Made by a program: the position numbers and the translations under genes
The notes under the pieces: model-generated
Seen by the model: only the letters and a program-made list of their open reading frames with translations
What the model was told of the DNA's origin: nothing
Databases searched by the model: none
Part shown: positions 1-64,000 of the stretch, piece after piece
Position numbering within the stretch: the first letter of the stretch is position 1
Layout: every line of letters begins with the position of its first letter
Origin: Patescibacteria group bacterium
GTDB lineage: Bacteria > Patescibacteriota > CPR2 > UBA1875
Direction of reading: 5' to 3'
DNA: 64,000 bases
NCBI GenBank assembly: GCA_041737595.1
Contig: JBGSRK010000009.1
Span: 43,233-107,232, forward strand

Positions 1-855
1 CATAAGGGCATTCTTTATATCAGGGTTAAAGAGTTCTGAAAGACGAAAATATTTAGTATATTCAAGAACAAGCTCATTACTGTTTTTAAACATTGCCGAT
101 TGAACTCCTAACTTATCCTGAAGAAGTGCAAGGACATCTTTTCCAGTTAATTTATCTTTACCTTCCTGCAAAAGAATACGACTGTATTGAGTATCGATAT
201 CTAATAAATATTTACTTGAGACATTACTATCTACGGCATAAATGTAAAAAATTATCGGTATAAATATAAAAACCTTAGTTATATCTGGGTTTATTAACAA
301 AGACGAAACTATAAGTAAAAAAACTAATAAATACAAAATATTTGTACTCCCCATTAATGGAATTAAGATTAAACCTGCCCCGAATGTCCCAACAATACTT
401 CCAAACGTTGAAACTGCATATATACCACCAACAGTGCTACCGCTGTCTTTTAAATTATTTAGTAATAGTCTTGTTGTATATGGTGTTACCATCCCTAAAA
501 GAAAACTTGTGGGCCCAAAAAGAATAGCCGCTGCAATAAATGATCCTGCAATAGTACTTAAATTAGTCCCCAATAAATCTAAAATAGGTTCTTTAATAAT
601 AATATTTAAAGCGATTAGTAAGGCAGCAATTAAAATTATAGTTGAAAGTTTTTTAGGCTTTGGATCTTTATCCGCATATTTACCACCTAGATAATAACCT
701 AAGCTCAAACTTGCTAAAACTACCCCAATAATATTGGTCCATACATAAATCGCATTTCCAAACTGCGGAGCGATAATTCTTGAACCAACAAGTTCAAAAA
801 TCATTACAACAGCGCCAACTATCGTAATTGCAATATATAAAAATATCCTTTTCAT
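1..855 (-). CDS. Spermidine synthase-like protein with N-terminal multi-TM domain; partial, C-terminus runs off the window edge
   Basis: Reverse translation from ATG at 855..853 gives MKRIFLYIAITIVGAVVMIFELVGSRIIAPQFGNAIYVWTNIIG..., with 7-8 hydrophobic helices followed by YSRILLQEGKDKLTG...LVLEYTKYF, typical of fused membrane/aminopropyltransferase proteins. No stop before position 1. Confidence 0.5.
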   Translation of the reverse strand, partial: MKRIFLYIAITIVGAVVMIFELVGSRIIAPQFGNAIYVWTNIIGVVLASLSLGYYLGGKYADKDPKPKKLSTIILIAALLIALNIIIKEPILDLLGTNLSTIAGSFIAAAILFGPTSFLLGMVTPYTTRLLLNNLKDSGSTVGGIYAVSTFGSIVGTFGAGLILIPLMGSTNILYLLVFLLIVSSLLINPDITKVFIFIPIIFYIYAVDSNVSSKYLLDIDTQYSRILLQEGKDKLTGKDVLALLQDKLGVQSAMFKNSNELVLEYTKYFRLSELFNPDIKNALM

Positions 856-900
856 ACATCGATTATATCAAATATTTATTTAATCTAAATGAGTTAGATA

Positions 901-2130
901 TTAAACAACAAATGTAAGGGCTTTACCGATAGAATCTGCACGGCCTGTTCTACCAATTCTGTGAACATAATCATCGTAGGTTTGAGGAACAGTATAGTTT
1001 ATTACGTGAGTAACTTCTTTTATATCAAGACCTCTTGCTGCAACATCAGTTGCAACTAAGATATCTACTCGATTTTCCTTAAAATTATTAAGAGCTCTTT
1101 GTCTTTGACCTTGTCTTTTGTCTCCATGTATTGAATCAGCTTTAAAACCATGGCTAATAAGATCATTTGAAAGTTTTTCTACATCTCTTTTTGTTTCAGA
1201 AAATACTAAAACCTTATTTGCCCCTGGTTCACTCAGTAAATCTGTAAGTTTCCCAAATTTCATATCTTTACTTGTACGGATAACTTCTTGTTTTACATTA
1301 TTCGAAATTTCTTGAGATTTAACTTGCACAACAATAGGGTTATTTGAGAATATTTCAATTAAAGATTTAATTTTAGGTGGCATTGTTGCTGAGAAAAATA
1401 GACTCTGTCTTTCCTTCGGAAGTTCATTTAACATAAATTTTATTTCATCAACAAAACCCATATCAAGCATACGATCCACCTCATCAAGTATCACATTTTT
1501 AAAAGTATGAAGCCTTATTAAACCTCTATCAGTTAGGTCTTTAATACGTCCAGGTGTTCCAATTATAAAATTTGGATTATGATTTTTAATATCTCTGATT
1601 TGTCGTCCAATAGGCATACCTCCAACGCAAGATACATAAAAAATTCTCATTCTGTATGAAAATTCTCTGAGCTCTGTCTCAATTTGAAGAGCAAGCTCAC
1701 GAGTCGGTGCTACTATTAATACTTTTTCAGTTCTATCTCTATATACTTTTTCAATCATAGGCAAAAGAAAAGCAGCTGTTTTACCAGTACCTGTATTTGC
1801 CATACCAATAAGATCTTTACCTTCAAGAATTGGTTTGATTGATTGATCTTGGATAGGTGTTGGAGTTCGATAGCCTTTATATTTAAGATTATCTTGTATC
1901 CCCACTGATAAATCAAAATCCAAAAAAGTATTTTTGATTACTGTTTTTACTTGCGGTTCTGCCGCTTTTTGAATCGCTTTTTGGATATAAGAATTTATAT
2001 CAAGTTTACTTTCACCTCTTCGCCCTCGATTATATTTTGGGCTATAAGTGTTGTGACCTGGTCTGCTTCTGAAATTACTTTGAGTTCTACCTCTACTAAA
2101 ACCGTTATTTGATCTTCTACTTCCTTGCAT
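901..2130 (-). CDS. DEAD-box ATP-dependent RNA helicase with N-terminal R/G/N-rich extension
   Basis: Motifs GTGKTAAFLLP (Walker A/motif I), PTRELALQ, VLDEVDRML (motif II), SAT, HRIGRTGR (motif VI). Preferred start is ATG 2130..2128 (MQGSRRSN) with a GGGAA SD; the longer ORF reaches 2187. Confidence 0.85.
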   Translation of the reverse strand: MQGSRRSNNGFSRGRTQSNFRSRPGHNTYSPKYNRGRRGESKLDINSYIQKAIQKAAEPQVKTVIKNTFLDFDLSVGIQDNLKYKGYRTPTPIQDQSIKPILEGKDLIGMANTGTGKTAAFLLPMIEKVYRDRTEKVLIVAPTRELALQIETELREFSYRMRIFYVSCVGGMPIGRQIRDIKNHNPNFIIGTPGRIKDLTDRGLIRLHTFKNVILDEVDRMLDMGFVDEIKFMLNELPKERQSLFFSATMPPKIKSLIEIFSNNPIVVQVKSQEISNNVKQEVIRTSKDMKFGKLTDLLSEPGANKVLVFSETKRDVEKLSNDLISHGFKADSIHGDKRQGQRQRALNNFKENRVDILVATDVAARGLDIKEVTHVINYTVPQTYDDYVHRIGRTGRADSIGKALTFVV

Positions 2131-2148
2131 AAAAAAAATTCCCGTCTC

Positions 2149-2163
2149 GACAAATTGTCGGAT
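2149..2163. promoter_or_regulatory. Perfect 15-nt palindrome TCGACAAATTGTCGA just upstream of the helicase start; possible operator
   Basis: Seen directly. A related TCGACAAAAT...ATTTTGTCGA hairpin core recurs in the inter-tRNA elements at 42428 and 58430. Confidence 0.25.
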
Positions 2164-2274
2164 TATTATTATTCTTTCTTTCAACAAGCTGCATAGAACG
2201 TCGAAAGAATAATACTTACGGAAATCTACAAAACTTTATTGACTCGAGAATTATATCAACTTTTTTTATGATTG

Positions 2275-2883
2275 TCAATAATACTTTATAATAGTTTCGA
2301 TAACTCGGTCTAAACTTTTTTCAGAAATCATAATTTTATTTTTTTCTAAGGTTATTCTATTTTTATAAACGTCTGTCCAAGGAATATGAATAAATAAAAA
2401 GGGTATAGGGTTTTCACTTTCTGATATTTTTTTGCTCAATAAATATATTAAAGTATTGCAAATAAACCCTTCAGAATTATTTGAAAGCTCTGCTCTTATA
2501 CCAAATTTTTCTAATTCTTTTACTAGTTGGGGAATTTTCCCCGAAGTATAATAAAATTCTTTATCCCCCTTAATAATTGGAACCCCTGAAAATTGCCTGC
2601 CTTCAGAGTCCATATATTTACTATTTTTAACATTTCTTCCTCGTGTTTCAAATCTAATAGAAGGGACTCTAGATGCAAGGCCAAAAGATATAACAATATC
2701 AGGTTTGTTTTTTTTAATAAGATCAGATGCAACTTTTACGGCATCATTATAGGAACAAGGTAATACTTTACCAATAATAATACTCCCTGCTATTTCCTTC
2801 CCATTAAGTCGGTTAATTAGATCTTGTGTAGGGTTATATTTATAATCCCCAAATGGGTAAAAACCCGTTAAAAGTACTTTTAT
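2275..2883 (-). CDS. pcp: Pyroglutamyl-peptidase I (pyrrolidone-carboxylate peptidase) with non-ATG start (ATA 2883..2881 or ATT 2886..2884)
   Basis: The open frame from the TAA at 2889..2887 reads IIKVLLTGFYPFGDYKYNPTQDLINRLNGKEIAG...SEGFICNTLIYLL...FIHIPW, i.e. MKVLVTGFEPFG-like N-terminus, catalytic Cys in GFICN and His in FIHIP. There is no ATG/GTG/TTG before the first conserved residues. GGAG lies 7 nt upstream of the ATA. Confidence 0.65.
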   Translation of the reverse strand: MKVLLTGFYPFGDYKYNPTQDLINRLNGKEIAGSIIIGKVLPCSYNDAVKVASDLIKKNKPDIVISFGLASRVPSIRFETRGRNVKNSKYMDSEGRQFSGVPIIKGDKEFYYTSGKIPQLVKELEKFGIRAELSNNSEGFICNTLIYLLSKKISESENPIPFLFIHIPWTDVYKNRITLEKNKIMISEKSLDRVIETIIKYY

Positions 2884-2904
2884 AATTTATCTCCAATACA
2901 AATA

Positions 2905-4014
2905 TTAAAAATTAAGAATGCTCTCAGGGGTTTCTCCACCTTGGCTTTTTATTTTTATCCCAGATTCTTTAACTATTGTTCCACAAACCTTTACCTTAAA
3001 TTTATATTTTTCGGCTATTTCTTTTATTTTTTTATCTTCTGGCGCGATAATAAGCATACCTTGCCCCATATTCCAAGTTTGATAAGCCTCCTTATCAGAT
3101 ACTTCTCCCATCTTTTGCATCTCTAACATTAGATCACATGGAGCAAAAAGATTTGGTAAATCTGCTCCTAGCCCTGATGGTCTTAAAATCCTGCCAAGTT
3201 TTCCTGGCACCCCTCCGCCTGTTACATGAACGACTCCATGGATTTCGGTTTTTGGCTCTTTTGAAAAACCACCAGTAAGTTCACAAATAAATTTTGAATA
3301 TATTTTAGAAGGCTCAAGTATTTTTTCTGCCAAATCTTCTTTTTTATGCCATTCATTTCCATAAGCATTTGATAATATCTTTCTGGCTAAAGAAAGTCCA
3401 TTTGATCTGAAACCACTTTCTGAAAGAGCAATAACCTTGTCCCCCTCTTTTATTTCATGGCCAGTAAACATACGATCCTTTCTGGCAAACCAAACTAGAC
3501 CAGCCCCCCAATTATAATTAAAATCACCATAGCCAGAAACTCTTGAACCAAGTTCTGCAAGTTCTCCATTAATAACTGCAACATTTGCTTCTTTTGCAGC
3601 TGCAACATAACCGACGGCTAAATCTTTAAGAAAATTTTTAAATTCAACCCCATTTTTTGAAAGACAATTTACGTCAAGGATTGAACCAATTAATACAGGT
3701 TCACCACCTCTCACTACTGCATCATCACAAACCATCGCAAAAAGATCATATGCAATTGTGTCATGTTTTCCGATTCTCTCACCTATTTCCATTTTTGTCC
3801 CAACACCATCAAAGCCAAGACACATTAATGAACCTTTTGGGAGTTCGCTTACATCAACTACTCTTACTCCGCTAAAATCGTCAAATGGGCTTATTACTTC
3901 ACCAATTTCACCTTTCCGGTTTTCCCAAGTCAATTTAGCAGCTTGAAATAATACTTTTGAAGCATCATCGCCTAATTCAATATCAACACCGGCATCTTTA
4001 TAAGAAATTCCCAT
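2905..4014 (-). CDS. purM: Phosphoribosylformylglycinamidine cyclo-ligase (AIR synthetase)
   Basis: MGISYKDAGVDIELGDDASK... has the typical PurM N-terminus, and AIR synthase-related N and C domains are recognisable. Confidence 0.9.
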   Translation of the reverse strand: MGISYKDAGVDIELGDDASKVLFQAAKLTWENRKGEIGEVISPFDDFSGVRVVDVSELPKGSLMCLGFDGVGTKMEIGERIGKHDTIAYDLFAMVCDDAVVRGGEPVLIGSILDVNCLSKNGVEFKNFLKDLAVGYVAAAKEANVAVINGELAELGSRVSGYGDFNYNWGAGLVWFARKDRMFTGHEIKEGDKVIALSESGFRSNGLSLARKILSNAYGNEWHKKEDLAEKILEPSKIYSKFICELTGGFSKEPKTEIHGVVHVTGGGVPGKLGRILRPSGLGADLPNLFAPCDLMLEMQKMGEVSDKEAYQTWNMGQGMLIIAPEDKKIKEIAEKYKFKVKVCGTIVKESGIKIKSQGGETPESILNF

Positions 4015-4015
4015 T

Positions 4016-4831
4016 TTAATCCTTTTGTTTAAAATAATTTACTGCGTTTTCAAAAATCATAAGAGCGGGTTCATAAATTTCACTTATTGCTATTTTTCTT
4101 CTTCTCGCTTGCTCTCTTTTTTCATAATAATCAGGATGAGAAAGAAATGAAATTGATCTTTCAGGGTGAGGCATCATTCCAAGAATATGGCCTGTTTCGT
4201 CACAAATACCAGCCACATCTTCTAATGCCCCGTTTGGGTTAAATGGAAACTCACCTTCTGCTAAGGTGCTATCTTCTTTCACATACCTAAATACGACTTG
4301 ATCTGAGTCATTCATTTTACTCATCATTTTTTCATCGGCATAAAAATTACCCTCACCATGTGCAATTGGAATATTCATTTCTTTTATACCTTTTGTAAAA
4401 ACACAAATATTTGATTCAACCCTTATCTTAACCCAACGGCATTCAAACCTAGCCTTCTGATTATGGAGAAGGGCAACCTGTTTTTCTCCATACCCACCAT
4501 TGGCTGCAGGAAGTAACCCTAAATTAACTAGAATTTGGAAACCATTGCATATTCCAATTATCAGATTACCTCTCTTAATAAAATCTTTAATCTCTGTAAA
4601 TAGGTTATTTTTTATTTTATTCGCAAAAGCTTTTCCAGAACCAGTATCATCACCATAAGAGAAACCACCCGGGAAAACAAGAATCTGAGCACTTTTTAAC
4701 TTTGATTTATCTTCTGTTAAATCATTTATATGAACAATTTCTACATCTGCACCAACCTTATTAAATGCAAAAGCAGTCTCCTCGTCACAATTTATCCCAT
4801 ATCCGGTGATTACAATTACTTTTGGTTTCAT
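4016..4831 (-). CDS. purQ: FGAM synthase glutaminase subunit (class I GATase)
   Basis: MKPKVIVITGYGINCDEETAFAF...GICNGFQIL...HPER. It sits between purL and purM. Confidence 0.9.
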   Translation of the reverse strand: MKPKVIVITGYGINCDEETAFAFNKVGADVEIVHINDLTEDKSKLKSAQILVFPGGFSYGDDTGSGKAFANKIKNNLFTEIKDFIKRGNLIIGICNGFQILVNLGLLPAANGGYGEKQVALLHNQKARFECRWVKIRVESNICVFTKGIKEMNIPIAHGEGNFYADEKMMSKMNDSDQVVFRYVKEDSTLAEGEFPFNPNGALEDVAGICDETGHILGMMPHPERSISFLSHPDYYEKREQARRRKIAISEIYEPALMIFENAVNYFKQKD

Positions 4832-7768
4832 TTAATAGTCCTTTAATGTTTTATGATAATTATTTTGAAGATCATTTATTAATAAATTAATTATTTTTTC
4901 CCCATTACTATTTATTATAAATCGGTTATTATCTGAAACCTCGCCAATAAATGTAGCGTCCACTGAAAACAATTTTTCAAATTCTTCTTTATTTTCCTTT
5001 GCTATACTTACTAAAAATCTACTCTGTGTTTCAGAAAATAAATATTGATCCTTTTTTATTGTTTTTTCATCAGTATTTATATCTATTTTTACCCCTAAAT
5101 TACTAGATATCGTACTTTTTGCAAGAGCTACCCCAATACCACCTCTCTCAATACTAATCGACGAAGCTAATAGCCCCCTTTTTATAGCAATGGTAACTTT
5201 TTGGTATCTTTCTTTTGCAACTTTGGCATCAACTTTTGGAGAAGTATTCCCAATCGCGCCGAGTAATTTATAATATTCACTTCCACCTAATTCATCCTTT
5301 GTTTCTCCAATAACATATATTAAATCACCAGGAGTTTTAAAAGCTATATCTATAGTTTCAGAAACATCATCTATAACCCCTATTGAAGATATTAACAGAG
5401 TTGGCGGGACTGATATTTTTATTTTATTATCTGAATCATCTTCATACCCAACAAAATCATTAAACATACTGTCTTTCCCGGAAATAAATGGTGTTTCAAA
5501 GGCAACTGAATAATCATAACAAGCCTTAACAGCTTCTTTTAGTTGACCTAATCTTTCTGGCTCATTTGAACTACACCAACAGAAATTATCTAAAAGAGCT
5601 AATTTATTAATATCACCACCGGCAGAAATTGCATTTCTTATAGCAGTATCAATTGTACAAGCAGCCATGTGGTAAGTGTCTATTTCTGAAAGATTTGGGT
5701 ATAAGGCTTGTGAAAGTACTACTCCTTTTTTTGAATCAAGCCTTGGTCTTGTTATTGTAGTTGTCGAATTCACTCTACCTTTACCTTGAAGTGGTTTTAA
5801 AACCGAACCTCCTTGTACTTCATGATCATATTGGGTAGAGATAAATTCAAAAGAAGATATATTTAATGTCGAGAGTATATCACAAATTATTTTATCTAGA
5901 TCTGTTGGGAATTTGTCTGGTTCTGGATTTATTTTTTTTTGATATGAAGATGTGAGAACTTTATCAGGGAGACCATCATGAAGAAAGTCCATACTAATAT
6001 CCATAATTACATTATTATTGAATTTAACAATACATTTCCCGTTATTTTTAAATTCTCCTATAATTGTTGCTTCTACTCCTCTTTTTTTCATTAATATATC
6101 GAAAGAATTCCATTTTTCTTTTGGAACTGAAAGAGTCATTCTTTCTTGAGATTCAGAAATCCAAATTTCCCAAGGTTTAAGACCAGGATACTTTAATGGA
6201 ACCTTTTCTAAATCAACAACACACCCACCACATTCTTTTGCCATTTCAGCTACCGAACAAGAAATCCCACCTGCCCCGTTATCTGTAATACTTGTATATA
6301 AATCTAAATCTCTTGCTTCTTTTACAATTGCATCAGAAAGCTTTTTTTGTGTTATTGGATCTCCAATTTGGACTGCAGTTGCAGGACTCCCAGAATCCAT
6401 TGCTTCAGATGAAAAAGTAGCACCATGGATACCATCTGCCCCAACCTTGCCGCCAATCATTACAATATAATCACCAGACTGTGCTTGTTTTTTTGTACTA
6501 TCTTTCCTATTTATTGTCCGAGGGATTAACCCAACCGTACCAACAAAAACTAGTGGCTTTCCTCGATATTTTTCATCAAAGTAAATAAATCCCTGAGGAC
6601 TAGGTATTCCAGAACAATTTCCACCGACATTAACCCCTGAAATTACACCTTCCATTATTTTCCTTGGGCTAAGCATTTTTTGAGTTTTATTTGACCCTTT
6701 ATAAAGTTTTCTTTCGTCTCTTGGATCAGCAAAACAAAATCCATAACGATTAATAACTGGTTTTGCTCCCATACCAAACCCAATTGTGTCACGATTAACT
6801 CCGACTATCCCAGTAATTGCTCCTCCGAAAGGATCAAGAGCAGAAGGGGAATTATGTGTCTCAACCTTATCTGTAATTAAATATTCATCGTCAAATATAA
6901 TCCCACCAGAATTATCAACAAAAACTGAAACACAAATATCATTCTTCCCTTTTTTCTTTCTAATTTCCTGGGTAGCTTTTTTAATGTAATCTTTGTAAAG
7001 CCCCCCTTTAATTTCATCTAAAGAAGCAGCAAAAATAGTATGTTTACAATGTTCTGACCAGGTTTGTGCAAGAGATTCAATTTCAATATCGGTTGGTATG
7101 CGTTTTTCTTTATTAAAATATTTTTTAATTTCTTTTAGTGATTCAAGATCAAGTGCTAAGGGGCCCCTTCTTGAACCATCTTTGTTTAAAACACCCTCTT
7201 TTCCCAGTTTTGTAAGTTCTTCATCTGAAAGATCTAAAGAAACTAAATCAGTAGTTTGACCTAATTCAAGTTTGACTAAAGGAGTTGAGATACCCATACC
7301 ATTGTTTTTGATATAATCATTCTTAGATAAAAGTTGGGCTCTTTGAATAAGTGGGTTATAAAGTGATTCAGAAATTTCTTTTTGTTTATCAATTTCACCA
7401 CTTATAAGATATAAAAATGATGAATATACAGACTCCTCATTCTTAAAATCACAATTTATTGATTCCGAAATTTCCTCTTTAATAGTAGTTGCAATATTAT
7501 CAGTTACTCCCGGTAAAAAACCTATTTCAATTGCAAAATCAAAGTTTTCTATACTAGTTGGCTCATCAATTTTTATCTCTTCATTTACTGAATTAAGTAA
7601 TAGATCGGTGATTTTTTTAAGCTCATTTTGGCTAAAATCTTTTGCTATAGTATAAACATTAATAATTTTTACATTAGATATTTTGAATCCAAGAGATTTT
7701 AAATCAGCAAGTAGTGTTTCAGACCTGCCATCATGAATTTTTGATTTTATTTCTACCCTGTGTCCCAT
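4832..7768 (-). CDS. purL: FGAM synthase II with fused N-terminal PurS-like domain (PurS-PurL fusion)
   Basis: 978 aa. The first ~80 aa (MGHRVEIKSKIHDGRSETLLADLKSLGF...) are PurS-like. The rest is PurL, with duplicated AIRS-like domains, GG.TG..G, and DNGAGG motifs. Confidence 0.85.
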   Translation of the reverse strand: MGHRVEIKSKIHDGRSETLLADLKSLGFKISNVKIINVYTIAKDFSQNELKKITDLLLNSVNEEIKIDEPTSIENFDFAIEIGFLPGVTDNIATTIKEEISESINCDFKNEESVYSSFLYLISGEIDKQKEISESLYNPLIQRAQLLSKNDYIKNNGMGISTPLVKLELGQTTDLVSLDLSDEELTKLGKEGVLNKDGSRRGPLALDLESLKEIKKYFNKEKRIPTDIEIESLAQTWSEHCKHTIFAASLDEIKGGLYKDYIKKATQEIRKKKGKNDICVSVFVDNSGGIIFDDEYLITDKVETHNSPSALDPFGGAITGIVGVNRDTIGFGMGAKPVINRYGFCFADPRDERKLYKGSNKTQKMLSPRKIMEGVISGVNVGGNCSGIPSPQGFIYFDEKYRGKPLVFVGTVGLIPRTINRKDSTKKQAQSGDYIVMIGGKVGADGIHGATFSSEAMDSGSPATAVQIGDPITQKKLSDAIVKEARDLDLYTSITDNGAGGISCSVAEMAKECGGCVVDLEKVPLKYPGLKPWEIWISESQERMTLSVPKEKWNSFDILMKKRGVEATIIGEFKNNGKCIVKFNNNVIMDISMDFLHDGLPDKVLTSSYQKKINPEPDKFPTDLDKIICDILSTLNISSFEFISTQYDHEVQGGSVLKPLQGKGRVNSTTTITRPRLDSKKGVVLSQALYPNLSEIDTYHMAACTIDTAIRNAISAGGDINKLALLDNFCWCSSNEPERLGQLKEAVKACYDYSVAFETPFISGKDSMFNDFVGYEDDSDNKIKISVPPTLLISSIGVIDDVSETIDIAFKTPGDLIYVIGETKDELGGSEYYKLLGAIGNTSPKVDAKVAKERYQKVTIAIKRGLLASSISIERGGIGVALAKSTISSNLGVKIDINTDEKTIKKDQYLFSETQSRFLVSIAKENKEEFEKLFSVDATFIGEVSDNNRFIINSNGEKIINLLINDLQNNYHKTLKDY

Positions 7769-7935
7769 CTATATTTATTTAATCACAGTTTTTATTTATT
7801 AAGAAGCTTTTTAAGGTTATTGGATATTTCGACCATTTACAGCTTATGGTTCTGATGATAGAATGTCTCCACGTGAATATAGGATATGGATCCGTACTCA
7901 GGTTCCTAAAAACCGAAAGGCAAGGTGAATATCTA

Positions 7936-8847
7936 ATGAACGAAGATAGGACTGGCTTTCAACCTGATCATAGGGGGAAAGTCAGAGATATCTACGATCT
8001 TGGGGACAGACTTCTCCTAATCGCTACCGATCGAGCTTCGTCGTTTGATGTTGTTCTCCCTGGCACGATTCCTGGGCGCGGGGTGATTCTCACCAAGATC
8101 TCGAAGTTCTGGCTTGAGGGTCCACTCGCAGATATCGTCCCTAACCACCTTCTGAGCACCAATATCCTCGATCTTCCAGCTGACTTCCTGATGCAGTTCA
8201 CTTCTGATGAAGTGGACTATCTCGAAGGTAGAATCATGATCGCGAAAAAGGCCAAGGTTTTCCCTGTCGAATGTATTGTCAGGGGATATTTGGCCGGCTC
8301 AGGTCTCAAGGAGTACAACAATCAAGGGACCGTTTGCGGGATCGTTCTTCCTACTGGTTTGGTCAATTCCGACAAACTGCCGGAACCGATCTTTACTCCG
8401 TCAACCAAGGCCGAGGCAGGCTCCCACGACGAAAACATCACTTTTGGGCAGATGTGTCGCATTGTCGGCGAGTCAGTCGCAGTAGAACTCAAGCGGCTCT
8501 CTCTCGAACTCTACAACAGAGCGGCCGAACACGCTCTGGTACGAGGTGTCATCATTGCCGATACCAAGTTCGAGTTCGGAATCATCAACGACGAGATCAT
8601 GTTGATCGACGAAGTTCTGACCCCTGACTCATCTCGGTTCTGGCCTCTCGATGAGTACGAGCCAGGTCGGGAGCAGAACAGCTTCGACAAGCAGATCCTG
8701 AGGAACTACCTTACGGGTCTCAAGAAGCAAGGTCTGTGGAATGGAGAAGCCCCTGGGCCTGTCATTTCTCAAGAGATCGTCGAACAGACTATCGCACGCT
8801 ATCGCGAAGTCTACGGGAGAATCACCGGTCATACCTATATGGTCTGA
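7936..8847 (+). CDS. purC: SAICAR synthetase, long (actinobacterial-type) form; high-GC island gene
   Basis: GKVRDIYDLGDRLLLIATDRASSFDVVLPGTIPGRGVILTKISKFW ... IIADTKFEFG ... LTPDSSRFWP. GC ~55% versus ~30% in the flanks. The real start ATG is at 7936 (the ORF-track start at 7846 is an upstream extension). Confidence 0.85.
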   Translation: MNEDRTGFQPDHRGKVRDIYDLGDRLLLIATDRASSFDVVLPGTIPGRGVILTKISKFWLEGPLADIVPNHLLSTNILDLPADFLMQFTSDEVDYLEGRIMIAKKAKVFPVECIVRGYLAGSGLKEYNNQGTVCGIVLPTGLVNSDKLPEPIFTPSTKAEAGSHDENITFGQMCRIVGESVAVELKRLSLELYNRAAEHALVRGVIIADTKFEFGIINDEIMLIDEVLTPDSSRFWPLDEYEPGREQNSFDKQILRNYLTGLKKQGLWNGEAPGPVISQEIVEQTIARYREVYGRITGHTYMV

Positions 8848-8880
8848 CACCAACCCCTCAGAAGAAAGTGCTCCATGAAG

Positions 8881-8912
8881 GACCTCTCGCGCGAGGGGTT
8901 CTTTATTATTTA
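8881..8912 (+). terminator. Rho-independent terminator after purC
   Basis: GC hairpin CCTCTCGCGCGAGGGG followed by TTCTTTATTATTTATTT. Confidence 0.5.
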
Positions 8913-8913
8913 T

Positions 8914-9654
8914 TTATCTAACTATATCCCAATCAGATTCTTTATCATTTTTTAAAATAACTCTGTAAAAATAACTTTTCATTCTTTTAACGAGTTGTGA
9001 AAAAAATCTCCCTTGAAAACGACGATAACTAGTTTCTAGAATTAATTTGGGACAATATTTAATTTTTCCTATTTCTTTTACTCTTAAAGATAAATCAACA
9101 TCTTCAAGTGCGCTAATTTCGGGGTTAAACCCCCTTGACTTTAAATAGGCTTTTTTTGTAATCGCAAAGTTTAAACCCCGAAAAGCATACCCCCGATTAA
9201 ATATTCGATGGATATAATCGAAAAATATCATGGCAGACCGGAAAGAAAAATTAAATATATCGCTCTTATCAAAAAATCTATATGTCCCAACTGTTCCTAC
9301 ATATCTGTTATCATTTATATTATTATAAATTTTTATTAGCCAATCTGACGGTAGAACTGTATCTGCATCAGTGCTCGCAATAATTTCACTTTTGACCTTA
9401 GTAAAACCTTTTTTCCGAGCAGAACCAATCCCTTGTTTTTTCTCTTTTACAATCTTTAGGGTTGGTAATTTTTTTTTGTATTTATTTATTATTTCTAAAG
9501 TTTTATCAGTTGAATTATTATCAACTAGAATTAGTTCATATGATACCTCTTTAGAAAGATTTAATATCGAATTCAAGAGATGTATTATAGATTTCTCTTC
9601 ATTATAGAATGGTATAACAATAGATATTTTTGGACTATTTTGTAAATTCATCTT
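8914..9654 (-). CDS. Family 2 glycosyltransferase
   Basis: [11 protein letters not shown]...[12 protein letters not shown]...DADTV (DXD) are GT2 hallmarks. The start is probably MKMNLQ or MNLQ rather than the longest ORF. Confidence 0.75.
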
Positions 9655-11431
9655 CATTGCCTGCTTGATGCCCCCAAAGTTTTGCATATAAACCATCTAA
9701 TTTAATCAACTCTTCATGGGTACCATCTTGAACAATTTTCCCCTTATCAAGAACTAGTATTCTATCAAGATGTTTAATAGTTGAAAGCCTATGGGCAATA
9801 ACAAGCGCTGTTTTATCTTTCATAAGTTCCCACAAACCTTCTTGAATATATTTTTCTAATTCAGAATCATGTGAACTTGTAGCTTCGTCTAAAACAAGTA
9901 TTGGGGCTTTTTTTAATAGGGCCCTTGCAATTGCTACTCTTTGTCTTTGCCCCCCACTTAGTTTAATTCAACGTTCTCCTACTAATGTATTATAGCCTTC
10001 AGGTAGTAAATTAATAAATTCATCAGCATGTGCAATTTTTGCAGCTTTTAAAATATCTTTTTTTGATGCATTTTCATCTCCGTATGAAATATTCTCCAAA
10101 AGAGAACGATGGAAAAGTAGTGGTTCTTGCGGAACGTAAGAAATTGCTTCTCTGAGAGAAATTTGGGTAACTTCTTTAATTGGTTGGTTATCAATAGTTA
10201 TTTCCCCCGATTCAGAATCTATAAATCTTAAAATCATCTTTGTTATAGTTGTCTTTCCACCACCACTTGGTCCGACAAGCCCAACTTTTTCTTTTTTCTT
10301 AATATCTAAACTAAAATTGTTTAAAAAACACTCTCCATCTTTTCCATTATCACAATATTTAAAATTAACATCCGAAAAAGAAATATTTCCATCTATAACT
10401 TTTAAATCTTTCGCACAATCAATATCTTTAATTGATGGCGGATCTACAAATAGTTGAGTAAATTCAGCAGCTTCACTTATAGAAGATTCTGTATTACGAT
10501 AAATTTTACTAATATTCCAAAATATTCTCGTAATTTGAGCATAATAAGAGAAAACAACTACAATCGCGCCAGCATTTAAATTAAGGGACTGAGCAAAAAA
10601 TATTGCCGCAAAAAGCCCAATTGCGTTTGTAAAAACATAAAATGGAGAAACAATTGAATCATAACGTAAATTTTGAAAATCTGCAGTTTGTTTGAATTTG
10701 TTAGTAAATTTATCTACATGTTTACCAAAAATTTTATATTCTTGATTTTCTTTTGCAAAAGACTTAACTGCAAGAATATTTGTGAGTGAATCTGATAATC
10801 TCCCAACCATTTTACTGCTTGCATCATGTCTTTCTGTAACTAATTTTACTCTTTTTTTAATGAGAGGAATGGCGATGAAAACCAATATAGACAAACAAAA
10901 TAATAATATAGTTGGTATCCAAGGTGAATATCTCCATAAGACAAAAAAGACAAAAAAGACCGGAAGGATTTCTGAAACAATATTAAAACTCAAAGTATCA
11001 GTCACGGTTTCAAAATTTCTTGAATAGGAAGCAGCCTTTTTTGTAAGTGTTCCAACAAAATTATTCGAATAAAAATCATAATCTCTTTCAGCTAATAATG
11101 AAAAAGATTTTTTTGATAAGTTATTAATCCCTTTAGTTTCAATTTTAATAATAAAATGTATTCCAACCCGCCAAAATATTTCCCCGATTAACCAACCTCC
11201 GGCAAAAAGGAAAATATAACCTAAAGAATCAGAAAGTAAAATTTGCTGTTTTTCATTAAAAATATCAATCAGCTTTGCAATTATTAAAGGTGGGACATAA
11301 AAAACAAAAATATTACCAAAACCAGGTGAAAAAAGAGCTATTAGTGTTTGAAATGGAAAACTACGTAATTGAACCCAATAATCACTAATAACCTGGTTGA
11401 CTGCTTTTTTTGTAATTAACTTTTCTGCCAT
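9635..11431 (-). pseudogene. ABCB-type exporter (TMD+NBD) interrupted by a single in-frame TGA (9968..9970) at the conserved Gly preceding the LSGGQ signature
   Basis: Upstream ORF ends ...GYNTLVGER-TGA. The same frame continues [38 protein letters not shown]...[10 protein letters not shown]...; the canonical sequence is VGERG..LSGGQ. Walker A GPSGGGKTT is present. The standard-code ORF track splits it into 487-aa and 66-aa pieces. Confidence 0.6.
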
Positions 11432-11561
11432 TTTATACCTTTATTTTTTATATAAACTAAATTATAACAACAAACAGGAACGTAGCAAAGATAAACAAAA
11501 AAGATCTACTTTTAGGTTTTGTTAAATATCGAGATATTTTGTAAATAATCTTTTAGTTTAG

Positions 11562-13568
11562 TTATTGTTTCATTAAAGCAAATTGGCTGTTATAAAGAGA
11601 TGCATAAAAGCCTTTTTTTGCTAATAATTCTTTGTGAGTGCCTTGTTCAACAACATCACCATTATTCATAACTAAAATAAGATCTGCGTCGCGTATAGTT
11701 GAAAGACGGTGTGCTATAACAAAACTTGTTTTATTCTTCATTAAATTATCCATAGCTTTTTGAATAAGTACTTCTGTTCTAGTATCAACCGAGCTTGTGG
11801 CTTCATCAAGTATGAGCATGGGTGTTTTAGCAAGCATTGCTCTTGCAATCGTTAAGAGTTGTTTTTCACCTTGAGATATATTATTTGCTTCTTCATTTAA
11901 TTTCATATCATAACCATCAGGCAAAGAACAAACAAAATGATCAACATGAGCTTCTTTAGCTGTTTTAATTATTTCTCTATCAGAAGCATTAGTATTGCCA
12001 TAGGTAATATTATCTCGAATAGTACCATTAAAAAGCCAAGTGTCCTGGAGTACCATCCCAAAAAGTTTTCTAACATCAGAACGTCTCATATCTCTGATAT
12101 CAACACCATCAATTTTTATAGAACCACTATTTATTTCATAGAATCGCATCAAAAGATTTACTAAAGTTGTTTTCCCGGCTCCAGTTGGACCAACTATTGC
12201 AATTCTGTGCCCCGGTTCGATTTTCACAGTAAGATTTTTAATTATTTTTGTATCTGGTTTATAGCCAAATACTACATTATTAAATTCAATTTGACCCTTA
12301 ATATTTGAAATAGTTACCGGTTTTTTTGTTTCTGAAGATTGTTCTTCTTCTGCTAAAAACTCAAAAACCCTTTCAGCTGATGCTGCAGTTGATTGTAAAA
12401 CATTTGCGATATTTGCTGTTTGAGCAATTGGTTGGTTAAACTGTTGAACATATTGAATAAATGCTTGGATATCTCCGATTTGTATTTTGCCATTTATTGC
12501 TTGCCAACCTCCCACAACAGCAACCCCAACATAACCTAAATTTCCAACAAATGTCATCACCGGGAACATTAAACCAGATAAAAACTGTGATTTCCAAGCA
12601 CTATGATATAACTTATCATTTATCTTATTAAACTTATCAACAGATGACTTTTCACCATTAAAAACACGCATTACCATATGACCTGCATACATCTCTTCAA
12701 TATGGCCATTAAGATCGCTAAGTTCTTTTTGTTGTTTTGTAAATTGAACTTGAGATTTTTTCATAATCAACATAATTAGAATAAAACTTAAAGGTAAAAT
12801 TAAAAGAGTAACTAAGGTTAAAAGCCAGCTGATTGAAAGCATCATTACGATAATTCCAATAATCATTACAAAAGAAGTAACAATTTGAGATAAACTTTGA
12901 TTTAAAGTCTGGCTAACAGTATCTACATCATTTGTAACTCGGCTAAGAACTTCCCCATAAGTGATTTTATCGAAATAGCTAAGTGGTAATCGATTAATTT
13001 TTTCAGAAATATCTTTTCGAAACTGATAAGTAACTTTTTGAGTTACTCCCGTCATAATCCAACCCTGTATATAACTAAAAATTGCACTAAAAATATATAA
13101 AGCAAAAAGAAATAGAATAATATTTCTAGTACTCGTAAAATCAAATTTTGGGCGACTAGTTAAATCAAGAGATTTAATTTTATCAAGCTTATCCTGAGGG
13201 ATTTGCTCCAACATTTTAGGAGGCATTTTCTGGATTAAATCAGCTACAGTTGTTCCAGCGGGAAGTTTCGTCCCAGCTGGAATTTTTTCAATAACCTGAT
13301 CATATGCTTTAATATTTATATAATCATCAACTATTTGGTTTGTGACATTCCCTAAAATCTTTGGGCTAACTATTGCAAATATTGTGCTCGCAATCGCAAA
13401 AATAAATACAAACATTATCTTAACCCAGTAAGGCTTAAGATAAACTGCAAGGCTTTTTAGCGTACCCATAAAATCTTTTGCTTTTTCTTGTGCATTACCA
13501 CCTAACATCGGAGGACCAAAATGTCTGCCTGGACGCGCTTGTGAAGTAGTTATTTTTTTTTCTTCCAT
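11562..13568 (-). CDS. Heterodimeric ABC exporter subunit (canonical Walker A/B and H-loop, degenerate signature motif)
   Basis: GPTGAGKTT; ILDEATSSVD; AHRLST. The signature is ISQGEKQ instead of LSGGQ. There is a 6-TM N-terminal domain with a long extracellular loop. Confidence 0.85.
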   Translation of the reverse strand: MEEKKITTSQARPGRHFGPPMLGGNAQEKAKDFMGTLKSLAVYLKPYWVKIMFVFIFAIASTIFAIVSPKILGNVTNQIVDDYINIKAYDQVIEKIPAGTKLPAGTTVADLIQKMPPKMLEQIPQDKLDKIKSLDLTSRPKFDFTSTRNIILFLFALYIFSAIFSYIQGWIMTGVTQKVTYQFRKDISEKINRLPLSYFDKITYGEVLSRVTNDVDTVSQTLNQSLSQIVTSFVMIIGIIVMMLSISWLLTLVTLLILPLSFILIMLIMKKSQVQFTKQQKELSDLNGHIEEMYAGHMVMRVFNGEKSSVDKFNKINDKLYHSAWKSQFLSGLMFPVMTFVGNLGYVGVAVVGGWQAINGKIQIGDIQAFIQYVQQFNQPIAQTANIANVLQSTAASAERVFEFLAEEEQSSETKKPVTISNIKGQIEFNNVVFGYKPDTKIIKNLTVKIEPGHRIAIVGPTGAGKTTLVNLLMRFYEINSGSIKIDGVDIRDMRRSDVRKLFGMVLQDTWLFNGTIRDNITYGNTNASDREIIKTAKEAHVDHFVCSLPDGYDMKLNEEANNISQGEKQLLTIARAMLAKTPMLILDEATSSVDTRTEVLIQKAMDNLMKNKTSFVIAHRLSTIRDADLILVMNNGDVVEQGTHKELLAKKGFYASLYNSQFALMKQ

Positions 13569-15343
13569 TATTTAACTCCCTCACTAATAACTTTAGTTGG
13601 ATCTATTTCAATAGATTTCAATTCTTCATCAGAGAGTTGTGAATAAGCAATTTCTTTATAAACTTTATTATTTTTAAGAAGTTCTTTATGTTTACCTTGA
13701 CCGACAATTTTACCTTCATCTAAAACAATTATTTTATCTGCATTTGAAATTGTACTAATTCTTTGGCCAACAATAAGAACCGTTTTATTTTTAATTTCCT
13801 CTGAAAGAGCTTCTCTTAGTAGGGAATCAGTTTTAAAATCAAGCGCTGAAAATGAATCATCAAATATATATATCTTTGGATCAACTGTAAGTGCTCTTGC
13901 AATTGATAACCTTTGCTTTTGTCCTCCTGAAACATTTGAACCACCTTGTGAAATTTTATTATCGTATTTATTTCCTAAGTTATTCACAAAATCACTTGCT
14001 TGTGCAATTTCTACAGATTTTTCTATTTTTGAATCTTTAGCATTTTTATTCCCATATTTAATATTACTTTTAATGGTTCCCGAAAAAAGTACACCCTTTT
14101 GTGGAACATAACCAATTTGTTTATATAAATCTTCTAGATTCATATCTCGAATATCCACACCATCAATTAATATCTGGCCAGATGAAACATCATAAAATCT
14201 TGGGATTAGATTTATAAGAGTTGATTTTCCGCTACCAGTACTACCTATAAATGCAGTTGTTTGGCCTATCTCAGCAGTAAAATTAATCCCCATAATAACT
14301 GGTAAATCCGCGCCAGGATAACTAAATGTAACATCTTTAAATTCGATTCGTCCCTTACTTTTTTTATCTATCTTAATAGGTTTTTTAGGATTTTTTATTG
14401 TCGATTCTGTTTCAATTACTTCTGATATTCTGTTTGCAGAAACTGAGGCACGTGGGATCATAATAAACACAATTGATATCATTAAAAATGACATAATCAC
14501 TTGTATTGCATATTGCATGAAAGCAAGCATATTACCTATTTCTAAATTACCGGCATCAATTAAATGAGCTCCAAACCAAACAATAGCAACTATTGCAAGA
14601 TTCATAATAAGCATCATGGCTGGCTGTAAAATAACCATTAATCTATTAACAAATAAATTTAAATTTGTTAGATCTACATTTGCTTTTTCAAATTTTTCTT
14701 CTTCTTTAGCTTCATTATTAAATGCACGAACCACTCTTAGCCCAGTCAAATTTTCTCGAGTTACTAAGTTTAATCTATCAACCATTTTTTGAAGAAGCTT
14801 AAATTTAGGGATACCAATTGAAAAAAGAACAATAATCATTACCATTAATGATGTTGCGGCAACAGCAATAATCCAGCTCATTGATGGGGCCATATTAATA
14901 GCTTTTTGTAGTGCGCCTACAGCCATAAATGGTGCCATTAATACCATCCTAAATATCATGATCATAGCCATTTGAATCTGTTGAACATCATTTGTAGAGC
15001 GTGTTATTAAAGATGCAGTTGAAAATTTATTAAATTCATTTATAGAAAAACCCTCTACTTTTGTAAAAACCTTTTTTCTGATATCACGAGAAGCACCTGT
15101 TGCAATCTTTGAGGCAAGATAACCTACAATGACAGCACAAATACCTCCACCTAAAGTCACAAGTAGCATTAACCCACCATTTTGATAAATTGCATTTATA
15201 TCTTTTAAGAGGATGCCTTTATTAATAATATTTGCGATATAGTCCGGAAGTTTAAGATTTGCCATTACTTGGAGGTAAGTAAAAAAAACTAAAACTACCA
15301 TTAGCCATGTGTAGGGTTTAAAGAATTTTAGTAATTTTTTCAT
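13568..15343 (-). CDS. Heterodimeric ABC exporter subunit (canonical signature, degenerate Walker B and H-loop)
   Basis: GSTGSGKST; VSGGQKQRLSIARAL. Walker B is IYIFDDSFSALD (catalytic E to D) and the H-loop is VGQRIST (H to Q). It overlaps its neighbours at start and stop (ATGA). Confidence 0.85.
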   Translation of the reverse strand: MKKLLKFFKPYTWLMVVLVFFTYLQVMANLKLPDYIANIINKGILLKDINAIYQNGGLMLLVTLGGGICAVIVGYLASKIATGASRDIRKKVFTKVEGFSINEFNKFSTASLITRSTNDVQQIQMAMIMIFRMVLMAPFMAVGALQKAINMAPSMSWIIAVAATSLMVMIIVLFSIGIPKFKLLQKMVDRLNLVTRENLTGLRVVRAFNNEAKEEEKFEKANVDLTNLNLFVNRLMVILQPAMMLIMNLAIVAIVWFGAHLIDAGNLEIGNMLAFMQYAIQVIMSFLMISIVFIMIPRASVSANRISEVIETESTIKNPKKPIKIDKKSKGRIEFKDVTFSYPGADLPVIMGINFTAEIGQTTAFIGSTGSGKSTLINLIPRFYDVSSGQILIDGVDIRDMNLEDLYKQIGYVPQKGVLFSGTIKSNIKYGNKNAKDSKIEKSVEIAQASDFVNNLGNKYDNKISQGGSNVSGGQKQRLSIARALTVDPKIYIFDDSFSALDFKTDSLLREALSEEIKNKTVLIVGQRISTISNADKIIVLDEGKIVGQGKHKELLKNNKVYKEIAYSQLSDEELKSIEIDPTKVISEGVK

Positions 15344-15783
15344 CTATTATTTTCTTTAATTTTCTTAAGTAGTTTTGTTGTAATAATATTAAGCTGTTTA
15401 ATTTCAGTTTCCGATAAAATTTCAAAAAAAGTAAAAATTTTATCAAAAGCTTTTTTTCTCGTGTTTTCTAAATATTTAACACCTTTATTTGAAGGTTTTA
15501 TTCTAAAAATCCTTCTGTCAATATCATCAACTTCTCTTATAACAAACTTATTTTTGATTAAACCATCAATTAACTGTGTTGCGGCACTTTTTGTAACCCC
15601 AAGCATATTAGCAATTTCAGTAACATTCATTTCTTTTTTATTTTTCAGCATAAATAAAACCATTGCCTGAGTAACAGTCATGCCGAAATTATTATTCATA
15701 CACTGTTTTTCAAAAGCAATCATTCTTTTTATAGCATGAAAGTTTTTAAATATTTTTTCGATTTGTATATTTCTTTTATTCAA
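15340..15783 (-). CDS. MarR-family transcriptional regulator
   Basis: Winged-HTH region MTVTQAMVLFMLKNKKEMNVTEIANMLGVTKSAATQLIDGLIKNKFV. It is the first gene of the exporter operon. Confidence 0.8.
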   Translation of the reverse strand: MNKRNIQIEKIFKNFHAIKRMIAFEKQCMNNNFGMTVTQAMVLFMLKNKKEMNVTEIANMLGVTKSAATQLIDGLIKNKFVIREVDDIDRRIFRIKPSNKGVKYLENTRKKAFDKIFTFFEILSETEIKQLNIITTKLLKKIKENNR

Positions 15784-15875
15784 ATTCTACCTTAGTTAAG
15801 TACCTAAATAGTTTAGTATCTTAACCTTTATTTGTCAATAATAAATTTTAGGTTAGTTTTAACCTTTACCTAAAT
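15784..15875 (-). promoter_or_regulatory. Promoter/operator region of the marR-ABC operon with inverted repeats (AGGTTAGTTTTAACCT; TTAACCTTTA x2)
   Basis: AT-rich intergenic region with a 6-4-6 inverted repeat typical of MarR operators. Confidence 0.3.
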
Positions 15876-16688
15876 TTATTTAGATAAAAGTGATTTCATC
15901 TGTTTTGCTATAAGATTTGTTGCAAAAACAGGGTTCAGGCGATAAAGCATATTCATAAATTTCGAATCTTTACCGGTAAATATTTGAAATTTATTTTTTT
16001 CTATACCATCTAAAATTATTTTTGCTGCCTCACTGGCAGGGAGCATTGGAATATTTTGTTCTTTTGAATTTGTTTTTGGTGTTTCTGGCATTCCAACCCC
16101 TGAATTTTTTGAAATATTAGTTTCAGTTGCACCCGGGAAAACGACTGAAACTCGAACATTTGTATCTTTTAGCTCTGCATATAACCCTTCAGTCAAAAGT
16201 TTTACGGCAGCTTTTGATGCTCCATAGACACTCTGCCCAGGAACTGGGAGGAAGCCACCCATACTAGAAATATTAACTATATGAGCCTCTGGTCTTTTTA
16301 ATAGTTTTGGCAAAAATGCTTTTACCATATATAGTGTGCCATAAAAATTAACATTCATTACTCTTTCAATCGCTTCAAAATCAAGATCGTTAACTTTTAA
16401 AAATGGCTGAATAATCCCTGCACAGTTAACTATTCCATCTATACTACCTTGTTTTTTTATAACATCTTCTGGTAAATCAAAAACGGCCTTTTTATCTGAA
16501 ATGTTTATAACATGAATTGAAATATCTTTAGCCTTTTCGCCTGCTAATTTTTTTAATTCTATTAAAGATTCTTCTCGAAGATCAACCGCAGCTACTTTTG
16601 CTCCTTTTGATATCAAAGCTAATGTTATCTCTCTTCCGATACCACTTCCAGCACCTGTTACAAGAATTGTTTTATTTTGTATATTCAT
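15876..16688 (-). CDS. SDR-family oxidoreductase
   Basis: TGAGSGIGREI (TGxxxGxG), NAG, and YGASKAAV (YxxxK). Confidence 0.85.
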   Translation of the reverse strand: MNIQNKTILVTGAGSGIGREITLALISKGAKVAAVDLREESLIELKKLAGEKAKDISIHVINISDKKAVFDLPEDVIKKQGSIDGIVNCAGIIQPFLKVNDLDFEAIERVMNVNFYGTLYMVKAFLPKLLKRPEAHIVNISSMGGFLPVPGQSVYGASKAAVKLLTEGLYAELKDTNVRVSVVFPGATETNISKNSGVGMPETPKTNSKEQNIPMLPASEAAKIILDGIEKNKFQIFTGKDSKFMNMLYRLNPVFATNLIAKQMKSLLSK

Positions 16689-16791
16689 AAGATTAGTTTA
16701 TCATTTTACTCAATTAATATAAATAAGCTAAACATAGACAGTTAATTTATTATCCTCTATTTAAAAATAGTAATAAAATCACAAAATATAC

Positions 16792-17832
16792 TTAATATTC
16801 TAAATAAATCTTTTTTTGAGAAGTAAGAACGCGAGCTTTTTTACCAAGTGGGAGTGAAATTTGAGGGTCTGTGTGACCAAAATCAAGATTTTGAACAATC
16901 GGTATACTTTTATTATATTCTCTTACTACTCTTATTATTGTTTCTCTTTGTTCTTTTCGATAATTAGCTTTTTCGACCGTGCTAAGTTTTTTCCCAAAAT
17001 CCCACGCCTTAGGACGACCAATTAAAATTGCCTTAAATTTTTCTAAAAATCCCCGTTCTCCAAAACCGGTAAGAAGATACTCTATAACCCAATGTTCTGG
17101 GATGTCTTCTGCAGTTTCAAGAACAAGAATAGTTCCATCTAAATCATTATCATTTGGTAAATATTTGTTTGTTGTAGTTTGGACAATAAGACTCTCGACA
17201 CATCCGCCCCACAAAATACCTTCTGCGTTTAAGTTCCCGTCCCAATAAAGACCATCATTTTTTTCAATTTCCCTAGTCTTTAAAAGATTTCCCCTATCTG
17301 ACCAGTCAAGCCCAATATCGTTATAATTATCAGAAACCGTAAGCTCATATTCACCAACATCAAAAAGTGCATGCTTTAAGAAATTGATAGTTTCACGGTC
17401 CATTTCTCCTTGCATCGCGAACTGAGTCATAATTGCACCACCATAATAGGTAGGGATGCCAAGATTCCATAAATAATTATGAAGATGAGTGTTATCGCTA
17501 AAACCAAAAAATGGTTTTTTATTTGCTATTAATATTTTTGGATCAAGATATTTTAATAATTTAATTTGGTCATTACCTCCAATTGATGTAAAAACTGCTT
17601 TATTATTTGGGTCAGAAAAAGCATCCATAATATCACGCGCCCTATCTTTTAAAGAAGACCCCATTAATCTAGTGGTTGGATATTCTTTCGGCACAAGACC
17701 AAAAACATCTCTTAATCTTTCTAGCCCAAGGTCAAAAACCCATGGGAAAATTCCAGGTAGTCCAGCAGACGGAGATATAACAGCAACTTGGTCACCCTTT
17801 TTTAGTTTTGGTAATGTAATAAATCTTTTCAT
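16792..17832 (-). CDS. LD-carboxypeptidase (peptidase S66, MccF-like)
   Basis: KKGDQVAVISPSAG...GFSDNTHLH (Ser nucleophile)... Confidence 0.7.
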   Translation of the reverse strand: MKRFITLPKLKKGDQVAVISPSAGLPGIFPWVFDLGLERLRDVFGLVPKEYPTTRLMGSSLKDRARDIMDAFSDPNNKAVFTSIGGNDQIKLLKYLDPKILIANKKPFFGFSDNTHLHNYLWNLGIPTYYGGAIMTQFAMQGEMDRETINFLKHALFDVGEYELTVSDNYNDIGLDWSDRGNLLKTREIEKNDGLYWDGNLNAEGILWGGCVESLIVQTTTNKYLPNDNDLDGTILVLETAEDIPEHWVIEYLLTGFGERGFLEKFKAILIGRPKAWDFGKKLSTVEKANYRKEQRETIIRVVREYNKSIPIVQNLDFGHTDPQISLPLGKKARVLTSQKKIYLEY

Positions 17833-17857
17833 ATTAAAATTTTATCATAAAAGATAA

Positions 17858-18032
17858 TTAATCTTCATCTTCATTCTCAATATCTTCTTCAAAGTTATTT
17901 CCATCCTCTTCGGGCAAATAATCTGGATCTAAACTTTTGTTTTTTTTAGAAATTTTTTCTGCTTCTTCTGCATCTTTTAGCCTGCTTCTAAATTCGCCAT
18001 AACTATCAACCCCTGGTAAAAATTCCCGGCTC
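17858..18032 (-). CDS. Small acidic protein (58 aa), hypothetical
   Basis: ATG 18032..18030 preceded by AAGGAGG at 8-nt spacing. Sequence is MSREFLPGVDSYGEFRSRLKDAEEAEKISKKNKSLDPDYLPEEDGNNFEEDIENEDED. Confidence 0.5.
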
Positions 18033-18047
18033 ATAATAAATGCCTCC

Positions 18048-18785
18048 TTATTTAACTTTATGGTTTTTAGAATTATGTTGGTCAAGTTTTTCGTAGAGAG
18101 GAACAATCTTAAGTGCAAGAATAAACGCAAATATCAATGCAAACCCACACATAATTGATGCGACACCAATTCTTGAATTCACTATAAATAAATAAACAAG
18201 AGTTAAGGGAACGATAAATGAAAGATATCCAACAATGAACCAAAATAGAATCTTTCTTAAAATTTTATTTGTACCATCTTCCTTTAAGCGTTGGAATGAT
18301 TCCCACATTGCAAAAAGTAAAAATCCAAAATAATAAAAGCCGTAAAATTTAAATAAAGTTTCCGGTCCATTAAATATTACATAATTTCCTCCGCAAGCCG
18401 CACCATCAATTGCTTTTGGAACAAAAATAAAATAAAGGCCAAATCCTATAGAAAGAATATACCCTAAATATAAAAGCCAGGTTTTTTTATTTATTAAAGA
18501 AATAAGATATAAACCTAATATTGGTAATATAGTGATAGAAAAAAGGCCTACCTTTGACCATAAAAGAGGGTTAGAGCCCGAACAAATTTGAAATTCAGAA
18601 ATTTGGAAAAAGGCTAAAAAAATTAAGGTATAAATCGCCCCACGGCCGAATTTAGTAGATCTGGCTTTTAAAAAAGTCCATGCTGCAAGAATTATTTCTG
18701 CCGAAAAAGTAAAAAACATTACTTCTGGGGTAAAACAATATAGTTTCAAATAATTATTTTTTTTGTTTTTAATATTTCTTAACAT
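18048..18785 (-). CDS. Multi-pass membrane protein, hypothetical
   Basis: About 7 hydrophobic helices. It is co-directional and tightly spaced after aspS. Confidence 0.45.
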   Translation of the reverse strand: MLRNIKNKKNNYLKLYCFTPEVMFFTFSAEIILAAWTFLKARSTKFGRGAIYTLIFLAFFQISEFQICSGSNPLLWSKVGLFSITILPILGLYLISLINKKTWLLYLGYILSIGFGLYFIFVPKAIDGAACGGNYVIFNGPETLFKFYGFYYFGFLLFAMWESFQRLKEDGTNKILRKILFWFIVGYLSFIVPLTLVYLFIVNSRIGVASIMCGFALIFAFILALKIVPLYEKLDQHNSKNHKVK

Positions 18786-18791
18786 TTATAA

Positions 18792-20189
18792 TTATTTATT
18801 TTTGTCTTTTGTTAATTTCACACCAGCTTCCTTTAAAAGAACATCGGGTAGTGAGGTTGGTGCTCCCGTCATAGGGTCTTTAGCATCTCCTGTTTTAGGG
18901 AATGCAATTACTTCTCGTATATTTGGCTCTTCCAAAAGAATTGAAAGTATTCTATCAATACCTAGAGCGATCCCGCCATGTGGGGGTGGAGAAAATTTAA
19001 ATGCTTTAAGCAAGTGCCCGAATCGTTCTGACATTTCATTTTTAGGGACTCCCAAAACTTCGAATATCTTTTTTTGTAATTCTTCCTCATGGATTCTAAT
19101 GCTTCCGCCGCCAATTTCAAATCCGTTTAAAACAAGGTCATAAGCTGATGCCCTAACCTTAGCTGGTTCTTTTTCTAAAAGTTTCATATCACTATCTTTG
19201 GGTCTAGTAAATGGGTGATGAGATGAAGTTAAACCATTTGAATTTTCTGTTTTTTCGAAAAGTGGAAAATCGACGACCCATGCAAATGCTAGTTCATTTT
19301 GGTCCTTTTTGTTCTTTCTAAGATCGGGCTTATCAGTTTTGTATTTTTTTATCGATTCTGAATAGTCAATCCTTGGAAATGGTTTTCCCGTAATTTTCTT
19401 TTCAGGGAAAAGCTTTGTTACAAGTTCAATAATCATCTGCTCTGTTAAAGATAAAACATCTTCTTCTTCAACAAATGACATTTCAATATCAAGTTGTGTA
19501 AATTCAGGTTGACGGTCACCCCTTTGATCTTCATCTCTAAAACAACGCGCTATCTGGAAATACTTTTCAAAACCAGCCACCATTAAAAGTTGTTTATATT
19601 GTTGAGGGGATTGGGGTAAAACAAAGAATGAACCTTTACTTAAACGAGAAGGAACAATAAATTCTCTGGCCCCCTCCGGTGTCCCCTTGGTTAAAATAGG
19701 TGTCTCTATTTCTAAAAAAGATTTTTCAGAAAGATAATTTCTTAAAAAAAGATTAAATTCATGACGTGTCTTAATATTTCGAGCCATTCTAGGTGTTCTA
19801 AGATCTAAATAACGATATTTAAATCGAGTTTCTTCATTCACATTACTTGTTGATTTATTAATTTCAAAAGGCGGGACCTCACAACTAGAAACTAGAGAGA
19901 TGGATTCTGAAGCTAATTCTAAGTTGCCATTTTTTAGTTCTGGATTCACAAGTTTATCTGGTCTTTTTTTAACTTTACCTGTAATTGAAACTAAAAATTC
20001 TTCTCTGAAACTTTTTACCTGCTCTAAAAGATCTTTATTAAAAATAACAACCTGCACTACCCCAGATGTGTCGCGAACATCCCAAAAAACAACTTTGCCG
20101 TGATCCCGAGAATTTTCAATCCATCCAGTGATAGTCACTTCTTGATCTATTTTATCTGAAATTTTTTCAATCATTTCTCTCTTAGCCAT
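18792..20189 (-). CDS. aspS: Aspartyl-tRNA synthetase, short form lacking the GAD insertion (archaeal/non-discriminating type)
   Basis: N-terminal OB fold; FRDEDQRGDRQPEFTQLDIEMSF (motif 2 region); GGGSIRIH (motif 3). Length is 465 aa. Confidence 0.9.
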   Translation of the reverse strand: MAKREMIEKISDKIDQEVTITGWIENSRDHGKVVFWDVRDTSGVVQVVIFNKDLLEQVKSFREEFLVSITGKVKKRPDKLVNPELKNGNLELASESISLVSSCEVPPFEINKSTSNVNEETRFKYRYLDLRTPRMARNIKTRHEFNLFLRNYLSEKSFLEIETPILTKGTPEGAREFIVPSRLSKGSFFVLPQSPQQYKQLLMVAGFEKYFQIARCFRDEDQRGDRQPEFTQLDIEMSFVEEEDVLSLTEQMIIELVTKLFPEKKITGKPFPRIDYSESIKKYKTDKPDLRKNKKDQNELAFAWVVDFPLFEKTENSNGLTSSHHPFTRPKDSDMKLLEKEPAKVRASAYDLVLNGFEIGGGSIRIHEEELQKKIFEVLGVPKNEMSERFGHLLKAFKFSPPPHGGIALGIDRILSILLEEPNIREVIAFPKTGDAKDPMTGAPTSLPDVLLKEAGVKLTKDKNK

Positions 20190-20293
20190 TTTTTACCTAA
20201 CTTTTTTATTTATTATTAAAATAACGTAATTTAACCCTCATTATAATACTAAAAGCTTGGGCTTCCAAGTGTTACTAACTTTTTAAATAGATT

Positions 20294-21202
20294 TTATTTT
20301 AGGTTTTTTGGTTTTAAATTATAATCATTACGAATGTCTCGTTGCTTACCATCTATCTCTACTGTTGCCATTACAGGATCTTCAATTCCAATAGCGTATG
20401 CGAGTTTAACGAGTACTTCTTGAGCTTTTTCTTTCTTAAGTATTTCAAGAGCTATTTCCCTAGCTTTTTTGGCACCTGATCTATCTACCTTTGTGTAATC
20501 TTTACCAGAAAAAGCGCCGCCGCCAACAGGTATTTCTGGACCATAGGCGTCAACAACTATTTTTCTTCCCGTTAAACCTGTATCAGCTTCAAATCCACCA
20601 ACCGTAAATTCACCAGTTGGGTTAATAAGAATGTTTTTTGGTTTATATCTTTTTGCTAAATCATATAAAGGGGTTAAATCTTGGCCTTTTTTATGTTGTG
20701 CTGAGATAACAATGGTTTCTACTTCATTTTTTTTATTAATTGTAACTTGGCTCTTTGCGTCTGGACCGAAATTTTTAGGTAGTTCTTCTATAATTTTTTT
20801 AGCTAGATAATATTCTTGAGGTAAATATTCTTCATTATCAGAACAAGCGTAACCAATCATGATACCTTGGTCACCAGCACCTCCAGAATCTACCCCTAGC
20901 GCGATATTTGGACTTTGTTTAACTATATTTACTGTAATATCTAATTTATCTTTATATCCAATCGATTCATATTTATCTTGAGCTATTTTCTTTACATCTA
21001 CATCATGTTTAGATGTTATCTCACCCATAATATATAATTTGCCGTGTCCACCCATGCACTCTACAGCAACTCGGCTATCTTTGTCTTTTTCTAAATACGC
21101 GTCCAGAATTGCATCAGATATTGCATCACACATTTTATCTGGATGCCCAGCTGAAACATATTCAGCAGTTCTAATCCCTTTAGTAGTTACAAAATTCTTC
21201 AT
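20294..21202 (-). CDS. metK: S-adenosylmethionine synthetase (compact, ~303 aa)
   Basis: AEYVSAGHPDKMCDAISDAILDA; GGAGDQGIMIGYA; GGGAFSGKDYTKVDRSGA. Start ATG 21202..21200 has AAGGAG 5 nt upstream. Confidence 0.85.
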   Translation of the reverse strand: MKNFVTTKGIRTAEYVSAGHPDKMCDAISDAILDAYLEKDKDSRVAVECMGGHGKLYIMGEITSKHDVDVKKIAQDKYESIGYKDKLDITVNIVKQSPNIALGVDSGGAGDQGIMIGYACSDNEEYLPQEYYLAKKIIEELPKNFGPDAKSQVTINKKNEVETIVISAQHKKGQDLTPLYDLAKRYKPKNILINPTGEFTVGGFEADTGLTGRKIVVDAYGPEIPVGGGAFSGKDYTKVDRSGAKKAREIALEILKKEKAQEVLVKLAYAIGIEDPVMATVEIDGKQRDIRNDYNLKPKNLK

Positions 21203-21216
21203 TTTTTCTCCTTTTA

Positions 21217-21248
21217 AACAAAAAAATCTTTCCGTATGGAAAGACTTC
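21217..21248 (-). terminator. Attenuator terminator of the metK leader
   Basis: On the minus strand, AAGTCTTTCC-ATAC-GGAAAGATTT is followed by TTTTTG, immediately before the metK SD. Confidence 0.6.
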
Positions 21249-21261
21249 TTAACTTTAGTTA

Positions 21262-21358
21262 ATACTCGTATCTTCCCACTTTCGTGGCTGGATTTAGCAC
21301 CGTTGTTATCCGGTTGTTGGTAGATCACTGGGCCAGGTCCCTAACTACACTCTCAATA
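21262..21358 (-). promoter_or_regulatory. SAM-I (S-box) riboswitch aptamer upstream of metK
   Basis: Minus strand: UAUUGAGAGUGUAGUUAGGGACCUGGCCCAGUGAUCUACCAACAACCGG...GGUGCUAAAUCCAGCCACGAAAGUGGGAAGAUACGAGUA. This matches the S-box consensus blocks AGGGAC.UGGCCC..UGA, GCAACC, GGUGCUAAUUCC.GC and GAAAGAUGAG, with P1 UAUUG/CGAGUA. Confidence 0.7.
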
Positions 21359-21409
21359 TATTCCTTTGTATTAATATTATATCATATTAATTTTATAAAC
21401 CCCCTATAA

Positions 21410-22180
21410 TTATTTCCTATTTGGCAAAGGAATAAGAGGGCTCGTTTTCTTCTTGTATTCTTGCCAATGTGGCTTATTTTCAAAATGTTTTTCGGTGAGT
21501 GGAATACCAGAAACAAAAATAATAAGATAAGTGATAGTGATTGGGGTTATAATTGCCCAATAATTATTGGTGTTTAAAAAAACAAATATAAAAATACCCC
21601 ACCACATCGTAACTTCACCAAAATAATTTGGATGTCTAGAATATTTCCAAAGACCTCTGTCCATAATTTTGCCTTTATTATCAATCTCCGCAATAAAACC
21701 TTTTAACTGTGTATCGGCGATTGTTTCAAATATGAACCCAAATAGCCAAATAGCTACACCAATAAGAGAAAGTGAATTCCAGTTTTTATCACTTATAATT
21801 AAAAACATTGAGCTCATGCCCAATAAATACATTAGGAACCCCTGAAGTAAAAATACATATATATATGCTTTTAATTTTGGAAATTTTTTCCAATTGGCAC
21901 GCATTTCTAAATAACGGACATCTTCGGAAGAACTCTTGGCATGTCTCTTGTGAATATGATTAGACAGCCTATACCCCCAAATAAAAGTTAAGATCAATAA
22001 AATAATTGAGCCTAAAAAATAGTTTTTAGTTAAAAAAATAGCTGTTAGCACTATAAATGGTTGTGCCAACCCCCAAGCTTCATCGGCAACATCAAGACGC
22101 CCTATTTTTTGTCCATATATATACCACAAACTAGTATATATCAGTACAGCGAATGCAATAATTATAAAATATGAAAACAT
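21410..22180 (-). CDS. Membrane protein of the ICMT/PEMT/steroid-5-alpha-reductase-like (DUF1295) superfamily
   Basis: RHPNYFGEVTMWWG motif near the C-terminus; multiple TM helices. Start is probably MFSYF at 22180. Confidence 0.55.
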   Translation of the reverse strand: MFSYFIIIAFAVLIYTSLWYIYGQKIGRLDVADEAWGLAQPFIVLTAIFLTKNYFLGSIILLILTFIWGYRLSNHIHKRHAKSSSEDVRYLEMRANWKKFPKLKAYIYVFLLQGFLMYLLGMSSMFLIISDKNWNSLSLIGVAIWLFGFIFETIADTQLKGFIAEIDNKGKIMDRGLWKYSRHPNYFGEVTMWWGIFIFVFLNTNNYWAIITPITITYLIIFVSGIPLTEKHFENKPHWQEYKKKTSPLIPLPNRK

Positions 22181-22184
22181 ATTA

Positions 22185-22586
22185 TTAGAATAACTTTTTA
22201 CTAATAAAGTAAGAAATTGTTGCCACAACCCCTGTAAGTACACTACCCCAAACCATATCAACAAGGGTAATTGAGAGTGGCCAATTTTTCATGACTGCAT
22301 AGTTTGTCAGATCGTAGGTTGCATAAGCAAAAAAACCGAATAGCGCACCATAAAGAAGAACATGTTGCCAACCTTTATCTATGTTTGGTAAAACTGCAAA
22401 TATTAAAATCCCAACTATATAAATAAGATAAAAAATTATTGCAGCTAACCAGTTTGGTTGAGGGCTAAGACCTGGTATTGTTTTGAAATAGAAATCCTTT
22501 GCAATAACTCCTATCCAGAGCATGTCGATAGCAAAAAATATTGGAACCGTAGCTATATATAGCATTACTTCTTTGATATTTACCAC
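22185..22586 (-). CDS. Small 4-TM membrane protein (DUF2177-like), hypothetical
   Basis: Hydrophobic profile only. It lies 4 nt upstream of the next gene. Confidence 0.45.
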   Translation of the reverse strand: MVNIKEVMLYIATVPIFFAIDMLWIGVIAKDFYFKTIPGLSPQPNWLAAIIFYLIYIVGILIFAVLPNIDKGWQHVLLYGALFGFFAYATYDLTNYAVMKNWPLSITLVDMVWGSVLTGVVATISYFISKKLF

Positions 22587-22716
22587 CTTTCTTTACTATA
22601 TTTTAACATATTATATATATTAGATTGGAGAATTTGTGTCATTTATATAAATAGACCGATAAAATCGGCCTATTTCGTATGCGTTCCATTTGGCGAAGCG
22701 AGTAACGAAGATAATA

Positions 22717-23733
22717 TTAAGAATAATCCTTAATCAAAGATTTGATAATTTTAAATCTTTTTGTGTAATCTAGATAATATTGTTTGAGTTCTTTTGTGAG
22801 TTTACCATCTTTCTCATCATGATAAGCTTCAAAATATCTACCTTGATATCTTTTCTCAAGGGCATAATAAAACGACATTATTTTTTCTTCTTTATTAAGT
22901 TTTTTTATGGATTCATACCCATCAAAAAAAATTTCAATTTTTCTTTTACATGATTTTTTATTACCCCTTTTTAAGAGCACATGGAAAAACATCCCGATAT
23001 CTTCTGAAACTACGCTATGTCTAGTATCATCAAAATCAAAAATACCCGAAAGTTTATTGTGCAAAAATCTTAGATTCCCTTCATGCATATCAGAATGAAT
23101 TTGAAGTGTTGGTAATTTCTTAATAACTTTAGGATTAATAAATTTTTGGTAATAATTAATAATTGGTAGATATGAATGACTAATATCCTCATCTTTCACC
23201 TCTTGTTTTTTCCTCGCCGCATCAACCCACCAATTGTAATAGTTTAGGGCTCCATCTTTTTCTCGAATATATTTTGGTTTATAATTCAAGGTTAATTTAT
23301 GAATTTTAGCCATCCATTTTGCTAAATCTTTAATCTTTTCCTTATTAAACTTTTTGATTTTATCACCATATATATAATCAAAAAGGACAACAAAAAGATC
23401 ATATTGACCCAATCTAATCTTAGTAAATAACTTACCATTAGTAGTTTTATTAATATGAGCAACTAGTATTTTATGTTCAGACAAAAAGTTTAGAAAATTC
23501 AATTCATATAAAAGATGTTTTTTATCCCTAAAAACTCGACCATATTGTTTATCATTATAAATCCTAACTACATATTTCTTTTTGCTAATTTTAACTATTA
23601 TATTAATATTTTCATAACCTTGTTCTACTGGCGTAAAATTAAATTGAAAATCGCCAGAATAATAATTTTTTAAAATTTCATGTAATTTTTCTTTCGTTAC
23701 TAAATGGCCGTATTTATCTTTGAATCTTTCCAT
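22717..23733 (-). CDS. Phosphotransferase (APH/choline-kinase-like kinase fold)
   Basis: HSDMHEGNL (Brenner HxDxxxxN) and IFDFDD (DFG-like). Confidence 0.7.
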   Translation of the reverse strand: MERFKDKYGHLVTKEKLHEILKNYYSGDFQFNFTPVEQGYENINIIVKISKKKYVVRIYNDKQYGRVFRDKKHLLYELNFLNFLSEHKILVAHINKTTNGKLFTKIRLGQYDLFVVLFDYIYGDKIKKFNKEKIKDLAKWMAKIHKLTLNYKPKYIREKDGALNYYNWWVDAARKKQEVKDEDISHSYLPIINYYQKFINPKVIKKLPTLQIHSDMHEGNLRFLHNKLSGIFDFDDTRHSVVSEDIGMFFHVLLKRGNKKSCKRKIEIFFDGYESIKKLNKEEKIMSFYYALEKRYQGRYFEAYHDEKDGKLTKELKQYYLDYTKRFKIIKSLIKDYS

Positions 23734-23835
23734 ATATAAATCTTATCACAAATAGAGCTTAGTAGATTAGCACTTCTGGTAATTAATATATATAGGTTGA
23801 AAATTATTGATTACCTTTAAAACATTTAATTTTGT

Positions 23836-24669
23836 ATGTATATTTTTTTTAGATTTTTCACTAGAGGTATGTCCCATTTCTTCGAATCTATAAAGCTTGC
23901 ATTTTCTTGTAATAAGTCCTATAAACAGTCTATCAAACCATTAATCGAAAAAATTTATAACTGTATGTTTTTTAATCCAAAGAAGAAAAATGAATGGAAG
24001 TTTTGGGATTATAAAATGTCAAAAAAAGTTAGTGAAATTATTAAGGGAGGGGAATTTAAGGAAATAGAAGATCCGGTAGAAAAAAAGTTTTATTTTTGGT
24101 TATTAGAAGAATTGTCTAATGATATTAACTTTAATAAATTAAACACCCTTGAGTTAGGTGCAGGTTCTGGAGCTTTTTCCTATTATTTACAGAAGCGCTT
24201 CAGATGCTCGGTTACACTTTTAGATAATAGTAAAAATGCCATTAAATACGCAAAGTTACTAAACTATAGAGCAAAAATATTAGAAAAAGATGCTCGGCAG
24301 TCATTTGGTATCAGTAAATATAATTTTATTCATACAACTGGGTTACTTGAACACCTTAATGACAAAGATATAAAACAAATAATCAAAAACATTAAGCGAG
24401 CCTTAAAACCTAATGGTATAGCCTTCTTAGCAGTCCCAAATTATTTTAGCCCAGCATTAATAACACTATGGAAAATTCACGGCAAGGGTTCAGAAAGGTA
24501 TATAACAATAAGAGATCTTAAAAAATATATAAAATCTTATGGATTTAACTTGATTGCAGCTCGTCATTCGTATTTTAGTTTTGAAAAGATAACAAGATAT
24601 ATCTGGTTGGAGAAAATAATAGGTAGACTCGGTCTAGGCTTTTTAAATTATATTATTGTACAAAAATGA
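23836..24669 (+). CDS. Class I SAM-dependent methyltransferase
   Basis: LELGAGSGAFSYYL (motif I) ... LLDNS ... LKPNGIAFLAVP. Confidence 0.7.
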   Translation: MYIFFRFFTRGMSHFFESIKLAFSCNKSYKQSIKPLIEKIYNCMFFNPKKKNEWKFWDYKMSKKVSEIIKGGEFKEIEDPVEKKFYFWLLEELSNDINFNKLNTLELGAGSGAFSYYLQKRFRCSVTLLDNSKNAIKYAKLLNYRAKILEKDARQSFGISKYNFIHTTGLLEHLNDKDIKQIIKNIKRALKPNGIAFLAVPNYFSPALITLWKIHGKGSERYITIRDLKKYIKSYGFNLIAARHSYFSFEKITRYIWLEKIIGRLGLGFLNYIIVQK

Positions 24670-24946
24670 AAACCAATAACGAACATTCAAATTATTAAAA
24701 ACTTATATCTTGGTTACCAATTTATAATTTTTAAGGTTGAAAAATAATATAATGAGTTAGTTTATTTGTATTATTTGTAATTTTAGTTTAAAAGGAGAAT
24801 TATTATATGACTAGATAAAAAATAATTTCTGAAATGTTTATTACTAACCAAAAGATTAAAATGGCTATTTAATATATTATAGATTCTTATTGAATTTATT
24901 ACGATTATGGCTTATTATTAATGAAATATTAAAAAAAGGAAAAATC

Positions 24947-25963
24947 ATGTATATATATAATAAAAAATATTTCATTGTTACACTGGTTGTATTGGCTTTA
25001 TTCCTAATTACATGTATCGTATTTAATATTTATATGCCAAAAAAACAGACATCTAAAACAAAAATTAGAATTGGTTGGCAAACTCCTTGGGCTATTCAAG
25101 GACAAATAGCTCAAAGTTTAAAAAATACTGATTATTTATCAAAAAATAATCTAGAACCAGAGTTTACTGGTTTTGATTCTGGTGCTCCTCTTAATGAGGC
25201 TGCGTTAGCAGGTAAAGTAGATGTTATATTTACTGCGGATCAACCAGCCGCTACATTATTATCTAAAAGCAGTGACTGGGTAATTGTTTCGCGATTGATG
25301 TATAATAGGGTTTCTCTGTATGTACCACCAAAATCAAGTATTTTAAGCATATCTGATTTAAAAGGGAAAACAGTTGGTATGCCATTTGGGGCAGCGGCAC
25401 AGAGAATGGCTTATAAAGCAGAACAAGATATGGGGCTAAAACCAGGCATAGATGTGAAAAATGTAAACCTGGGAATCTATGAACAAAGTGATTTGGTAAA
25501 AAATTCTGAAGCAACTAATTGGGGCAACTTTGATGCCTTAGCAGGTTTTGATCCGACCCCAGCTGTATTTGAAGATAAGGGACTTATAAAGATGCTTAAA
25601 ACCGATACTGTTATTTCACTAGTACTTGTAAACAAAAAATATATTTCTGAAAATACTGACTCAGTTCGTAGTTTTCTAAAATCACTTAAGTCTAGTTATC
25701 TATTTTATGCACAAAATCAGGAAAAAGCTAACAAATGGTTTAAGGATGCTTCTAGACTAAATATCTCGGATAATGCACTAAAAATTTCTGCCTCTGTTGA
25801 ACCAAACTTAAAAGCAAAAAAAGAAAAAGATATAATACTTAATTTAAATGATAATGATTATAAAATAATGCAGGAAGCTGCAGACTTTTTATTCAATAAT
25901 GGTTTAATAAAAACTAAGGTTGATATGCGAGCTAATGTGAATTTAGATTATCTTACAAAGTAA
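24947..25963 (+). CDS. ABC transporter substrate-binding protein, NMT1/THI5-like (NitT/TauT family)
   Basis: N-terminal TM anchor, then IRIGWQTPWAIQGQIAQ...FDSGAPLNEAALAGKVDVIFTADQPA. Confidence 0.75.
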   Translation: MYIYNKKYFIVTLVVLALFLITCIVFNIYMPKKQTSKTKIRIGWQTPWAIQGQIAQSLKNTDYLSKNNLEPEFTGFDSGAPLNEAALAGKVDVIFTADQPAATLLSKSSDWVIVSRLMYNRVSLYVPPKSSILSISDLKGKTVGMPFGAAAQRMAYKAEQDMGLKPGIDVKNVNLGIYEQSDLVKNSEATNWGNFDALAGFDPTPAVFEDKGLIKMLKTDTVISLVLVNKKYISENTDSVRSFLKSLKSSYLFYAQNQEKANKWFKDASRLNISDNALKISASVEPNLKAKKEKDIILNLNDNDYKIMQEAADFLFNNGLIKTKVDMRANVNLDYLTK

Positions 25964-27081
25964 TGAAAAATATCCTACTTATTTCTATTGATTCTGTAAG
26001 AGCAGATGTAGCATATAATAGCAATCTACCTACATTAGATAATTTAGCAGCCGATGGTATAAAATACATTAATTGTATTTCCTCCTCTCCTCTTACCCCA
26101 GTTAGTCATGCGACTGTTTTGACTGGTTTACAACCATTTAACCACGGTGTCAGACATCTTTTTAAGGAAAAAATGAATGACAAAAGACCAACATTAGCAG
26201 AAATACTGAAATTAAATGGATATAAAACAAGAGCCATTGTCTCTTGTCCAGGGATGAATAGTTGGTACGGATTTTCTCGTGGTTTTGATATATACGATGA
26301 TGAAATCCCAAAATTAACAGACGGTTCTGATGCTCTACTTACTGTTGATGTTGAAAAAAGAGGGTTAGCAATGAAAAGAGCGAAAGACGTAGTTGATAGG
26401 GCTATTTCACATATAGATGAGTTAGATAACAACTTCTTTCTTTTTGTTCACTTTTTCGATGCGCACTGGCCTTACAACCCTCCTAAAAAATATGGTGGAA
26501 AAAATAAATACGAAGAGGAAGTATTTTATACTGATCATCATTTAGGTAGACTTATTAATCACCTTAAAGAGATTAATAAGTATAAAGATACTACTATTAT
26601 ATTATTCTCTGACCACGGGGAAGATCTTGGCGGATGGTATCCGAACGATAAAGCAGGAGATAAATATGGTAATCCAGACGAAAAAGGTCATGGTACACTA
26701 CTATATGATCAGACCATAATGACTGTTCTTATTATAAAAGACTCACGAATTAAAAAAAATCAGACTGTAATAGACCAAGTCAGGCTTGTTGATATTATGC
26801 CAACAATCTTAGATTTACTAGATATAAAAACTGATAATCAGTTTGATGGATTTAACCTTTTAAAGACAACTGAAGAGGAGGGAAAACAGCTACTAGGCTA
26901 TTCTGAGACTTTTTTCCCTGAAGAAATCAAAAGTGGTATTAGTAGAAAAAAATCATTCCGTTTAAATAATACTTATAAAGTCATTATTGGGTTAGATAAT
27001 GATGCAATTGAGTTTTATAACTTAATTGCTGACCCAAACGAGCAAAACAACATGTTTAAAACAATTGACAAAAATGCATAA
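25963..27081 (+). CDS. Alkaline-phosphatase-superfamily enzyme, nucleotide pyrophosphatase/phosphodiesterase (NPP)-like, cytoplasmic
   Basis: LLISIDSVRADV; LTPVSHATVLTGL (Thr nucleophile, T-x-P-x-H motif); FSDHGE. No signal peptide. Confidence 0.7.
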   Translation: MKNILLISIDSVRADVAYNSNLPTLDNLAADGIKYINCISSSPLTPVSHATVLTGLQPFNHGVRHLFKEKMNDKRPTLAEILKLNGYKTRAIVSCPGMNSWYGFSRGFDIYDDEIPKLTDGSDALLTVDVEKRGLAMKRAKDVVDRAISHIDELDNNFFLFVHFFDAHWPYNPPKKYGGKNKYEEEVFYTDHHLGRLINHLKEINKYKDTTIILFSDHGEDLGGWYPNDKAGDKYGNPDEKGHGTLLYDQTIMTVLIIKDSRIKKNQTVIDQVRLVDIMPTILDLLDIKTDNQFDGFNLLKTTEEEGKQLLGYSETFFPEEIKSGISRKKSFRLNNTYKVIIGLDNDAIEFYNLIADPNEQNNMFKTIDKNA

Positions 27082-27091
27082 GTTTGGTAGA
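27063..27091 (+). promoter_or_regulatory. Consensus sigma70-like promoter TTGACA-N17-TAGAAT for the high-GC hisS cassette
   Basis: TTGACA 27063..27068, a 17-nt spacer, then TAGAAT 27086..27091. It lies inside the 3' end of the NPP gene. Confidence 0.45.
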
Positions 27092-27148
27092 ATATGCCCT
27101 ACGAAGGCTCAGTGGGCTTTCGGGCCCCTTAAAAAGGAGAAGATTTAG

Positions 27149-28450
27149 ATGAATAAGAAAAGAGCAGGACTCCTTAGTGGGTTCTTGGATTTCCTTCCCG
27201 AGGTAGAGCTCATGAGAGAGGCCATGATCGATAAGGTTACTGGCGTCTTCAAGCTCTATGGGTATGGTCCCCAAGATACTCCCTGTCTGGAGTACGCCGA
27301 GACCTTGTTAGACAAGTATGGTGAGAACCAGAAGCTTGTCTACGAGTTCGAGGACAATGGTGGGCGAAAGGTTGCCCTGAGGTATGACCTGACCGTTCCG
27401 CTTTCACGTGTGGTGCCGTCCTATCCAAGTAAGATCAAGCTTCCATTCAAGCGCTACCAAGTAGGCAAGGTGTGGCGAGCAGATCGTCCTGGTAAAGGAC
27501 GTTTTCGCGAATTCATACAAGTAGATGCTGACACAATCGGCACGTCCTCGCCGCAGCTCGATTCTGAGCTTGTCATGGTTACACTTGATGTCATCGCCGC
27601 ACTGAAGCTCACAGCATATGTGAGGATCAACGATAAACGGATCCTCGACGCTCTGAGCAAAACATGTGGTCTGACCGAAGAGCAGAAGATACTTGTACTG
27701 CGCTCAATTGACAAGCTGGATAAGATCGGTCAAGACGCTGTAGTTGTCGAGATTAGCAAGATTGGCCTCGATGCTGAGAAGCTAGATATCGTACAGCAGT
27801 ATCTCGGCATCAACGGGATACCCCGTGAAGTCATCACCAGTCTTCGCGACTTGCTTCAGCCGTGTACTGAGCTTGACGAGGGATGCAAAGTTCTCGAGAC
27901 AGTATTCGAAACCGTCTTTGCGCTTGGCTACGATGCCAAGTCTCTGCGTATCGATCCATGTATCGCCCGAGGCCTCGACTACTACACGGGAGTCATCTTC
28001 GAGACCATGCTGGTTGATAACCCAGAATTCGGGAGTATCTGTTCCGGCGGACGTTACGACTCGATCGTCAAGGATGGCAATGGCAGAGTTTTGCCGGCGG
28101 CCGGTGTTTCAATCGGCCTAGATAGACTCTTTGCGGCCATGCTTGATCGGGATCAGCTTCCCAATGCGGAAGCAGTTGCGAGAGTCCTCATTACAAACAT
28201 GGGAGACTCTACTGCTCGGAAAGCAACAGAGATCGCCTCGTCACTCAGACGCGCCGGTATCTCTGTGCTTTACTACCCAGAAAAGGCCAAGCTCGCAAAA
28301 CAGCTTGGCTACGCATCCGACCTTAAGATCCCTTGGGCCCTTATCGTAGGTCCCGAAGAGATCGAAGCCGGTATGTACACCATCCGTTCTATGGTAGACC
28401 GTCAGCAGACAACCGTACCCCAGGATCAAATCATCAAATCACTCCGCTAG
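27149..28450 (+). CDS. hisS: Histidyl-tRNA synthetase, high-GC island copy
   Basis: GRFREFIQVDADTIG (motif 2/HisA), CSGGRYDSIV...AAGVSIGLDRL (motif 3), and a C-terminal anticodon-binding domain. GC ~56%. AAGGAG SD. Confidence 0.9.
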   Translation: MNKKRAGLLSGFLDFLPEVELMREAMIDKVTGVFKLYGYGPQDTPCLEYAETLLDKYGENQKLVYEFEDNGGRKVALRYDLTVPLSRVVPSYPSKIKLPFKRYQVGKVWRADRPGKGRFREFIQVDADTIGTSSPQLDSELVMVTLDVIAALKLTAYVRINDKRILDALSKTCGLTEEQKILVLRSIDKLDKIGQDAVVVEISKIGLDAEKLDIVQQYLGINGIPREVITSLRDLLQPCTELDEGCKVLETVFETVFALGYDAKSLRIDPCIARGLDYYTGVIFETMLVDNPEFGSICSGGRYDSIVKDGNGRVLPAAGVSIGLDRLFAAMLDRDQLPNAEAVARVLITNMGDSTARKATEIASSLRRAGISVLYYPEKAKLAKQLGYASDLKIPWALIVGPEEIEAGMYTIRSMVDRQQTTVPQDQIIKSLR

Positions 28451-28493
28451 ATCAGTGGGGCGGCTTCGCCGCCCCACTGATCTCAATCTTTTA
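28450..28493 (+). terminator. Strong terminator: 15-bp perfect hairpin GATCAGTGGGGCGGC-TTCG-GCCGCCCCACTGATC followed by TCAATCTTTT
   Basis: Seen directly. It overlaps the hisS stop codon and ends 8 nt before the permease start. Confidence 0.6.
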
Positions 28494-28500
28494 AACGAAA

Positions 28501-29136
28501 ATGATTATTTTAAATAACATATTAACATTATTTATTACAGATGGACTTGCCAGCCTTAGTCGGGTTTTTGTCGGTTTTTTTATTGCTATTATTCTAGGGG
28601 TAGGGCTAGGTACTATTACTTTTTATATAAAAGGGTATAGAAATATACTAAAATTAATTGCAGAATTTCTTAAGTCAATTCCACCCATAGCATGGATTCC
28701 TATTACTATTATGTTTTTAGGGCTTGGTTCGCAATCTGCGATATTTATAGTCTTTTTAGGTGGTTTCTTCCCTATTTTTCTTAATACAGCTTACGGCGTA
28801 ACTTCAATGCCAAAAAAATATACTGAAATATCAAAAAATTTCGGAGTAAATGGAGTATATTTTTATCATAAAATTCTCTTAGGCTATCTCATGCCATATA
28901 TATTAACAGGGCTAAAAATAGGGATAGGGATTGCCTGGACAAGTGTAATTGCCTCTGAAATGATAGGAGTTCAAAGTGGTCTTGGCTATTATATTCAGAT
29001 AAACAGACTTTTACTTAATACCCAGGAGGTAGTTACTGGCATGGTAATGATAGGCGTAATTGGTTACGGAATGACAAAGTTTGTTGAGAAAATTGAGAAG
29101 AAGTACTTAGTTTGGCAAGAGGCAAAGAATGCTTAG
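28501..29136 (+). CDS. ABC transporter permease (binding-protein-dependent inner membrane component, SsuC/TauC-like)
   Basis: EAA-like loop region and 6 TM helices. It is adjacent to the ATPase. Confidence 0.8.
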   Translation: MIILNNILTLFITDGLASLSRVFVGFFIAIILGVGLGTITFYIKGYRNILKLIAEFLKSIPPIAWIPITIMFLGLGSQSAIFIVFLGGFFPIFLNTAYGVTSMPKKYTEISKNFGVNGVYFYHKILLGYLMPYILTGLKIGIGIAWTSVIASEMIGVQSGLGYYIQINRLLLNTQEVVTGMVMIGVIGYGMTKFVEKIEKKYLVWQEAKNA

Positions 29137-29815
29137 ATTGGATAATGTTATTTTTAATAGAGGCGGCAAAAGAATACTTGAAAATATCAACATTCATATC
29201 AAAAAATCTGAAGTTGTGAGCATACTTGGACCATCGGGGATAGGGAAAACTACTCTTGCAAAGATTATGTCAGGTTTACTGAATCCTATTTCTGGTTCAG
29301 TATTTTTAGAGGGGAATATTCTGAAAACCCCTGTACCAACACTAGTATTATCTCACCAAGAATCAGATTTGTTTGATTGGTTGACGGTTGAGGAAAATGT
29401 AGGGTTAGTAGGTGGCAAGAAAAACGCAGAAAAATGGCTTAATATATTTGGTCTGGTTGAATACCGTAATAACTATCCAAAAACCCTCTCAGGTGGTATG
29501 AAAAAAAAAGTTTCACTAGCTAGAGCCGCAAGTGTAAATCCTTCTGTAATAATTTTAGACGAGCCGTTCTCTTCACTGGATGAAAAACAAAAAATAAAGT
29601 ATTATAAAGAATTTAAAAATTTAGCAAATCAAGAAGGAGTTGCAATTATTGTTGTGACTCACGACATAAACGAAGCATATAATTTTTCAAACAGAATTAT
29701 TTTTCTAGGTGGCAACCCTGCGACTATAATAGATGAAAAAATTCCGACCGGGGAAGAAAGTTCAAGTGAAAAAAGAGATTTAGTACTAAAAAATCTTGAG
29801 TCGATAGGAAAATGA
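29129..29815 (+). CDS. ABC transporter ATP-binding protein (SsuB/TauB-like)
   Basis: GPSGIGKTT; LSGGMKKKVSLARA; ILDEPFSSLD; THD H-loop. Confidence 0.85.
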   Translation: MLRLDNVIFNRGGKRILENINIHIKKSEVVSILGPSGIGKTTLAKIMSGLLNPISGSVFLEGNILKTPVPTLVLSHQESDLFDWLTVEENVGLVGGKKNAEKWLNIFGLVEYRNNYPKTLSGGMKKKVSLARAASVNPSVIILDEPFSSLDEKQKIKYYKEFKNLANQEGVAIIVVTHDINEAYNFSNRIIFLGGNPATIIDEKIPTGEESSSEKRDLVLKNLESIGK

Positions 29816-29818
29816 AAG

Positions 29819-31159
29819 ATGAAATATTTAAAAACCGTACTCCCGATGGAAATAAATGAAATCCCAAAGGCAGCTTCGCTTTTAATATCAAGAGCAAGAG
29901 ATTTTGAAGTCTTACTATTTTCTGAGGCAGGGAGCTGGCCTATTAAATATATTTGGGAAAAGATGGCTGCAAAAGATAATAATTATAATAAAGTATTTTT
30001 TTCATCAAAAATTACTTCATTTTCAAAAAGTCCACTAGCTAATCAATTGTGTGGACTGCTAACAATTACTGAAAGAAAATCAAAGCTTTCTCAAAAGAAA
30101 AAAAATAAGATTGCTACACTTTTAAATTCATTTAATGATGAATTTAAAGGTAAAATAACAAATCAGTTACTTAATCAAAATGTAGAAAAAATTATACATT
30201 ATATTTCTTCAATGGGGCTTATAATCCCTAGTGAAGAAGGGTTGATAAAACAAAATAAATGTTTTGATAATAATATATCCACACTTAGTAAAAATTTTAT
30301 TGATTTTAAAAAAAAATCAGTATCATACATTCTTTCTGATCTCCCAAATATTAAACATGAAGTTAGGCCTATACTGCAGATAATTTTATCAGATACTAAA
30401 TTTGGTAAAGCAATAAAGTCACGAAAAGTTTATGTATTTGATGAGATAATAAGTCGTGGGAGGACTATCAATTCTATAGAAGTGATTATAAATTCATTTT
30501 CATCCACAACGGATTGGGTTATGGGAGTTGTCTATTGCCCAAAGTTTTATGTTGGAAGTAAAATTGATTTTGTTTATAGCGATAAAAAGGCATTACCTAC
30601 GTCAAATCGACCAGATATGATTGGAGAAGTGACTTATGAGACTGTATTTGCTTTTGAAACTAAATCACTTACGAATATTTTGCCTAATACAAGAGTAAAA
30701 AATGAAGACGATATAAGTATTTATAACAGTGAAATTGCAAAGTTTAATAGTCGATATTTCCCAAAGCTTAAAATGTTAAATAAGACATCTTTTCGAGCTC
30801 TTTTAAACTTATACTTTATGGCTGACGATAAGGATATATTTGAAAAGTGCCTTCATCTTAATTTAGTTGAATCAGTAAGCCTTTTAGAAGAAATCGCTTT
30901 TTATATAACAATGCCATTTCCACTTTCAGATATTATAAAACGAAATAAGTTTAAAAAAGAATCACGGCAAGTATTAAAAAAATTAGAATGCTCAATAACT
31001 AATTCTGATTTTTCTGATAACCTTAACAAGCTAAAAATAAAGTACTATGCTATTAGAAGTATAATTATTAAGAGTGAAATAGCTTCCTGGATAAAAACAA
31101 ATACTAAAGTAATAAGGGAGTTAGACTTAGTACTGGAGGAGGTTTTTAATGGAAAATAG
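29819..31159 (+). CDS. Hypothetical 446-aa protein with a central PRPP-binding (type I PRTase)-like motif
   Basis: KVYVFDEIISRGRTINS resembles hhhhD(D/E)hh(T/S)(T/S)GxT. The N- and C-terminal parts are unrecognised. It sits inside the ABC/NPP cluster. Confidence 0.35.
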   Translation: MKYLKTVLPMEINEIPKAASLLISRARDFEVLLFSEAGSWPIKYIWEKMAAKDNNYNKVFFSSKITSFSKSPLANQLCGLLTITERKSKLSQKKKNKIATLLNSFNDEFKGKITNQLLNQNVEKIIHYISSMGLIIPSEEGLIKQNKCFDNNISTLSKNFIDFKKKSVSYILSDLPNIKHEVRPILQIILSDTKFGKAIKSRKVYVFDEIISRGRTINSIEVIINSFSSTTDWVMGVVYCPKFYVGSKIDFVYSDKKALPTSNRPDMIGEVTYETVFAFETKSLTNILPNTRVKNEDDISIYNSEIAKFNSRYFPKLKMLNKTSFRALLNLYFMADDKDIFEKCLHLNLVESVSLLEEIAFYITMPFPLSDIIKRNKFKKESRQVLKKLECSITNSDFSDNLNKLKIKYYAIRSIIIKSEIASWIKTNTKVIRELDLVLEEVFNGK

Positions 31160-32546
31160 CTATAAACATATTATTCTTATTTCTATTGATACTTTACGAG
31201 CAGACTGTATTACTGCAGTCGAAACTAGTGATTTTATAAAAAAATATGGTCCAAAAAATTTTTCTACAAAATCACTAAATAATATTGTGAAAAAAGGTAC
31301 TTTTTTCACAAACTGTATCTCGGCAGCACCATATACAACAGCTTCACATGCAGCCTATTTTACTGGTTGTTGGCCTAAAAATAACGGAGTTTATGAATTC
31401 TTTAACCAAAAATTAAAGAAACCTACTATATTTGAATTTGCAAAAAATAACCAATATAGAACTATATTTCAAACTGACTTTCCTATTATTCTAGGTGAAA
31501 CACTTGGGTTTACTAAGGATGTTGATGATTATTTTATTGAGGATGAAATATCAGCTTTTGACAAATTAAAAAATTCAACAAAAAAAACTGTTTCTTTTTT
31601 CCATTTTGGTGGTGTTCATTATCCATATGGGTTTCATAAACTAAAGTTTGCTGGAAAGGATTATATCCATAAAGTTGAAAGTCTAGAAAAAGAATTATCC
31701 GTTAGTAGTAAAGACAAATTAGACGATATATTAGTAGAAAGCTATTATAATAACAAAGATAGAGAGCTACTTTCCAGATATAAAAGGATAGTCGACAAAC
31801 TTTACAGAGAAAAAAAATATAATCGACTGAAGAATCTATATATTGAGGGAATAGATTATTTTATGGAAAATCGGTTCAATAGCTTTATAAAAAAAATAGT
31901 TGATTTTACCGACAGCACTGGTAGTTTACTAGTTATCTTTGCTGACCATGGGGAAGAATGGGATGATTTATCGCGCGGACATGCAAATTCCATCTCTGAC
32001 ACTGTTCTTCGAGTCCCTCTTATATTCTATGGGAAGGGTATCCCAAAAGGCGTAATAAATGATAGTTTAGTTAGAACAATCGATCTTCTCCCTACTATTT
32101 CGAATTTATTTAACATAGAAACCCCTCAATTAGATGGCGTAGCCATGAAATTTACAAAAGAAAAGAAAAATACAAACAATATGGCAATTTCTCAGGTTTG
32201 GAGATTAGGAGATAAGGATAAAATAGCAAAACACCAACAAATGATGATTAACAAAGAAAAGGTGGCGCCCCTACAGACTCTCTTAGAAAAAGAATCAATA
32301 TATTTCAAAAATGTAGCATTTAAAAGAATATACAACAAAGAAGGAACAACTATTTCTGAAAAAACATATTATAATAATGGAAAACAACTTATAAATTCAG
32401 TTGATACACAAAATGAAGAGTTAATAATAATGAAAAATCTACTTGAGAAATATAATTCAAAAGGATTTCGAAAAGTTGAGGCGGCAATTAGTTTACCTAA
32501 AAGACTTATTAAAGAGCTTCGCATGCAGGGCTATAAAATAAAATAA
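31149..32546 (+). CDS. Second NPP-like alkaline-phosphatase-superfamily paralogue, cytoplasmic
   Basis: ILISIDTLRADC; YTTASHAAYFTGCWP; FADHGEEWDD. Confidence 0.7.
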   Translation: MENSYKHIILISIDTLRADCITAVETSDFIKKYGPKNFSTKSLNNIVKKGTFFTNCISAAPYTTASHAAYFTGCWPKNNGVYEFFNQKLKKPTIFEFAKNNQYRTIFQTDFPIILGETLGFTKDVDDYFIEDEISAFDKLKNSTKKTVSFFHFGGVHYPYGFHKLKFAGKDYIHKVESLEKELSVSSKDKLDDILVESYYNNKDRELLSRYKRIVDKLYREKKYNRLKNLYIEGIDYFMENRFNSFIKKIVDFTDSTGSLLVIFADHGEEWDDLSRGHANSISDTVLRVPLIFYGKGIPKGVINDSLVRTIDLLPTISNLFNIETPQLDGVAMKFTKEKKNTNNMAISQVWRLGDKDKIAKHQQMMINKEKVAPLQTLLEKESIYFKNVAFKRIYNKEGTTISEKTYYNNGKQLINSVDTQNEELIIMKNLLEKYNSKGFRKVEAAISLPKRLIKELRMQGYKIK

Positions 32547-32557
32547 AGGAGAATATT

Positions 32558-33844
32558 TTGCCTAAATATAAAACAATTAAACCTCCCAGAGGAATGCATG
32601 ATCAATTTGAAGAAGATTTATTAAAAATTGAATCAGTTATTTCTATAGCATCTGAGATTGCTAGATCATACGGATTTAAAAGAATAGAAACCCCCACTAT
32701 TGAGTCAATCGAAGTTTTCACAAATACTGGAGATAAGACGATTGATAAATGTTTTACATTTATGGATAAATCAAACCGCGAGATGATATTGAGACCAGAT
32801 ATAAATGCTCCAATCAGCCGCGCTATAGTAAATCATAGCTCATCTCAACCACTACCTCAAAAAATATTTTTCCATGGCAGCGTTTTCAGATATAGAAAAT
32901 CATACCGACGTGAGTTTATTATGTTTGGGGTAGAGACATATGGGATTGCTGAGCCTATTGCAGACGCCGAAATACTTCGAGTAGTGGTTGATTTGATTAA
33001 AAGACTGGGTTTTAAAAAATATACGATTGAATATAGTAATCTTTCAATATTTAGTAGGTTGATTAAATTTTTATCAAAGACAGACAAAGTTAATGTTAAT
33101 GTAGAAGAGCTAATATATAAGCTTAGATTTCATAATAAAAAAGAGCAAAAAAGTATTTTAAATAAAATAGGTTTCCAAAAAAAATCAGAAGAGCTAATCA
33201 TGGATTTTCTATCTTGCCCAGAGGTGAATAAAAACAGCTTTAATTTACTTAAAAAGGTAGCGGCTATGGATAAGTCTATAGAAATTGAAGCTCTGTCTGT
33301 TCTGAATTTCCGAGATGAACTCTTAAAACAACAGTTATCAAATTGTATTTTTAAAATTTCAAATCTACATGGTGAATCATTTTACTCTGGTCTTACATAT
33401 CGTTTATATTTATCAACAGAAATGGGAGATGGGGGAAGATATGACAATTTTACTCTTTTACTAGGGGGTTTATATATTCCAGCTACTGGGTTAGGTTTTG
33501 GTATTAGTAGATTAATTAGACTAGCAGAAGCAGAAAGTATATTAATCCCAATAAAAACAAACATAAAATATTTAGTTCGAATAGTAAGAGGCTCTGAAGA
33601 AACTGTACGACCTTATCTGAGATTACTTAGGAAACAAAATATTATTGTCAACGAAATCCCTGAAGACTATAAAGATGATCGGTTGATGCCATTTGCAATC
33701 AAAGGTGGTTATCACCGTATCTTTGTTATAAAAAGTTTTAACAAAATAAGTGGACTTTATGAAGTTTGGTCAATAAATATAGTTGATGGAACTAATAAAA
33801 AATTTTCTACATATGGTCTAAAAGATATATTTAATTGCTCATAA
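32558..33844 (+). CDS. Second histidyl-tRNA synthetase homologue (low-GC, native-composition copy)
   Basis: Class II motifs: ILRPDINAPISRA (motif 1 region), FRYRKSYRREFIMFGVETYG (motif 2), GDGGRYDNF...ATGLGFGISRLI (motif 3), and a C-terminal anticodon-binding-like domain. It is 12 nt downstream of NPP-2. Confidence 0.75.
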   Translation: MPKYKTIKPPRGMHDQFEEDLLKIESVISIASEIARSYGFKRIETPTIESIEVFTNTGDKTIDKCFTFMDKSNREMILRPDINAPISRAIVNHSSSQPLPQKIFFHGSVFRYRKSYRREFIMFGVETYGIAEPIADAEILRVVVDLIKRLGFKKYTIEYSNLSIFSRLIKFLSKTDKVNVNVEELIYKLRFHNKKEQKSILNKIGFQKKSEELIMDFLSCPEVNKNSFNLLKKVAAMDKSIEIEALSVLNFRDELLKQQLSNCIFKISNLHGESFYSGLTYRLYLSTEMGDGGRYDNFTLLLGGLYIPATGLGFGISRLIRLAEAESILIPIKTNIKYLVRIVRGSEETVRPYLRLLRKQNIIVNEIPEDYKDDRLMPFAIKGGYHRIFVIKSFNKISGLYEVWSINIVDGTNKKFSTYGLKDIFNCS

Positions 33845-34023
33845 TATTAAAATGTGAAGACAAACCAGGTAATATTATATTTAGATCTTTTCCCCAAATT
33901 ACAAACTTAGGCGATGCGAGTAACGCAGTGACTATCCAGAAAGATATAGAAATGAGATAAATAAAACATTATAAAAAGGGATAGTCTTTATGTTTCTTAT
34001 ATTTTTTAAGTATTAAAGGAAAG

Positions 34024-34052
34024 AAGCCACACCCCGCTGGGGTATGGCTTCA
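34024..34052 (-). terminator. Hairpin/terminator downstream of purB (GAAGCCACACCCCG-C-TGGGGTATGGCTTC)
   Basis: 11/12-bp stem at the left edge of the high-GC island, with a T-rich tail on the minus strand. Confidence 0.4.
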
Positions 34053-34074
34053 ATTCCGTTGTGTCTTATTCGAT

Positions 34075-35481
34075 CTAGATGGTCAGTGAGCCAAGAATTT
34101 CGGTCCACTGGCCGACAATGCGCTCGGTCGACTCAATCGAGAGACCAATATAGTTATGCGCCGGATCCTTGATAGTCGCAAGTTCAGAAGCGTTGAAAGT
34201 GTTGATATAGGTACGAAGCTTCTGACTTTGAAGTGCGAGGTCCTGGACCGAGACCCCTGTCTCTTTCGACTCGAGAGTCAAAAGACGAACAGCTTCATGC
34301 GCATCCGGATGACCGTGTTTGGCCAAAAGAATGTAGAGCTGCTCACCACATGAACCCTTTCTCATCTCGAGGTTGCGTTCCATGTTGCCAGTGTGAACCT
34401 GAAGCTTCTTCATCGTTTTTGTGATTTTGGTCACGACGATGTAGAGATAGCCCAGAATCTCACCATAAGTACGGCCGGATGCTGAGTTAGTTAGGTCACG
34501 TTGGTGCTCACAGATCTGATCAAGCTGGACCGTAACCCAGCGACCAACCAGAACCTTGTAGAGTGACTCCGCGTTTTCGAAGTTGATCGGGTTCTGCTTG
34601 TCGGGCATCGTTGATGACCCGACCTGACCAGCTTCGAAAAATTCACCGACTTCGGCAATTTCTGTACGCTGCAGGTTCCGCATATCGCGTGAGAGTCCGG
34701 CAAGGAGTCCGGCGGTCTGTACGACCTCAAACAGTAGGTACTGAAGCGGTTCAGGTGGTGCGATCTGAGTTGAGATCGGCGCCGGGTTGACACCAAGTCG
34801 GCCAAGCACAAGACGCTCGAACTCACGAGGATCATCCACTAGAAGCGAGCTGGCATTGTACGCTCCAACTGCTCCAGAGAACTTCCCAACCAGACCGTTT
34901 TTGGCCTGGCAGAGTTTAAGAATCTTCTGACCAAGGGCGTCGACGTACTTTGAGATGGCATTGCCAAAGGTGATCGGAACGGCGTGTTGGCCGTGGGTTC
35001 GACCTACCTGAAGCTGAGCCTTCTCCCGGAGAGCAAGATCGATTAGGACCTTCTCGAGCTCGATCAGAGCCGGAAGAAGGACCTGTTCAGTCACTGCCTT
35101 GTAGCGCGCCACGTTGGCAGTATCGATAATGTCGTACGAAGTGGCAGCAAGGTGGACGAATGGACGGGCTTCTGGACTTACTCGAGCCTGAATGCAGTTG
35201 ACGACCGCTCGGATGTCATGCCGTGTCAGATCTTCCTCCTTGTACACCTCATCGGTCGTGATCTGCTTGCAAGCCTCAGTGACCTCATCAAGGACATCAG
35301 ACGAACAAAGGCCAAGCTCTGCAAGAGTGGCAACAAGCGCACACTCTGCCTCGAGCTTGTAATCCGTGAAAGCATTCTCGGACAGGAACGGTACGAGCGG
35401 AATCACATCCTTCGCGTAACGAGTATCGATAGGAGCAATCCCATCCCAACGGTCATAAGTGACTTTTTCAGTAGGCTCCAT
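34075..35481 (-). CDS. purB: Adenylosuccinate lyase; high-GC island gene
   Basis: The fumarate-lyase family signature region and the PurB N-terminus (YDRWDGIAPIDTRYA) are present. GC ~57%. Start is probably ATG 35481 (MEPTEK) with AGGAG upstream; the longest ORF starts at GTG 35517. Confidence 0.85.
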   Translation of the reverse strand: MEPTEKVTYDRWDGIAPIDTRYAKDVIPLVPFLSENAFTDYKLEAECALVATLAELGLCSSDVLDEVTEACKQITTDEVYKEEDLTRHDIRAVVNCIQARVSPEARPFVHLAATSYDIIDTANVARYKAVTEQVLLPALIELEKVLIDLALREKAQLQVGRTHGQHAVPITFGNAISKYVDALGQKILKLCQAKNGLVGKFSGAVGAYNASSLLVDDPREFERLVLGRLGVNPAPISTQIAPPEPLQYLLFEVVQTAGLLAGLSRDMRNLQRTEIAEVGEFFEAGQVGSSTMPDKQNPINFENAESLYKVLVGRWVTVQLDQICEHQRDLTNSASGRTYGEILGYLYIVVTKITKTMKKLQVHTGNMERNLEMRKGSCGEQLYILLAKHGHPDAHEAVRLLTLESKETGVSVQDLALQSQKLRTYINTFNASELATIKDPAHNYIGLSIESTERIVGQWTEILGSLTI

Positions 35482-35752
35482 GGCGATTATCTTCTCCTTT
35501 TTCAAAGGGCTGGACACAACGAGAATGTCGCTATTTTACTACCAAATAAGGGAAAGGTAAACGTGCTTTATATCCTAAATGTTCAAAAAACTTTATTTTT
35601 TTAAATCGATTTTAGTAAAAATAAAAAAATAGATAAAAAACATGAATTATTTACAGTAAACGATTGTTATGTTAATATACCCGCACGTGTAAGAAAGACA
35701 AACGTCAAGATCTACAGTTTCCTTCAATAGAGAGGTAAGGTGAAAAGGCTCT

Positions 35753-36301
35753 ATGGCTGCAAACGTACCGCTTCTTAGTACCAAATGGCCCAACAAAGAG
35801 GCATATGTCGCGATTGTGCTCGGTAGCAAGAATGATTACAGCAAGATCGAAAAGTTGATCGAGATGATGGAGAAGTTCTCTATCCCCTACGTCATCGTCG
35901 TCATCTCGGCACACCGCAACAAGCAAAAACTCGACGAGTTCATCCAAGGATTATCTGCCACAAACGTTCGCTTTGTCGTAGCTGTCGCCGGTATGGCAGC
36001 AGCACTAGGTGGCGCAATTGCCGCGGAGACCTGTCTTCCAGTATTTGGCATCCCACTACCATCACCGAATGACCCCGATGGTATTGGTGCCAAATTCGCA
36101 ACCAATGAGTTGCCTCCAGGCATCGCACAAGTAGCAGTTCTGGCGGACAATGTCTCAGACAACAGCACACGAATCGTGAACTTGATTGCTCGAACTCTTG
36201 CGATCCTTGACCCCAACTATAAGGGGTTGAAAGAGTTCATGGCAAGTGCATCCGTCGAGAAGCCACCAGTCATTCCGTATGTTCCAAAGGAGGCGAGCTA
36301 G
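35753..36301 (+). CDS. purE: AIR carboxylase / N5-CAIR mutase catalytic subunit; high GC
   Basis: YVAIVLGSKNDYSKIEK...VISAHRN...VAVAGMAAALGGAIAAETCLPVFGIP. Confidence 0.85.
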   Translation: MAANVPLLSTKWPNKEAYVAIVLGSKNDYSKIEKLIEMMEKFSIPYVIVVISAHRNKQKLDEFIQGLSATNVRFVVAVAGMAAALGGAIAAETCLPVFGIPLPSPNDPDGIGAKFATNELPPGIAQVAVLADNVSDNSTRIVNLIARTLAILDPNYKGLKEFMASASVEKPPVIPYVPKEAS

Positions 36302-37156
36302 ATGGCTCACAGAAGAGAAATCAACCGTGGCAAGACTAAGACGATCTACGAAGGCACCAAACTCGGAACTGTCCACGTTGTCAGTCGTGACGACATAACC
36401 GCTGGCGATGGCCAGCGTAAAGATCTGATCCCGGGCAAGGGCCATCTTTCGACCGTCACTACCGCGAACATGTTCATGCTTCTTGCCGCACACGGCATCC
36501 CTACCCACTTCATGAGCATGATCAATGGGAATACGTTCAAAGCGAAGCAAGTCGACATGATCCCGCTCGAATGTGTCGCTCGGAGACTCGCTGTCGGTTC
36601 GTTCCTTGATCGTCAGCCCTCGTTCAAATCCGATCCTCCTCACCGCTTCGAGGCGATTGTTACCGAGCTCTTCTACAAGAGCGACGCAGACAACGACCCG
36701 ATCGTCGTTCCTCAGAGCAACGGTGAGCTCTGGATTCACGATGCACACAAGCCGATTACAGACGCAACCCACAAGGGTATGCTTTCACCGGTGGCGTATC
36801 ATGTCCCACCGGAGAGCTACAACGGCACTCAACTCGAACTCATCGAACAACTGCTCAAGATCACCGAACGAGTCTTTGAGATCCTTGAGCAGGCCTGGCG
36901 ACAAATGGCGAACGCTAATCTCGTTGATCTCAAGATCGAATTTGGGGTGACGAGTGATGGCGAGCTCATAGTTGCCGACGTTATCGATGCAGATTCATGG
37001 CGTCTCTGGCCAGACGGCGACCCGAACCAGGCATGGGACAAGGACTACTACCGTCAGCATGCCGATGCTTCTCGCATTGAAGCTACTCTTCACAAGTACA
37101 ATGAAGTAGCCAAGGCGAGTAACGTTGTTGCCACTTACCGAGACATGACATCCTAA
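36302..37156 (+). CDS. purC: SAICAR synthetase, second copy (E. coli/yeast-type), translationally coupled to purE (TAGATG)
   Basis: GKTKTIYEG...SRDDITAGDGQRKDLIPGKG...LVDLKIEFG...DADSWRLWP. Confidence 0.85.
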   Translation: MAHRREINRGKTKTIYEGTKLGTVHVVSRDDITAGDGQRKDLIPGKGHLSTVTTANMFMLLAAHGIPTHFMSMINGNTFKAKQVDMIPLECVARRLAVGSFLDRQPSFKSDPPHRFEAIVTELFYKSDADNDPIVVPQSNGELWIHDAHKPITDATHKGMLSPVAYHVPPESYNGTQLELIEQLLKITERVFEILEQAWRQMANANLVDLKIEFGVTSDGELIVADVIDADSWRLWPDGDPNQAWDKDYYRQHADASRIEATLHKYNEVAKASNVVATYRDMTS

Positions 37157-37187
37157 CCCCCTTAAGGGGAGAAAGAACCTGAAGGTT

Positions 37188-37216
37188 CCCTCTCTCTGAG
37201 AGGGGGCCTTTATTTA
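37188..37216 (+). terminator. Terminator after purE-purC (CCCTCTC-TCT-GAGAGGG followed by CCTTTATTT)
   Basis: Seen directly. It is preceded by a CCCCTTAAGGGG palindrome. Confidence 0.4.
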
Positions 37217-37260
37217 CAAAAAAGTGCTAAGCATATTAGTTGATTTGAGTCATTAATAGA

Positions 37261-37285
37261 AATAAGCTACTTAAAGTAGCTTATT
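37261..37285. terminator. Perfect AT-rich hairpin AATAAGCTAC-TTAAA-GTAGCTTATT
   Basis: It belongs to the same family as the hairpin at 38389..38415 (AATAAGCTGAC-TTTAT-GTCAGCTTATT). The two flank the metalloprotease-like gene. Confidence 0.35.
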
Positions 37286-37341
37286 CAAGGTGTGTTATAT
37301 TTAGCGAATTGGGGGGCAAGAGCTACAATCATAATCACTTA

Positions 37342-38319
37342 CTATTGATGTAATATTCCTTCGGCTTGATCATAACATCCAACAAAAAACTTTTCGTTTT
37401 CATCTAAGGTATTGGGGTCTTTAGTTTTTGCTAAAGCCGAAGCTTCTGCGAAAAATTCTGCATAATATTCAGAAAATTCATACATAAATTTGTCAGTTTT
37501 TACTGGGTCTTGAGTCTCTAAACATTCTGAATATAGACTTTGTAAAGCCTTAACTCTAACTTGTAAATAAGGAGTAAACGGACAATCCATAAATGTTTGT
37601 ATAAAATCATAGTTATAACAAAGATTCTCTTGTTCTTTAACATATAATAAACTACCGAACTGAGTTCTTTCAGGTACATCATCTCTTACTGATAAATCGT
37701 CGTTCAAGAAGACTGAACTATAAACAAAATGACCTACTTCATGTCCTAAAAGATATAAAAGTAATGCCCTATCCTTATCAGGAGCTGACTCAACATAGTC
37801 AGGCAGTTCATAAGGGTAATCATAAAAATCAAAGATTTCAATGGATCCATATTCAGTATCGCTTTTGCTCCAATGGGAAGCAGCTCTAACTCTTAACCAC
37901 TCATTAGCAGCGGGCAAAGTTCCTCTATCTTTTGCTCCATTATATTCTTTTCTAGTATAAATTTTTGGTTTAATCTTGTCCGTATCATTACCTGGTTCTT
38001 CGCTGCTTATTTTATAGAACCTAATTTCATCAACTAAATTAATTGATGTTAAACCTATTTTCTCAAGTTCAGAAACTCTATAGTTTCGAGCCAGAAATTC
38101 AATAATTGAACCAGTATATTCGGGATTTTCTTCCCCACCAATTATTTCAATATAACCACGCATTTCGTCTAGTCTTTCAGCACTTATCTGATCGTGAGCT
38201 TCCTGATAGTCACAAGCATCAATAGGTGCATCTGGAAAATTACAAAAAATTTTTGCACGTTCTTGGACTTCCATTCCCTCTTTTTCAGCTGTAGCTTTAT
38301 TTAACGGTATATTTTCCAT
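37342..38319 (-). CDS. Hypothetical protein with HEXXH zinc-metallopeptidase motif
   Basis: LLGHEVGHFV is the only recognisable motif. The protein is acidic. Confidence 0.4.
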   Translation of the reverse strand: MENIPLNKATAEKEGMEVQERAKIFCNFPDAPIDACDYQEAHDQISAERLDEMRGYIEIIGGEENPEYTGSIIEFLARNYRVSELEKIGLTSINLVDEIRFYKISSEEPGNDTDKIKPKIYTRKEYNGAKDRGTLPAANEWLRVRAASHWSKSDTEYGSIEIFDFYDYPYELPDYVESAPDKDRALLLYLLGHEVGHFVYSSVFLNDDLSVRDDVPERTQFGSLLYVKEQENLCYNYDFIQTFMDCPFTPYLQVRVKALQSLYSECLETQDPVKTDKFMYEFSEYYAEFFAEASALAKTKDPNTLDENEKFFVGCYDQAEGILHQ

Positions 38320-38388
38320 ATTTGACCTTCTATCTACCTTTTATCGCATTATTAGATTAACAAATTAAGATTATTTTGTCATTAATTT

Positions 38389-38415
38389 AATAAGCTGACT
38401 TTATGTCAGCTTATT
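38389..38415 (-). terminator. Terminator hairpin immediately downstream of tRNA-Asp
   Basis: AATAAGCTGAC-TTTAT-GTCAGCTTATT followed by an AT-rich tail. Confidence 0.4.
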
Positions 38416-38431
38416 AAATATACGTTCCATT

Positions 38432-38508
38432 TGGCGATCCAGATGGGACTCGAACCCACGACCTCCGCCGTGACAGGGCGGCGCTCTAACCAGCTGAGCT
38501 ACTGGACC
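38432..38508 (-). tRNA. tRNA-Asp (GTC), CCA-encoded
   Basis: Minus strand: GGTCCAGTAGCTCAGCTGGTTAGAGCGCCGCCCTGTCACGGCGGAGGTCGTGGGTTCGAGTCCCATCTGGATCGCCA. Cloverleaf with anticodon loop CUGUCAC. Confidence 0.9.
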
Positions 38509-38596
38509 GTATAAAAAAAGTCACCTTTCGATGACATAAAATCGCTGTCACCGATTACGAATATTATAGCAAAAATAAAAGAAATATCAATAGTAA

Positions 38597-39583
38597 CTAG
38601 CTCTTCAGTAGATTAATGATTAGTTTAATTAGAATATCTTTTTCTTTTGGGTCACTTGAGGCTGTAAGAATCGCGAGTGCAACAAGCGTATTATCATTTA
38701 TTTTCCGCTCACCATCTTTGCGATACAAATATTTATTCTTTTCAAGAAAATAGACAAACAAAATTGATGCGATACGTTTATTACCATCGAAAAAAGCATG
38801 GTCTTTTGTGACTAAATAAAGCAGGTTGGCTGCCTTACTTTCTATAGAATTGTATAAATCGATTCCATCAAAGGTTTGATATATGCTCCCAATTACTGAT
38901 TTAAATTTATGCTCAATTTCTGAACCAAAAAATGAACCAGCTTCATTTGTTGTAAGTAAATTTTGTTTTAAACTCCCGACAATATTAATAGCCGATTCAT
39001 AGGTCAACTCAAACGACGGGATAATGCCTTTTGTCACTCTTAGTTTCTTTGAGTCATACCTGCCAAGAATTGAGATTGAGCTGGAATAATATTCCAAAAC
39101 AGAAAAAAGTTCTTGTTCCTGACCTAAAAGATCTTCGGTTTTGGCACTTTTGCTCAGAAAATTTACAGTGTCCTTTAATTCTTGTAACTTATTTTGACTT
39201 TCTACAAGTAATTTTTGATTTACAACATGCCCCTGAAGTAAATATTGTTTTAGCACATTGTTAGCCCAGATTCTAAATTGCGTTCCCTGAATTGAATTAA
39301 CCCGATAACCTACAGAAATAGTGACGTCTAGGCTATAATAATCAACCTGATATACCTTACCATCAGCGGCAGTTGTTGCATATTTTGCAACAACTGATTT
39401 TCTTTCTAGTTCTTTTTCATTAAATATATTCTTTAGGTGACGTGAAATAACCGATTTATCGCGGTGAAAAAGTTCTGCTATTTGATCAAGTGAAAGCCAC
39501 AGGGTTTCTTTTTCTAACTTAACCTCAAACTGAGTTTGGCCTGTTTTATCTTTATAAATAACTAACTTTTGTGTTTTTACCAT
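38597..39583 (-). CDS. RhuM-like N-terminal domain fused to a Fic/Doc domain
   Basis: N-terminus KLVIYKDKTGQTQFEVKLEKETLWLSLDQIAELF (RhuM-like). C-terminal HAFFDGNKRIA matches the Fic/Doc motif HxFx(D/N)GNKR. Confidence 0.7.
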   Translation of the reverse strand: MVKTQKLVIYKDKTGQTQFEVKLEKETLWLSLDQIAELFHRDKSVISRHLKNIFNEKELERKSVVAKYATTAADGKVYQVDYYSLDVTISVGYRVNSIQGTQFRIWANNVLKQYLLQGHVVNQKLLVESQNKLQELKDTVNFLSKSAKTEDLLGQEQELFSVLEYYSSSISILGRYDSKKLRVTKGIIPSFELTYESAINIVGSLKQNLLTTNEAGSFFGSEIEHKFKSVIGSIYQTFDGIDLYNSIESKAANLLYLVTKDHAFFDGNKRIASILFVYFLEKNKYLYRKDGERKINDNTLVALAILTASSDPKEKDILIKLIINLLKS

Positions 39584-39630
39584 ACCTTAATCATAAGTAT
39601 TATAAATATAAAAACAAGTATACAAAGCTT

Positions 39631-41085
39631 ATGTTTTTTTATAGTATTAAAGTACTTATGTTACACCCATCCCGAATTTTTGTTTTGTATCTTTCTCTGT
39701 TCTTGGTTTCTGTCTGTTATTTTATATTCCATCCAATATTTATCGATAAGATATATTTAATTCCTATCTTAATAATACTTTTGGCGTTTTGGAGAATTAA
39801 ATTTATTAGATACGTATATTTGTTATTATTTGTTATTTTACTTGCCTGTATTCGAACTTTTCCTTATGCCCAATCTCCCGATCTAAATATTTACAAAGAT
39901 AAATTAATTAGTGGATATATCTCATCTGAGCCATACATAGTAGATTCAAAACAAAAATTTACTCTTACTCTTACAGGGTCCCACCCTGTCAAACCTAAAA
40001 TTGAAATCGCCACCAATCAATCTCCTAAATATAAATTTGGTGATGAAATTAAAATCGACGGTAAATTATCGAACGAGTATCTAAATTCATCCCACAAGTC
40101 CAAGAATATTTTTGCCAGAATGTCTTACCCAGATATTAAAGTTACTGGGGAATCGAAACTTCTCTACATCGGAGTAGAGAAGTATCTGCTTAAAATAAAA
40201 AACTTTTTTAAAGACAGAATATCTATGATTTTACCGGAACCACATTCCGGGCTCGTAAATGGCATACTTTTAGGTGAACGTTCAAATATTTCTGATAGTC
40301 TTAAAACTTCACTTTCAAGAACTGGGACAACTCATATTATTGCTCTTTCAGGTTTTAATATTACAATTGTCGCTATTTTTTTAGGATTTTTAACCTCTGG
40401 TTTATCAAGAAAATCTTCGGTCATTATAAGTATTATTGGGATATTTTGTTTTGTGTGTGCAACTGGATTTTCCTCTTCTGCAATCCGGGCCGGTATAATG
40501 GGAACATTACTTGTTCTTTCTAAAATTTTTGGTAGAAAATCTGATGGGATTATAGCAATTATTTTTGCATGCGTAGTAATGACTTTTTTAAATCCAATGA
40601 TACTTTTATATGATATTGGGTTCCAACTTTCATTTTCTGCTGCGTGTGGAATTATCTTTTTTTACCCTAAAATTGAACATTATTTTAATATTTTTGGAAA
40701 AACTATGTCCCAAAACATCGCAGCGACTATATCGGCTATTTTATTTACCTGGCCAATAACTAGTTATTATTTTGAAGTATTTTCTTTGGTTGCACTTTTT
40801 ACAAATATTTTAATACTTCCATTTATAGAATGGCTGATGTTTTTTGGATTTATATCAGTTTTTATTTCGTATATTTCTAAGGGATTAACGGATATTTTTA
40901 TATATATTTGTTGGGGGATGTCTTCATATATATTTAAAGTAATTGAAACATTTTCAAAAATTAATTGGGCAGTTTTGGATTTAAAAATAAATTCATGGAT
41001 ATTTTTAATTGGGTACTTTTTAGTCGTATTTGAAATAATATATATCTTGGGGAATATAAAATATGCAAAAACAAAAAATATTTGA
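39631..41085 (+). CDS. comEC: ComEC/Rec2 competence protein, N-terminal (DUF4131) plus competence domain; ends in an A6 run
   Basis: SLSRTGTTHIIALSGFNITIV (competence domain) and many TM helices. The ORF-track start at 39571 overlaps the divergent Fic start, so a later ATG is preferred. Confidence 0.7.
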   Translation: MFFYSIKVLMLHPSRIFVLYLSLFLVSVCYFIFHPIFIDKIYLIPILIILLAFWRIKFIRYVYLLLFVILLACIRTFPYAQSPDLNIYKDKLISGYISSEPYIVDSKQKFTLTLTGSHPVKPKIEIATNQSPKYKFGDEIKIDGKLSNEYLNSSHKSKNIFARMSYPDIKVTGESKLLYIGVEKYLLKIKNFFKDRISMILPEPHSGLVNGILLGERSNISDSLKTSLSRTGTTHIIALSGFNITIVAIFLGFLTSGLSRKSSVIISIIGIFCFVCATGFSSSAIRAGIMGTLLVLSKIFGRKSDGIIAIIFACVVMTFLNPMILLYDIGFQLSFSAACGIIFFYPKIEHYFNIFGKTMSQNIAATISAILFTWPITSYYFEVFSLVALFTNILILPFIEWLMFFGFISVFISYISKGLTDIFIYICWGMSSYIFKVIETFSKINWAVLDLKINSWIFLIGYFLVVFEIIYILGNIKYAKTKNI

Positions 41086-41908
41086 AAAATTTATTGTAGC
41101 TATATTTATCGCAGGTCTGTTTTTTTTAGGTCTAGATATTTACAGCAAATCAGAGAGTGATATATACCCAGTTGAAGTAACGTTTTTTGATGTAGGGCAA
41201 GGGGATGCATCAATGATAAAGGTAGGGAAAGATAAAGAACTTTTAATAGATGCTGGGCCAAATAGAAAAATTAGTGAAGAATTAGGAAAATATTTAATAC
41301 CAACTGATAATGAAATTGAGGCGGTGATAATTTCACATATGCATGCTGATCATATTTCTGGTCTTAATTATCTTATTAAAGAAAGAAAAATAAATGAAAT
41401 ATTTATTTCGGATCCGGATTATTCTGCGCCTGATGCGGTTGAATTAATATCAAATATTAAGAAATTCAACATAAAAGTAACTAAAATAGAAAGAGGTACA
41501 CATATAGATTTTTATGGTGTAAATATTAATACTTTGTGGCCGGAAAGTGGTTATCTAAGTAATGATCTAAATAATAATTCAGTAATATTTACTGCAAATT
41601 TTGGGGGATGTAACTACTTTTTCCCTGGAGATGCATCAGCGGAAATACAGGAAGGGGTAATTAATAATATAGAAAAAATTAATATTTTAAAAGTTTCACA
41701 CCATGGTTCTAAAACTGGAACATCAGAAAATATTATTAAAAATTTAAATCCAGATTATATAATTATTTCCGTTGGGAAAAATAATCAATACCGCCACCCA
41801 TCAAAATTTACTACTAATTTATTATTACCTTACAAAACATTTAGAACAGATATAAATGGCACTATAAAATTTGGTTGTGATGGAAAAAACAATTTACTTA
41901 TTCCATAA
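41063..41908 (+). CDS. ComEC C-terminal metallo-beta-lactamase domain as a separate ORF overlapping the upstream ORF by 23 nt
   Basis: VTFFDVGQGDASMI...ISHMHADHISGL...VSHHGS. Deleting one A from the A6 run at 41073..41078 fuses it in-frame with the upstream ORF. Confidence 0.7.
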   Translation: MQKQKIFEKFIVAIFIAGLFFLGLDIYSKSESDIYPVEVTFFDVGQGDASMIKVGKDKELLIDAGPNRKISEELGKYLIPTDNEIEAVIISHMHADHISGLNYLIKERKINEIFISDPDYSAPDAVELISNIKKFNIKVTKIERGTHIDFYGVNINTLWPESGYLSNDLNNNSVIFTANFGGCNYFFPGDASAEIQEGVINNIEKINILKVSHHGSKTGTSENIIKNLNPDYIIISVGKNNQYRHPSKFTTNLLLPYKTFRTDINGTIKFGCDGKNNLLIP

Positions 41909-41925
41909 TCTGCTATAATTAAAAT

Positions 41926-42279
41926 ATGCGAAGGGGGAATTCAGGGGTCAAATATTTTTGGCTCGCGGTAGTTCTATACATAATCTTCTCAGTCGGTCGT
42001 TTAGCGTATAAGAATTACCAACTTAATCTAGAAGAGGCTAATCTTAAACAAGATGTAGCTCAACTTCAGGTTGAAATTCAACAATTGAAAAATCAGATAG
42101 TATATTTTCAGTCAGATTCATATAAAGATAAGATGATTCGATCAAAACTAAATATGCAAAAAGAAGGTGAAAAAGTTGTTGTAATCCCAGAATCACCTAA
42201 AATAACTGAGGTATCAGATAAATCTAAAGAAAAATTAAATAATCCGCAAAGATGGATGAGATATTTTTTCGGAATCTAG
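41926..42279 (+). CDS. FtsB/DivIC-like septum-formation initiator (TM + coiled coil)
   Basis: One TM helix, then a heptad-rich segment LEEANLKQDVAQLQVEIQQLKNQI. Confidence 0.45.
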   Translation: MRRGNSGVKYFWLAVVLYIIFSVGRLAYKNYQLNLEEANLKQDVAQLQVEIQQLKNQIVYFQSDSYKDKMIRSKLNMQKEGEKVVVIPESPKITEVSDKSKEKLNNPQRWMRYFFGI

Positions 42280-42326
42280 CGTTGATTTAAAGTTAATAAA
42301 ATGCTAAAATATCAAAGTTAAAACGA

Positions 42327-42401
42327 CGCGGGGTAGAGCAGTGGTAGCTCGTCGGGCTCATAACCCGGAAGTCGCAGGTTCGAATCCTGCCCCCGCTACC
42401 A
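42327..42401 (+). tRNA. tRNA-fMet (CAT) initiator
   Basis: CGCGGGGTAGAGCAGTGGTAGCTCGTCGGGCTCATAACCCGGAAGTCGCAGGTTCGAATCCTGCCCCCGCTACCA. There is a C1:U72 mismatch and three G-C pairs at the base of the anticodon stem. Confidence 0.8.
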
Positions 42402-42425
42402 AGTTTATATATTGACAAAGAATAG

Positions 42426-42515
42426 AATCGACAAAATCTGTCGATTTTGTCGAAAAAGAAGGAATCGCAAAAGGATGAAGACGTTTAATAGCGTCTGAAT
42501 TCAAAAGCAGATTCC
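42426..42515 (+). repeat. Conserved structured inter-tRNA element, copy 1
   Basis: Hairpin TCGACAAAATC-TGTC-GATTTTGTCGA, then core AAATCTGTCGATTTTGTCGAAAAAGAAGGAATCGCAAAAGGATGAAGACG, then hairpin AGACG-N8-CGTCT. It is homologous to 58424..58545. Confidence 0.45.
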
Positions 42516-42520
42516 GACGC

Positions 42521-42597
42521 GGCAGGGTAGCTCAGCTGGTTAGAGCACAGGACTCATAAGCCTGAGGTCGTGGGTTCGAGTCCCACCCCTGCTACCA
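42521..42597 (+). tRNA. tRNA-Met (CAT) elongator or tRNA-Ile2 (lysidine)
   Basis: GGCAGGGTAGCTCAGCTGGTTAGAGCACAGGACTCATAAGCCTGAGGTCGTGGGTTCGAGTCCCACCCCTGCTACCA. The tilS gene lies immediately downstream. Confidence 0.8.
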
Positions 42598-42680
42598 ACG
42601 GACTCGAAGGGTGTGAGTAGGAAACGAATGCATGGAGTTTTCTGTGTGTAGCACCCAGGCTCTTTAGTCGGAGCGAAGAG

Positions 42681-42700
42681 GAGTCCCACCCCTGCTACCA
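42681..42700 (+). repeat. Direct duplicate of the last 20 nt of the preceding tRNA (GAGTCCCACCCCTGCTACCA), 83 nt downstream of it
   Basis: Exact 20-nt match to 42578..42597. Confidence 0.45.
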
Positions 42701-42763
42701 TAAAAATATCTACATTATTTACATATAGAACTATAATAAAGTAAGTTAACGTTTAGGACACCT

Positions 42764-44056
42764 ATGGGGAATAAACCTTTTTTAGATTTAAATAAAAATA
42801 TTTTAGTAAAAAACGACAAATTAATTGTTGCTGTTTCTGGTGGCGTTGATTCTGTTGTACTTTTGGATTTAATTACAAAAAATACTAATTCTAAAAATAT
42901 AATAATCGTGCATATTAATCATGGTTTAAGAAAAGAATCCCTTGATGAAGCTATTTTTGTTGAAAAGTTAGCAAAAAAATATGGCATACAATATGAAACA
43001 TCTAAATTAAATTTAAAAAATCCGACAGAAGAAAATTTAAGAAATTCACGCTATAAGTTTTTAAGAAAAATTAAAGAAAAATATAATGCAAAATACGTCG
43101 TAACCGCTCATCATCTTAATGATCAGGCCGAAACAGTTCTTTTATATTTAACTCGTGGGACTGGACCAACACAAATCTGGGGCATGAAAGAAATTGAAAA
43201 TGATATTTGGCGCCCATTACTCTCATTTTCTAAAAAAGAAATTATTGCTTATGCCAAAGATAATAAATTAAAACACATAACTGATAAATCAAATTTAGAT
43301 TCTAAATATTCTAGAAATCGAATTCGTAACAAAATTATCCCCGAGATTAATAAAATAAATGAAAATTTTTTAACTACGATTCAAAAAGAAATTATACTTG
43401 GGCAAGAATTGGAATATTTTATTAAGGAAGAGACAAAAAAAGCATTAAAAAATATCGCTAGTGGCAATACAATAGACCTTAAAAAGTTTAAAAAACTTAA
43501 TATTTTTATCAAAAAAAGCATTCTTTTTGAAATGTTAAAAACTCATACTCCAAAAAAAGAAGGTATTTATCAAAAAAACGTTAATGAAATATTAAAAATC
43601 GCCGATTCTTCCGGAAATAAAATGTCAAAAATTGGAGGATTTACGGTGAGCAAAAATTATGATAAAATCATCTTTGATTTCAAGAGAAAAAAGTCACAAA
43701 AAAAGACACATTTAGTTTTAGGAGGGAATAACTACAATAATTGGTCACTTATTCTTAGTAAAGAGAAGAATAAAAAGCCCACAAAAAACAATGTTTTACT
43801 CCCAATAAAATACGAAAATGAGCTTTTTGTTAGAAGTTGGAAAACTGGTGACAAAATAAGTACAAATATTGGGACAAAAAAGATTCAAGATATTTTTACT
43901 GACGCAAAAATTGATACGGAAAGTAGAAAAAACTGGCCAATAATTGTTTTTAGAAATAAAATTATTTGGGTCCCGAAACTTCAGGCAAGCATTTATGCGT
44001 TAAAAAAATCAAATGATAATAATTTAATAATTGAGGTGAAAAATGAAAAAAGATAG
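42764..44056 (+). CDS. tilS: tRNA(Ile)-lysidine synthetase
   Basis: PP-loop motif SGGVDS and a TilS-family N-terminal domain. It is adjacent to the CAT tRNAs. Confidence 0.85.
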   Translation: MGNKPFLDLNKNILVKNDKLIVAVSGGVDSVVLLDLITKNTNSKNIIIVHINHGLRKESLDEAIFVEKLAKKYGIQYETSKLNLKNPTEENLRNSRYKFLRKIKEKYNAKYVVTAHHLNDQAETVLLYLTRGTGPTQIWGMKEIENDIWRPLLSFSKKEIIAYAKDNKLKHITDKSNLDSKYSRNRIRNKIIPEINKINENFLTTIQKEIILGQELEYFIKEETKKALKNIASGNTIDLKKFKKLNIFIKKSILFEMLKTHTPKKEGIYQKNVNEILKIADSSGNKMSKIGGFTVSKNYDKIIFDFKRKKSQKKTHLVLGGNNYNNWSLILSKEKNKKPTKNNVLLPIKYENELFVRSWKTGDKISTNIGTKKIQDIFTDAKIDTESRKNWPIIVFRNKIIWVPKLQASIYALKKSNDNNLIIEVKNEKR

Positions 44057-45863
44057 TAATAAAAATTGGATATATATAGTAGGGTTCATTTTTTTAATGA
44101 TTTCTTTCTACTTTATACTTGGTGACCCACTAACTAAAAAAGAAACGGTTCCAATTTCTCAGGTAGCAGAAGAAATTAAAGCAGAAAAAGTAGAATCTAT
44201 TTCTGTATCTGGGACTGAAGTCACTGTAAATTTAAAAGATAATTCAAAACAAACCTCTGAAATTGCTGCAGGACAACAAATTACTACTACATTAAAAGAC
44301 CTTGGAGCAGACCCTTCAAAAGTAAGACTTGAAATCAAGGAGGGCGGGGGGAATAGTATGTTTTGGGCAATATTTATAAGCTTTGCTCCTGTACTTTTAA
44401 TTGTCGGGTTCTTTTGGTATATGATGAAACAGGCGCAGGGTTCAAACAATCAAGCAATGACTTTCGGAAAATCAAAAGCAAAACTTTTTGATCCAAATCG
44501 AGAAAAAGTAACCTTTAATGATGTCGCTGGAGCAGAAGAATCAAAACAAGAACTGTTAGAAATAGTAGAATTTTTGAAATATCCCAAAAAATTCACCGCT
44601 CTTGGAGCAAAAATTCCAAAAGGTGTTCTTCTTTTTGGGCCTCCAGGAACAGGAAAAACATTGATGGCCAGAGCAGTTGCAGGAGAAGCTGGAGTCCCGT
44701 TCTTTTCAATTTCTGGTTCTGAATTTGTTGAAATGTTTGTTGGGGTAGGGGCTTCTCGGGTACGAGATTTATTTTCTCGAGCAAAAAAGAATGCTCCTTG
44801 TATAATTTTTATTGATGAAATTGATGCAGTTGGAAGACAACGAGGATCTGGGCTTGGTGGCTCACATGATGAAAGAGAACAAACCTTAAATCAAATACTG
44901 ACAGAAATGGATGGATTTGAACAAGGTGCAAATGTTATTGTTATGGCCGCTACAAATCGTCCTGATGTTTTAGACCCTGCTCTTCTTAGACCTGGACGGT
45001 TTGATCGTAGAGTAACGCTTGATCTTCCGGATATAAAAGATAGAGAAGCTATTCTTAAAGTACACTCAAAAAATAAACCACTCATAAAGGGCGTTGATCT
45101 TATGGTTGTTGCTAGAAAAACTCCAGGTTTTTCAGGTGCAGATCTATCAAACATGATGAATGAAGCTGCAATTTTCACTGCCAGAGCTAATCGTAAAGAA
45201 ATTACTTTACCTGATCTTTTAGAAGCATCTGAAAAAGTAATGCTTGGACCAGAAAGAAAAAGTATGGTTATTTCTACAAAAGAGAAAGAAATAACTGCTT
45301 ATCATGAAGCGGGTCACGCCATTGTCGGTCATCTTTTAGTGCATACTGACCCTATCCATAAAATATCAATTATATCTCGAGGTATGGCTCTTGGACTTAC
45401 TTGGAGCCTACCCGAAGAAGATAAAAGATTAGTTTCCAAATCTGAAATGGAAGACAAAATTGCTATGGCTCTTGGAGGAAGAATAGCCGAAGAATTAATA
45501 TTCAATGAGATAACAACTGGAGCTGGTTCTGATATGGAAGAGGCAACAAAAACAGCTCGAAATATGGTTACAAGATATGGGATGAGTAAAAACTTAGGGC
45601 CTCAAATATATGGGAAGAGAGATGAATTAGTTTTTCTTGGTAGGGAACTTGCAGAACATGAAAAAAATTATTCTGAAGAAGTTGCAGCTAAAATAGATAA
45701 AGAAGTTTCTGATATTATTACTGAAGCTTATAAAAAAGCATCTTTAGTTATTTCAAAAAATAAGAATAAATTAAAAGAAATTGCGGAAAAACTTATCAAA
45801 AATGAAACAATAGAAGCTGAAGAATTTGAGAAAATAATGGGAGCTAGGCCTAAAAAGAAATAG
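44043..45863 (+). CDS. ftsH: ATP-dependent zinc metalloprotease FtsH
   Basis: [23 protein letters not shown] (AAA+), HEAGHAIVG (HEXXH), and an N-terminal TM anchor. Confidence 0.95.
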
Positions 45864-47479
45864 TGAAAGAAAGAGCTAAAAAATTTTGGTATGAGATTTC
45901 TCAGAAAAAGCTGACAATACCATCGGCTGCTTTAATATTGGCAGTAACCGCAACTATCTCAAATCTTTTAGGTGTATACCGTGAAAGATTAATTGCAGGA
46001 CAATTTGGAGCAACTCATTTAACTGATATTTTTTACGCCAGTTTCAAAATACCCGATCTTATATTTAATTTATTAGTACTTGGGGCTGTTTCATCTGCAT
46101 TCATCCCAATTTTTGTTGATTCTTTAAAAAAAGACACTAAAGAAGAATCAAATTTAATCGCTTCAAACTTTATGAATTTTTTATCGATCGCGACTATCAT
46201 ATTTGGAGTTGTTATTTTTGTTCTTGCAAGAAAACTTGTACCATTTTTACTCCCAGGTTTTTTTGCTAACGGTGTTAATGCAGATTTTAACACTTTTGAG
46301 GTAGCCGTAAATGCGGTCAGGATAATGGTCCTTTCACCTGTTTTTTTCGCAATATCTTCAGTTTTTTCAGGTATATTAAACTCACACAAAAAATTTGTAG
46401 CCTATGCCATGGCGCCAATTGTTTATAATATCTCAATTATTATTGGGATAATCTTCTTTACTAGTAAAACAGGTTCTCCAATTTATGGTCTTTTGTATGG
46501 AGTAATTCTTGGAGCAATTTTACATGCATTAATTCAATTACCTTCTGCTTTTATAAATGGTTTTCGTTGGAAACCGGTCTTAAATTTAAGAAAATACGAA
46601 TTACCTCAAATAATAAAACTAATGGTCCCTAGAACTATTTCTATAGGAGTTGGGCAAATAAATATCTTAGTTGATACAATTATTGCTTCATATTTTGTTG
46701 GCGGGATTACGGTACTTAATTTTGCTAATAATATTCAAACTGTTCCAACAGTAATTTTTGGAATATCAATTGCAACTGCAGTATTCCCACTTTTGGCGGA
46801 AAAATCAGGTCCAGAAAGCAAAAAAGAATTTCTTGCTACATTCTCTGAGTCAGCTCGGAAAATATTATATTTTATGATTCCTGCAGCTATTGGAGTAATT
46901 GTACTCCGGGCACAAATTGTAAGACTTTTATATGGAGTTGGTAATTTTAGTTGGGATAATACTTATTGGACTACAAAAGCACTTGGGTTTTTTGCAATTG
47001 GACTTATTGCACAAGGGTTAATCCCTTTACTTGTTAGAGCCTTTTATGCATTAAAAGATACAAAAACACCGTTGATAATTAGTCTTATTGTTATGGCAAC
47101 AAATTTAATATTTTCTCTTTCTCTCCCATTTATACCAAAACTTGGGCTTGGAATTGCAGGTGTAGCACTTGCCTTTTCTATTGCAGGGTTTGTAAATATT
47201 ATCCTTTTATTCTGGTTTTTACATGGCAAAGTTGGTGCCCTTGATAAAGATAATAAAATTTTTGCATCTACTACAAGACTTTTGTTTTCTGCTACTATTA
47301 TGGGTCTTGTAGCTCATTATTCACTTTATCTATTTGATCCATTTTTGAATACTCACACTGTTATTGGCCTTCTCATACAAACAAGTGGAGCAATTACACT
47401 TGGAGCAATAACTTACTTTGGTCTTTCACATTTTTTCAAATGTGACGAAGCTGGATATATTTTTAAAAAATCTATCTAA
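45863..47479 (+). CDS. murJ: Lipid II flippase MurJ (MviN)
   Basis: 14 TM helices and MOP-family motifs in the N-terminal region. Confidence 0.8.
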   Translation: MKERAKKFWYEISQKKLTIPSAALILAVTATISNLLGVYRERLIAGQFGATHLTDIFYASFKIPDLIFNLLVLGAVSSAFIPIFVDSLKKDTKEESNLIASNFMNFLSIATIIFGVVIFVLARKLVPFLLPGFFANGVNADFNTFEVAVNAVRIMVLSPVFFAISSVFSGILNSHKKFVAYAMAPIVYNISIIIGIIFFTSKTGSPIYGLLYGVILGAILHALIQLPSAFINGFRWKPVLNLRKYELPQIIKLMVPRTISIGVGQINILVDTIIASYFVGGITVLNFANNIQTVPTVIFGISIATAVFPLLAEKSGPESKKEFLATFSESARKILYFMIPAAIGVIVLRAQIVRLLYGVGNFSWDNTYWTTKALGFFAIGLIAQGLIPLLVRAFYALKDTKTPLIISLIVMATNLIFSLSLPFIPKLGLGIAGVALAFSIAGFVNIILLFWFLHGKVGALDKDNKIFASTTRLLFSATIMGLVAHYSLYLFDPFLNTHTVIGLLIQTSGAITLGAITYFGLSHFFKCDEAGYIFKKSI

Positions 47480-48528
47480 AGTTTCAAATTTGGATCAGCA
47501 ACAAAATTATTATTCCCTTTATCACCTTTTTTAATATGATAAAAAGCTGCAGCTCCCATCATCCCTGCATTATCTGTACAAAGATTGAACTCAGGGATAA
47601 TAAATGTAGTTTTGCCTTTAAGTGCAATCGTAAGAGATTCCCTTAATGATTTATTTGCAGCAACCCCACCTGAAAGTATAAATGTCTTTGGTTTATATTT
47701 TTCCACTGCACGAAGTGAATTTTGTACTAATGTGTCTATTACCGCTTTTTGGAATGATGCAGCAATATCATTTTTATTTTTCTCGGTTAATTTATTTTCT
47801 CCGATTTTTTTTACTTGGTTTATTACAGCTGTTTTTAGCCCAGAGAATGAAAAATCCAAAGAAAGTTCCGGATATTTCAAAAACATATCTTCTCCTCTTT
47901 CAGGGCTTGGGGTTAAATCAATAACAGGAAATTTATAAGCATTTTCATCACCCTGTACTGCTGCGACTGAAATTGCTGGCCCTCCTGGATAACCAAGACC
48001 CAAAACTTTTGAAACTTTATCAAAAGCCTCTCCCGCTGCATCATCTTTTGTAGTTCCAATAATCTTATATTCTAAGTGGTCAGACATATAGATAAGCATT
48101 GAATGACCACCAGATACGAGTAAAGCGACTATTGGGAATTTTGGCTTAACGTCAGATAAAAAGTTTGCATAAAAATGACCCTCTAGGTGATTTAGTGGGA
48201 TTATAGGTTTATTATAAACTGCAGCAATTGCCTTTGTTGTTTCGACTCCAACTACAAGAGAACCAATAAGACCAGGGCCTGAGGTAACTGAAAAATAATC
48301 TATATCGGCAATATTTACTTTTGCCTTCGTTAAACATTCTGAGATTACAGGGATAATATTTTCTATATGAGCTCTTGCTGCTACCTCAGGGACAACTCCA
48401 CCAAATTCTTTATGAATATCAATCTGAGAAGAAACAATATTTGAAAGTAAAACAGGATTACCTGATTTTTCTGTTATAACGGCGGCCGATGTTTCATCGC
48501 AAGATGATTCAATTGCTAATATATTCAC
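47476..48528 (-). CDS. tsaD: tRNA t6A threonylcarbamoyltransferase TsaD (Kae1/YgjD)
   Basis: MNILAIESSCDETSAAV ... HLEGH. Confidence 0.9.
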   Translation of the reverse strand: MNILAIESSCDETSAAVITEKSGNPVLLSNIVSSQIDIHKEFGGVVPEVAARAHIENIIPVISECLTKAKVNIADIDYFSVTSGPGLIGSLVVGVETTKAIAAVYNKPIIPLNHLEGHFYANFLSDVKPKFPIVALLVSGGHSMLIYMSDHLEYKIIGTTKDDAAGEAFDKVSKVLGLGYPGGPAISVAAVQGDENAYKFPVIDLTPSPERGEDMFLKYPELSLDFSFSGLKTAVINQVKKIGENKLTEKNKNDIAASFQKAVIDTLVQNSLRAVEKYKPKTFILSGGVAANKSLRESLTIALKGKTTFIIPEFNLCTDNAGMMGAAAFYHIKKGDKGNNNFVADPNLKL

Positions 48529-48565
48529 CCGTGTATTCTATCAGTTATGTTAAAATATTAGAAGT

Positions 48566-49477
48566 ATGCAAAAAGATTTATATAAAAAAAATAATAATAT
48601 TTTCCAATCCAAGGATTGGCTGTCTTTTCAGAGTGATTTTGGGAGAGATATTATAACTAGCAAAAACTTATCTTTTATAAAAATTGATTTACCATTTAAA
48701 AAATTTGGACTTTTATCTCAAAAATCTCCAGAAAAATTTGACCTTAATGAGTTAAAAAAAATTGGAAAAGATAATAATGCGATATTTATAAGAGTTGAGC
48801 CAAAAGAAAATATAAATTTAAAAGAGTTAAAAAAAATAACTAAAAAATCACTGCTTTCCGGTCAAGCATCTCCTAAAGCGACACAAATTTTAGATATTTC
48901 AGGTTCAGAAGATGAAATTTTAAAAAATATGAAACCTAAAACTAGATATAATATTCGTCTCGCTGAAAAAAAGGGCGTAAAAGTAAAGGTTTCAGATAAC
49001 GTAGATGTTTTTTATGAACTACTAGAAAAAACTGCCAAAAGAGAAAAGGGTTATTCTCCACATATAAAAGATTATTATTTAAAAATGATAAAAAATCTAA
49101 AAGATAATAATTTCGCACATATATTTATTGCAGAGCATGATGATGAACCGCTAGCGGGTATTTTAGTTTCCTTTTATGGTGATACTGCAATATATTTACA
49201 TGGCGGGTTTAACGATTTAAAAAGAAATTTTATGGCTCCATATTTATGCCAATGGGAAGCAATAAAATATGCCAAAAGCCAAGGGTGTAAATATTATGAT
49301 TTTTGGGGAGTCGCAGAAAGTAATGACCCGCTTGACCCTTGGGCCGGAATTACAAGATTTAAAGAGGGTTTCGGTGGGGAAAAGGTAATATTTACAGGAA
49401 CTTATGATATTGTTATTAATAAATTCTGGTATAATATTTTAACCTTAGGGGCAAAAATTAAACATATGGTGAAATAA
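48566..49477 (+). CDS. FemAB-family aminoacyltransferase (peptidoglycan interpeptide bridge formation)
   Basis: KTRYNIRLAEKKG ... FYGDTAIYLHGGF ... ITRFKEGFGG. Confidence 0.6.
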   Translation: MQKDLYKKNNNIFQSKDWLSFQSDFGRDIITSKNLSFIKIDLPFKKFGLLSQKSPEKFDLNELKKIGKDNNAIFIRVEPKENINLKELKKITKKSLLSGQASPKATQILDISGSEDEILKNMKPKTRYNIRLAEKKGVKVKVSDNVDVFYELLEKTAKREKGYSPHIKDYYLKMIKNLKDNNFAHIFIAEHDDEPLAGILVSFYGDTAIYLHGGFNDLKRNFMAPYLCQWEAIKYAKSQGCKYYDFWGVAESNDPLDPWAGITRFKEGFGGEKVIFTGTYDIVINKFWYNILTLGAKIKHMVK

Positions 49478-50778
49478 TGTTAGAAAAATTATTAAATTTT
49501 GGAAGAAAATTAATACCAAGAAAAATATTTAGATTTTTCCAGCCAGCTTATCATTATTTACTTGCATTATCTGGTAATATTTTTTATAGATTCCCAGGTA
49601 AAAAAATGATTTGTATAGGCGTTACTGGGACAAATGGTAAATCAACAACAGTTGAACTGATAAACTCAATTTTAAAATCTGCAGGCTATAAAACTGGCAT
49701 GATTTCAACTGTAGCCTTTGAAATTGCAGGCAAAAGAGAAGATAACAAGACATCAAGAACAACATTGGGACGTTGGCAGACTCCAAAAATGCTTCGGAAA
49801 ATGGTAAAAGCTGGTTGTAAGTATGCTGTTGTTGAAGTTGCTTCTGAGGGAATATTACACTTTAGGACCTGGGGGATACCATTTGATGTTGCTGTTTTTA
49901 CAAATTTATCACCCGAACATTTAAATACCCACAAAACAATGGCTAATTATAGAAATACAAAGGGGAAATTATTTGCAAACCTTTCACTATCTAAAAAGAA
50001 AAAGGGTATATTAAAGATTAATATCTATAACGCAGAGGATAAAGAAAGTAATTATTTTGGCTCTTTTCCTGCGGATAAACATATAAGTTACGGATTCAAT
50101 AAAGGAAATGTTTTAATAAAAAATCTTAGTGAAACTCAAGGACTAATGTTTGATCTAAAATATCTAAATAAAAGTTACCCGATTAAATCTGATCTTACGG
50201 CGGCTTTTAATGCTCAAAATATTGCGGCTTCCTGGTGCGTTGGTCTTTCTCAAAATATAGATCCGAAAGATATAGCCAAAGGGATAAATAATTTACATTC
50301 AGTAAAAGGTAGAATGGAAAAGGTAACTGAAAAAAACGGAGTAAAATATTTTATAGATTATGCGATGACTCCAGATTCATATGAGATGTTAATATCAGAG
50401 ATGAAAAAAATAGCGAAAGGAAAAGTTATTTTAGTTTTTGGAGCAGCAGGTGATCGTGATAAATTAAAGCGACCAAAAATAGGTGAGATTGCCGCGAAAA
50501 ACGCTGATTTTTCTATACTTACAGATGACGAATCATATTCGGAAGATACAAAAAAAATTATAGAAGAGATTGAGGTTGGTTTTAAAAAAGCGAAAAAAAA
50601 TAACTATAAAGTAATTCTGGATAGAAAAAATGCTTTCCGTGAAGCGGTGAAAATAGCAAAAGATGGTGATGTTGTTGTAATCCCAGGAATAGGGCATGAA
50701 TCTTTTAGAAATATTGGTGGAAACAATAAAATACCTTGGAATGAGTCGGAAATTATTAGAAAAATTGTAAATAAATAA
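49477..50778 (+). CDS. Mur ligase family protein (MurE/MurT-like central and C-terminal domains)
   Basis: GVTGTNGKSTTV; EVASEG; TNLSPEHLNTHKTMANY. Confidence 0.7.
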   Translation: MLEKLLNFGRKLIPRKIFRFFQPAYHYLLALSGNIFYRFPGKKMICIGVTGTNGKSTTVELINSILKSAGYKTGMISTVAFEIAGKREDNKTSRTTLGRWQTPKMLRKMVKAGCKYAVVEVASEGILHFRTWGIPFDVAVFTNLSPEHLNTHKTMANYRNTKGKLFANLSLSKKKKGILKINIYNAEDKESNYFGSFPADKHISYGFNKGNVLIKNLSETQGLMFDLKYLNKSYPIKSDLTAAFNAQNIAASWCVGLSQNIDPKDIAKGINNLHSVKGRMEKVTEKNGVKYFIDYAMTPDSYEMLISEMKKIAKGKVILVFGAAGDRDKLKRPKIGEIAAKNADFSILTDDESYSEDTKKIIEEIEVGFKKAKKNNYKVILDRKNAFREAVKIAKDGDVVVIPGIGHESFRNIGGNNKIPWNESEIIRKIVNK

Positions 50779-51270
50779 TTTAATTTGAGTTACGGGCTCC
50801 GCTCACTAGAAAATCCTAGGAGCGGAGCCCGCAGTTGTTGGGCCATAATGAGCCCGTAGCAGTTTTTTTGGCGCCTCCCTTTTCGCTCGTTGGTTCCGGG
50901 CGTCACCCGGCCTTCTTAGACAAGGATCACCTCCGCCGCCCAAAGGGTATAGAACGGACAGAAAGCCCATGATCACGACGATACTGCCTCATAAGAGATG
51001 CATTTCGTCTGCGTGGATGAACATTTATCCGAGAACCGAGTGCAATAAGGAAGTACAGCACCAATATTAAGGTGCGTTTCACGGTTCTCCCCTTCTTTTG
51101 ACTAGATGATTTGCTTTTCTTCTCTCTTTGGAGCTAAAAACTATTACCTTCCGTGAGAAGTTATCCTCACAAATTGTAATGAGTTACTTCCCAATGTTTG
51201 TCCCATTGTTATTATAATTTTAGCATAACTTTATTTTAAGAAAAGATACTTTTAGGGTACAATATATTTA
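50779..51270. other. ORF-free 490-nt region, GC-rich in its first ~330 nt, with long perfect hairpins; unassigned structured RNA or foreign-DNA remnant
   Basis: GGGCTCCGCTC-N15-GAGCGGAGCCC (11 bp); CCGGGCG-TCA-CCCGG; GAGAACCG...CGGTTCTC (8 bp). There is no ORF longer than 35 codons. Confidence 0.3.
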
Positions 51271-52599
51271 ATGAATTTATCAGCTTTTAAAGCATATGAT
51301 ATCCGTGGACAATATCCAGAAGAAGTTAATGAGGATTTAGCTTATTCTGTTGGTAGAGCACTAGTTAGAAAGTTATCTGCTAAAACTATTGTTGTAGGGC
51401 GTGATATGAGACTATCTTCTCCTTCACTTTCAGAAAAAATTATTGAAGGAGTAACCTGCGAGGGGGCTGATGTAATTAACATTGGAATGTGTACAACCCC
51501 AATGCTTAATTTTGCAGTCGCAAATTACGGGTATGATGGTGGAATTATGATTACTGCATCTCATAACCCTGGCAAAGACAATGCTTTTAAAGTTATTGGG
51601 CCTGGTGCAATTCAATTAGATGAAGATTACGGACTTTCTGATTTAAAAGAAATTGTAAAAAAAGGGTTTGGACAATGTGCAAGAAGTGGGGCTGTAACTG
51701 AAAAAGAAGTACTTTCAGATTATTTATCTCATTTAATGTCACAAGCGACTAATATTAATCATATGAAAATTGCGGTAGATTATGGGAATGGTGTTGGAGC
51801 TATTTCTGCAAAACCTCTTTTTGCGAGATTAGATGTGGAAACTATTGATATGTACGAAGAGCCTGATGGAAACTTCCCTAATCATCCTGCAAACCCTCAT
51901 GATGAAATAAATTTTAATGATTTAAAAAAGAAAGTAATAGATGAAAATTGTGATCTTGGTATATTTTTTGATGGTGATGCCGACCGTGCAACTTTTGTAG
52001 ATGAGAATGGCAGTATTATTCCTATTGATCTTTTAGTTACACTTTTTGCCTTAGAAAAAATTAAGTTAGAAAAAAGTGGGAAAGTATATTATGATTTAAG
52101 ATTTTCAAAATCTATTCCTGACCATATAAAAAAGGCTGGCGGAGAGCCAATAATGATGAGAGTTGGGAATCCTTTCTATAAAAGAAGACTTACAAAAGAA
52201 GGAGGACTTTTAGGCGCCGAATTTTCTGGTCATATTATGTTTCCTGAAAATTTTAATATGGATGATGGTCTTTTTGCGGCAATAAAAACAATCAAATTAA
52301 TTTCAGATTCAAATAAAAAGATCTCTGAACTAATTGAATCTGTTAGAGAATATTTTGCTTCACCTGAAGAATCATATGAAGCAAAAAACCCAGATACAGT
52401 TCAAGATAGATTAATAAATGCTTTTCCTGAAGCTTCGAAAATCGAACTAGATGGTACTTATCTTGATTTTATAGATGGCTTTATATCTGTTAGGCAATCA
52501 AAAAATGAGCCTCAGCTTTTTAGAATTAGGGTAGAAGCAAAAACGCCCGAAAAACTTTCCGCGCGTTTTAAAAAAGTAAAAGAAATTGTGCTATCTTAA
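51271..52599 (+). CDS. Phosphohexomutase (phosphoglucosamine/phosphomanno/phosphoglucomutase family)
   Basis: TASHNPGKDN (active-site Ser loop); GDADR (Mg loop). Confidence 0.8.
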   Translation: MNLSAFKAYDIRGQYPEEVNEDLAYSVGRALVRKLSAKTIVVGRDMRLSSPSLSEKIIEGVTCEGADVINIGMCTTPMLNFAVANYGYDGGIMITASHNPGKDNAFKVIGPGAIQLDEDYGLSDLKEIVKKGFGQCARSGAVTEKEVLSDYLSHLMSQATNINHMKIAVDYGNGVGAISAKPLFARLDVETIDMYEEPDGNFPNHPANPHDEINFNDLKKKVIDENCDLGIFFDGDADRATFVDENGSIIPIDLLVTLFALEKIKLEKSGKVYYDLRFSKSIPDHIKKAGGEPIMMRVGNPFYKRRLTKEGGLLGAEFSGHIMFPENFNMDDGLFAAIKTIKLISDSNKKISELIESVREYFASPEESYEAKNPDTVQDRLINAFPEASKIELDGTYLDFIDGFISVRQSKNEPQLFRIRVEAKTPEKLSARFKKVKEIVLS

Positions 52600-53600
52600 T
52601 AATATTTATCAACCCCAATTGATTTTTTAACTCTTGCAACTACATCTTGGACTACTTTTCGGCCTTTTTCAGTCCCCTCTTTCATAACTTCTCGAACATA
52701 TTTAGGATCGTTTTCAAATTTTTTTCTTTTTTCACGAATTGGAGCAATAAAATTTTCCATTGCAACAAAAAGTTTTTCTTTTACTTCAACATCGCCAACT
52801 GTCCCCTTTTTATATCGTTCTTTCAAATCGTTTACTTCAGATTTATTCGGATTAAAGACATCATGATAAATAAATACTGGGTTACCTTCAACCTTACCTG
52901 GCATATCAGCTCTAACACGAGCAGGATCAGTATACATACTCATAATTTTTTTCTTTAATGATTCTGTAGATTCACATAAGTAAATTGAATTTTCTAAACT
53001 TTTAGACATTTTTGATTTTCCATCAAGCCCTATTAATCTAGCTACATCACCAACCATTGCCTTACTTTCTTTAATTGTTTTCCCATAAAGTCGGTTAAAT
53101 GTTCGAACAATTTCGTTTGTTTGCTCTATCATAGGCAACTGATCTTCCCCTACTGGGACAAGATCTGCATCAAAACCAGTAATATCTGCAGCCTGAGAAA
53201 CAGGATAAGTTAAAAATCCCATAGGAATACTTTTTTCGAATCCCTTTTGATTCAACTCTTCCTTTACCGTTGGGTTTCTTTTTAGGCGTCCAAGGGTAAC
53301 TAGATTCATATAAAAAAATGTAAGTTCTGCAAGTTCTGGCACCTGACTTTGTATTACAATTGTAGCTTTTTTAGGATCTATCCCTATAGATAAATAATCC
53401 ATTACAAGTTCTCGAACGTTTTCTGAAACTTTTTTAGGATCATCAAAATTATCGGTTAGTGCCTGAAGATCAGCTATAAGAATATACTCATCATATTCAT
53501 CCTGAAGCTTCACTCTATTTGCAAGTGATCCGATATAATGACCAACATGTAATTTCCCAGTTGGTCTGTCACCAGTTAAAATTCTCTTTTTCATAAACAT
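52596..53600 (-). CDS. trpS: Tryptophanyl-tRNA synthetase
   Basis: TGDRPTGKLHVGHYIG (HIGH) ... KMSKS. Confidence 0.9.
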   Translation of the reverse strand: MFMKKRILTGDRPTGKLHVGHYIGSLANRVKLQDEYDEYILIADLQALTDNFDDPKKVSENVRELVMDYLSIGIDPKKATIVIQSQVPELAELTFFYMNLVTLGRLKRNPTVKEELNQKGFEKSIPMGFLTYPVSQAADITGFDADLVPVGEDQLPMIEQTNEIVRTFNRLYGKTIKESKAMVGDVARLIGLDGKSKMSKSLENSIYLCESTESLKKKIMSMYTDPARVRADMPGKVEGNPVFIYHDVFNPNKSEVNDLKERYKKGTVGDVEVKEKLFVAMENFIAPIREKRKKFENDPKYVREVMKEGTEKGRKVVQDVVARVKKSIGVDKYY

Positions 53601-53614
53601 ATTTTATCTCCTTT

Positions 53615-54317
53615 TTACCTTTTAGTTAACTCTTTTAATGTTTCATCTATTAACGCTTTTGTGGAATCTATTATTGGAATTTCTGTATTTTCTTTATTAA
53701 TTAATTGATAAAGATCAGAACAACCGAGTATTATTGCTTCTGCCCCGATTGATTGTAAGTTAATAATTATATTATTTAATTCGTTCAGATTTTTAATAAC
53801 TCTTTGCTGTAAAAGATTATTAATAATAATATTTATTATTTTTTGATCTTTTGCTTCGGGATATATTATATTTACGCCAAATTTTAAAGCTTTTTTTTGA
53901 TATATTCTACTTTTAATTGTTTGCCCCGTCGCTATAAGAGCAACTTTTCTGAAACCTTTTATTTTTACTATATTTATAGTTGCGTCTATAATACTTAAAA
54001 ATTTAGCTTTACTATATTTTTTTATTTCAAATTCAAATATATGAGCCGTGTTACATGGTAATATAATTAAATCTGCTCCTGCTTTTGTAAGCTTATCTAC
54101 TGACGACAATAAATATTTTTTTAGTTTAATAATATTTTTGTTTTCAGTAATAATTTTTTCTTCAATAGAAAATTTCAAAGGGATACTGTTAATTAGAATG
54201 TCCGGATAATGATTTTGTTTATTTAAATTAGATCTTTTTGTTAAGCCAAAGATAAACCTCGGCCGTTGTTACAGGGCCAAGGCCTCCAATAATTCCTATT
54301 GTTTTTAGCTTATTCAT
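53615..54317 (-). pseudogene. Asp/Glu/hydantoin racemase family gene (aspartate racemase-like) frameshifted in an A5 run (plus-strand T5 at 54235..54239)
   Basis: The N-terminal 29 codons MNKLKTIGIIGGLGPVTTAEVYLWLNKKI end in a stop. The body (LPCNTAH, GCSDL) continues in the -1 frame. Deleting one A restores ...LNKRSNLNKQNHYPDILINS... Confidence 0.55.
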
Positions 54318-54409
54318 AAAAATATTATAACACATAAATACTCTAAAATGAAGAAGGTCGACAGTTGCACCTTAAGTGCGAACTATCGACCCATTTATTA
54401 CCGACATTT

Positions 54410-54769
54410 CTACTTAAGGGTTAAATCGTATGGGAAAAGGGCTTCATTCACAATCCTTACAGCCCAATCACCACCGTCGTTGACCCTATCCATACCATAG
54501 TAGAAACGACGAACCAGACGCTCTCCTCCTGAAACTAGATCACCAAGTGTCTTAATCCCCTGCTTTATAAGCCAGGAAATAAAAACATCTGGTAAAACCA
54601 GTTTCTCAACCGAAATTCGAGATGCAATCAATTGATCTTTGAGGTATTCAATTGCCACCTCAACTGTGGTTATCCCCTCTTCGAGAAAATAGAGTGCGTC
54701 GTCAAGTTCCATTATGTCAGTGATTTGAATACCTTTTATGGTATTCAGATTCCTCTGCCGTGTATTCAT
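54410..54769 (-). CDS. Hypothetical 119-aa protein
   Basis: ORF only, with moderately elevated GC. Confidence 0.35.
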   Translation of the reverse strand: MNTRQRNLNTIKGIQITDIMELDDALYFLEEGITTVEVAIEYLKDQLIASRISVEKLVLPDVFISWLIKQGIKTLGDLVSGGERLVRRFYYGMDRVNDGGDWAVRIVNEALFPYDLTLK

Positions 54770-54866
54770 TTGTCTGCTCCTTCTACGACTAAGCTACAAC
54801 TGCAGAACGCCGCTATTCTAACATAAAATATTAGTTTTTTCAATAAATTATGCTATAATTTGCATA

Positions 54867-55056
54867 TAAAAGCGTATAAGTCAGCTAGTCACTGATGAGC
54901 ATTGGGAAGAAATCGAAAGAAAGTAGACCCCAACGGGTAAGCCCGTAATAGCAGGAATGAAGAGCCCTCGCGCCTGCCTGTCGCAGACAGGGAATTGGGG
55001 TGGTACCTCCGCCGACAAGCGGACCCCAAGTGCAGGGATTTTTTTATAGGAGAAAA
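54867..55056 (+). promoter_or_regulatory. T-box leader upstream of valS (putative -10 TATAAT at 54854..54859)
   Basis: AAUUGGGGUGGUACCUCCG at 54993..55010 matches the T-box sequence AAnnnGGGUGGnACCnCGG with a UGGU bulge (discriminator A). There are GA-motif-like UGAUGAG/UGAAGAG at the Stem I base and a GUA Val codon at 54923..54925 in the candidate specifier loop. Confidence 0.5.
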
Positions 55057-57222
55057 ATGAAAGAACTACCAAAACATTTTGATTTTTTAGATCAAACAAA
55101 AATATATAAACTATGGGAAGATGGGGGATATTTTAAACCAGTAAAAAAAGCTGGCGTTAAGCCTTTTTCTATCATTATGCCGCCGCCAAATGCAAATGGT
55201 TTTCTGCATATTGGCCATGCTGTTTTTGTTACACTTGAAGATATAACTATTAGATATCACAGAATGAAAGGGGAACCAACTCTTTGGCTTCCGGGGGCAG
55301 ATCATGCAGGGATTCAAACACAGGTTGTTTATGAAAAAGAGCTTTTAAAACAAGGTAAAACTCGCTTTGATTTAGGTAGAGACGAATTTTATAAACAAAC
55401 ATATGATTTCACAATGGGAAATAAGAAAATTATGGAAAACCAACTTCGAGAACTTGGAGCGAGTTGTGATTGGTCTCGAGAACACTTTACTTTAGAACCA
55501 GATATTTCAAAATCAGTTTATTATACTTTTAAAAAAATGTATGACGATGGCTTAATCTATCGAGGAGAAAGAATAATTAATTGGTGTCCAAGATGTGGGA
55601 CAGCTTTATCTGATATTGAGGTTATACATAAAGAAAAAGAAGGGAAACTAACATATATAAAATATCCGATAGAGAATAGTAATGACTTTATAACTGTTGC
55701 AACAACAAGACCAGAAACAATGCTCGGAGACACCGCCGTTGCTGTAAACCCAGGTGATAAAAGATATAAAAAATATATTGGTCTTAATCTAATTTTGCCT
55801 TTATCAAGCCGTAAAATACCAATAATATCTGATGAGGCAGTAGATATTACTTTTGGAACTGGAGCAGTTAAAATTACACCAGCGCACGACCCATTAGATT
55901 TTGAAATATCAGAAAGACATAATTTAGATGTTATTGAAATTATTAGTAAAGATTTAAAAATGACAAAAGAAGCAGGTAGTAAATACAGTGGCCTAAAATA
56001 TAATGTAGCCAGAGAAAAAGTTATTGAAAATCTTAAAAAATTAAATTTGGTTGAGAAACAAGATAACTTTATTCATTCAGTTGGAACGTGTGAAAGATGT
56101 AAATCAACTATTGAGCCATTAATATCAAAGCAATGGTTTGTAAAGATAAAACCTTTAGCTGAAAAAGCAATTAAGTCAGTAAAATCAGGTGAAATTAAAT
56201 TTACTCCAAAAAGATATGAAAAAGTTTATTTTAATTGGATGGAAAATATTCGTGATTGGTGTATTTCAAGACAAATATGGTGGGGGCATAGAATCCCGGT
56301 ATATTATTGCCAAGACTGTGGCGAGATTATAGTAGAGGTGGAGGCTCCGAATAAATGTAAATGTGGAAGCAAAAACATAATGCAAGATCCTGATACTCTT
56401 GATACTTGGTTTTCGTCAGGGCAGTGGCCTTTTAACACTTTAGGATGGGATAAGGAAGTATCAAAGGGCAAAAAATCAAAAAATGGTGATTTTGAATACT
56501 TTTATCCAACTTCAGTAATGGAAACTGGAATGGATATTTTATTTTTCTGGGTTGCAAGAATGATTATGCTTGGGATATATTGCACCGGTAAACCTCCGTT
56601 TACTGAGGTAGTTCTACACGGTCTTGTTAGAGATAATGATCGTCAAAAGATGTCAAAATCAAAGGGTAATTCGGTTGATCCCCTTGGAATTGTTGAAATA
56701 TATGGGACAGATGCTATAAGAATGGCACTTGTTTTTGGAACAGGTATTGGGAATGATATTGTTATTTCAGAGGATAAAATTAAAGGATTTCGTAATTTCA
56801 GTACAAAAATATGGAATGCTTCTAGATATATACTTATGAATTTAGATGGATATAAAAATGTTCCACGTGGAACATTAGAAAAGATGTTTACTAAAGAGGA
56901 TCTGTGGATAATTAAAGAATTTGAAAAAACTACTGAAAAAATAACAAATTCACTTGAAAAACATAATTTTCATCATGCTGCCGAAGAAATATATGAATTT
57001 TTCTGGCATAAATTTTGTGACAAAACAATTGAAGATACAAAAAAACGCATATATGAGGGTTCAGATAAGGAAAAAATGGTTGCAAAATGGGTATTATTTA
57101 ATGTTTTATCTGGATCATTAAAGTTATTACATCCATTTATGCCTTTTGTAACAGAAGCAATTTGGCAGAATCTAAATAATAAAACACCTTTAATTGTATC
57201 TGAATGGCCTAAAAAGCTATAA
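55057..57222 (+). CDS. valS: Valyl-tRNA synthetase (compact, lacks the C-terminal coiled-coil)
   Basis: PPPNANGFLHIGHA (HIGH), KMSKSKGN, and editing-domain and anticodon-binding regions. Start ATG 55057 has AGGAG upstream. Confidence 0.85.
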   Translation: MKELPKHFDFLDQTKIYKLWEDGGYFKPVKKAGVKPFSIIMPPPNANGFLHIGHAVFVTLEDITIRYHRMKGEPTLWLPGADHAGIQTQVVYEKELLKQGKTRFDLGRDEFYKQTYDFTMGNKKIMENQLRELGASCDWSREHFTLEPDISKSVYYTFKKMYDDGLIYRGERIINWCPRCGTALSDIEVIHKEKEGKLTYIKYPIENSNDFITVATTRPETMLGDTAVAVNPGDKRYKKYIGLNLILPLSSRKIPIISDEAVDITFGTGAVKITPAHDPLDFEISERHNLDVIEIISKDLKMTKEAGSKYSGLKYNVAREKVIENLKKLNLVEKQDNFIHSVGTCERCKSTIEPLISKQWFVKIKPLAEKAIKSVKSGEIKFTPKRYEKVYFNWMENIRDWCISRQIWWGHRIPVYYCQDCGEIIVEVEAPNKCKCGSKNIMQDPDTLDTWFSSGQWPFNTLGWDKEVSKGKKSKNGDFEYFYPTSVMETGMDILFFWVARMIMLGIYCTGKPPFTEVVLHGLVRDNDRQKMSKSKGNSVDPLGIVEIYGTDAIRMALVFGTGIGNDIVISEDKIKGFRNFSTKIWNASRYILMNLDGYKNVPRGTLEKMFTKEDLWIIKEFEKTTEKITNSLEKHNFHHAAEEIYEFFWHKFCDKTIEDTKKRIYEGSDKEKMVAKWVLFNVLSGSLKLLHPFMPFVTEAIWQNLNNKTPLIVSEWPKKL
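56857..56876. repeat. 20-nt perfect palindrome AATGTTCCACGTGGAACATT inside the valS coding sequence
   Basis: It encodes NVPRGT. The 18-nt core ATGTTCCACGTGGAACAT is shared with 57221..57254 and 58171..58198. Confidence 0.5.
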
Positions 57223-57254
57223 TTATATATAGAAATAGATGTTCCACGTGGAAC
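57221..57254. repeat. 34-nt perfect palindrome AGAAATAGATGTTCCACGTGGAACATCTATTTCT just after the valS stop
   Basis: Verified base by base. It may also act as a terminator hairpin. Confidence 0.5.
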
Positions 57255-57289
57255 ATCTATTTCTAATGCTTGAAACATTTATATGAATA

Positions 57290-58174
57290 ATGCAATATAG
57301 ATATATGAGAAAAAATATATATATATATTTTCTAATAGTATTTTTATTTATATTTAACGGTTATTCTATATATTTATCTACAAGATATTTAAATATAAAA
57401 AGAATTAATTATTCTAAAGAATTATTAACCAAATCAGAAAAAAGTGATAATAAGCTCATATACTTAATTGAATCTGATATATTAACCCCAAAGGATGATA
57501 AAAAACTAGAAATAGCTAATATATATCTTAAATCTGGAGATTTTAGTCTTGCTAATATGTATTTAAAGCTAATAAAGGACCCTTCGGGTATAGTTAAATA
57601 TGCTGAATCAGCTTTAGAGGAGGGTAATTATACAGTTTTTAATAATTTATATCAAAAAATTAATAATGAAGCAGTGAAAAATGAATTAATTTTTTTTGAA
57701 AAATTTACTAAAGGAGAGTATGAAGTAATAAATAGTATTAACGATGAACCTGTTACAGGTCTAGGTAAAGTATTATTAGCCATAAATAAAAGAGATTATT
57801 CAGAAATTGATGATAATGGGGCTATAGTCGAGATTATTAATAGTCAAATAAATGATAATATAATATTCACCGAGTTAAATATTTCAAAATCATTAATAGA
57901 AATGTCTCAAATAAATATCGCAAAATATTTACTTAATAGAATCAATAGTGAAAGACCTGAAATATCGGTTACATATTTACTCCAATCTAAAATTTTTGAA
58001 AAAGAAAACAATTATAATAAAGCAATAGATTATATTAAAATCGCAATTTCAAAGGATCCATCTAATATTTCTTACTACGAAGAGGGGATTATACTTTCAG
58101 AAAAAACAAAAAACAATATAGATTTAAGTTTCTTTAAAAATCGTTTAGATAGTTTAAATTCTTCAATAAAATAA
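57290..58174 (+). CDS. Membrane-anchored TPR-like repeat protein, N/K-rich, hypothetical
   Basis: N-terminal TM helix and TPR-like segments (for example YNKAIDYIKIAISKDP). It is flanked by the palindromes. Confidence 0.4.
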   Translation: MQYRYMRKNIYIYFLIVFLFIFNGYSIYLSTRYLNIKRINYSKELLTKSEKSDNKLIYLIESDILTPKDDKKLEIANIYLKSGDFSLANMYLKLIKDPSGIVKYAESALEEGNYTVFNNLYQKINNEAVKNELIFFEKFTKGEYEVINSINDEPVTGLGKVLLAINKRDYSEIDDNGAIVEIINSQINDNIIFTELNISKSLIEMSQINIAKYLLNRINSERPEISVTYLLQSKIFEKENNYNKAIDYIKIAISKDPSNISYYEEGIILSEKTKNNIDLSFFKNRLDSLNSSIK

Positions 58175-58222
58175 TATGTTCCACGTGGAACATATTATAA
58201 AATGGCTTTATAAAGCCATTTT
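58171..58222. repeat. Tandem perfect palindromes: 28-nt ATAATATGTTCCACGTGGAACATATTAT and 24-nt AAAATGGCTTTATAAAGCCATTTT
   Basis: Seen directly. Together they form a probable bidirectional terminator. Confidence 0.5.
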
Positions 58223-58279
58223 ATAATAAATTACTATTGTAAATAATATCAATTTATTATAATATAAGCAGGTTCTTAG

Positions 58280-58355
58280 GCGCCCGTAGCTCAGGGGATA
58301 GAGCGTATGGTTGCGGTCCATAAGGTCGCAGGTTCGATTCCTGCCGGGCGCACCA
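58280..58355 (+). tRNA. tRNA-Arg (GCG)
   Basis: GCGCCCGTAGCTCAGGGGATAGAGCGTATGGTTGCGGTCCATAAGGTCGCAGGTTCGATTCCTGCCGGGCGCACCA; anticodon loop UUGCGGU. Confidence 0.75.
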
Positions 58356-58423
58356 ACGTCAGAATAAACTGACAGCTTTCACAAATTAGCATTTGTTTCA
58401 ATTTCTCGTTATTTTTCCTCAGC

Positions 58424-58545
58424 GATGAAAATCGACAAATTTTCATCGGTTCCAACCAAATCTGTCGATTTTGTCGGAAGAGGAGGAATTGCGATAGGAT
58501 GAAGACGTGATAACCACGTCGGAATCCGTAAGCGAATTCTGACGT
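58424..58545 (+). repeat. Conserved structured inter-tRNA element, copy 2
   Basis: Hairpin GATGAAAAT-CGACAA-ATTTTCATC, then core AAATCTGTCGATTTTGTCGGAAGAGGAGGAATTGCGATAGGATGAAGACG (45/51 identical to copy 1), then hairpin GACGTG-N6-CACGTC. The last hairpin is a compensatory change relative to AGACG/CGTCT in copy 1. Confidence 0.45.
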
Positions 58546-58637
58546 GGTGGGATGCCAGAGTCCGGTTGAATGGGCCGCACTCGAAATGCGGTATAGTCGC
58601 AAGATTATCGGGGGTTCGAATCCCTCTCCCACCGCCA
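58546..58637 (+). tRNA. tRNA-Ser (CGA) with long variable arm
   Basis: GGTGGGATGCCAGAGTCCGGTTGAATGGGCCGCACTCGAAATGCGGTATAGTCGCAAGATTATCGGGGGTTCGAATCCCTCTCCCACCGCCA. Confidence 0.8.
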
Positions 58638-58772
58638 TAATTAGACAATTTTGCCTTTAGGCGAAAGTGTCGAATTAATTACGAAGGAAATGGGATGAGA
58701 ACGGGTTTGCCCCGACGGCAAACCCCGGCCCGAAGCCCAGCGACATTGGAGCTGGGTTGCAAAGCAAGGTCG

Positions 58773-58795
58773 AATCCCTCTCCCACCGCCAGAGA
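58773..58795 (+). repeat. Duplicate of the tRNA-Ser 3' end (CGAATCCCTCTCCCACCGCCA), 135 nt downstream of the intact tRNA
   Basis: 22-nt exact match. The intervening 135 nt are GC-rich with hairpins (GGGTTTG-N9-CAAACCC; CCCAGC-N9-GCTGGG). Confidence 0.45.
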
Positions 58796-58825
58796 TAAGA
58801 TTATAATTATTTTTATAAGGAAAAA

Positions 58826-59368
58826 ATGTCAGTAAAGATAACATATTTTGTACATGGCACCACAATTGATAATGAAAGCCATATATCCTCTGGTTGGAAA
58901 GATATTAATCTTTCTGAGCTCGGGGTTAACCAGTCAAAAGAACTTCCCTTTTTAAATACAGACCAGTTTGACGTTGTATTCTGTTCTGATCTAACTCGTG
59001 CAATTCACTCAGCAAAACTTTCATTTAAAAACAAGTTCCCAATAATTGTTGATAAGAGGCTACGTGAGTGTAATTATGGAGATTACGACGGAAAACCGTC
59101 AGAAATTGTAGAACCCTTGCAAGAAAAAATGGTACAAGAAAGATTTCCTAACGGTGAGTCTTATGAAGATGTTAAATTCAGGATAGAATCCTTTTTAAAA
59201 GATATTGAAAAAAATTATAATGGTAAACAAATTGCAATTGTTGCTCATAAAGCTCCACAAATCGTTTTAGATGTTCTATTAAAAAATATGACTTGGGATG
59301 AGGCATTTGCCAATGATTGGCGTAAAGTCGGGAAGTGGCAACCAGGTTGGGAATATTTACTAAAATAG
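58826..59368 (+). CDS. Histidine phosphatase superfamily (PGM-branch) protein with VHG in place of RHG
   Basis: YFVHGTTIDNE...CSDLTRAIHSA. Confidence 0.65.
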   Translation: MSVKITYFVHGTTIDNESHISSGWKDINLSELGVNQSKELPFLNTDQFDVVFCSDLTRAIHSAKLSFKNKFPIIVDKRLRECNYGDYDGKPSEIVEPLQEKMVQERFPNGESYEDVKFRIESFLKDIEKNYNGKQIAIVAHKAPQIVLDVLLKNMTWDEAFANDWRKVGKWQPGWEYLLK

Positions 59369-59408
59369 AAGTATATACACGATAAAGGCAATTAAATTGA
59401 TTTAAGCT

Positions 59409-59678
59409 ATGAATAATATTAAAATACTAATGGAGGAGTATATTTTAAAAATAAAACCATATCTATGGGCAACACTTTGGTCACTATTAGTCTCTTTCCT
59501 TTTAGGGACTGGTTGGTATATTTTATTTACATATAGTTCAGATATAACAGTTTATAATTTGTTAATTGATATTTTTTCAGGATTAAATTTTTGGCTTAAC
59601 GTCGGCATTTTTACTGTCTTATATTCGATATTCATTACTTATCCAGTAGTATTTTTTAGAAAAAAGAAAGTAAATTAA
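59409..59678 (+). CDS. Small 3-TM membrane protein, hypothetical
   Basis: Hydrophobic profile only. Confidence 0.35.
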   Translation: MNNIKILMEEYILKIKPYLWATLWSLLVSFLLGTGWYILFTYSSDITVYNLLIDIFSGLNFWLNVGIFTVLYSIFITYPVVFFRKKKVN

Positions 59679-60187
59679 TGGCAAAAATTTTAATAATTAT
59701 ACCTCATGATCGTTTTCGAGATGAAGAACTTGATGCATTAATTAAAGAAATAGATTCTTCTGAACATACATACGAGATTGGTTCTTCTCACCATACAGAA
59801 GCTAAGGGTCAATATGGGATGATTATAAAACCAGACGTTGATATTAAATATGTTGAACCAAACGACTATGACTGTTTAGTTTTACTTGGAGGAGCTGGTA
59901 CACAAGAGTTTATATTGGATTCATTAATTACTAATTTGATTGCTAAATTTTATTATGATAGAAAAATAATTGCAGGAATTGGTATGGCAGTAGGTTTACT
60001 CGCCTATGCAGGCATACTTACTCAGAAAAGAGTAACCTGTGATCCTTTAACTTCTTCAAAAGTAACTGATGCCGGAGCTTTTTTTACTGGAGCGGGAACC
60101 GAATGGGATGGTGATATTTTAACTGGAAGCGGGTACAGAGCCTCAGAAGAATTTGCAAAAGAACTTATAAAAGGTTTAAAATCATAA
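59678..60187 (+). CDS. DJ-1/PfpI-family protein lacking the nucleophilic Cys
   Basis: Class I GATase-like fold (LVLLGGAGT...), but IAGIGMAV replaces the AICHGP nucleophile elbow. Confidence 0.6.
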   Translation: MAKILIIIPHDRFRDEELDALIKEIDSSEHTYEIGSSHHTEAKGQYGMIIKPDVDIKYVEPNDYDCLVLLGGAGTQEFILDSLITNLIAKFYYDRKIIAGIGMAVGLLAYAGILTQKRVTCDPLTSSKVTDAGAFFTGAGTEWDGDILTGSGYRASEEFAKELIKGLKS

Positions 60188-60204
60188 AGCTAAGTTAGGA
60201 TATT

Positions 60205-61101
60205 ATGCCGGAATTGCCTGAAGTAGAAACCATAAAGAGGGATCTAGAAGATGTTTTGATTAATAAAAAAATCAAAGACGTAGTTTTTATGTGGCCTGGA
60301 ATTCTCAAAGGTGTTGAACCTGAAATATTCTTAAAATATGTTAAAAATATAGAAATATTATCAGTTCAGAGAAGAGCAAAAAATATCAGTATTAAGCTTT
60401 CAAATGACTGGAACCTTCTTTTTCATATGAAAATGACAGGACATTTAATTTATACTGATAAATCATGGAAAGTTGATAAAAATGGAAAATGGATAGCCCA
60501 CAATAAAAAAAATAGCCCACTTTTTGATCCACTGAATCAATTCATAAGAGTAATATTCTATTTATCTAATAATAAAATATTAGCTTTTTCAGATCTTCGT
60601 AAATTTGCATACGTAAAATTACTTAATTCGGAAGAATTAACAGATGCTTTTAAAAATTACGGTCCAGAACCATTTTCAAATAGTTTTAATCTTGAATATT
60701 TAACTAAGTTATTTTCGAAAAAAAATGTTTCAATAAAAAAAGTTATTTTGGATCAAAAAAATATCGCAGGTATTGGTAATATTTATGCTGACGAAATATT
60801 GTGGGAATCTAAAATACATCCGCTAAGGGCAGCATCGAGTTTAACAAAGAATGAAATTAAATTATTTTATAAATCTACAAAAAGCATATTGACCAGAGCA
60901 ATTGAAAAAAGAGGTACATCAACTTCTGATTTTAGAGATATATCTGGTAAAAAGGGCTCATTTAGTGAATCACTAAGGGTCTATCGACAAACAGATAAGC
61001 CCTGCGAAAGAGATGGTAATTTGATACAAAGAATTTCAGTAGGTGGAAGGGGTACTCACTTTTGTTCAAAATGTCAGAAATTAGAGGCTATAAATGATTA
61101 A
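60205..61101 (+). CDS. mutM: Formamidopyrimidine-DNA glycosylase (Fpg/Nei family)
   Basis: N-terminal MPELPEVE; H2TH domain; C-terminal zinc finger C..C...CSKCQ. Confidence 0.85.
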   Translation: MPELPEVETIKRDLEDVLINKKIKDVVFMWPGILKGVEPEIFLKYVKNIEILSVQRRAKNISIKLSNDWNLLFHMKMTGHLIYTDKSWKVDKNGKWIAHNKKNSPLFDPLNQFIRVIFYLSNNKILAFSDLRKFAYVKLLNSEELTDAFKNYGPEPFSNSFNLEYLTKLFSKKNVSIKKVILDQKNIAGIGNIYADEILWESKIHPLRAASSLTKNEIKLFYKSTKSILTRAIEKRGTSTSDFRDISGKKGSFSESLRVYRQTDKPCERDGNLIQRISVGGRGTHFCSKCQKLEAIND

Positions 61102-62011
61102 AATATTTTATGGTGATGATAGTTTTTCTATTTCAAAAGAGTTAGAAAGACTTTATCTCGCCAACCAAAAAGATAATGGTGAAATAATTAATATAGATAA
61201 AAGTATTGAGACAAGCATTTCATCTATGATTCTTTCTGTCTCTTTTTTTAATAATAAAAGATTATTTATTATTAAGGATTATTTATATGAAATACCCGAT
61301 AGTGATATTAAAAGTATTATTGATAACTTTTCTGAAATATCAAATATAACAGATATAATTTTTATTGAAAAAACAATTTCAAAAAAATCTAAACTTATTG
61401 ATTTTATAAAGAAAAACGGAGAGATTAAACCTTTTGAATTAAAAGGTTATTCAGATCCAAAAAGTTTTATTAAAAAAAGATTTCTAGACGAAGGGGTAGA
61501 TATTGCTCCTCTCGCAGTGGAAAGATTAGCAAGTTTTGTGGGTAATGATTTTTGGCAACTTTCAGAAGAAATAAATAAATTAATCCTATATAAAAAAGGT
61601 GAAGAGATTGACCCTTGTATCGATAGTACAGATGTAGATCTTTTAGTCAAATCTAATTTTGAAGCGAATATTTTTGAACTTTTGGATAATATTTCTGCTA
61701 AAAATATAAAAAAATCTACTGAGCTTATAAATAGTTTTTTAGAATCTGGAGAAAATGCTATTTATATCCTAACCATGATAGAAAAACAATTCAGAAATAT
61801 CGCTATGGCAAAATTTGAAAATGGGATCAGTGATTTTAATCTTGCAAAAAAAGCAGGAATTCACCCCTATGTTGCTAAAAAATCAATATCACAAGCAAGA
61901 TCATATTCAAAAGAGGATATATTAAATATTTATAAAAAATTAATTTGGGCTGATTTAAAACTAAAAAGTGGGTTTGAACCAAACCAAATTCTCTTAAGAA
62001 TTATTAATTAA
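61094..62011 (+). CDS. holA: DNA polymerase III delta subunit
   Basis: N-terminal IFYGDDSF and the delta-subunit fold length. It overlaps fpg by 8 nt. Confidence 0.65.
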   Translation: MIKIFYGDDSFSISKELERLYLANQKDNGEIINIDKSIETSISSMILSVSFFNNKRLFIIKDYLYEIPDSDIKSIIDNFSEISNITDIIFIEKTISKKSKLIDFIKKNGEIKPFELKGYSDPKSFIKKRFLDEGVDIAPLAVERLASFVGNDFWQLSEEINKLILYKKGEEIDPCIDSTDVDLLVKSNFEANIFELLDNISAKNIKKSTELINSFLESGENAIYILTMIEKQFRNIAMAKFENGISDFNLAKKAGIHPYVAKKSISQARSYSKEDILNIYKKLIWADLKLKSGFEPNQILLRIIN

Positions 62012-62044
62012 TGATATCTCTATAGGTATGTTAAAATATTTTAT

Positions 62045-63937
62045 ATGACAAAAATAATCGATTTTTTAGATAAAATAAAAAATAAAAAAAATTGGGTCCT
62101 TTTCATAAAAAGTAATTATCTGTATATATTTTTTGTTATTAGTTTCACTATAAAGCAAATATTTTTTACAAGAGAAATTAATGGATATTTTTTACCTTTT
62201 CCTGAAATATTATTAAATATATTATTTTATTTTGTTTTAGCAGCCTTACTTTTTATCCCGGTAATTTTTTCTAAACGCAAATTGATTGTTTCGATTATTT
62301 TAGCTATTTTGTTTACAACAATTATAATTTTTGATTTAACATACTTTCATTTTTTTCATTCTTTACCTTCTGTAGCTATCTTTAGTTTAATCGGGAATGT
62401 TGATGATGTTGGGCCAGCTGTTATAAATGTTTTTAACTTATACGATTTAATCTATCTAATAGATATATTTATCGCGATATTATTATTTAAAAAAATAAAA
62501 AGTGAATTTAAGGTCGAAAAAAGACATCTTTTATATGGTTCTGTTTTTTTTATGTTTATAATACTTTCGAATATTTTATTTTTTGGGCTAGACCACGCTT
62601 TTGTAGAAAGAACTATTACAAGAATTTATGATAATCGGCTAGTTGCAGAAAGATATGGGTTTTTTGGATCTCACATATTTGATATTTATCGTAATGTTTC
62701 ACAATCATTAAAAAAAATCTCACCCGAAGAAAAAACAGATGTTTTAGAATGGATAAATAATAATAGAAAAACAGAAGAAATTAACGATTTCACAGGAATT
62801 GCAAAAGGTAAGAATGTTATAGTAATCCAAGTAGAATCTTTGCAAAATTTTGTTATTGGAGAAAAGGCAGATGGGCAAGAAATAACTCCAAGTCTTAATA
62901 AACTACTTAAAGATAGTTATTATTTTGAAAATTATTTTTTCCAAATGGGAGCTGGGCATACATCTGATGTAGATTTTACTATAAATACTTCATATTACCC
63001 CTTAAAAGAGGCTGCGGTAACAGTAAGTTATGGAAAAGATAATTTTTCAGCTCTTCCAAAAGATTTAAAAGAAAATAATTATTCATCATATGCCTATCAT
63101 GGTTATAATCGTAATTTTTGGAACAGAGATACATTTTTCCGATCTATGGGCTATGATAAATATATTGCGCGTGAGGGCTATCCAGATGGACCAATAGTAA
63201 ATATGGGCTTAAATGATGAAACCTTTCTAAGAAAAACTGCCGAATATATAAAAGAACAGCCAAAACCTTCATTCAGCTATGTTATTACTCTTTCAAATCA
63301 TAATCCTTTCCACTTGGAAAATGTCGAAAAAAGTATAAATCTTGATTCTTCTAAATACCCAGAAATGGTATACGGTTATCTAGAAAATGTAAATTATTCA
63401 GATCGCACCCTTGGAATATTTTTTGAACTTCTAAAAAAAGAGGGTCTTTATGACGATTCATTAATTGTGCTCTATGGTGATCATATGTCAAAAATTGAAC
63501 CATTTGAAGTTGATAACTTAAAATATGATAGAGATTCGGCCCCAAAATATAAAGGAGTTCCATTATTTATTAAATTACCTATGCAAAATGAAGGAAAGAT
63601 TATTAAAAGTGTTTCAAGCCACATTGATATAAAGCCCACAATATTGAATTTACTTGGGATTAAAACTAAAAGCTTTATGTTTGGTTCTGATTTATTCTCA
63701 AACGTTAAAAAATTCTTCGGTTCTGTTTCATACTATGACGATAAGACAATTGTTACAGATGATAAAATTTATAGATATACTAACCCAGATTTATTAATAT
63801 GCAAAGAGTGGTCCAAAGGAGATATATCTCAAAAAGATGAGGATTGCCAAGATATAATAGAAAGAGATAAAATAGAACAAGAAATTTCAGAAAAAATTAT
63901 TAGATATAATCTTTTTGATGAGGTTAACACTAAATAA
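62045..63937 (+). CDS. LTA-synthase-family (sulfatase-domain) membrane protein (polyglycerolphosphate transferase-like)
   Basis: 5 N-terminal TM helices. The extracellular domain has NVIVIQVESLQNF and an alkaline-phosphatase-superfamily core. Confidence 0.8.
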   Translation: MTKIIDFLDKIKNKKNWVLFIKSNYLYIFFVISFTIKQIFFTREINGYFLPFPEILLNILFYFVLAALLFIPVIFSKRKLIVSIILAILFTTIIIFDLTYFHFFHSLPSVAIFSLIGNVDDVGPAVINVFNLYDLIYLIDIFIAILLFKKIKSEFKVEKRHLLYGSVFFMFIILSNILFFGLDHAFVERTITRIYDNRLVAERYGFFGSHIFDIYRNVSQSLKKISPEEKTDVLEWINNNRKTEEINDFTGIAKGKNVIVIQVESLQNFVIGEKADGQEITPSLNKLLKDSYYFENYFFQMGAGHTSDVDFTINTSYYPLKEAAVTVSYGKDNFSALPKDLKENNYSSYAYHGYNRNFWNRDTFFRSMGYDKYIAREGYPDGPIVNMGLNDETFLRKTAEYIKEQPKPSFSYVITLSNHNPFHLENVEKSINLDSSKYPEMVYGYLENVNYSDRTLGIFFELLKKEGLYDDSLIVLYGDHMSKIEPFEVDNLKYDRDSAPKYKGVPLFIKLPMQNEGKIIKSVSSHIDIKPTILNLLGIKTKSFMFGSDLFSNVKKFFGSVSYYDDKTIVTDDKIYRYTNPDLLICKEWSKGDISQKDEDCQDIIERDKIEQEISEKIIRYNLFDEVNTK

Positions 63938-64000
63938 ACTATTTGCACAATAACTTAATTAACTTTATTATATATATAGAAACATAATTGGTTAGGAGGG

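Follow-up and report, generated by a model that had tools for sequence, protein, structure and literature searches.

GC-rich purine-biosynthesis and hisS transcription units of probable lateral origin in an AT-rich patescibacterial genome

Compositionally atypical, horizontally acquired genes, or genomic islets, are the subject of the amelioration framework of Lawrence and Ochman, and GC-biased gene conversion or selection for GC is said to operate in bacteria (Lassalle et al. 2015; Hildebrand et al. 2010). Aminoacyl-tRNA synthetase genes undergo horizontal replacement and duplication, including the appearance of extra copies within gene clusters. In Patescibacteria, about 83% of the detected incoming transfers come from other Patescibacteria, and competence has been proposed as the route (Gios et al., mSystems 2025, PMC12455944). 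The distribution of nucleotide-biosynthesis genes within this phylum is scattered (bioRxiv 10.64898/2026.06.21.733656). Here we describe a locus in which purine genes and a histidyl-tRNA synthetase gene stand out in composition from their surroundings.

GC-rich transcription units in an AT-rich window

The window, that is, the whole 64-kb stretch of DNA that was analysed, has a GC content of 0.33. Five ORFs of about 52% GC, located in three blocks, are outliers: purC1, hisS, and the group of purB, purE-like and purC2-like genes (Table 1). Their GC3 is 0.56-0.61, compared to 0.204 ± 0.036 (range 0.13-0.29) in the native ORFs (n = 47), and thus lies 9.9-11.3 SD above them. At 60-bp resolution the GC transitions fall at about 7860/8903, 27085/28495 and 34020/37210, close to the limits of the three sharply bounded islands of the original prediction. 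The block borders coincide with transcription units, from promoter to terminator, and a GC-rich terminator closes each high-GC unit. The predicted promoter or Shine-Dalgarno site and GC-rich terminator were indeed found for each island, the expression signals as consensus matches. The third block is not uniform, as purB and purE diverge from a spacer of host-like composition. Strong Shine-Dalgarno sites precede all five island genes and are absent from most native genes, and the 55-nt leaders have 40-51% GC in island genes versus 23±6% in native ones.

The codon usage of each island gene correlates with that of the other island genes pooled (r from 0.32 to 0.73), and the RSCU of island genes is anticorrelated with native usage. 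Native genes have a mean correlation of 0.87 with their own pool and at most -0.06 with the island pool. The compositional deviation of the five genes from the resident genome is thus confirmed. At the islands of the window, neither integrase or transposase genes nor a tRNA target or flanking direct repeats were observed. Elsewhere in the window GC rises at 58280-58637, where tRNA genes lie, and at 54866-55030, a T-box-like leader.

Table 1. Positions of the native purine operon, the GC-rich units and associated features in the window.
Feature	Position	Strand	GC/GC3	Basis and remarks
Native operon: purS~L (4832-7768), purQ (4016-4831), purM (2905-4014)	2905-7768	-	GC3 0.17-0.22	Profile search
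Candidate extended -10-like box TGATAGAAT upstream of purC1	7856-7864	+		Consensus match only; GC starts rising here
purC1, long-form SAICAR synthetase, 303 aa from ATG 7936	7936-8847	+	0.51/0.59 (ORF 7846-8847)	PRK13961 match; ORF open from 7846; SD AAGGTGA
purC1 terminator, GC-rich hairpin and T-run	8881-8912	+		Sequence read
Conserved cluster around hisS	23836-33844	+		Conserved in other genomes
hisS promoter-like site TTGACA-17-TAGAAT with upstream TG	27065-27093	+		Consensus match, 11/12
hisS, histidine--tRNA ligase, catalytic core and anticodon-binding domain	27149-28450	+	0.51/0.57	TIGR00442 at 360 bits (above cut-off 287); Pfam tRNA-synt_His, HGTP_anticodon
hisS terminator, 16-bp stem, 11 G-C pairs	28449-28483	+		Ends 17 nt before permease ATG 28501
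HisS-like paralogue, no anticodon domain	32558-33844		GC3 0.21 (host GC)	TIGR00442 at 190 bits, below cut-off
purB terminator hairpin, 13 pairs	34023-34051	-		Kept in L089 with one stem indel
purB, adenylosuccinate lyase, Patescibacteria/DPANN/archaeal type, 468 aa	34075-35481	-	0.52/0.57	Sequence comparison
purB promoter and 5'UTR, TTTACC ... TGGTAGTAAAAT ... SD AAGGAG	35482-35571	-		Consensus match; 82/90 nt same in L089
Spacer between divergent purB and purE units	35572-35700	.	22% GC	Not common to L089
purE-like gene	35753-36301	+	0.50/0.56	TIGR01162 at 92 bits (cut-off 150)
purC2, short-form SAICAR-synthetase-like gene	36302-37156	+	0.53/0.61	TIGR00081 match below cut-off
purC2 terminator hairpin	37188-37206	+		Sequence read
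ComEC competence channel and metallo-beta-lactamase domain protein	39571-41908	+		Possible DNA-uptake route

Displacement of the middle of the purine operon

In the nearest relatives of the host the genes form one operon, purSL-purQ-purC~E-purB-purM, whose GC3 is uniform and host-like. In the window purS~L, purQ and purM have host composition, as originally predicted, and a gap of 1 nt separates purQ from purM where the relatives hold purC~E and purB. The relatives' PurSL, PurQ and PurM are 59-68% identical to those of the window, while their operon PurB is only 23% identical to the window PurB. Their PurC domain shares 34% identity with PurC1 and has no match to PurC2 or PurE, and the relatives L083 and L087 do not have the PurB, PurC and PurE types of the window. 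The affinities of PurB and PurSL are discordant and form reverse patterns: PurSL shares only 41% identity with its counterpart in the Paceibacteria-type locus L027 and 65% with that of the host's relatives, whereas PurB is 52% identical to PurB of L027 and 52-57% to Paceibacteria-type PurB. The original assignment of the early steps (PurS~L, PurQ, PurM) to native genes and of PurE, PurC and PurB to foreign-type ones is supported. The genes purF, purD, purN/T, purH and purK were not found within the 64-kb window.

Because purC~E and purB are kept in the operon of the relatives and have been lost from that of the window, the purine genes are best read as laterally acquired, patching the pathway as had been suggested. 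Judged from sequence, this is a xenologous displacement of the native purC~E-purB, with the steps supplied by unlinked genes.

PurC1 matches NCBIfam PRK13961 at 384 bits (cut-off 251); the match begins at residue 30 of the long ORF, and the start at 7936 is probable. In the PDB it matches yeast Ade1 best (256 bits), followed by M. abscessus PurC (238 bits). The start codon of purC2 immediately follows the purE stop codon. PurC2 scores 123 bits with TIGR00081, under the cut-off of 190, and its SAICAR-synthetase activity is putative; the best PDB match is the SAICAR-synthetase domain of human PAICS (146 bits). The two PurC types noted originally are thus a long yeast-Ade1/mycobacterial form and a short form closest to the PAICS domain. 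The PurE-like protein has the SAHR motif, and its 70s-loop reads AAALGG, without the histidine of AAHLPG; the best PDB match is the class I PurE (N5-CAIR mutase type) of E. coli (68 bits). PurB scores 274 bits with TIGR00928 (cut-off 326) and has the precomputed Pfam domains Lyase_1 and ASL_C. The fumarate-lyase signature GSSTMPQKRNP is intact, and S301, S302, T303, M304, P305, K307, N309 and P310 do not vary among 22 homologues, the window PurB being one of them. As the NCBIfam scores of purB, purE and purC2 fall below the cut-offs, these are divergent forms. The purB start is the one called in NCBI and in Logan, and a longer GTG start at 35517 is probably not used. The adjacency of purB and purC2 is seen also in L027, L040 and L113.

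The purB unit recurs in locus L089, from an independent sample, at 91.5% nucleotide identity, and the homology stops at the edges of the unit. The surroundings in L089 are AT-rich and differ from those in the window, so that the position of the unit varies. In L089, purB is flanked by direct repeats of ~95 bp. Comparison of the two copies yields dS 0.35 and dN/dS 0.07, indicating strong purifying selection, and both have GC3 of 0.57-0.58 despite this divergence. A cluster-mate at no less than 90% identity exists for PurB and for none (0/9) of the native flanking proteins.

Origin of the units

We consider it probable that the three blocks are self-contained units acquired laterally from GC-richer Patescibacteria, the purine ones in a xenologous displacement. 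Each unit would have brought its own promoter, strong Shine-Dalgarno site, GC-rich leader and intrinsic terminator. The ancestral operon would have lost its middle part purC~E-purB, and steps 6-8 of IMP synthesis would now be provided by unlinked foreign-type genes, namely purE with the short purC2, the long purC1, and the Paceibacteria-type purB. The DNA may have entered through the competence machinery, as ComEC is encoded in the window, with subsequent illegitimate or homology-assisted integration and selection for function. The GC signature would persist because the replacements are fairly recent and/or recurring, and purB in particular appears to have passed more than once into GC-poorer Patescibacteria from GC-richer ones. 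How, when and in which direction the genes moved, and what their enzymes do, is inferred here, whereas the composition, unit borders, loss from the operon, discordant protein types, purifying selection, second genomic context and patescibacterial nearest relatives are observed. Counted against lateral transfer are the lack of a closer donor, the congruence of hisS, the recurrent GC-richness of purB, the lack of mobility signs, the AT-rich spacer, and the GC3 kept at dS 0.35.

The hisS gene belongs to a conserved cluster with the order methyltransferase, SsuA/NMT1-like binding protein, sulfatase, [hisS], ABC permease, ATPase, unknown 446-aa protein, sulfatase, HisS-like paralogue. The hisS promoter has its -35 box within the 3' end of the preceding, native sulfatase ORF, whose stop is at 27081. 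L112, L114 and a JGI contig share this hisS-bearing cluster. HisS of L112 and L114 are 58% identical to each other and 46-47% to that of the window, congruent with the distances of the cluster neighbours (75 versus 58% for SsuA, 70 versus 57% for Sulf1); hisS thus shows no phylogenetic discordance with the flanking genes. In all three genomes examined hisS is the GC outlier (GC3 0.57, 0.63 and 0.46, neighbours 0.20-0.43). One recent import of hisS is therefore insufficient. The horizontal acquisition of the original prediction is supported for the purine genes. The words "recent" and "insertion" are doubtful for hisS, given its place in a conserved cluster, its co-divergence with the neighbours and its high GC in three deeply diverged genomes.

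The purB gene is GC-enriched in about 10 of 14 patescibacterial loci and GC-depleted in none. In hosts of 42-46% GC it is richer by at least 0.06 in 7/9 cases and poorer in 0/9. Such outliers in distant relatives are not wholly accounted for by a simple, single recent transfer; likely sources of the recurrence are repeated replacement by GC-richer relatives or gene-specific maintenance of GC. The former is supported by the pair of L008 (43% GC) and L017 (57% GC), where dS of purB is 0.75 and the neighbouring RNase-Y-like gene is saturated (pS 0.81). GC3 of purB in L008 is 0.57, between the value of its host and the donor-like 0.66, and a tRNA gene lies immediately downstream.

Long-term maintenance of high GC in certain units of AT-rich Patescibacteria, namely this purB type, purC partners and the cluster hisS, is a possible but rather unlikely alternative. 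The force could be selection at the DNA or mRNA level, for stability or to evade an AU-directed nuclease or AT-binding silencer; GC-biased gene conversion at often-recombining loci is the other candidate. The GC signal would then date no transfer, and the purine genes would still have been laterally acquired, though possibly long ago. This alternative agrees with the behaviour of hisS in the three cluster-bearing genomes that were compared, as synonymous sites are saturated among them given proteins only 42-75% identical. It also agrees with the enrichment of purB at most patescibacterial loci, always towards higher GC, whereas in DPANN and Bacillota the GC of purB is that of its flanks. Further points in its favour are that GC-richness is bounded by the transcription unit, leaders included, with an AT-rich inter-unit spacer; that no sampled protein represents a closer donor; and that the GC3 of purB in the window and L089 stays near 0.57. 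The low dS of purB relative to its neighbour in the L008/L017 pair is also expected from synonymous-site constraint. On the other hand, the proposed force is putative, and the trait is not stably tied to a family: the HisS-like paralogue has host GC in the window, whereas its L112 and L114 counterparts are GC-rich. Moreover, the GC excess ranges widely, from +0.03 to +0.22, which fits different stages of amelioration, neither purB in L021 and L034 nor the non-cluster HisS of Nealsonbacterium L115 is an outlier, and other highly conserved native genes (purSL, purM, three aminoacyl-tRNA synthetase genes) show no enrichment.

Returning to lateral acquisition from Patescibacteria, homologues were sought among roughly 15 billion proteins, and the 120 best hits each were considered for PurB and HisS. 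The nearest named matches are Nealsonbacteria, Parcubacteria, Paceibacterota, Sungbacteria, Yonathbacteria and Kaiserbacteria for PurB (52-59% identity), and Nealsonbacteria, Saccharimonadales and Paceibacterota for HisS (43-47%); the sole named top match of PurC1 is Andersenbacteria (58%). Apart from L089, no homologue in this protein set exceeds about 57-59% (PurB), 47% (HisS) or 59% (PurC1), and since there is none closer, a recent transfer requires a wholly unsampled donor lineage. The island genes would thus derive from other, GC-richer Patescibacteria whose own lineage is not among the sampled ones. They fall in the same clade as the flanking genes at the level of the phylum, but not within the sub-lineage of the host.

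The Actinobacteria- or Chloroflexi-like donor of the original prediction did not emerge: neither group is named among the 120 best matches of PurB or of HisS, where non-CPR names (Nitrosopolaris, Planctomycetes, Deltaproteobacteria) appear only lower, at 41-45%. Transfer from a non-CPR high-GC organism, for example the episymbiont's own host, is very unlikely. The GC content of ~52%, the long "mycobacterial-like" PurC1 and its 47-52% identity to Bacillota PurC versus 33-39% to CPR/DPANN, in a biased sample of purB loci, would fit it. However, every named organism near the top of the PurB and HisS lists, as well as the only one for PurC1, is patescibacterial, the neighbour-joining tree puts the window PurB in a Patescibacteria clade, and the purB-purC2 linkage is a patescibacterial arrangement.

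A chimeric assembly or binning artefact joining GC-rich reads to an AT-rich contig would produce equally sharp composition changes, and the Logan contigs confirming the junctions are 100% identical to the window and probably come from the same sample; however, it is effectively excluded, as this second assembler reproduces the junctions on contigs spanning both sides, all six junctions lie exactly at transcription-unit edges, the independent purB unit of L089 resides in AT-rich DNA sharing the intergenic hairpin element family of the host, the islands provide exactly the functions missing from the native operon, the hisS -35 box is inside a native gene, and the homologous L112 and L114 clusters display the same mosaic.

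Comparison with known systems

The locus is a real, well-documented case of a known kind. The units resemble integron cassettes in being small, single-gene and terminated by an imperfect palindrome, but they have their own promoters and are dispersed rather than arrayed. Integron cassettes were rejected, as the window contains no integrase, no array and no attC-like sequence common to the four terminal hairpins.

GC-biased conversion or selection, the mechanism of the maintenance alternative, would raise GC3 at often-recombining loci against AT-biased mutation. However, the reported effects are a few percent of GC3 over many genes, whereas here the difference is +0.35 and confined to single transcription units. 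As in replacement and duplication of aminoacyl-tRNA synthetases, a full-length HisRS of foreign composition coexists with a HisRS-like paralogue lacking the anticodon domain in a conserved non-translational cluster; unlike it, the window HisRS diverges in step with the cluster and has a high GC content in every genome that was compared.

Genomic islets share with the blocks the gene-precise foreign GC, GC3 and codon usage, affinities unlike those of the flanks, and variable context (window versus L089). On the other hand, neither mobility genes nor tRNA targets nor flanking repeats are present in the window, and even a very large database contains no sample of the donor. In addition, the same families stand out in many distant genomes, a pattern not predicted by the classical one-off model. 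In xenologous, or non-orthologous, displacement, as here, the resident genes are absent and distantly related versions encode the same steps. The differences are that the replacements in the window lie outside the operon, in two other places and in separate transcription units, and that SAICAR synthetase is present in two unrelated forms.

In the intra-phylum exchange described by Gios et al. (PMC12455944), transfers were recognised by high nucleotide similarity in co-occurring MAGs, whereas here they are suggested by composition with an unsampled donor; neither purine genes nor hisS are reported there, "purine" and "tRNA synthetase" having 0 occurrences in the text. The common features are nearest relatives within Patescibacteria, the presence of competence genes, and single-gene transfers that change the metabolic capacity.

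High-GC transcription units of the window

The whole 64-kb window has 33% GC, and three blocks reach about 50-55%. These islands contain purC1 (island 1), hisS (island 2), and purB, a purE-like gene and purC2 (island 3). The five ORFs have GC3 of 0.56-0.61, compared to 0.204 ± 0.036 (range 0.13-0.29) for 47 other ORFs, a distance of 10-11 SD from the native mean. Their codon usage correlates mutually and anticorrelates with native usage. Per-ORF GC3 confirmed the three islands of the original prediction, with the same edges at 60-bp resolution. The divergent purB and purE units are separated by a 22%-GC spacer interrupting island 3. tRNA genes and a T-box-like leader account for the remaining GC bumps. 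A 119-aa ORF at 54410-54769 (minus strand; GC 0.42, GC3 0.40, 5.5 SD above native) has no family match and could be an older acquisition.

Positions of the outlier genes, the conserved hisS cluster and the intergenic hairpin modules
Feature	Sequence	Position	Strand	Remark
purC1	window	7846-8847		GC outlier (per-ORF analysis); probable start 7936
hisS	window	27149-28450		GC outlier (per-ORF analysis)
purB	window	34075-35481	minus	GC outlier (per-ORF analysis)
purE-like	window	35753-36301		GC outlier (per-ORF analysis)
purC2	window	36302-37156		GC outlier (per-ORF analysis); second, short purC-like gene
conserved cluster	window	23836-33844		
conserved cluster	L112	177-10347		
conserved cluster	L114	524-10618		
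hairpin modules	window	~22632-22700, 37249-37300	minus	
hairpin module	window	16713-16730		
hairpin modules	L089	1319-1391, 1937-2031, 3659-3756		

The scores of purC1 against PRK13961 and of hisS against TIGR00442 exceed the cut-offs. The family scores of purB, purE and purC2 are under the curated cut-offs, and therefore these are divergent forms. PurB retains the fumarate-lyase signature; the PurE-like protein retains the SAHR loop, with AAALGG replacing AAHLPG of the class I enzymes. The two PurC are indeed of different types, as had been proposed: PurC1 is the long form, with best matches to yeast Ade1 (256 bits) and M. abscessus (238 bits), and PurC2 is the short form, whose nearest match, at 146 bits, is the SAICAR-synthetase domain of human PAICS. 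The enzymatic activities of all island genes are predicted by homology.

Every island unit has a strong Shine-Dalgarno box (AAGGAG, AAGGTGA or AAGGAGG), absent from most native genes, and is closed by a GC-rich hairpin resembling an intrinsic terminator. The leaders have 40-51% GC, compared to 23 ± 6% upstream of native genes. The hisS gene is preceded by a near-consensus promoter TTGACA-17-TGnTAGAAT, whose -35 box lies within the last codons of a native sulfatase gene. Motifs TTTGGTAG and AAAAAGGAGAAGAT are common to hisS and purB. The islands thus have the expression signals and boundary hairpins that the original prediction ascribed to them, the candidate promoters and terminators being consensus matches. 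Since leaders, hairpins and coding sequences are all GC-rich, the GC-rich unit is the transcription unit and extends beyond the coding sequence. The short sequence TCAGTGGG is present twice around hisS, at 27109-27118 in the leader and at 28452-28461 in the first terminator arm, which could be a coincidence.

Control of the island genes by a riboswitch or T-box was rejected, as Rfam produced no match in their leaders (E ≤ 0.05-1). In the window, a T-box-like leader and a SAM-like element were found in front of native genes only. The former (54866-55030, plus strand; 46 bits, E 5e-7, under the Rfam gathering score of 93) is situated directly upstream of, and overlaps, the annotated GTG start of a class I aminoacyl-tRNA synthetase ORF (55000-57222), and accounts for the local GC spike. 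The latter (21265-21362, minus strand; 43.7 bits versus the gathering score of 44.4) precedes metK; the GTG at 21328 must be too far upstream to serve as the true metK start.

Probable displacement of purine genes and recurrence of the GC excess

The rest of the window is a typical Patescibacteria core (ComEC, TilS, FtsH, MurJ, TsaD, FemAB, Mur ligase, LD-carboxypeptidase), and three aminoacyl-tRNA synthetase genes have host GC. ComEC is split from an ORF with a metallo-beta-lactamase domain, the two occupying 39571-41908 (plus strand); beside them are a RhuM/Fic-DOC family gene (38597-39583, minus strand) and, after the ComEC stretch, two tRNA-Met genes 120 nt apart (42327-42597, plus strand).

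The purS~L fusion, purQ and purM, adjoining the purC1 island, have host composition. The nearest relatives of the native PurS~L are 63-67% identical, the closest named one being a Patescibacteria MAG. In the relatives of the host by this protein (loci L083 and L087/L088), there is a single operon purSL-purQ-(purC~purE fusion)-purB-purM, whose GC3 is uniform and host-like. In the window, a single nucleotide separates purQ from purM, and so the operon lacks purC~E and purB. The high-GC PurB of the window shares only 23% identity with PurB from the operon-bearing relatives. The PurC domain of these relatives shares 34% with PurC1 and produces no match to PurC2 or PurE. Compared to the Paceibacteria-type locus L027, PurSL is 41% and PurB 52% identical. 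The loss from the operon and the discordant identities of PurB, PurC and PurSL argue that the island purine genes are xenologues displacing lost native genes, in agreement with the original view of native early steps and imported PurE, PurC and PurB.

The purine enzymes of these relatives are fused to different extents. L083 encodes a PurQ~PurC~PurE triple fusion of 797 aa (4288-6681), and L087 a PurC~PurE fusion of 506 aa (13922-15442); the PurC~PurE arrangement resembles that of animal PAICS.

High GC of purB is recurrent. Among the GTDB loci, GC3 of purB is an outlier with respect to the adjacent genes in about 10 of 14 Patescibacteria genomes, e.g. 0.58 versus 0.38-0.49 (L004), 0.56 versus 0.30-0.46 (L008), 0.46 versus about 0.22 (L019), and 0.62 versus about 0.40 (L052). 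In the Patescibacteria loci purB is always richer, never poorer; in DPANN and Bacillota it equals the flanks. In two Patescibacteria with different host composition (43% GC for L008, 57% for L017), the purB genes (7965-9371 and 237-1613, respectively) have 84.7% nucleotide identity and dS 0.75, whereas the RNase-Y-like neighbour is saturated (pS 0.81) and follows the GC of each host. These purB genes would be best read as exchanged or replaced in place after the divergence of the hosts, and the L008 copy appears to be part-way ameliorated. A tRNA gene lies directly 3' of the purB terminator in L008 (~9440-9520). No informative annotation was found for further GC-outlier ORFs in related loci.

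The closest homologues of HisS (L112, L114 and a JGI contig) share the neighbourhood of the window hisS. This cluster, whose gene order is shuffled, encodes an SsuA/NMT1-like binding protein, two sulfatases, NIF3, methyltransferases, an ABC permease and ATPase, a full-length HisS, and a HisS-like protein lacking the anticodon domain. The cluster proteins are 42-59% identical to those of the window. The cluster is present in at least four genomes; one contig adds a radical-SAM protein and HisG, and in L094 the SsuA, permease and ATPase genes are contiguous. Insertion of hisS into an SsuA-sulfatase-permease operon was rejected, as HisS and the HisS-like protein are regular members of the shuffled cluster.

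HisS from L112 and L114 are 58% identical to each other and 46-47% identical to the window protein; the respective values are 75 and 58% for SsuA and 70 and 57% for sulfatase 1. By these identities, HisS has diverged in step with its cluster neighbours. At that, HisS is a GC outlier in all three cluster-bearing genomes examined, with GC3 of 0.57 (window), 0.63 (L112) and 0.46 (L114) compared to 0.20-0.43 for cluster neighbours. The HisS-like partner has GC3 of 0.55 in L112 and 0.43 in L114; the window paralogue, also without the anticodon-binding domain, has host GC. HisS of a Nealsonbacterium, encoded outside the cluster, is no GC outlier. The congruent distances together with GC-rich HisS in three genomes mean that a single recent import fails as an explanation. 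Hence, of the recent horizontal acquisition suggested originally, the lateral gain of the purine genes stands as the best reading, whereas a single recent import of hisS, which has co-diverged with its neighbours, does not.

In the best-supported account, which we consider fairly probable, ready-made transcription units were acquired laterally from Patescibacteria of higher GC. The acquired purine units would have displaced native genes, and acquisition would have been repeated for purB and, probably, for hisS. Uptake may have proceeded through competence, as suggested by ComEC in the window and by the literature (PMC12455944). About 83% of transfers detected in Patescibacteria are intra-phylum (Gios et al., PMC12455944).

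The main rival, possible but unlikely, is that a gene-specific force, either GC-biased conversion or selection acting at the DNA or mRNA level, keeps these units GC-rich. It fits better the congruent yet GC-rich hisS, the single direction of the purB bias and the lack of a sampled donor. However, its mechanism has not been demonstrated, and it is hard to reconcile with the host GC of the HisS paralogue and with the broad range of GC excess among genomes. It is rather doubtful that purB of the Paceibacteria type, its purC partners and the cluster hisS have been actively held GC-rich, from promoter to terminator, over deep time. If true, this would imply a force undescribed for Patescibacteria, such as selection for GC-rich mRNA, e.g. 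surviving an AU-directed RNase or toxin or a nucleotide-pool imbalance, or else intense local recombination with GC-biased conversion; GC discordance would then be an unreliable sign of recent transfer in these genomes.

Candidate donors and contiguity of the islands

Under lateral acquisition, the named homologues point to donors within the phylum. The best matches of PurB are 52-59% identical, and all named ones belong to Patescibacteria (Nealsonbacteria, Parcubacteria, Paceibacterota, Sungbacteria, Yonathbacteria, Kaiserbacteria). Among GTDB representatives, PurB similarity decreases from Patescibacteria to DPANN to Halanaerobiales/Bacillota, and in the tree the window PurB forms a long branch inside the Patescibacteria clade. 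The purB-purC2 adjacency was seen again in three Patescibacteria loci (L027, L040, L113). HisS matches are only 43-47% identical, with Patescibacteria names leading. Representatives of PurC1 are 53-59% identical, its affinity resting on the one name among ten matches, Andersenbacteria; an earlier assignment of PurC1 as Bacillota-like came from a biased locus set and was abandoned after this exhaustive search. The large protein database search took in PurB, HisS and PurC1, and none of these matches showed an affinity to Actinobacteria or Chloroflexi. Thus the top matches to Actinobacteria or Chloroflexi that had been expected did not materialize, and a high-GC donor outside CPR is highly improbable. 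A phage vector was also rejected: viral contigs contain PurB relatives at most 42% identical and no HisS relatives. The actual donor lineage is unsampled.

All junctions are spanned by Logan contigs from SRR28170473. These are 100% identical to the window, and so show that two assemblers agree, without adding a second population. In an independent sample (L089, SRR7589087), there is a purB unit with 91.5% DNA identity, aligned to window positions 34011-35571, which is precisely the terminator, the coding sequence and about 90 nt of promoter and leader. The surroundings differ; they are AT-rich and contain the same family of intergenic hairpin modules as the window. For this pair dN/dS is 0.069 and dS 0.35, and GC3 is near 0.57 in both; as measured with this one sister copy, purB is under strong purifying selection. 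A chimeric assembly joining GC-rich reads to an AT-rich contig, the alternative originally allowed for, is rejected as having a negligible chance, given the junction-spanning second assembly, the L089 purB unit and the same mosaic in L112 and L114.

The hairpin modules have conserved flanks (..CCAAATGRAAC.. stem-loop ..TTATTTATATTAATGACAYAAAT) and different but compensating stems. In L089, the purB unit lies between two of them, which are direct repeats of about 95 bp. Integron-like or repeat-mediated cassette insertion was rejected, as these repeats belong to the module family; beside the islands, the family occurs once, at island 3, and is absent at islands 1 and 2. A second GC-rich unit (1487-1726 within a GC-rich stretch ~1400-1940) adjoins purB in L089. 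Its 79-aa ORF has GC3 of 0.60 and no Pfam match, and genes for MwoI-like restriction enzymes are located upstream.

Probable pathway repair and known modes of transfer

De novo nucleotide synthesis is absent from most Patescibacteria (from 93% of genomes according to a 2026 preprint, which describes such genes as scattered; bioRxiv 10.64898/2026.06.21.733656), and this genome illustrates how the retaining minority can rebuild a broken pathway. PurE, PurC and PurB are three consecutive steps that were lost from the operon and would have been resupplied by unlinked, ready-to-express units from the same phylum. This makes a clean, checkable case of pathway repair via intra-phylum gene flow in ultra-small bacteria.

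The literature searched contained no account of the same genes being recurrently GC-rich across distant genomes, with the excess bounded by the transcription unit. These genes have undergone either repeated replacement from GC-richer relatives or GC maintenance, and both possibilities bear on compositional detection of horizontal transfer and on amelioration clocks for CPR genomes.

Islets of atypical GC, xenologous displacement and replacement of aminoacyl-tRNA synthetases are established phenomena. So is intra-phylum exchange in Patescibacteria (PMC12455944), and therefore the present finding is an unusually clear new example of a known phenomenon.

Follow-up and report, generated by a model that had tools for sequence, protein, structure and literature searches.

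The stretch of DNA analyzed in this study (hereafter the window; 64,000 nucleotides), from an uncultured Patescibacteria bacterium with a tiny genome, has a GC content of ~31% and carries ~55 long ORFs that are intact under genetic code 11. One gene for an ABCB-type half-transporter is interrupted: on the minus strand, its frame runs from an ATG at 11431 to a TAG at 9637..9635, with a TGA as the sole interruption (Table 1). The GC content of this gene is ~30%, and its composition and codon usage are those of the host.

Table 1. Features of the window discussed in the text, with positions counted from its first nucleotide.
Feature	Position	Strand	Remarks
Whole ABCB-type half-transporter gene	9635..11431	minus	598 codons including the TGA; TMD + NBD
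In-frame TGA, codon 488 of 598	9970..9968	minus	Column of the invariant Gly, GERG-x-KLSGGQ
Truncated ORF under code 11, 487 aa	9971..11431	minus	Six-helix TMD, Walker A, and Q-loop kept
Orphaned 3' part, 110 codons + TAG	9635..9967	minus	86-87% identical to CPR2 orthologues
CAT, His521 for Leu (D-loop SSLD to SSHD)	9869..9871	minus	Leu in 119/119 homologues
TTA, Leu525 for Ser	9857..9859	minus	Ser in 97% of 119 homologues, never Leu
Family-2 glycosyltransferase gene downstream of the exporter	8914..9657	minus	PF00535, 2e-30
Pyroglutamyl peptidase gene ending in TGA	2275..2886		Pfam domain end
Methyltransferase gene ending in TGA	23836..24669		Pfam domain end
ABC ATPase gene ending in TGA, complete 228 aa	29129..29815		Pfam domain end
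ComEC-like protein gene ending in TGA	39571..41085		Pfam profile matched to position 266 of 270

Domains and motifs of the interrupted exporter

The read-through product matches PF00664 (ABC_membrane; 1.4e-16) with residues 39-302 over profile positions 10-272 of 274, and, only if the TGA is read through, PF00005 (ABC_tran; 2.7e-33) over profile positions 1-137 of 137. With the same read-through, GPSGGGKT, VPQEP, LSGGQ, ILVLDE, and AHRLS are all found in the exporter DNA. A sequence-only reading of this region had described a lone in-frame TGA at the invariant Gly of an ABC exporter, with translation continuing in frame across it. Both observations hold, the TGA being the only break in 598 codons and lying in a column occupied by Gly in 119/119 homologues, and the two Pfam profiles being covered over their full lengths.

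The Gly replaced by TGA is located four residues ahead of the LSGGQ signature motif. The truncated ORF retains the Walker A motif GPSGGGKT (10273..10250, minus) and is without the signature motif, Walker B, D-loop, and H-loop. In the orphaned 3' part of the gene (minus strand), we identified LSGGQ at 9961..9947, Walker B ILVLDE at 9901..9884, and the H-loop residue His547 at 9793..9791. The uninterrupted frame for a whole NBD that characterizes ABCB-type exporters is therefore missing, as the product ends before LSGGQ, and the canonical D-loop (S-A/S-L-D) is altered, with SSHD in place of SSLD.

Judged by its sequence, the product is a type I (ABCB-like) half-transporter. Sav1866, MsbA, Atm1-type exporters, and the halves of ABCB1 share the same architecture of a PF00664 TMD and a PF00005 NBD in ~600 aa, and the matches to PDB chains were 3e-75 for 2hyd (Sav1866), 1e-77 for MsbA, 2.5e-77 for the Atm1-type exporter, and ~1e-129 for the two halves of ABCB1 together. 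ABCB1 also shares the VGERG-x-LSGGQ...DEATSALD..ESE motifs, including the Gly at the TGA column. In contrast to type I exporters, the copy in the window is interrupted before LSGGQ and has His and Leu at two positions of the D-loop region.

Homologues of the exporter

Thousands of relatives were retrieved from 5.8 billion protein clusters, and the analysis used the 119 best full-length sequences. These 119 homologues are 594-641 aa in length and 59-73% identical to the exporter over 94-100% of the query; those with names are Patescibacteria, and the closest are CPR2 and Howlettbacteria (71-73%). A scan of GTDB species representatives, from which the source genome is absent, gave the same picture, with CPR2/Howlettbacteria nearest. 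A smaller alignment of 20 homologues likewise has Gly throughout the TGA column, which is encoded by GGC, GGT, GGG, or GGA across 35 related loci. This exporter subfamily (P0002-P0120) is unusually conserved across Patescibacteria classes, extremely so in its C-terminal third, and its final 110 residues include long invariant stretches; such sequence conservation hints at a substrate that is important, although uncharacterised. Gene order is not shared with the two CPR2 genomes compared.

Genomic neighborhood

The likely start of the downstream glycosyltransferase gene (ATG 9657 or 9651) overlaps the natural stop of the exporter by ~20 nt, so that any translational coupling between the two genes would be lost after the premature stop. 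The interrupted gene belongs to a tandem array of three ABCB-type exporter genes (9635-15343, minus). The other two encode products of 668 and 591 aa, share one base (13568) at their ends, and probably constitute a heterodimer pair. With only 30-36% identity to the interrupted gene over their ATPase-containing C-terminal parts, these two do not obviously substitute for it.

Three gene-sized islands with ~50% GC (7846-8847, 27149-28450, and 34075-37156) stand out from the ~31% GC of the contig and carry purC, hisS, and a purB-purE-purC block, respectively. The best homologues of the first purC (7846-8847) are ~60% identical and belong to Coriobacteriia/Actinomycetota and an archaeon, which suggests unameliorated horizontal acquisitions. 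This first island is not a scaffolding chimera, because both of its AT/GC junctions are inside a single contig of the Logan assembly (L041, 3.7 kb), which is 100% identical to window 5522..9228. It closes a de novo purine cluster (2905-8847) in which AT-rich purM, purQ, and a fused purS-purL (978 aa) precede the GC-rich purC; many Patescibacteria have been described as lacking de novo purine synthesis. Two functions are encoded twice in the window. SAICAR synthase (purC) genes are located at 7846-8847 and 36302-37156, both GC-rich and 22% identical to each other, and histidyl-tRNA synthetase genes at 27149-28450 and 32558-33844, one GC-rich and the other AT-rich. A tRNA-Asp gene (38432-38508) adjoins the third GC-rich island and is flanked by a 325-aa protein without a Pfam match on one side and a RhuM/Fic-domain protein on the other; the layout at 37342-39583 resembles that of an island integrated at a tRNA gene.

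Genetic code of the window

Across the 64-kb window, stop-to-stop ORFs with 150 or more codons end in TAA in 33 cases, in TAG in 12, and in TGA in seven. TGA terminates at least four typical AT-rich genes whose Pfam domains are complete and end at or close to the stop (Table 1). Reading TGA as sense gave a long homologous extension to none of the other window ORFs with 150 or more codons, and the frequency of in-frame TGA is one in ~19,000 codons. A second candidate, the TGA at 29813 between 29129..29815 and 29819..31159, was rejected and is a true stop, because the two proteins are unrelated and the downstream one has its own ATG. Code 25 and code 4 were likewise rejected for the window, because TGA is the terminator of several complete genes and, read as sense, links no other gene; the standard code 11 is in use.

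Five tRNA genes, for Asp, Met, Met, Arg(GCG), and Ser(CGA), were identified in the window. No tRNA(UCA) or tRNA-Sec is present among them, an Rfam scan of the window found nothing else, and no RF2 was identified among the 35 window proteins scanned. The 111 nt around and after the stop have a minimum free energy of -18.6 kcal/mol compared with a shuffle mean of -19.0 (z = 0.16), which provides no indication of an RNA structure after the stop. These results agree with the sequence-only reading, which had taken the other long genes to be intact under code 11 and had argued against genome-wide code 25; the search for a UGA-decoding tRNA that it had proposed yielded neither tRNA when run on the window.

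In bacteria, known UGA=Gly decoding is confined to Gracilibacteria and Absconditabacteria, where it is accompanied by tRNA-Gly(UCA) and RF2 loss (PMC8629427). The interrupted exporter shows a likeness to code 25 in that its stop lies at an expected Gly in a low-GC member of the same phylum. In code-25 genomes, however, UGA is never a terminator and occurs in frame in many genes (PMC8629427), whereas in the window it is a terminator and occurs in frame once. Membership in the code-25 clades was rejected, as placement in Gracilibacteria/Absconditabacteria, judged from this one gene, fails with best homologues (72-73% identity) in CPR2/Howlettbacteria. A recent transfer of the gene from a code-25 bacterium of these clades, in which TGA=Gly would be legitimate, might account for a stop falling exactly on a Gly position, but TGA occupies only one of 34 Gly positions, GC content and codon usage match the host, and the closest homologues are again CPR2/Howlettbacteria, with placement inside CPR2 and without a code-25 sister already indicated. 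Such a donor is highly improbable.

Selenocysteine (UGA=Sec) was also rejected. Bacterial selenoprotein genes share with the exporter an in-frame UGA inside a conserved ORF, but the window gene is without a SECIS hairpin 3' of the UGA, no tRNA-Sec was identified in the window, and the relatives have Gly rather than Cys or Sec at this position. The in-frame TGA of the exporter is thus an isolated event that neither code 25 nor selenocysteine explains.

Functional read-through or local recoding, by which a leaky UGA-A (decoded by near-cognate tRNA-Trp) or a suppressor would allow some full-length exporter to be made, finds some encouragement in a frame that continues perfectly past the TGA and in a stop that consists of UGA and then A. 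UGA followed by A is a relatively weak termination context in model bacteria. The precedent of UGA=Gly elsewhere in the phylum (PMC8629427) also speaks for it. Against it are the single in-frame TGA in ~55 genes of which several end in TGA, the lack of a suppressor tRNA in the window and of structure downstream of the stop, and relatives that fall outside the code-25 clades; moreover, near-cognate decoding would place Trp in a column where Gly is invariant. Taken with the substitutions described below, this makes read-through improbable. The specific case that one UGA is usefully decoded in a CPR2-like bacterium with otherwise normal UGA stops, through a suppressor not yet recognised that inserts Gly or through leakage that inserts Trp, with an essential exporter thereby preserved, is more improbable still. 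If true, it would represent an isolated, possibly incipient reassignment outside the known code-25 clades and would be of wider interest.

Recovery of the stop codon in a second assembly

The 487-aa truncated product (P0001) is the only form on record among the protein clusters, and this exact product is recorded twice, in the NCBI contig and in a Logan contig of run SRR28170473. The latter (L001, 4.6 kb) is 100% identical to window 9217..13808, including the TGA. The source organism has been seen in one sequencing run only, and both assemblies probably derive from the same reads, so that the two assemblies are not independent samples; the presence of the TGA in both therefore rules out an artefact of assembly, though not a systematic one. 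No full-length allele above 73% identity was found among the 5.8 billion protein clusters, and JGI metagenome contigs had no match to a DNA pattern that left the mutated base open (N). Looked up as exact proteins, the truncated product and the neighboring ABC gene led only to the same single Logan contig and run, and the downstream glycosyltransferase had no record. No literature on the run accession was found.

A sequencing or consensus error would imply that the true codon is GGA and the gene intact, the T at 9970 originating from low coverage or from G>T oxidative damage. The occurrence of the organism in a single run fits this possibility, as do the short Logan contigs (3.7 and 4.6 kb), which suggest modest coverage or strain heterogeneity, the otherwise flawless ORF, and the seemingly indispensable family; G>T is also the classic artefact type of 8-oxoG. 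On the other hand, the same base was obtained by two different assemblers, and Logan contigs are built from repeatedly seen k-mers. An error would also leave two changes at otherwise fixed positions, L521H and S525L, unexplained unless three errors had occurred within 115 bp, which makes a single-error explanation awkward. We thus regard an error as rather unlikely.

Substitutions downstream of the stop

Two substitutions after the TGA, L521H and S525L, are private and radical and lie 33 and 37 codons past it (Table 1). The His521 codon CAT is one base from the CTT of relatives, and the Leu525 codon TTA is one base from their TCA; ABCB1 also has Leu at the column of His521. Across the 487 codons before the TGA, the conservative L399M is the only deviation at columns that are at least 95% conserved, while the last 111 codons contain three private deviations where conservation is at least 97%, two of them radical. 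The same count among the 119 homologues gave 79 with none, 33 with one, five with two, and two with three such deviations, mostly conservative ones (I>V, M>L, Y>F, and G>S). The count in the interrupted gene is matched by two of the 119 homologues and exceeded by none, and the contrast between the parts before and after the TGA is not significant (Fisher p = 0.12-0.19). The pattern of L521H and S525L is suggestive and would fit relaxed constraint on a 3' part that is no longer translated. A diversity-generating retroelement was rejected as the source of the clustered changes, as the ancestral bases are G, T, and C rather than A and the target is an NBD.

The same substitutions bear on the two explanations that keep the 3' part in use. 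Functional read-through is disfavored because a damaged D-loop would not be maintained; L521H and S525L argue that the 3' part is not under selection. In a split gene, the 3' 110 codons would be re-initiated, for example at the ATT at 9967, and the two pieces would reassemble into an active NBD. An SD-like AGGAG at 9979..9975, placed with suitable spacing 8 nt before the ATT codon that follows the TGA, invites this explanation, but it simply consists of the conserved Gly-Glu codons, and its likeness to a ribosome-binding site is most likely coincidental. The first canonical start appears only at TTG 9835, no homologue is split at the position of the TGA, and the D-loop substitutions again argue against selection on the fragment. 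A functional split gene is therefore hardly credible.

Origin of the in-frame TGA

The exporter gene has 277 single-base routes to a stop, including 10 from GGA to TGA, and GGA represents 29% of Gly codons in the AT-rich genes of the window, so that a stop falling on a Gly codon is unremarkable. The sequence-only reading had proposed a one-base GGA to TGA change; this is a reasonable inference given the share of GGA among Gly codons and its use at the neighboring Gly485, although a GGA ancestor is not directly shown because the nearest relatives use GGC or GGT. Its choice between a nonsense mutation, a sequencing error, and a rare local recoding is supported and can now be narrowed, with the TGA reproduced by a second assembler.

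The TGA is probably a real and recent nonsense mutation, and the gene would accordingly be a young pseudogene or carry the majority loss-of-function allele of the sampled population. As expected of a nonsense pseudogene, the premature stop occurs where all homologues have a sense codon, and essential motifs are removed. The codon of Gly488 would have been hit by a point mutation, in the simplest case from GGA to TGA, which in the coding strand is a G-to-T transversion. Under the standard code, release factor 2 would end translation at codon 488, and the resulting 487-aa product, without LSGGQ, Walker B, D-loop, and H-loop, would be unable to form a catalytic ATPase dimer. From established knowledge of ABC ATPases, a product that ends before the signature motif would form no ATP sandwich dimer, and the exporter would thus be inactive. 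The untranslated 3' remnant might then have begun to gain changes never tolerated in the family, such as L521H and S525L. In this scheme, we infer the ancestral codon, the loss of function, and the acquisition of the substitutions after the stop. The direction of two of these three changes (G>T and C>T) would match the AT-ward bias expected in a genome of 31% GC.

Some observations weigh on the side of caution with respect to this nonsense mutation. Given how strongly the family is conserved across Patescibacteria, losing it is somewhat surprising, and L521H and S525L could predate the stop. The 3' part contains neither a frameshift nor a second stop, and the event would consequently be very young and hard to distinguish from a consensus error.

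Young nonsense pseudogenes in genomes and MAGs share with the exporter gene a single premature stop, the loss of motifs, and first unconstrained changes downstream. Compared with them, nothing is distinctive here except for the unusual conservation of the affected family in the phylum; the finding is accurate but ordinary. For annotation, the exporter is best marked as a pseudogene or as a gene with an internal stop rather than as a 487-aa protein and a small orphan ORF, and altered UGA decoding should not be deduced from this MAG. A real mutation would mean that the lineage has only just lost an exporter retained elsewhere across Patescibacteria classes at 60-73% identity, a minor contribution to the picture of ongoing gene loss in these reduced genomes.

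Follow-up and report, generated by a model that had tools for sequence, protein, structure and literature searches.

The window, by which we mean the whole 64-kb stretch of DNA analysed here, has a GC content of approximately 32%. Its GC skew is negative over positions 1-24000 and positive from 24001 onwards, with a cumulative minimum near 24 kb; most genes before approximately 24 kb lie on the minus strand, and the interval 24000-25000 is possibly the site of a replication origin or of some other strand switch. Within the minus-strand part, a gap of 207 nt separates the end of a DUF1295 gene (21410) from the ATG (21202) of metK, which encodes a compact S-adenosylmethionine synthetase, and this gap holds the SAM-I (S-box) element described here. 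A neighbouring gene (18792-20189, minus strand) encodes a short, 465-aa form of AspRS in which domain matches were confined to the OB anticodon-binding domain and the class II core; its length is the same across the Patescibacteria homologues. In a promoter and terminator pattern scan, a terminator-like site follows metK and a promoter-like site is found for aspS and, since both come after metK, the gene appears to be controlled alone. The features of the metK leader and gene are as follows.

20294-21202, minus strand: metK, a compact S-adenosylmethionine synthetase of 302 aa (three Pfam MetK domains)
21208-21213, minus strand: Shine-Dalgarno sequence AAGGAG, 5 nt before the ATG (sequence and mapped coordinates)
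21216-21247, minus strand: predicted intrinsic terminator with a 10-bp stem AAGUCUUUCC/GGAAAGAUUU, loop AUAC and a U7GU3 tract (fold and mapped coordinates)
21236-21279, minus strand: predicted antiterminator (ViennaRNA, -12.3 kcal/mol)
21265-21362, minus strand: SAM-I (S-box) aptamer, a four-way junction of P1-P4 (RF00162, 43.7 bits; lineage-tuned model R1, 84.6 bits)
21276-21287, minus strand: P4 hairpin CCAC-GAAA-GUGG (Rfam alignment, fold and mapped coordinates)
21296-21318, minus strand: P3, AACAACCG ... CGGUGCU (Rfam alignment and mapped coordinates)
21319-21350, minus strand: P2 with its k-turn (Rfam alignment and mapped coordinates)
21333-21336, minus strand: 5' strand of the pseudoknot, CUGG in the P2 loop, forming four Watson-Crick pairs with CCAG in J3/4 (21291-21288)
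21355-21358, minus strand: 5' strand of P1, UAUU, pairing with GAUA at 21272-21269 (Rfam alignment and coordinates)
21376-21384, minus strand: promoter-like extended -10 element TGATATAAT (read off the sequence)

At 302 aa, MetK is shorter than the solved enzymes (approximately 385-400 aa); compared with PDB 3iml, it has several internal loop deletions and has lost some 60 C-terminal residues, while the catalytic motifs are kept. It matches all three Pfam MetK domains, and its homologues of 300-340 aa are labelled Berkelbacteria, Komeilibacteria, Parcubacteria or Patescibacteria. This short form is common to hundreds of Patescibacteria homologues. For MetK as for AspRS, the closest named relatives belong to Patescibacteria, in agreement with an earlier, sequence-only reading of this DNA, which had taken the genome to be CPR-like.

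In the public record, metK (P0001) is listed as a 344-aa product starting at GTG 21328, from which the frame is indeed open, so that the leader would be the N-terminus of MetK. This extension (21203-21328, minus strand) begins inside the riboswitch, its GTG being the GUGA of the k-turn, and runs on through the rest of the aptamer, through the terminator and past the Shine-Dalgarno sequence. In the 302-aa form the conserved MetK core starts at approximately residue 8, without any conserved extension at the N-terminus. Since this core and the strong Shine-Dalgarno/ATG pair at 21213-21200 both fit the 302-aa form, the public N-terminus would be 42 aa too long. A terminator within the supposed coding sequence, together with RNA covariation rather than codon-like conservation, likewise speaks against a coding leader, a reading that we rejected and that is hardly credible.

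Identity and anatomy of the aptamer

The Rfam model for SAM-I (RF00162) aligns to 21362-21265 on the minus strand over its full length (model positions 1-108) with 43.7 bits (E = 7e-9 in a 401-nt region and 1.1e-6 in the entire 64-kb window), outscoring the other members of its clan at this site in the Rfam comparison. The aptamer and metK share a strand, with 62 nt between the 3' end of the aptamer and the downstream ATG. The sequence-only reading had placed an S-box in this minus-strand leader at 21217-21358, a range that proves accurate, as it runs from the 5' strand of P1 to the end of the U tract. It had also claimed a match in all conserved blocks: the blocks do lie at the place given, and GAGAG, AGGGACCUGGCCCAGUGA, GGUGCUAAAUCCAGCC and GGAAGAUACGAG are present, but the block quoted as GCAACC reads ACAACC, one base off.

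The score lies 0.7 bit below the Rfam gathering score of 44.4, a shortfall that the sequence-only reading had itself named as grounds for dropping its claim. Because of this small deficit the site is missed by a standard Rfam scan, and at the gathering threshold the window yielded five tRNAs only; the SAM-I match appeared only when E-value thresholds replaced the gathering threshold. A lineage-tuned covariance model (R1), built on a MAFFT sequence-only alignment of 17 aptamers (A2), recognizes the element at 21265-21362 (minus strand) with 84.6 bits. The idea of further S-box copies found no counterpart in the 64-kb window, where R1, run with filters off, gave nothing else above 12 bits.

A T-box had also been announced for the window, and it is represented there by a weak match only: RF00230 aligns to 54866-55030 (plus strand) with 46.3 bits (E = 5e-7) against a gathering score of 93. 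The match lies directly before, and slightly overlaps, an ORF of 740 aa (55000-57222) for a class I aminoacyl-tRNA synthetase of the Ile/Leu/Val type according to Pfam, and it is plausibly a reduced T-box, likewise escaping the Rfam threshold.

After the Rfam alignment had been mapped by hand onto the numbering of Thermoanaerobacter tengcongensis (T. tengcongensis), the helices P1, P2, P3 and P4 were found in the canonical order of a four-way junction, as the full-length model alignment, the hand mapping and the covariation of every helix agree in indicating. P1 is AU-rich and comprises four contiguous pairs, of which one is a U.G replacing C8-G86; the next position is an A.C mismatch. P2a (GuGUAG/CUACC) is entirely Watson-Crick and is followed in P2 by P2b (GGG/CCC). 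P3 is short, with 3 bp past a bulged A and an 8-nt loop, and bears an A.C mismatch at the usual G43-C59, which results from the ACAACC block replacing the consensus GCAACC. This mismatch adjoins the ligand-contacting pairs of P3, C44-G58 and A45-U57, which are retained together with the bulged A46 and C47.

An unconstrained minimum-energy fold of the leader recovers neither P1 nor the junction. Such a result is expected, because the pseudoknot and the ligand are not modelled, and it was therefore rejected as a test; the aptamer fold is not self-evident by thermodynamics alone.

The binding-site list of the T. tengcongensis SAM-I crystal structure comprises 13 pocket residues (bioRxiv 10.64898/2026.03.23.713157), 11 of which are identical in the leader (A6, U7, G11, A45, A46, C47, U57, G58, C59, A87 and U88), while the remaining two, C8 replaced by U and G89 replaced by A, preserve their P1 pairs. 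The pocket is unchanged at the readers of the sulfonium (U7, U88), of the adenine (A45-U57) and of the methionine moiety (G11, C44-G58).

The k-turn of P2 departs from the standard sequence. Its non-bulged strand reads UUA (21344-21342) and its bulged strand AGUGAU (21329-21324); the essential 1b.1n G.A pair is kept, whereas U at 2n gives A.U instead of A.G, and 3n is also U. The same substitution of UUA for GGA has been engineered into the SAM-I riboswitch of T. tengcongensis as the G2nU,G3nU variant, which kept its fold in the crystal and bound SAM (Schroeder et al., 2011; PMC3651934), with a Kd of 1.95 uM against 0.54 uM for the natural sequence, that is, approximately fourfold weaker (PMC3651934). 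The leader and the engineered variant thus share U, U and A at 3n, 2n and 1n of the non-bulged strand, as well as the 1b.1n G.A pair. They differ in the 3b nucleotide, which is U here and gives U.U rather than A.U, and in that the UUA strand is natural in several lineages, namely the window and three related loci (L168, L164 and L090). The natural UUA k-turn is the biological counterpart of a structurally studied engineered variant.

These features also bear on whether the leader could be a variant of the SAM-I fold whose ligand specificity has changed or whose affinity is markedly shifted, for instance one tuned to another range of SAM or responding to SAH. The short P1, the A.C mismatch beside the pocket and a k-turn like that of the variant with weakened binding (1.95 against 0.54 uM) would fit such a change. 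Nevertheless, the pocket residues that read the sulfonium, the adenine and the methionine moiety are unchanged and the regulated gene, metK, is the classical target of SAM feedback, so that we regard such a variant as very improbable.

With respect to known SAM-I riboswitches (RF00162; for example the Bacillus subtilis (B. subtilis) metK and yitJ leaders and the T. tengcongensis metF aptamer of PDB 2GIS/3GX5), the leader has in common the P1-P4 junction, a P2 with a putative k-turn, a P2 loop that forms a pseudoknot with J3/4, the pocket nucleotides, the 5' leader position before metK, and the terminator/antiterminator logic in which the 3' strand of P1 is shared with the antiterminator. It differs in its AU-rich P1 of 4-5 bp, its minimal P3 and P4, the A.C at G43-C59, the k-turn strand UUA instead of GGA, the score 0.7 bit under the gathering score and its host, which belongs to Patescibacteria and not to Firmicutes. 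The SAM-IV (RF00634) and SAM-I/IV (RF01725) riboswitches of the same clan (CL00012) have a similar ligand-binding core of P1, P2 and P3 but, unlike the leader, have no P4 in a four-way junction and carry another peripheral pseudoknot. Both classes were rejected: the leader has its P4 (CCAC-GAAA-GUGG) in the junction, placed after J3/4 and before P1, and the overlapping clan member scored lower than RF00162. The element is an ordinary S-box in kind, with a terminator, and a further instance of the known SAM-I family.

Our search of the open-access literature retrieved neither a description of a natural riboswitch from Patescibacteria or the candidate phyla radiation nor any experiment on a riboswitch of these lineages. 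In a 2017 distribution survey, riboswitch classes were mapped to 36 bacterial divisions; the Patescibacteria lineages go unmentioned in those passages of the survey that were available.

Relatives and covariation

Related loci were collected from the contigs of the closest MetK homologues and from scans of genomes and metagenomes. When GTDB genomes were scanned with a MetK alignment, distant full-length enzymes of other phyla dominated the matches, and only approximately nine loci of the Patescibacteria type were usable. A strict regular-expression search for the S-box blocks recovered 7 of 160 loci only and was replaced by covariance models. With the latter, Rfam SAM-I matches of 28.7-71.2 bits were found in 18 of the 20 loci scanned first, 17 of them directly upstream of metK, and in 19 of 20 further loci. 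The gathering score was passed by 28 of the 39 scanned copies and missed by 11 (approximately 28%, among them the window and a locus without any match), and even the nearest relatives score low on RF00162 (L161, 43.8 bits; L166, 40.9 bits). The Rfam cut-off is too tight for SAM-I in this clade.

R1, which also matches typical Firmicutes S-boxes, detects the element just upstream of a compact metK in 40 of 75 sources, the carriers including Berkelbacteria, Saccharibacteria, Parcubacteria, Komeilibacteria and Gracilibacteria. As the alignment of these 40 sequences (A3) was fitted to the R1 model, the 17-aptamer alignment A2 is the cleaner test of covariation. In A2, 85.8% of the cells are paired, against 31-44% when the partners are slid, and changes on both sides were observed in 21 of 34 pairs; none of 500 shuffles attained the observed values. 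The corresponding figures in A3 are 85.7% of cells paired and double changes in 24 of 34 pairs. The pseudoknot is paired in 100% of cases in A2 and 97% in A3, and all four of its pairs covary, with the variants CUGG/CCAG, CUAG/CUAG, UUGG/CCAA and CCGG/CCGG among the relatives. Across the two alignments, pairing reaches 96-100% in P2 and, in A3 alone, 99-100% for this helix, which also shows covariation in the relatives; it reaches approximately 80% in P3 and 81-87% in P4, whereas P1 is conserved in the 40 relatives only over its inner 4-5 pairs.

Within this set, eight S-boxes (L122, L124, L109, L114, L134, L127, L004 and L162) share compensatory swaps (ACCAACC...GGUGGU), in which G13-C42 becomes A-U and a P3 pair changes from G-C to C-G. 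In this subgroup, L162 (Berkelbacteria) has a terminator; in the other members the terminator is missing and the aptamer extends to the start codon, which suggests translational control. In a metagenomic locus (L085), a 190-aa Cys-rich ORF, HNH-endonuclease-like as judged by eye, lies between the S-box (79-182) and metK (245-817) and seems to have been inserted into the regulated leader. On the closest large contig (L161, 842 kb; 1501-3978), metK is followed by convergent genes for S-adenosylhomocysteine hydrolase and a PfkB kinase, the three forming a small methyl-cycle cluster. In another close relative (L167, 1272-1445), the 5' half of the S-box is displaced by an insertion of approximately 70 nt, so that the R1 match spans 174 nt with only 28.7 bits for Rfam; this may be a disrupted copy.

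The last locus is relevant to the view that the window holds a decaying, non-functional S-box remnant that no longer senses SAM, with metK constitutively expressed or constitutively terminated. The visible disruption of L167, the sub-threshold Rfam score, the weak P1, the A.C mismatch in P3 and the non-standard k-turn could all be read in this way. In contrast, the pseudoknot of the window retains its 4 bp and no ligand-contact position is lost, the terminator/antiterminator pair is well balanced, and the engineered UUA variant binds SAM (PMC3651934). Moreover, the departures of the window recur in other lineages, the UUA strand in the three loci named above and the A.C mismatch of P3 in L009 and L136, which argues for tolerated variation rather than decay. 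A remnant is very improbable. The sub-threshold score in particular is overruled, because 11 of the 39 homologous copies before the same gene also miss the gathering score with the structure kept. Judged by sequence comparison, the leader is a SAM-I member in all the structural features tested, save the curated score and k-turn positions 2n and 3n, and the comparative data settle this identity despite the score.

Two origins had been proposed for an S-box in such a genome, a shared repertoire of regulatory RNAs or horizontal transfer. As the element is widespread together with the compact metK, which it tracks, its presence probably reflects inheritance within Patescibacteria and not a recent transfer; a shared inherited repertoire therefore fits, while transfer is not favoured.

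Expression platform and proposed control of metK

Downstream of the aptamer, the 10-bp hairpin, the U tract and the AAGGAG noticed in the sequence-only reading are indeed found, at 21247-21216 and 21213-21208. The terminator hairpin (21247-21224) has one G.U in its stem and is followed by U7GU3, which runs to 21216; its computed energy is -11.0 kcal/mol, or -13.2 kcal/mol when the stem is extended into the U tract. In the alternative structure, GUGGGAAGAU (21279-21270), consisting of the 3' strand of P4, J4/1 and the 3' strand of P1, forms 10 pairs with GUCUUUCCAU (21245-21236), consisting of the 5' strand and loop of the terminator, and encloses a small hairpin (UUAAC-UAAA-GUUAA). The expression platform thus shares nucleotides with P1 in the computed structures, and the antiterminator competes with the terminator. 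The antiterminator duplex reaches -13.3 kcal/mol against -6.3 for shuffles (z = -3.4), whereas P1 and P4 alone are computed at -1.8 kcal/mol. Over the whole leader, the OFF state (aptamer and terminator, -22.6 kcal/mol) and the ON state (P2, P3 and antiterminator, -20.1 kcal/mol) are nearly isoenergetic, as expected for a kinetically controlled switch in which the aptamer needs the pseudoknot and the ligand to win. The earlier proposal of a SAM-I riboswitch with an attenuator before a compact metK is thus upheld by the full-length alignment, by the covariation in 40 leaders and by the computed terminator/antiterminator alternative.

The pattern scan mentioned above listed neither the leader terminator, whose stem has only 3 G-C pairs, the minimum of that scan, nor the extended -10 element, which has no -35 hexamer. 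From this -10 element we infer a promoter, and transcription would start near 21369, approximately 10 nt before P1.

Among the 40 relatives, 31 have a hairpin and a U run within 40 nt of the aptamer, with a 5' strand that is often of the CUUUCC type. In the other nine (L122, L124, L109, L114, L134, L127, L004, L119 and L123), the terminator is absent and the aptamer abuts the start codon, so that these leaders probably act on translation and translational platforms probably exist in the group. This raises the question of whether the aptamer of the window could also be functional by acting mainly on translation initiation, or on both levels, and not by termination. However, its Shine-Dalgarno sequence, 3 nt past the U tract, is unpaired in both modelled states, and a canonical hairpin with a U7 tract and a matching antiterminator is present; translational control of this particular metK consequently has only a slim chance of being correct.

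Together, these observations suggest that the 5' leader of this monocistronic metK, from an ultrasmall Patescibacteria (candidate phyla radiation) bacterium, very probably contains a functional class I SAM riboswitch, which most likely operates as an OFF switch by transcription attenuation. In the S-box leaders of B. subtilis, the SAM-bound aptamer favours the terminator. By analogy, we infer that the aptamer of the window binds SAM and, once bound, most likely shuts off metK by termination, which would amount to feedback control of SAM synthesis. Starting from the putative promoter, near 21369, the nascent RNA would fold P2 with its k-turn, P3 and P4, and the P2 loop would dock on J3/4 as a pseudoknot. 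With SAM bound, the 3' strands of P4 and P1 would be held in the aptamer, the 10-bp hairpin and U tract could form, and RNA polymerase would stop before the Shine-Dalgarno sequence. At low SAM, P1 and P4 would be too weak (-1.8 kcal/mol) to retain their 3' strands, which would instead pair with the 5' strand of the terminator as the 10-bp antiterminator (-12.3 kcal/mol), and metK would be transcribed and translated. This model predicts that mutation of GUCUUUCC should lead to constitutive termination, and mutation of the 3' strand of P1 to constitutive read-through.

The metK leader does not change the understanding of SAM-I riboswitches, being a textbook regulatory RNA, and it matters mainly for a score just under the cut-off and for its annotation as coding sequence. 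In practical terms, the Rfam gathering score misses approximately 28% of the S-box copies associated with compact metK, and the gene call in the public record extends the metK frame through the aptamer, from the GUG of the k-turn. Beyond this, S-box feedback control of SAM synthesis is probably common in Patescibacteria, an under-studied group. We also put forward, as a tentative idea that is less probable than its opposite, that across the Patescibacteria clade a sub-population of SAM-I riboswitches has been inherited vertically, its members having a minimal P1 of 4-5 bp and, in several lineages, a natural U at 2n and 3n of the k-turn. Approximately a quarter of its members would escape the Rfam threshold, and would for this reason remain unannotated, with the N-termini of their metK mis-called. 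If this is so, the SAM set-point could be altered by the weaker P1 and k-turn, in organisms that are host-dependent and unable to make methionine.

Follow-up and report, generated by a model that had tools for sequence, protein, structure and literature searches.

It is known that a diverged aminoacyl-tRNA synthetase (aaRS) paralog can be tightly linked or fused to a functional partner, as in SLIMP-SerRS2 and LysX (LysRS-MprF). For histidyl-tRNA synthetase (HisRS), the canonical class IIa enzyme is HisS (TIGR00442; PDB 1wu7, 1qe0 and 1kmm), and the only HisRS paralog listed in a 2022 review (PMC9437257) is HisZ, the regulatory subunit of ATP phosphoribosyltransferase. Duplicated aaRS genes are also a known route to antibiotic resistance, as with the mupirocin-resistant IleRS2, and the same review lists no HisRS case of this kind (PMC9437257).

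In the window (the whole 64-kb stretch of DNA analysed here), the original prediction placed two complete HisRS genes, a foreign GC-rich one lying inside the operon that ends with the native one. Two HisRS-family ORFs are indeed present (Table 1), encoding proteins of 433 aa (hisS) and 428 aa (HisS-like, TTG start), and hisS does lie between an NPP-like gene of the sulfatase family (AP1) and an ABC permease gene in a co-directional run. The hisS product is a genuine, working HisRS and a full member of the canonical family: it scored 360.5 bits against TIGR00442 (cutoff 286.75) in an NCBIfam-type profile search, matched tRNA-synt_His plus HGTP_anticodon in Pfam, and carries the ARGLDYY and GGRYD motifs. 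In the 64 kb of genome covered by the count, it was the one canonical hisS found. In contrast, the low-GC ORF encodes a HisRS-like family member and not a canonical HisRS. The class II motifs and the anticodon-binding-type fold attributed to it are there, but it reached only 189.7 bits with TIGR00442 and 161.7 bits with hisZ (cutoff 271.65), both below threshold, and Pfam gave no HGTP_anticodon match.

Table 1. Features of the HisRS locus and of the other high-GC patches in the window
Feature	Coordinates	Strand	Basis or remarks
High-GC purC (SAICAR synthase) cassette	7846..8847	+	NF010568 384 bits; GC3 0.56
SAM-dependent methyltransferase, head of co-directional run	23836..24669	+	Pfam Methyltransf_23/25/11
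Membrane-anchored substrate-binding protein, NitT/TauT-type ABC importer (NMT1/SsuA-like)	24947..25963	+	Pfam NMT1, OpuAC
AP1, cytoplasmic alkaline-phosphatase/sulfatase-superfamily enzyme	25963..27081	+	Pfam Sulfatase 131 bits, Phosphodiest
Sigma-70-like promoter TTGACA-17-TAGAAT, extended -10 TG	27065..27093	+	scored 11/12
GC-rich 5' UTR of hisS, start of foreign-composition segment	27094..27148	+	sequence; SD AAGGAG at 27134-27139
hisS (histidine--tRNA ligase, HisRS, xenolog)	27149..28450	+	TIGR00442, Pfam, GC3, codon usage
Candidate intrinsic terminator, 16-bp perfect GC-rich hairpin overlapping hisS stop	28449..28483	+	interrupted U-tract (CAAUCUUUUA)
ABC importer permease	28501..29136	+	Pfam BPD_transp_1; orthologs ~190-204 bits
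ABC importer ATPase	29129..29815	+	Pfam ABC_tran; orthologs found
unk446, rare conserved 446-aa protein	29819..31159	+	overlaps AP2 by 11 nt
AP2, second sulfatase-superfamily enzyme	31149..32546	+	Pfam Sulfatase 71.8 bits
HisS-like paralog, full-length HisRS fold, native composition	32558..33844	+	Pfam tRNA-synt_His only
High-GC patch: purB, purE-like, purC-like	34075..37156		GC3 0.55-0.62, codon usage
purB	34075-35517	minus	in high-GC patch 34075..37156
purE-like	35753-36301	plus	in high-GC patch 34075..37156
purC-like	36302-37156	plus	in high-GC patch 34075..37156

About 24 full-length HisS-like sequences were collected, at 30-45% identity and, where named, all from CPR; the family was also found in eight GTDB genomes, all Patescibacteria, and in 17 further metagenome loci. 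Identity to HisRS was 21-27% in every genome and 24% in the window. The predicted structure (AF2 pLDDT 86.4) superimposed in Foldseek on HisRS 1wu7 with a TM of 0.79-0.82 over about 434 columns. The whole fold (TM ~0.8), motifs 1-3, GGRYD and a C-terminal domain of the anticodon-binding type are shared with the canonical enzyme, whereas the motif-2 loop is three residues shorter and RPDIN stands where HisRS has RPExT. The alignment disclosed invariant residues at P46, E49, R111, R118-E119-F120, H271-G272, Y276-S277-G278 and D291-G-G-R-Y295, and R318 was kept in 23 of the 24 sequences. With respect to what we take to be the corresponding E. coli positions, the pocket shows Arg259 replaced by an invariant His, Gln127 by Met, Thr85 by Asn and Glu83 by Asp. 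Judged from these sequences, HisS-like is a Patescibacteria-restricted family and an ancient paralog of HisRS, predicted to keep the class II ATP/adenylate site and the anticodon-binding-type domain while its histidine/alpha-phosphate pocket is remodelled. The copy in the window is native to the genome by its GC3 (0.21) and codon usage, and it is under purifying selection. The proposal that it is the native HisRS is contradicted by its membership of this distinct conserved family, and the proposal that it is being displaced by its native codon usage and by the retention of every family-invariant residue; the evidence favours the remaining alternative first raised for it, a non-canonical role.

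The foreign composition of hisS was confirmed (GC 0.515), with a GC3 of 0.57 against 0.14-0.29 in about 45 other genes of the window, where three other aaRS genes are of native composition. Its codon usage showed a correlation of about 0 with the native genes, which correlate among themselves, HisS-like included, at 0.76-0.90. The high-GC island is real, but it is not unique, since two other patches hold four further genes of the same composition and codon usage: a purC, flanked by the native low-GC purL, and the purB, purE-like and purC-like genes, near which GC-rich hairpins were found at 34023-34051 and 37188-37206. Codon-usage correlations were 0.60-0.67 among hisS, purB and purC2 (r = 0.60-0.61 for hisS with the other two), and one donor, or similar donors, probably supplied both these purine genes and hisS. 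Gain of nucleotide-metabolism genes by horizontal transfer has been reported for Patescibacteria (PMC12455944). We infer that the donor of hisS had a GC content of about 50% and that this xenolog is still unameliorated; its acquisition from a GC-richer source is recent. The closest database matches to the window's HisRS were 44-47% identical and included HisRS proteins linked to the gene cluster described below; in a neighbour-joining (NJ) tree built without support values, all cluster-linked HisRS proteins grouped with the window's HisRS, on a long branch, in one clade that excluded the other named Patescibacteria HisRS. The discordance between the affinities of HisRS and HisS-like was small (38-47%). 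Another Patescibacterium carrying the same cluster is the most likely donor, and it is plausible that the HisRS partner itself was replaced by a xenolog. Neither an empty-site genome nor a donor was identified among the nearest relatives, which were at most 59% identical in any cluster protein and at most 47% in HisRS.

The textbook promoter and Shine-Dalgarno sequence described for hisS were both found, the former scoring highest among 57 promoter-like sites in 14 kb and the latter ending 9 nt before the ATG. The promoter does not, however, belong to an imported cassette, because its -35 hexamer still belongs to the coding sequence of AP1 (C-terminus KTIDKNA*), its -10 lies in the low-GC spacer, and the GC-rich DNA begins only at about 27094, the second junction being at about 28493; it is thus native or junction DNA. 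Transcription of hisS would start from a junction promoter of native DNA, probably supplemented by read-through from upstream. Folding of the 5' UTR was not significant (-17.1 kcal/mol, z = -0.99). The GC-rich hairpin at the hisS stop was as perfect as described and unique in the window (-33.5 kcal/mol, z = -8.2), but it measures 16 bp instead of 15. Its U-tract is poor, and the five genes that follow, all intact, are probably still transcribed at a reduced level instead of being silenced.

Similarity searches placed HisS-like in the same cluster at about 20 non-redundant related loci (numbered L), in about 16 of which a genuine HisRS gene lies directly upstream, with gaps of -38 to +62 nt in the 15 loci measured. 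Contiguous operons free of hisS had been expected in relatives; instead, HisRS is the normal immediate neighbour of HisS-like, so that the HisRS-type pair is ancestral to the cluster and not a product of insertion. Against the original prediction, L007, L008, L016, L025 and L028 show this gene order with nearly uniform GC, and two loci (L009 and L013) carry the cluster without a linked HisRS. GC3 exceeded that of the cluster neighbours for HisRS in 14 of 16 loci and for HisS-like in 14 of 18, which could reflect something systematic other than repeated horizontal transfer, although both genes can be AT-rich (L007, L012, L028). Module replacement does happen, as indicated by L012/L029, where a 63-aa HisS-like remnant lies just after the native HisRS gene and a complete, GC-richer HisS-like lies inside the cluster. 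The cluster itself is mobile, since in L004 it forms a block of 38-45% GC beside dnaG and rpoD of 56-57% GC plus an IS110 transposase. An unusual trait of the locus in the window is that the HisRS partner is an unameliorated xenolog and is separated from its paralog.

A substrate-binding-protein-dependent NitT/TauT (NMT1/SsuA) ABC importer and HisS-like would form the constant core of the cluster. The substrate-binding protein scored 95 bits with TIGR01728 (SsuA_fam), below cutoff; its longest ORF opens at 24890, a gene call for it is present in L001, and orthologs of 380-405 bits were found in at least eight loci. Two cytoplasmic alkaline-phosphatase-superfamily enzymes with a Thr nucleophile would be the usual extras. 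In AP1 (orthologs, 430-484 bits) this position is Thr and not the formylglycine Cys/Ser, with T-P-V-S-H opposite S-G-P-S-R of sulfatase 5g2v (HMMER); in AP2 (392-508 bits) it is the Thr of T-T-A-S-H, which in 9bes faces formylglycine, with His opposite Arg. The variable members would comprise NIF3, a Pol-beta nucleotidyltransferase, methyltransferases (class I enzymes recur in the cluster of L004-L006, L016 and a JGI contig) and unk446. The latter had no Pfam or NCBIfam match and is rare, a search of 1.84 billion proteins giving no more than 14 representatives at E<1e-30; the alignment showed an invariant Y-[VL]-x-D-[ED]-x-x-S-R-G-R motif, which resembles a PRPP-binding loop, and distant relatives carry fusions to rSAM-SPASM, PfkB/ARMT1, HAD and MobA-like domains.

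A foreign, inhibitor-insensitive HisRS beside a sensitive native one, as in the IleRS2 case, could account for the strong promoter and foreign composition of hisS, and a laterally acquired aaRS in an operon beside a gene of the same superfamily is indeed what resistance aaRS and this locus have in common. Such a duplicate, however, would need two enzymes of the same specificity, whereas here the supposed native copy does not share the specificity of its partner and is non-canonical by its profile score and shortened motif-2 loop, with His at the presumed catalytic Arg site. Moreover, the pairing is ancient, being kept in about 16 loci over several CPR classes, some of uniform GC. Considering that the two genes normally travel together in a conserved cluster, we regard this explanation as very improbable. 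Still harder to credit is an assembly artefact in which DNA of a co-occurring, GC-richer organism was wrongly joined in to give the high-GC segments, even though the source is a metagenome assembly and its changes in composition are abrupt. In a second assembly (Logan, SRR28170473), which may derive from the same reads, 14,580 bp spanning four junctions recurred without a mismatch; the switches are exactly intergenic, the flanking ORFs are intact and a functional-looking promoter sits at the junction; there are three separate patches, and similar GC steps occur at the same genes in many independent assemblies.

Two other readings concern the role of the pair. The cluster might make, import or process a histidyl-adenylate-like or histidine-analogue compound, the linked HisRS being a dedicated insensitive variant and HisS-like making or handling an aminoacyl-nucleotide. 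The separate clade of cluster-linked HisRS, the movement of HisRS and HisS-like as a unit with its own composition, the nucleotide and phospho-ester enzymes co-encoded (NPP-like AP1, AP2, Pol-beta nucleotidyltransferase, PRPP-loop-like unk446) and the presence of peptidases are consistent with this: Peptidase_S66 (LdcA/MccF family) adjoins the cluster in L011, L012 and L013 and lies 7 kb off in the window, and Peptidase_S51 occurs in four loci. Yet we consider it unlikely, because the transporter depends on a substrate-binding protein and is thus an importer, not an exporter; neither inhibitor-biosynthesis genes nor biosynthetic scaffold enzymes were recognised in the cluster; the peptidases occur in a minority of loci, and S66 could be no more than a peptidoglycan LD-carboxypeptidase; and the cluster can lack a linked HisRS. 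Unlikely, too, is that HisS-like is a non-catalytic sensor of histidine or uncharged tRNA-His, comparable to HisZ or to the HisRS-like domain of GCN2; it would regulate unk446, the transporter or HisRS, with which it might form a heterodimer. Like HisZ, it is a HisRS-derived paralog of altered function, and its profile similarity to HisZ entries (3od1, 1z7m, 5m8h) is weaker but significant. The Arg259 to His change cripples adenylation in E. coli HisRS, the tight adjacency or overlap of the two genes suggests a pair of fixed stoichiometry, and the motif of unk446 recalls a phosphoribosyltransferase partner. Against this, HisS-like falls below the hisZ cutoff and retains the C-terminal domain and the motif-2 and motif-3 ATP-site arginines with DGGRY(D), invariant or nearly so, which would not be expected in HisZ. 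It is linked to an importer and phosphoesterases and not to his genes, no hisG or other his gene being present in the window, and many HisS-like loci lack unk446.

The tight linkage of HisS-like to HisRS resembles that of SLIMP-SerRS2 and LysX, with the difference that the pairing seen here is one of genes; as to lipid aminoacylation, L002 was the single locus with an LPG_synthase_C gene, at a distance of 5 kb. Taken as a whole, anatomy and evolution together, the region is likely to represent a single copy of a conserved gene cluster of Patescibacteria that moves laterally. Within it, HisS-like may, as a tentative possibility, be an ATP-dependent, adenylate-forming enzyme; its substrate, delivered by the importer and the phosphoesterases, would be histidine or a compound like it, and the enzyme might work with HisRS or tRNA-His.

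Both HisRS-family ORFs expected in the co-directional cluster are present, and each matches the Pfam family of the HisRS catalytic core (table below). The first, hisS, is by its sequence an ordinary, canonical HisRS: it scored 360.5 bits with TIGR00442, above the curated equivalog cutoff of 286.75, its translation contains ARGLDYYTG (in which RGLDYY includes the catalytic Arg) and SGGRYD, and the Pfam anticodon-binding domain (HGTP_anticodon) was detected with 54.3 bits. Its foreign composition was also confirmed. The gene has 51.5% GC in a window that averages about 31-33%, and GC3 in the window is bimodal, with approximately 45 genes at 0.14-0.29 and only five (hisS, purC, purB, purE-like and purC-like, hereafter purC2) at 0.55-0.62. 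Native genes, including the low-GC paralog (HisS-like), correlate mutually in codon usage at 0.76-0.90, and for hisS the correlation is about 0 with these genes and 0.60-0.61 with purB and purC2. Since the three other aaRS genes of the window have native composition, the high GC is not a housekeeping-gene effect, and an effect of protein conservation was rejected on the GC3 of those same genes (0.19-0.23) and on the AT-rich cluster-linked HisRS of three relatives (L007, L012 and L028, from the loci fetched as L001-L037). The codon usage of the high-GC purine genes is related to that of hisS and, as purM, purQ and purL (2905-7768) are native and low-GC, the purine pathway is a mosaic. Every high-GC patch has its own GC-rich hairpin.

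Features of the hisS region and of the compositional comparison, with the observations that define them
Feature	Position	Strand	Observation
purC	7846-8847		GC3 within 0.55-0.62; foreign composition like hisS
Class II D/K/N aaRS	18792-20189		Native composition
SBP (binding protein of ABC importer)	24947-25963	+	
AP1 (sulfatase superfamily)	25963-27081	+	
Promoter TTGACA-17-TAGAAT, upstream TG	27065-27093	+	Score 11/12, top of 57 sites
SD AAGGAG	27134-27139	+	Sequence
hisS	27149-28450	+	433 aa; Pfam tRNA-synt_His 143 bits
16-bp hairpin	28449-28483	+	-33.5 kcal/mol, z = -8.2
Permease (ABC importer)	28501-29136	+	
ATPase (ABC importer)	29129-29815	+	
unk446	29819-31159	+	446 aa
AP2 (sulfatase superfamily)	31149-32546	+	
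HisS-like	32558-33844	+	428 aa, TTG start; Pfam tRNA-synt_His 136 bits
purB	34075-35517	-	GC3 within 0.55-0.62; below NCBIfam cutoff
purE-like	35753-36301		GC3 within 0.55-0.62; below NCBIfam cutoff
purC-like (purC2)	36302-37156		GC3 within 0.55-0.62; below NCBIfam cutoff
Trp/TyrRS	52596-53600		Native composition
LeuRS	55000-57222		Native composition

The promoter, SD and terminator hairpin that had been proposed for a self-contained hisS cassette all exist, but they do not have all the properties attributed to them. The -35 hexamer sits within the last codons of AP1 (…K-T-I-D-K-N-A-stop), and the GC-rich DNA does not start until about 27094, so that the promoter consists of native or junction DNA. 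Promoter-like sites as a whole were not enriched over shuffles. The sequence 3' of the hairpin, CAAUCUUUUA, is a weak, interrupted U-tract, the stretch from the hairpin to the permease ATG has no plus-strand promoter-like site (such sites resume within the permease gene), and the five genes downstream are all intact and keep their conserved residues. We infer that the hairpin may cause partial attenuation, with read-through into the downstream genes. A Logan assembly contig identical to window 23020-37599 (0 mismatches) argues against chimerism, with the qualification that its reads may be the same.

We also considered that the single-gene high-GC patches could be integron gene cassettes, and rejected this because the patches lie scattered and end 3' in a perfect 16-bp palindrome, whereas an attC site has imperfect inverted repeats and is expected next to an integrase and attI. 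No integrase was present among the annotated ORFs of the window (attC structure was assessed by eye only), and neither a shared cassette-end motif nor direct repeats were found, the hairpin arm being unique within the window and a similarity in the 5' UTR (TCAGTGGGC) not significant. Scanned against Rfam at E<=1, the stretch 22000-38000 disclosed no T-box or riboswitch, the sole match being a chance tmRNA fragment, and there are no tRNA genes in or beside the window's cluster.

The last gene of the cluster had been taken for the native HisRS, an identity that the analysis contradicts. While class II motifs 1, 2 and 3 are there as described, the HisS-like protein scored 189.7 bits with the hisS model TIGR00442 (cutoff 286.75) and 161.7 bits with the hisZ model TIGR00443 (cutoff 271.65), below the cutoff in both cases, and Pfam HGTP_anticodon gave no match. 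Its homologs, about 24 proteins of full length (30-45% identity, PF13393 only), make up a discrete family, whose named members, from Parcubacteria and Levybacteria, are labelled 'HisS family protein' or, wrongly, HisZ, and below which the match list drops in score to ordinary HisRS of about 25% identity. As HisRS and HisS-like shared 21-27% identity in every genome examined, the paralogy is ancient. An AlphaFold (AF2) model built from the family alignment (pLDDT 86.4) matched HisRS 1wu7 end to end in Foldseek (TM 0.79-0.82, about 434 columns), and its C-terminal residues 337-426 were modelled as a beta-alpha-beta-alpha-beta-beta-beta-alpha domain, which makes an anticodon-binding-type domain structurally plausible even though Pfam missed it.

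Column statistics over 24 sequences showed that P46 and E49 (motif 1), R111 and R118-E119-F120 (motif 2) and G311 (motif 3) are invariant, with R318 of motif 3 in 23/24, and that D291-G-G-R-Y295 is strictly conserved, with D296 also in 23/24. Moreover, the family reads N-L-H-G-x-G-F-Y-S-G, in which H271 (24/24) occupies what we take to be the position of the catalytic Arg259 (HisA motif) of E. coli HisRS; M122 (20/24) presumably corresponds to Gln127 of the same enzyme, R-P-D-I-N stands in place of the HisRS R-P-E-x-T, and the motif-2 loop is 3 residues shorter than in HisRS. These family-specific substitutions appear to fall where HisRS binds histidine and the alpha-phosphate. The window's copy carries every family invariant. 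Judged from its residues, HisS-like is specialised and under selection; it is not a canonical HisRS, nor is it a pseudo-copy in decay. The protein fails the defining tests for both HisRS and HisZ, and of the interpretations first offered it is the fallback of a non-canonical role that gains support.

Locus contexts came from exact look-ups, from 8 loci of a GTDB scan and from 17 further true members in a metagenome scan, and the cluster was defined by mapping the nine cluster proteins of the window onto them. All eight GTDB loci were from Patescibacteria (Saccharibacteria, Paceibacterota, Buchananbacteria, Gracilibacteria and Nomurabacteria). The recurrent cluster consists of an NMT1/SsuA-type binding protein, AP1, AP2, permease, ATPase and HisS-like, with NIF3/DUF34, unk446 or class I methyltransferases as frequent extras, and there is a reduced variant with the order HisRS, HisS-like, Pol-beta nucleotidyltransferase, SBP, ATPase, permease and Peptidase_S51. 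Whereas the original prediction expected relatives lacking hisS and with a contiguous operon, a bona fide HisRS lies directly upstream of HisS-like in 15 non-redundant loci, with gaps of -38 to +62 nt; the two are also adjacent in L036 and in one further relative locus (a JGI contig), and L014 has a further pairing, with a HisS-like gene in two pieces. In L009, L012 and L013, as in the window, HisS-like comes straight after AP2 with no HisRS between. Furthermore, the same arrangement was present with near-uniform GC in L007, L008, L016, L025 and L028, an outcome that the original prediction had itself counted as contrary to it. These results show that a foreign-looking, "inserted" hisS can be a regular component of the cluster.

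Two overlapping ORFs replace the HisS-like gene in L014 (3089-4199) and L031 (1519-2860), the near-identical L011 being intact, and point either to a pseudogene with a frameshift or to an error of assembly. Loci L032-L035 and L037, from human-gut and other metagenomes, contain a different HisRS-like group (about 24-25% identity to the query, about 90-107 bits to HisRS) in a conserved order of a protein of about 1030-1084 aa, the HisRS-like gene and proteins of about 223 and 431 aa; it may be another uncharacterised paralog.

To get insight into the origin of hisS, we compared it with the HisRS of these loci. The closest database matches of the protein (44-47% identity) include HisRS partners of HisS-like genes, and in an NJ tree, computed with no support values, the window HisRS, with its long branch, was basal in the clade holding all cluster-linked HisRS, with the other named Patescibacteria HisRS outside. 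The affinities of the two window proteins were mildly discordant, HisS-like being closest to L015, L007, L021 and L028 (42-44%) and HisRS to L022, L024 and L015 (46-47%), then L004, L008, L010 and L011 (45%), with L007, L016 and L002 among the lowest ranks (38-41%); this is consistent with a swapped HisRS partner. In L012 and L029, an AT-rich native HisRS (638-1954) is followed by a 63-aa HisS-like remnant (1944-2132), and a complete, GC-richer HisS-like (8345-9667) lies within the cluster between AP2 and the permease, an arrangement that looks like a fossil of paralog replacement. The whole cluster is also mobile, as indicated by L004, where it forms a block of 38-45% GC (36-49% over 5440-15822) beside dnaG and rpoD (987-4063, 56-57% GC), is followed by an IS110-family transposase (15955-16905) and looks like a lower-GC island; L005, L006 and L020 are similar cases. 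On the basis of the best matches, the tree placement, the discordant affinities, the replacement in L012/L029 and the mobility in L004, we read hisS as xenologous, and as a HisRS of the kind that belongs to the cluster itself. The donor was probably a Patescibacterium of about 50% GC, and codon usage suggests that it was the same as, or similar to, that of the purine cassettes; gain of nucleotide-biosynthesis genes by HGT has been reported for Patescibacteria (PMC12455944). Neither the donor nor an empty insertion site was found in the collections searched, where no relative of any cluster protein exceeded 59% identity.

In 14 of 16 non-redundant loci the GC3 of HisRS exceeded that of the remaining genes of the cluster (median +0.13, the window being the extreme at +0.34), and that of HisS-like in 14 of 18 (median +0.09, window -0.02). 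The contrast with the transporter and AP genes is seen in L010, L011, L014, L015, L024, L027 and others, as against L007, L008 and L016. A gene-specific compositional pressure is a possible cause of an excess so recurrent, but the simplest reading is a repeated transfer of the HisRS and HisS-like module from GC-richer lineages, at differing stages of amelioration, which fits because AT-rich versions exist (L007, L012 and L028). Altogether, what was first described at the locus is largely confirmed, but the proposal of a foreign cassette that interrupts an operon ending in the native HisRS, as resistance or as displacement in progress, finds no support; a resistance-type duplication in particular, which takes two enzymes with one amino-acid and tRNA specificity in a genome, is at odds with a second gene that fails the canonical HisRS tests and with an ancient paralogy of 21-27% identity.

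Concerning the other cluster genes, the transporter is SBP-dependent and so an importer. The T-P-V-S-H of AP1 and the T-T-A-S-H of AP2 align to the formylglycine motif C/S-x-P-x-R of PF00884 type I sulfatases, which both proteins lack, Thr standing at the Cys/Ser position and His at that of the Arg; this makes NPP-kind phospho-ester or pyrophosphate hydrolases or transferases more likely than sulfatases, and the sulfatase annotation is probably wrong. By eye, the two translations have no N-terminal membrane segment. In a 630-aa LtaS-like protein encoded at 62045-63937, the C-terminal part is a sulfatase-family domain and the N-terminus is extended by about 255 aa. The family of unk446 has only 14 representatives at E<1e-30 among 1.84 billion proteins and an invariant PRPP-loop-like motif; its weak or remote relatives are domains of long proteins fused with rSAM-SPASM, PfkB and ARMT1-like phosphatase, HAD or MobA-like NTP transferase, and the JGI contig has a radical-SAM gene in the unk446 slot. 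An AF2 model of unk446 from 3 sequences was unusable (pLDDT 40.8), a profile search of PDB at E<=10 yielded no matches, and Pfam at E<=1 yielded noise only, with no family assigned.

Around the cluster, a Peptidase_S66 gene (LdcA/MccF family) adjoins it in L011 (6898-7902), L012 (2312-3268) and L013 (3924-4892), and in the window lies 7 kb upstream (16792-17832); Peptidase_S51 follows the transporter in L002, L007, L011 and L028. L011 also has a TauE/SafE exporter gene (3636-4379) between permease and ATPase. Immediately upstream of the window's cluster (20294-24669) are metK (SAM synthetase), a DUF1295 membrane protein, a divergent APH-family kinase and a methyltransferase, which hints at a methylation and phosphorylation theme, and on the minus strand at 38597-39583 a RhuM/Fic-domain protein adjoins tRNA-Asp.

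As for function, the cluster would combine small-molecule uptake with phospho-ester or nucleotide-type processing. Residue conservation and context tentatively suggest that HisS-like could be the component that forms adenylates, in an ATP-dependent reaction with histidine or a histidine-like compound as substrate, possibly with HisRS or tRNA-His. A tRNA-His gene was next to the cluster in L011 only, where a normal tRNA-His(GTG) with encoded G-1:C73 (5215-5291) is immediately 3' of the ATPase. A more specific and rather improbable version is that HisS-like would be a catalytic, Patescibacteria-specific aaRS-type enzyme, translationally coupled to HisRS and exchanged laterally with it as a module, that would load a compound derived from histidine, supplied by the co-encoded importer and phosphoesterases, onto tRNA-His or another acceptor, or else would make a histidyl-nucleotide conjugate. 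Among the main alternatives, HisS-like could be a HisZ- or GCN2-like sensor. The genomic link to short-form hisG or the his operon that goes with HisZ was not found: among the ORFs of >=100 aa scanned across the 64-kb window, none carried HisG or another domain of his biosynthesis. One relative, the JGI contig, does encode a long-form hisG at a distance of 4 kb. The other main alternative gives the linked HisRS a target-protection role. Lipid aminoacylation via LPG_synthase_C was rejected, as this link was found in L002 only.

Paralogs of aaRS with unexpected chemistry include HisZ, YadB, PoxA, the aa:carrier-protein ligases and LysX. As an aaRS paralog HisS-like is of a known kind, and horizontal replacement, as in hisS and the purine genes, is likewise an event of a known kind. 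HisZ is the sole HisRS paralog listed in a 2022 review (PMC9437257), and literature searches on a HisRS paralog in CPR, HisRS-like paralogs, hisS2 or HisRS resistance duplicates, and this family or cluster found nothing matching. The locus advises caution when islands are called from GC content or resistance genes are inferred, and illustrates that core translation and purine genes of a streamlined genome can be recent, unameliorated xenologs. HisS-like represents a second full-length HisRS paralog family, with an intact ATP site, a predicted tRNA-binding-type domain and an apparently remodelled substrate pocket, confined to the ultra-small, host-dependent Patescibacteria and locked in an importer and phosphoesterase cluster beside a real HisRS. 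Were the catalytic reading true, it would, among HisRS paralogs, be the first whose role is catalytic and lies outside regulation of the HisZ type. We believe that the HisRS and HisS-like module is a good experimental lead in these bacteria, and that HisS-like is a concrete, cloneable candidate for a new function where metabolism is largely unknown.
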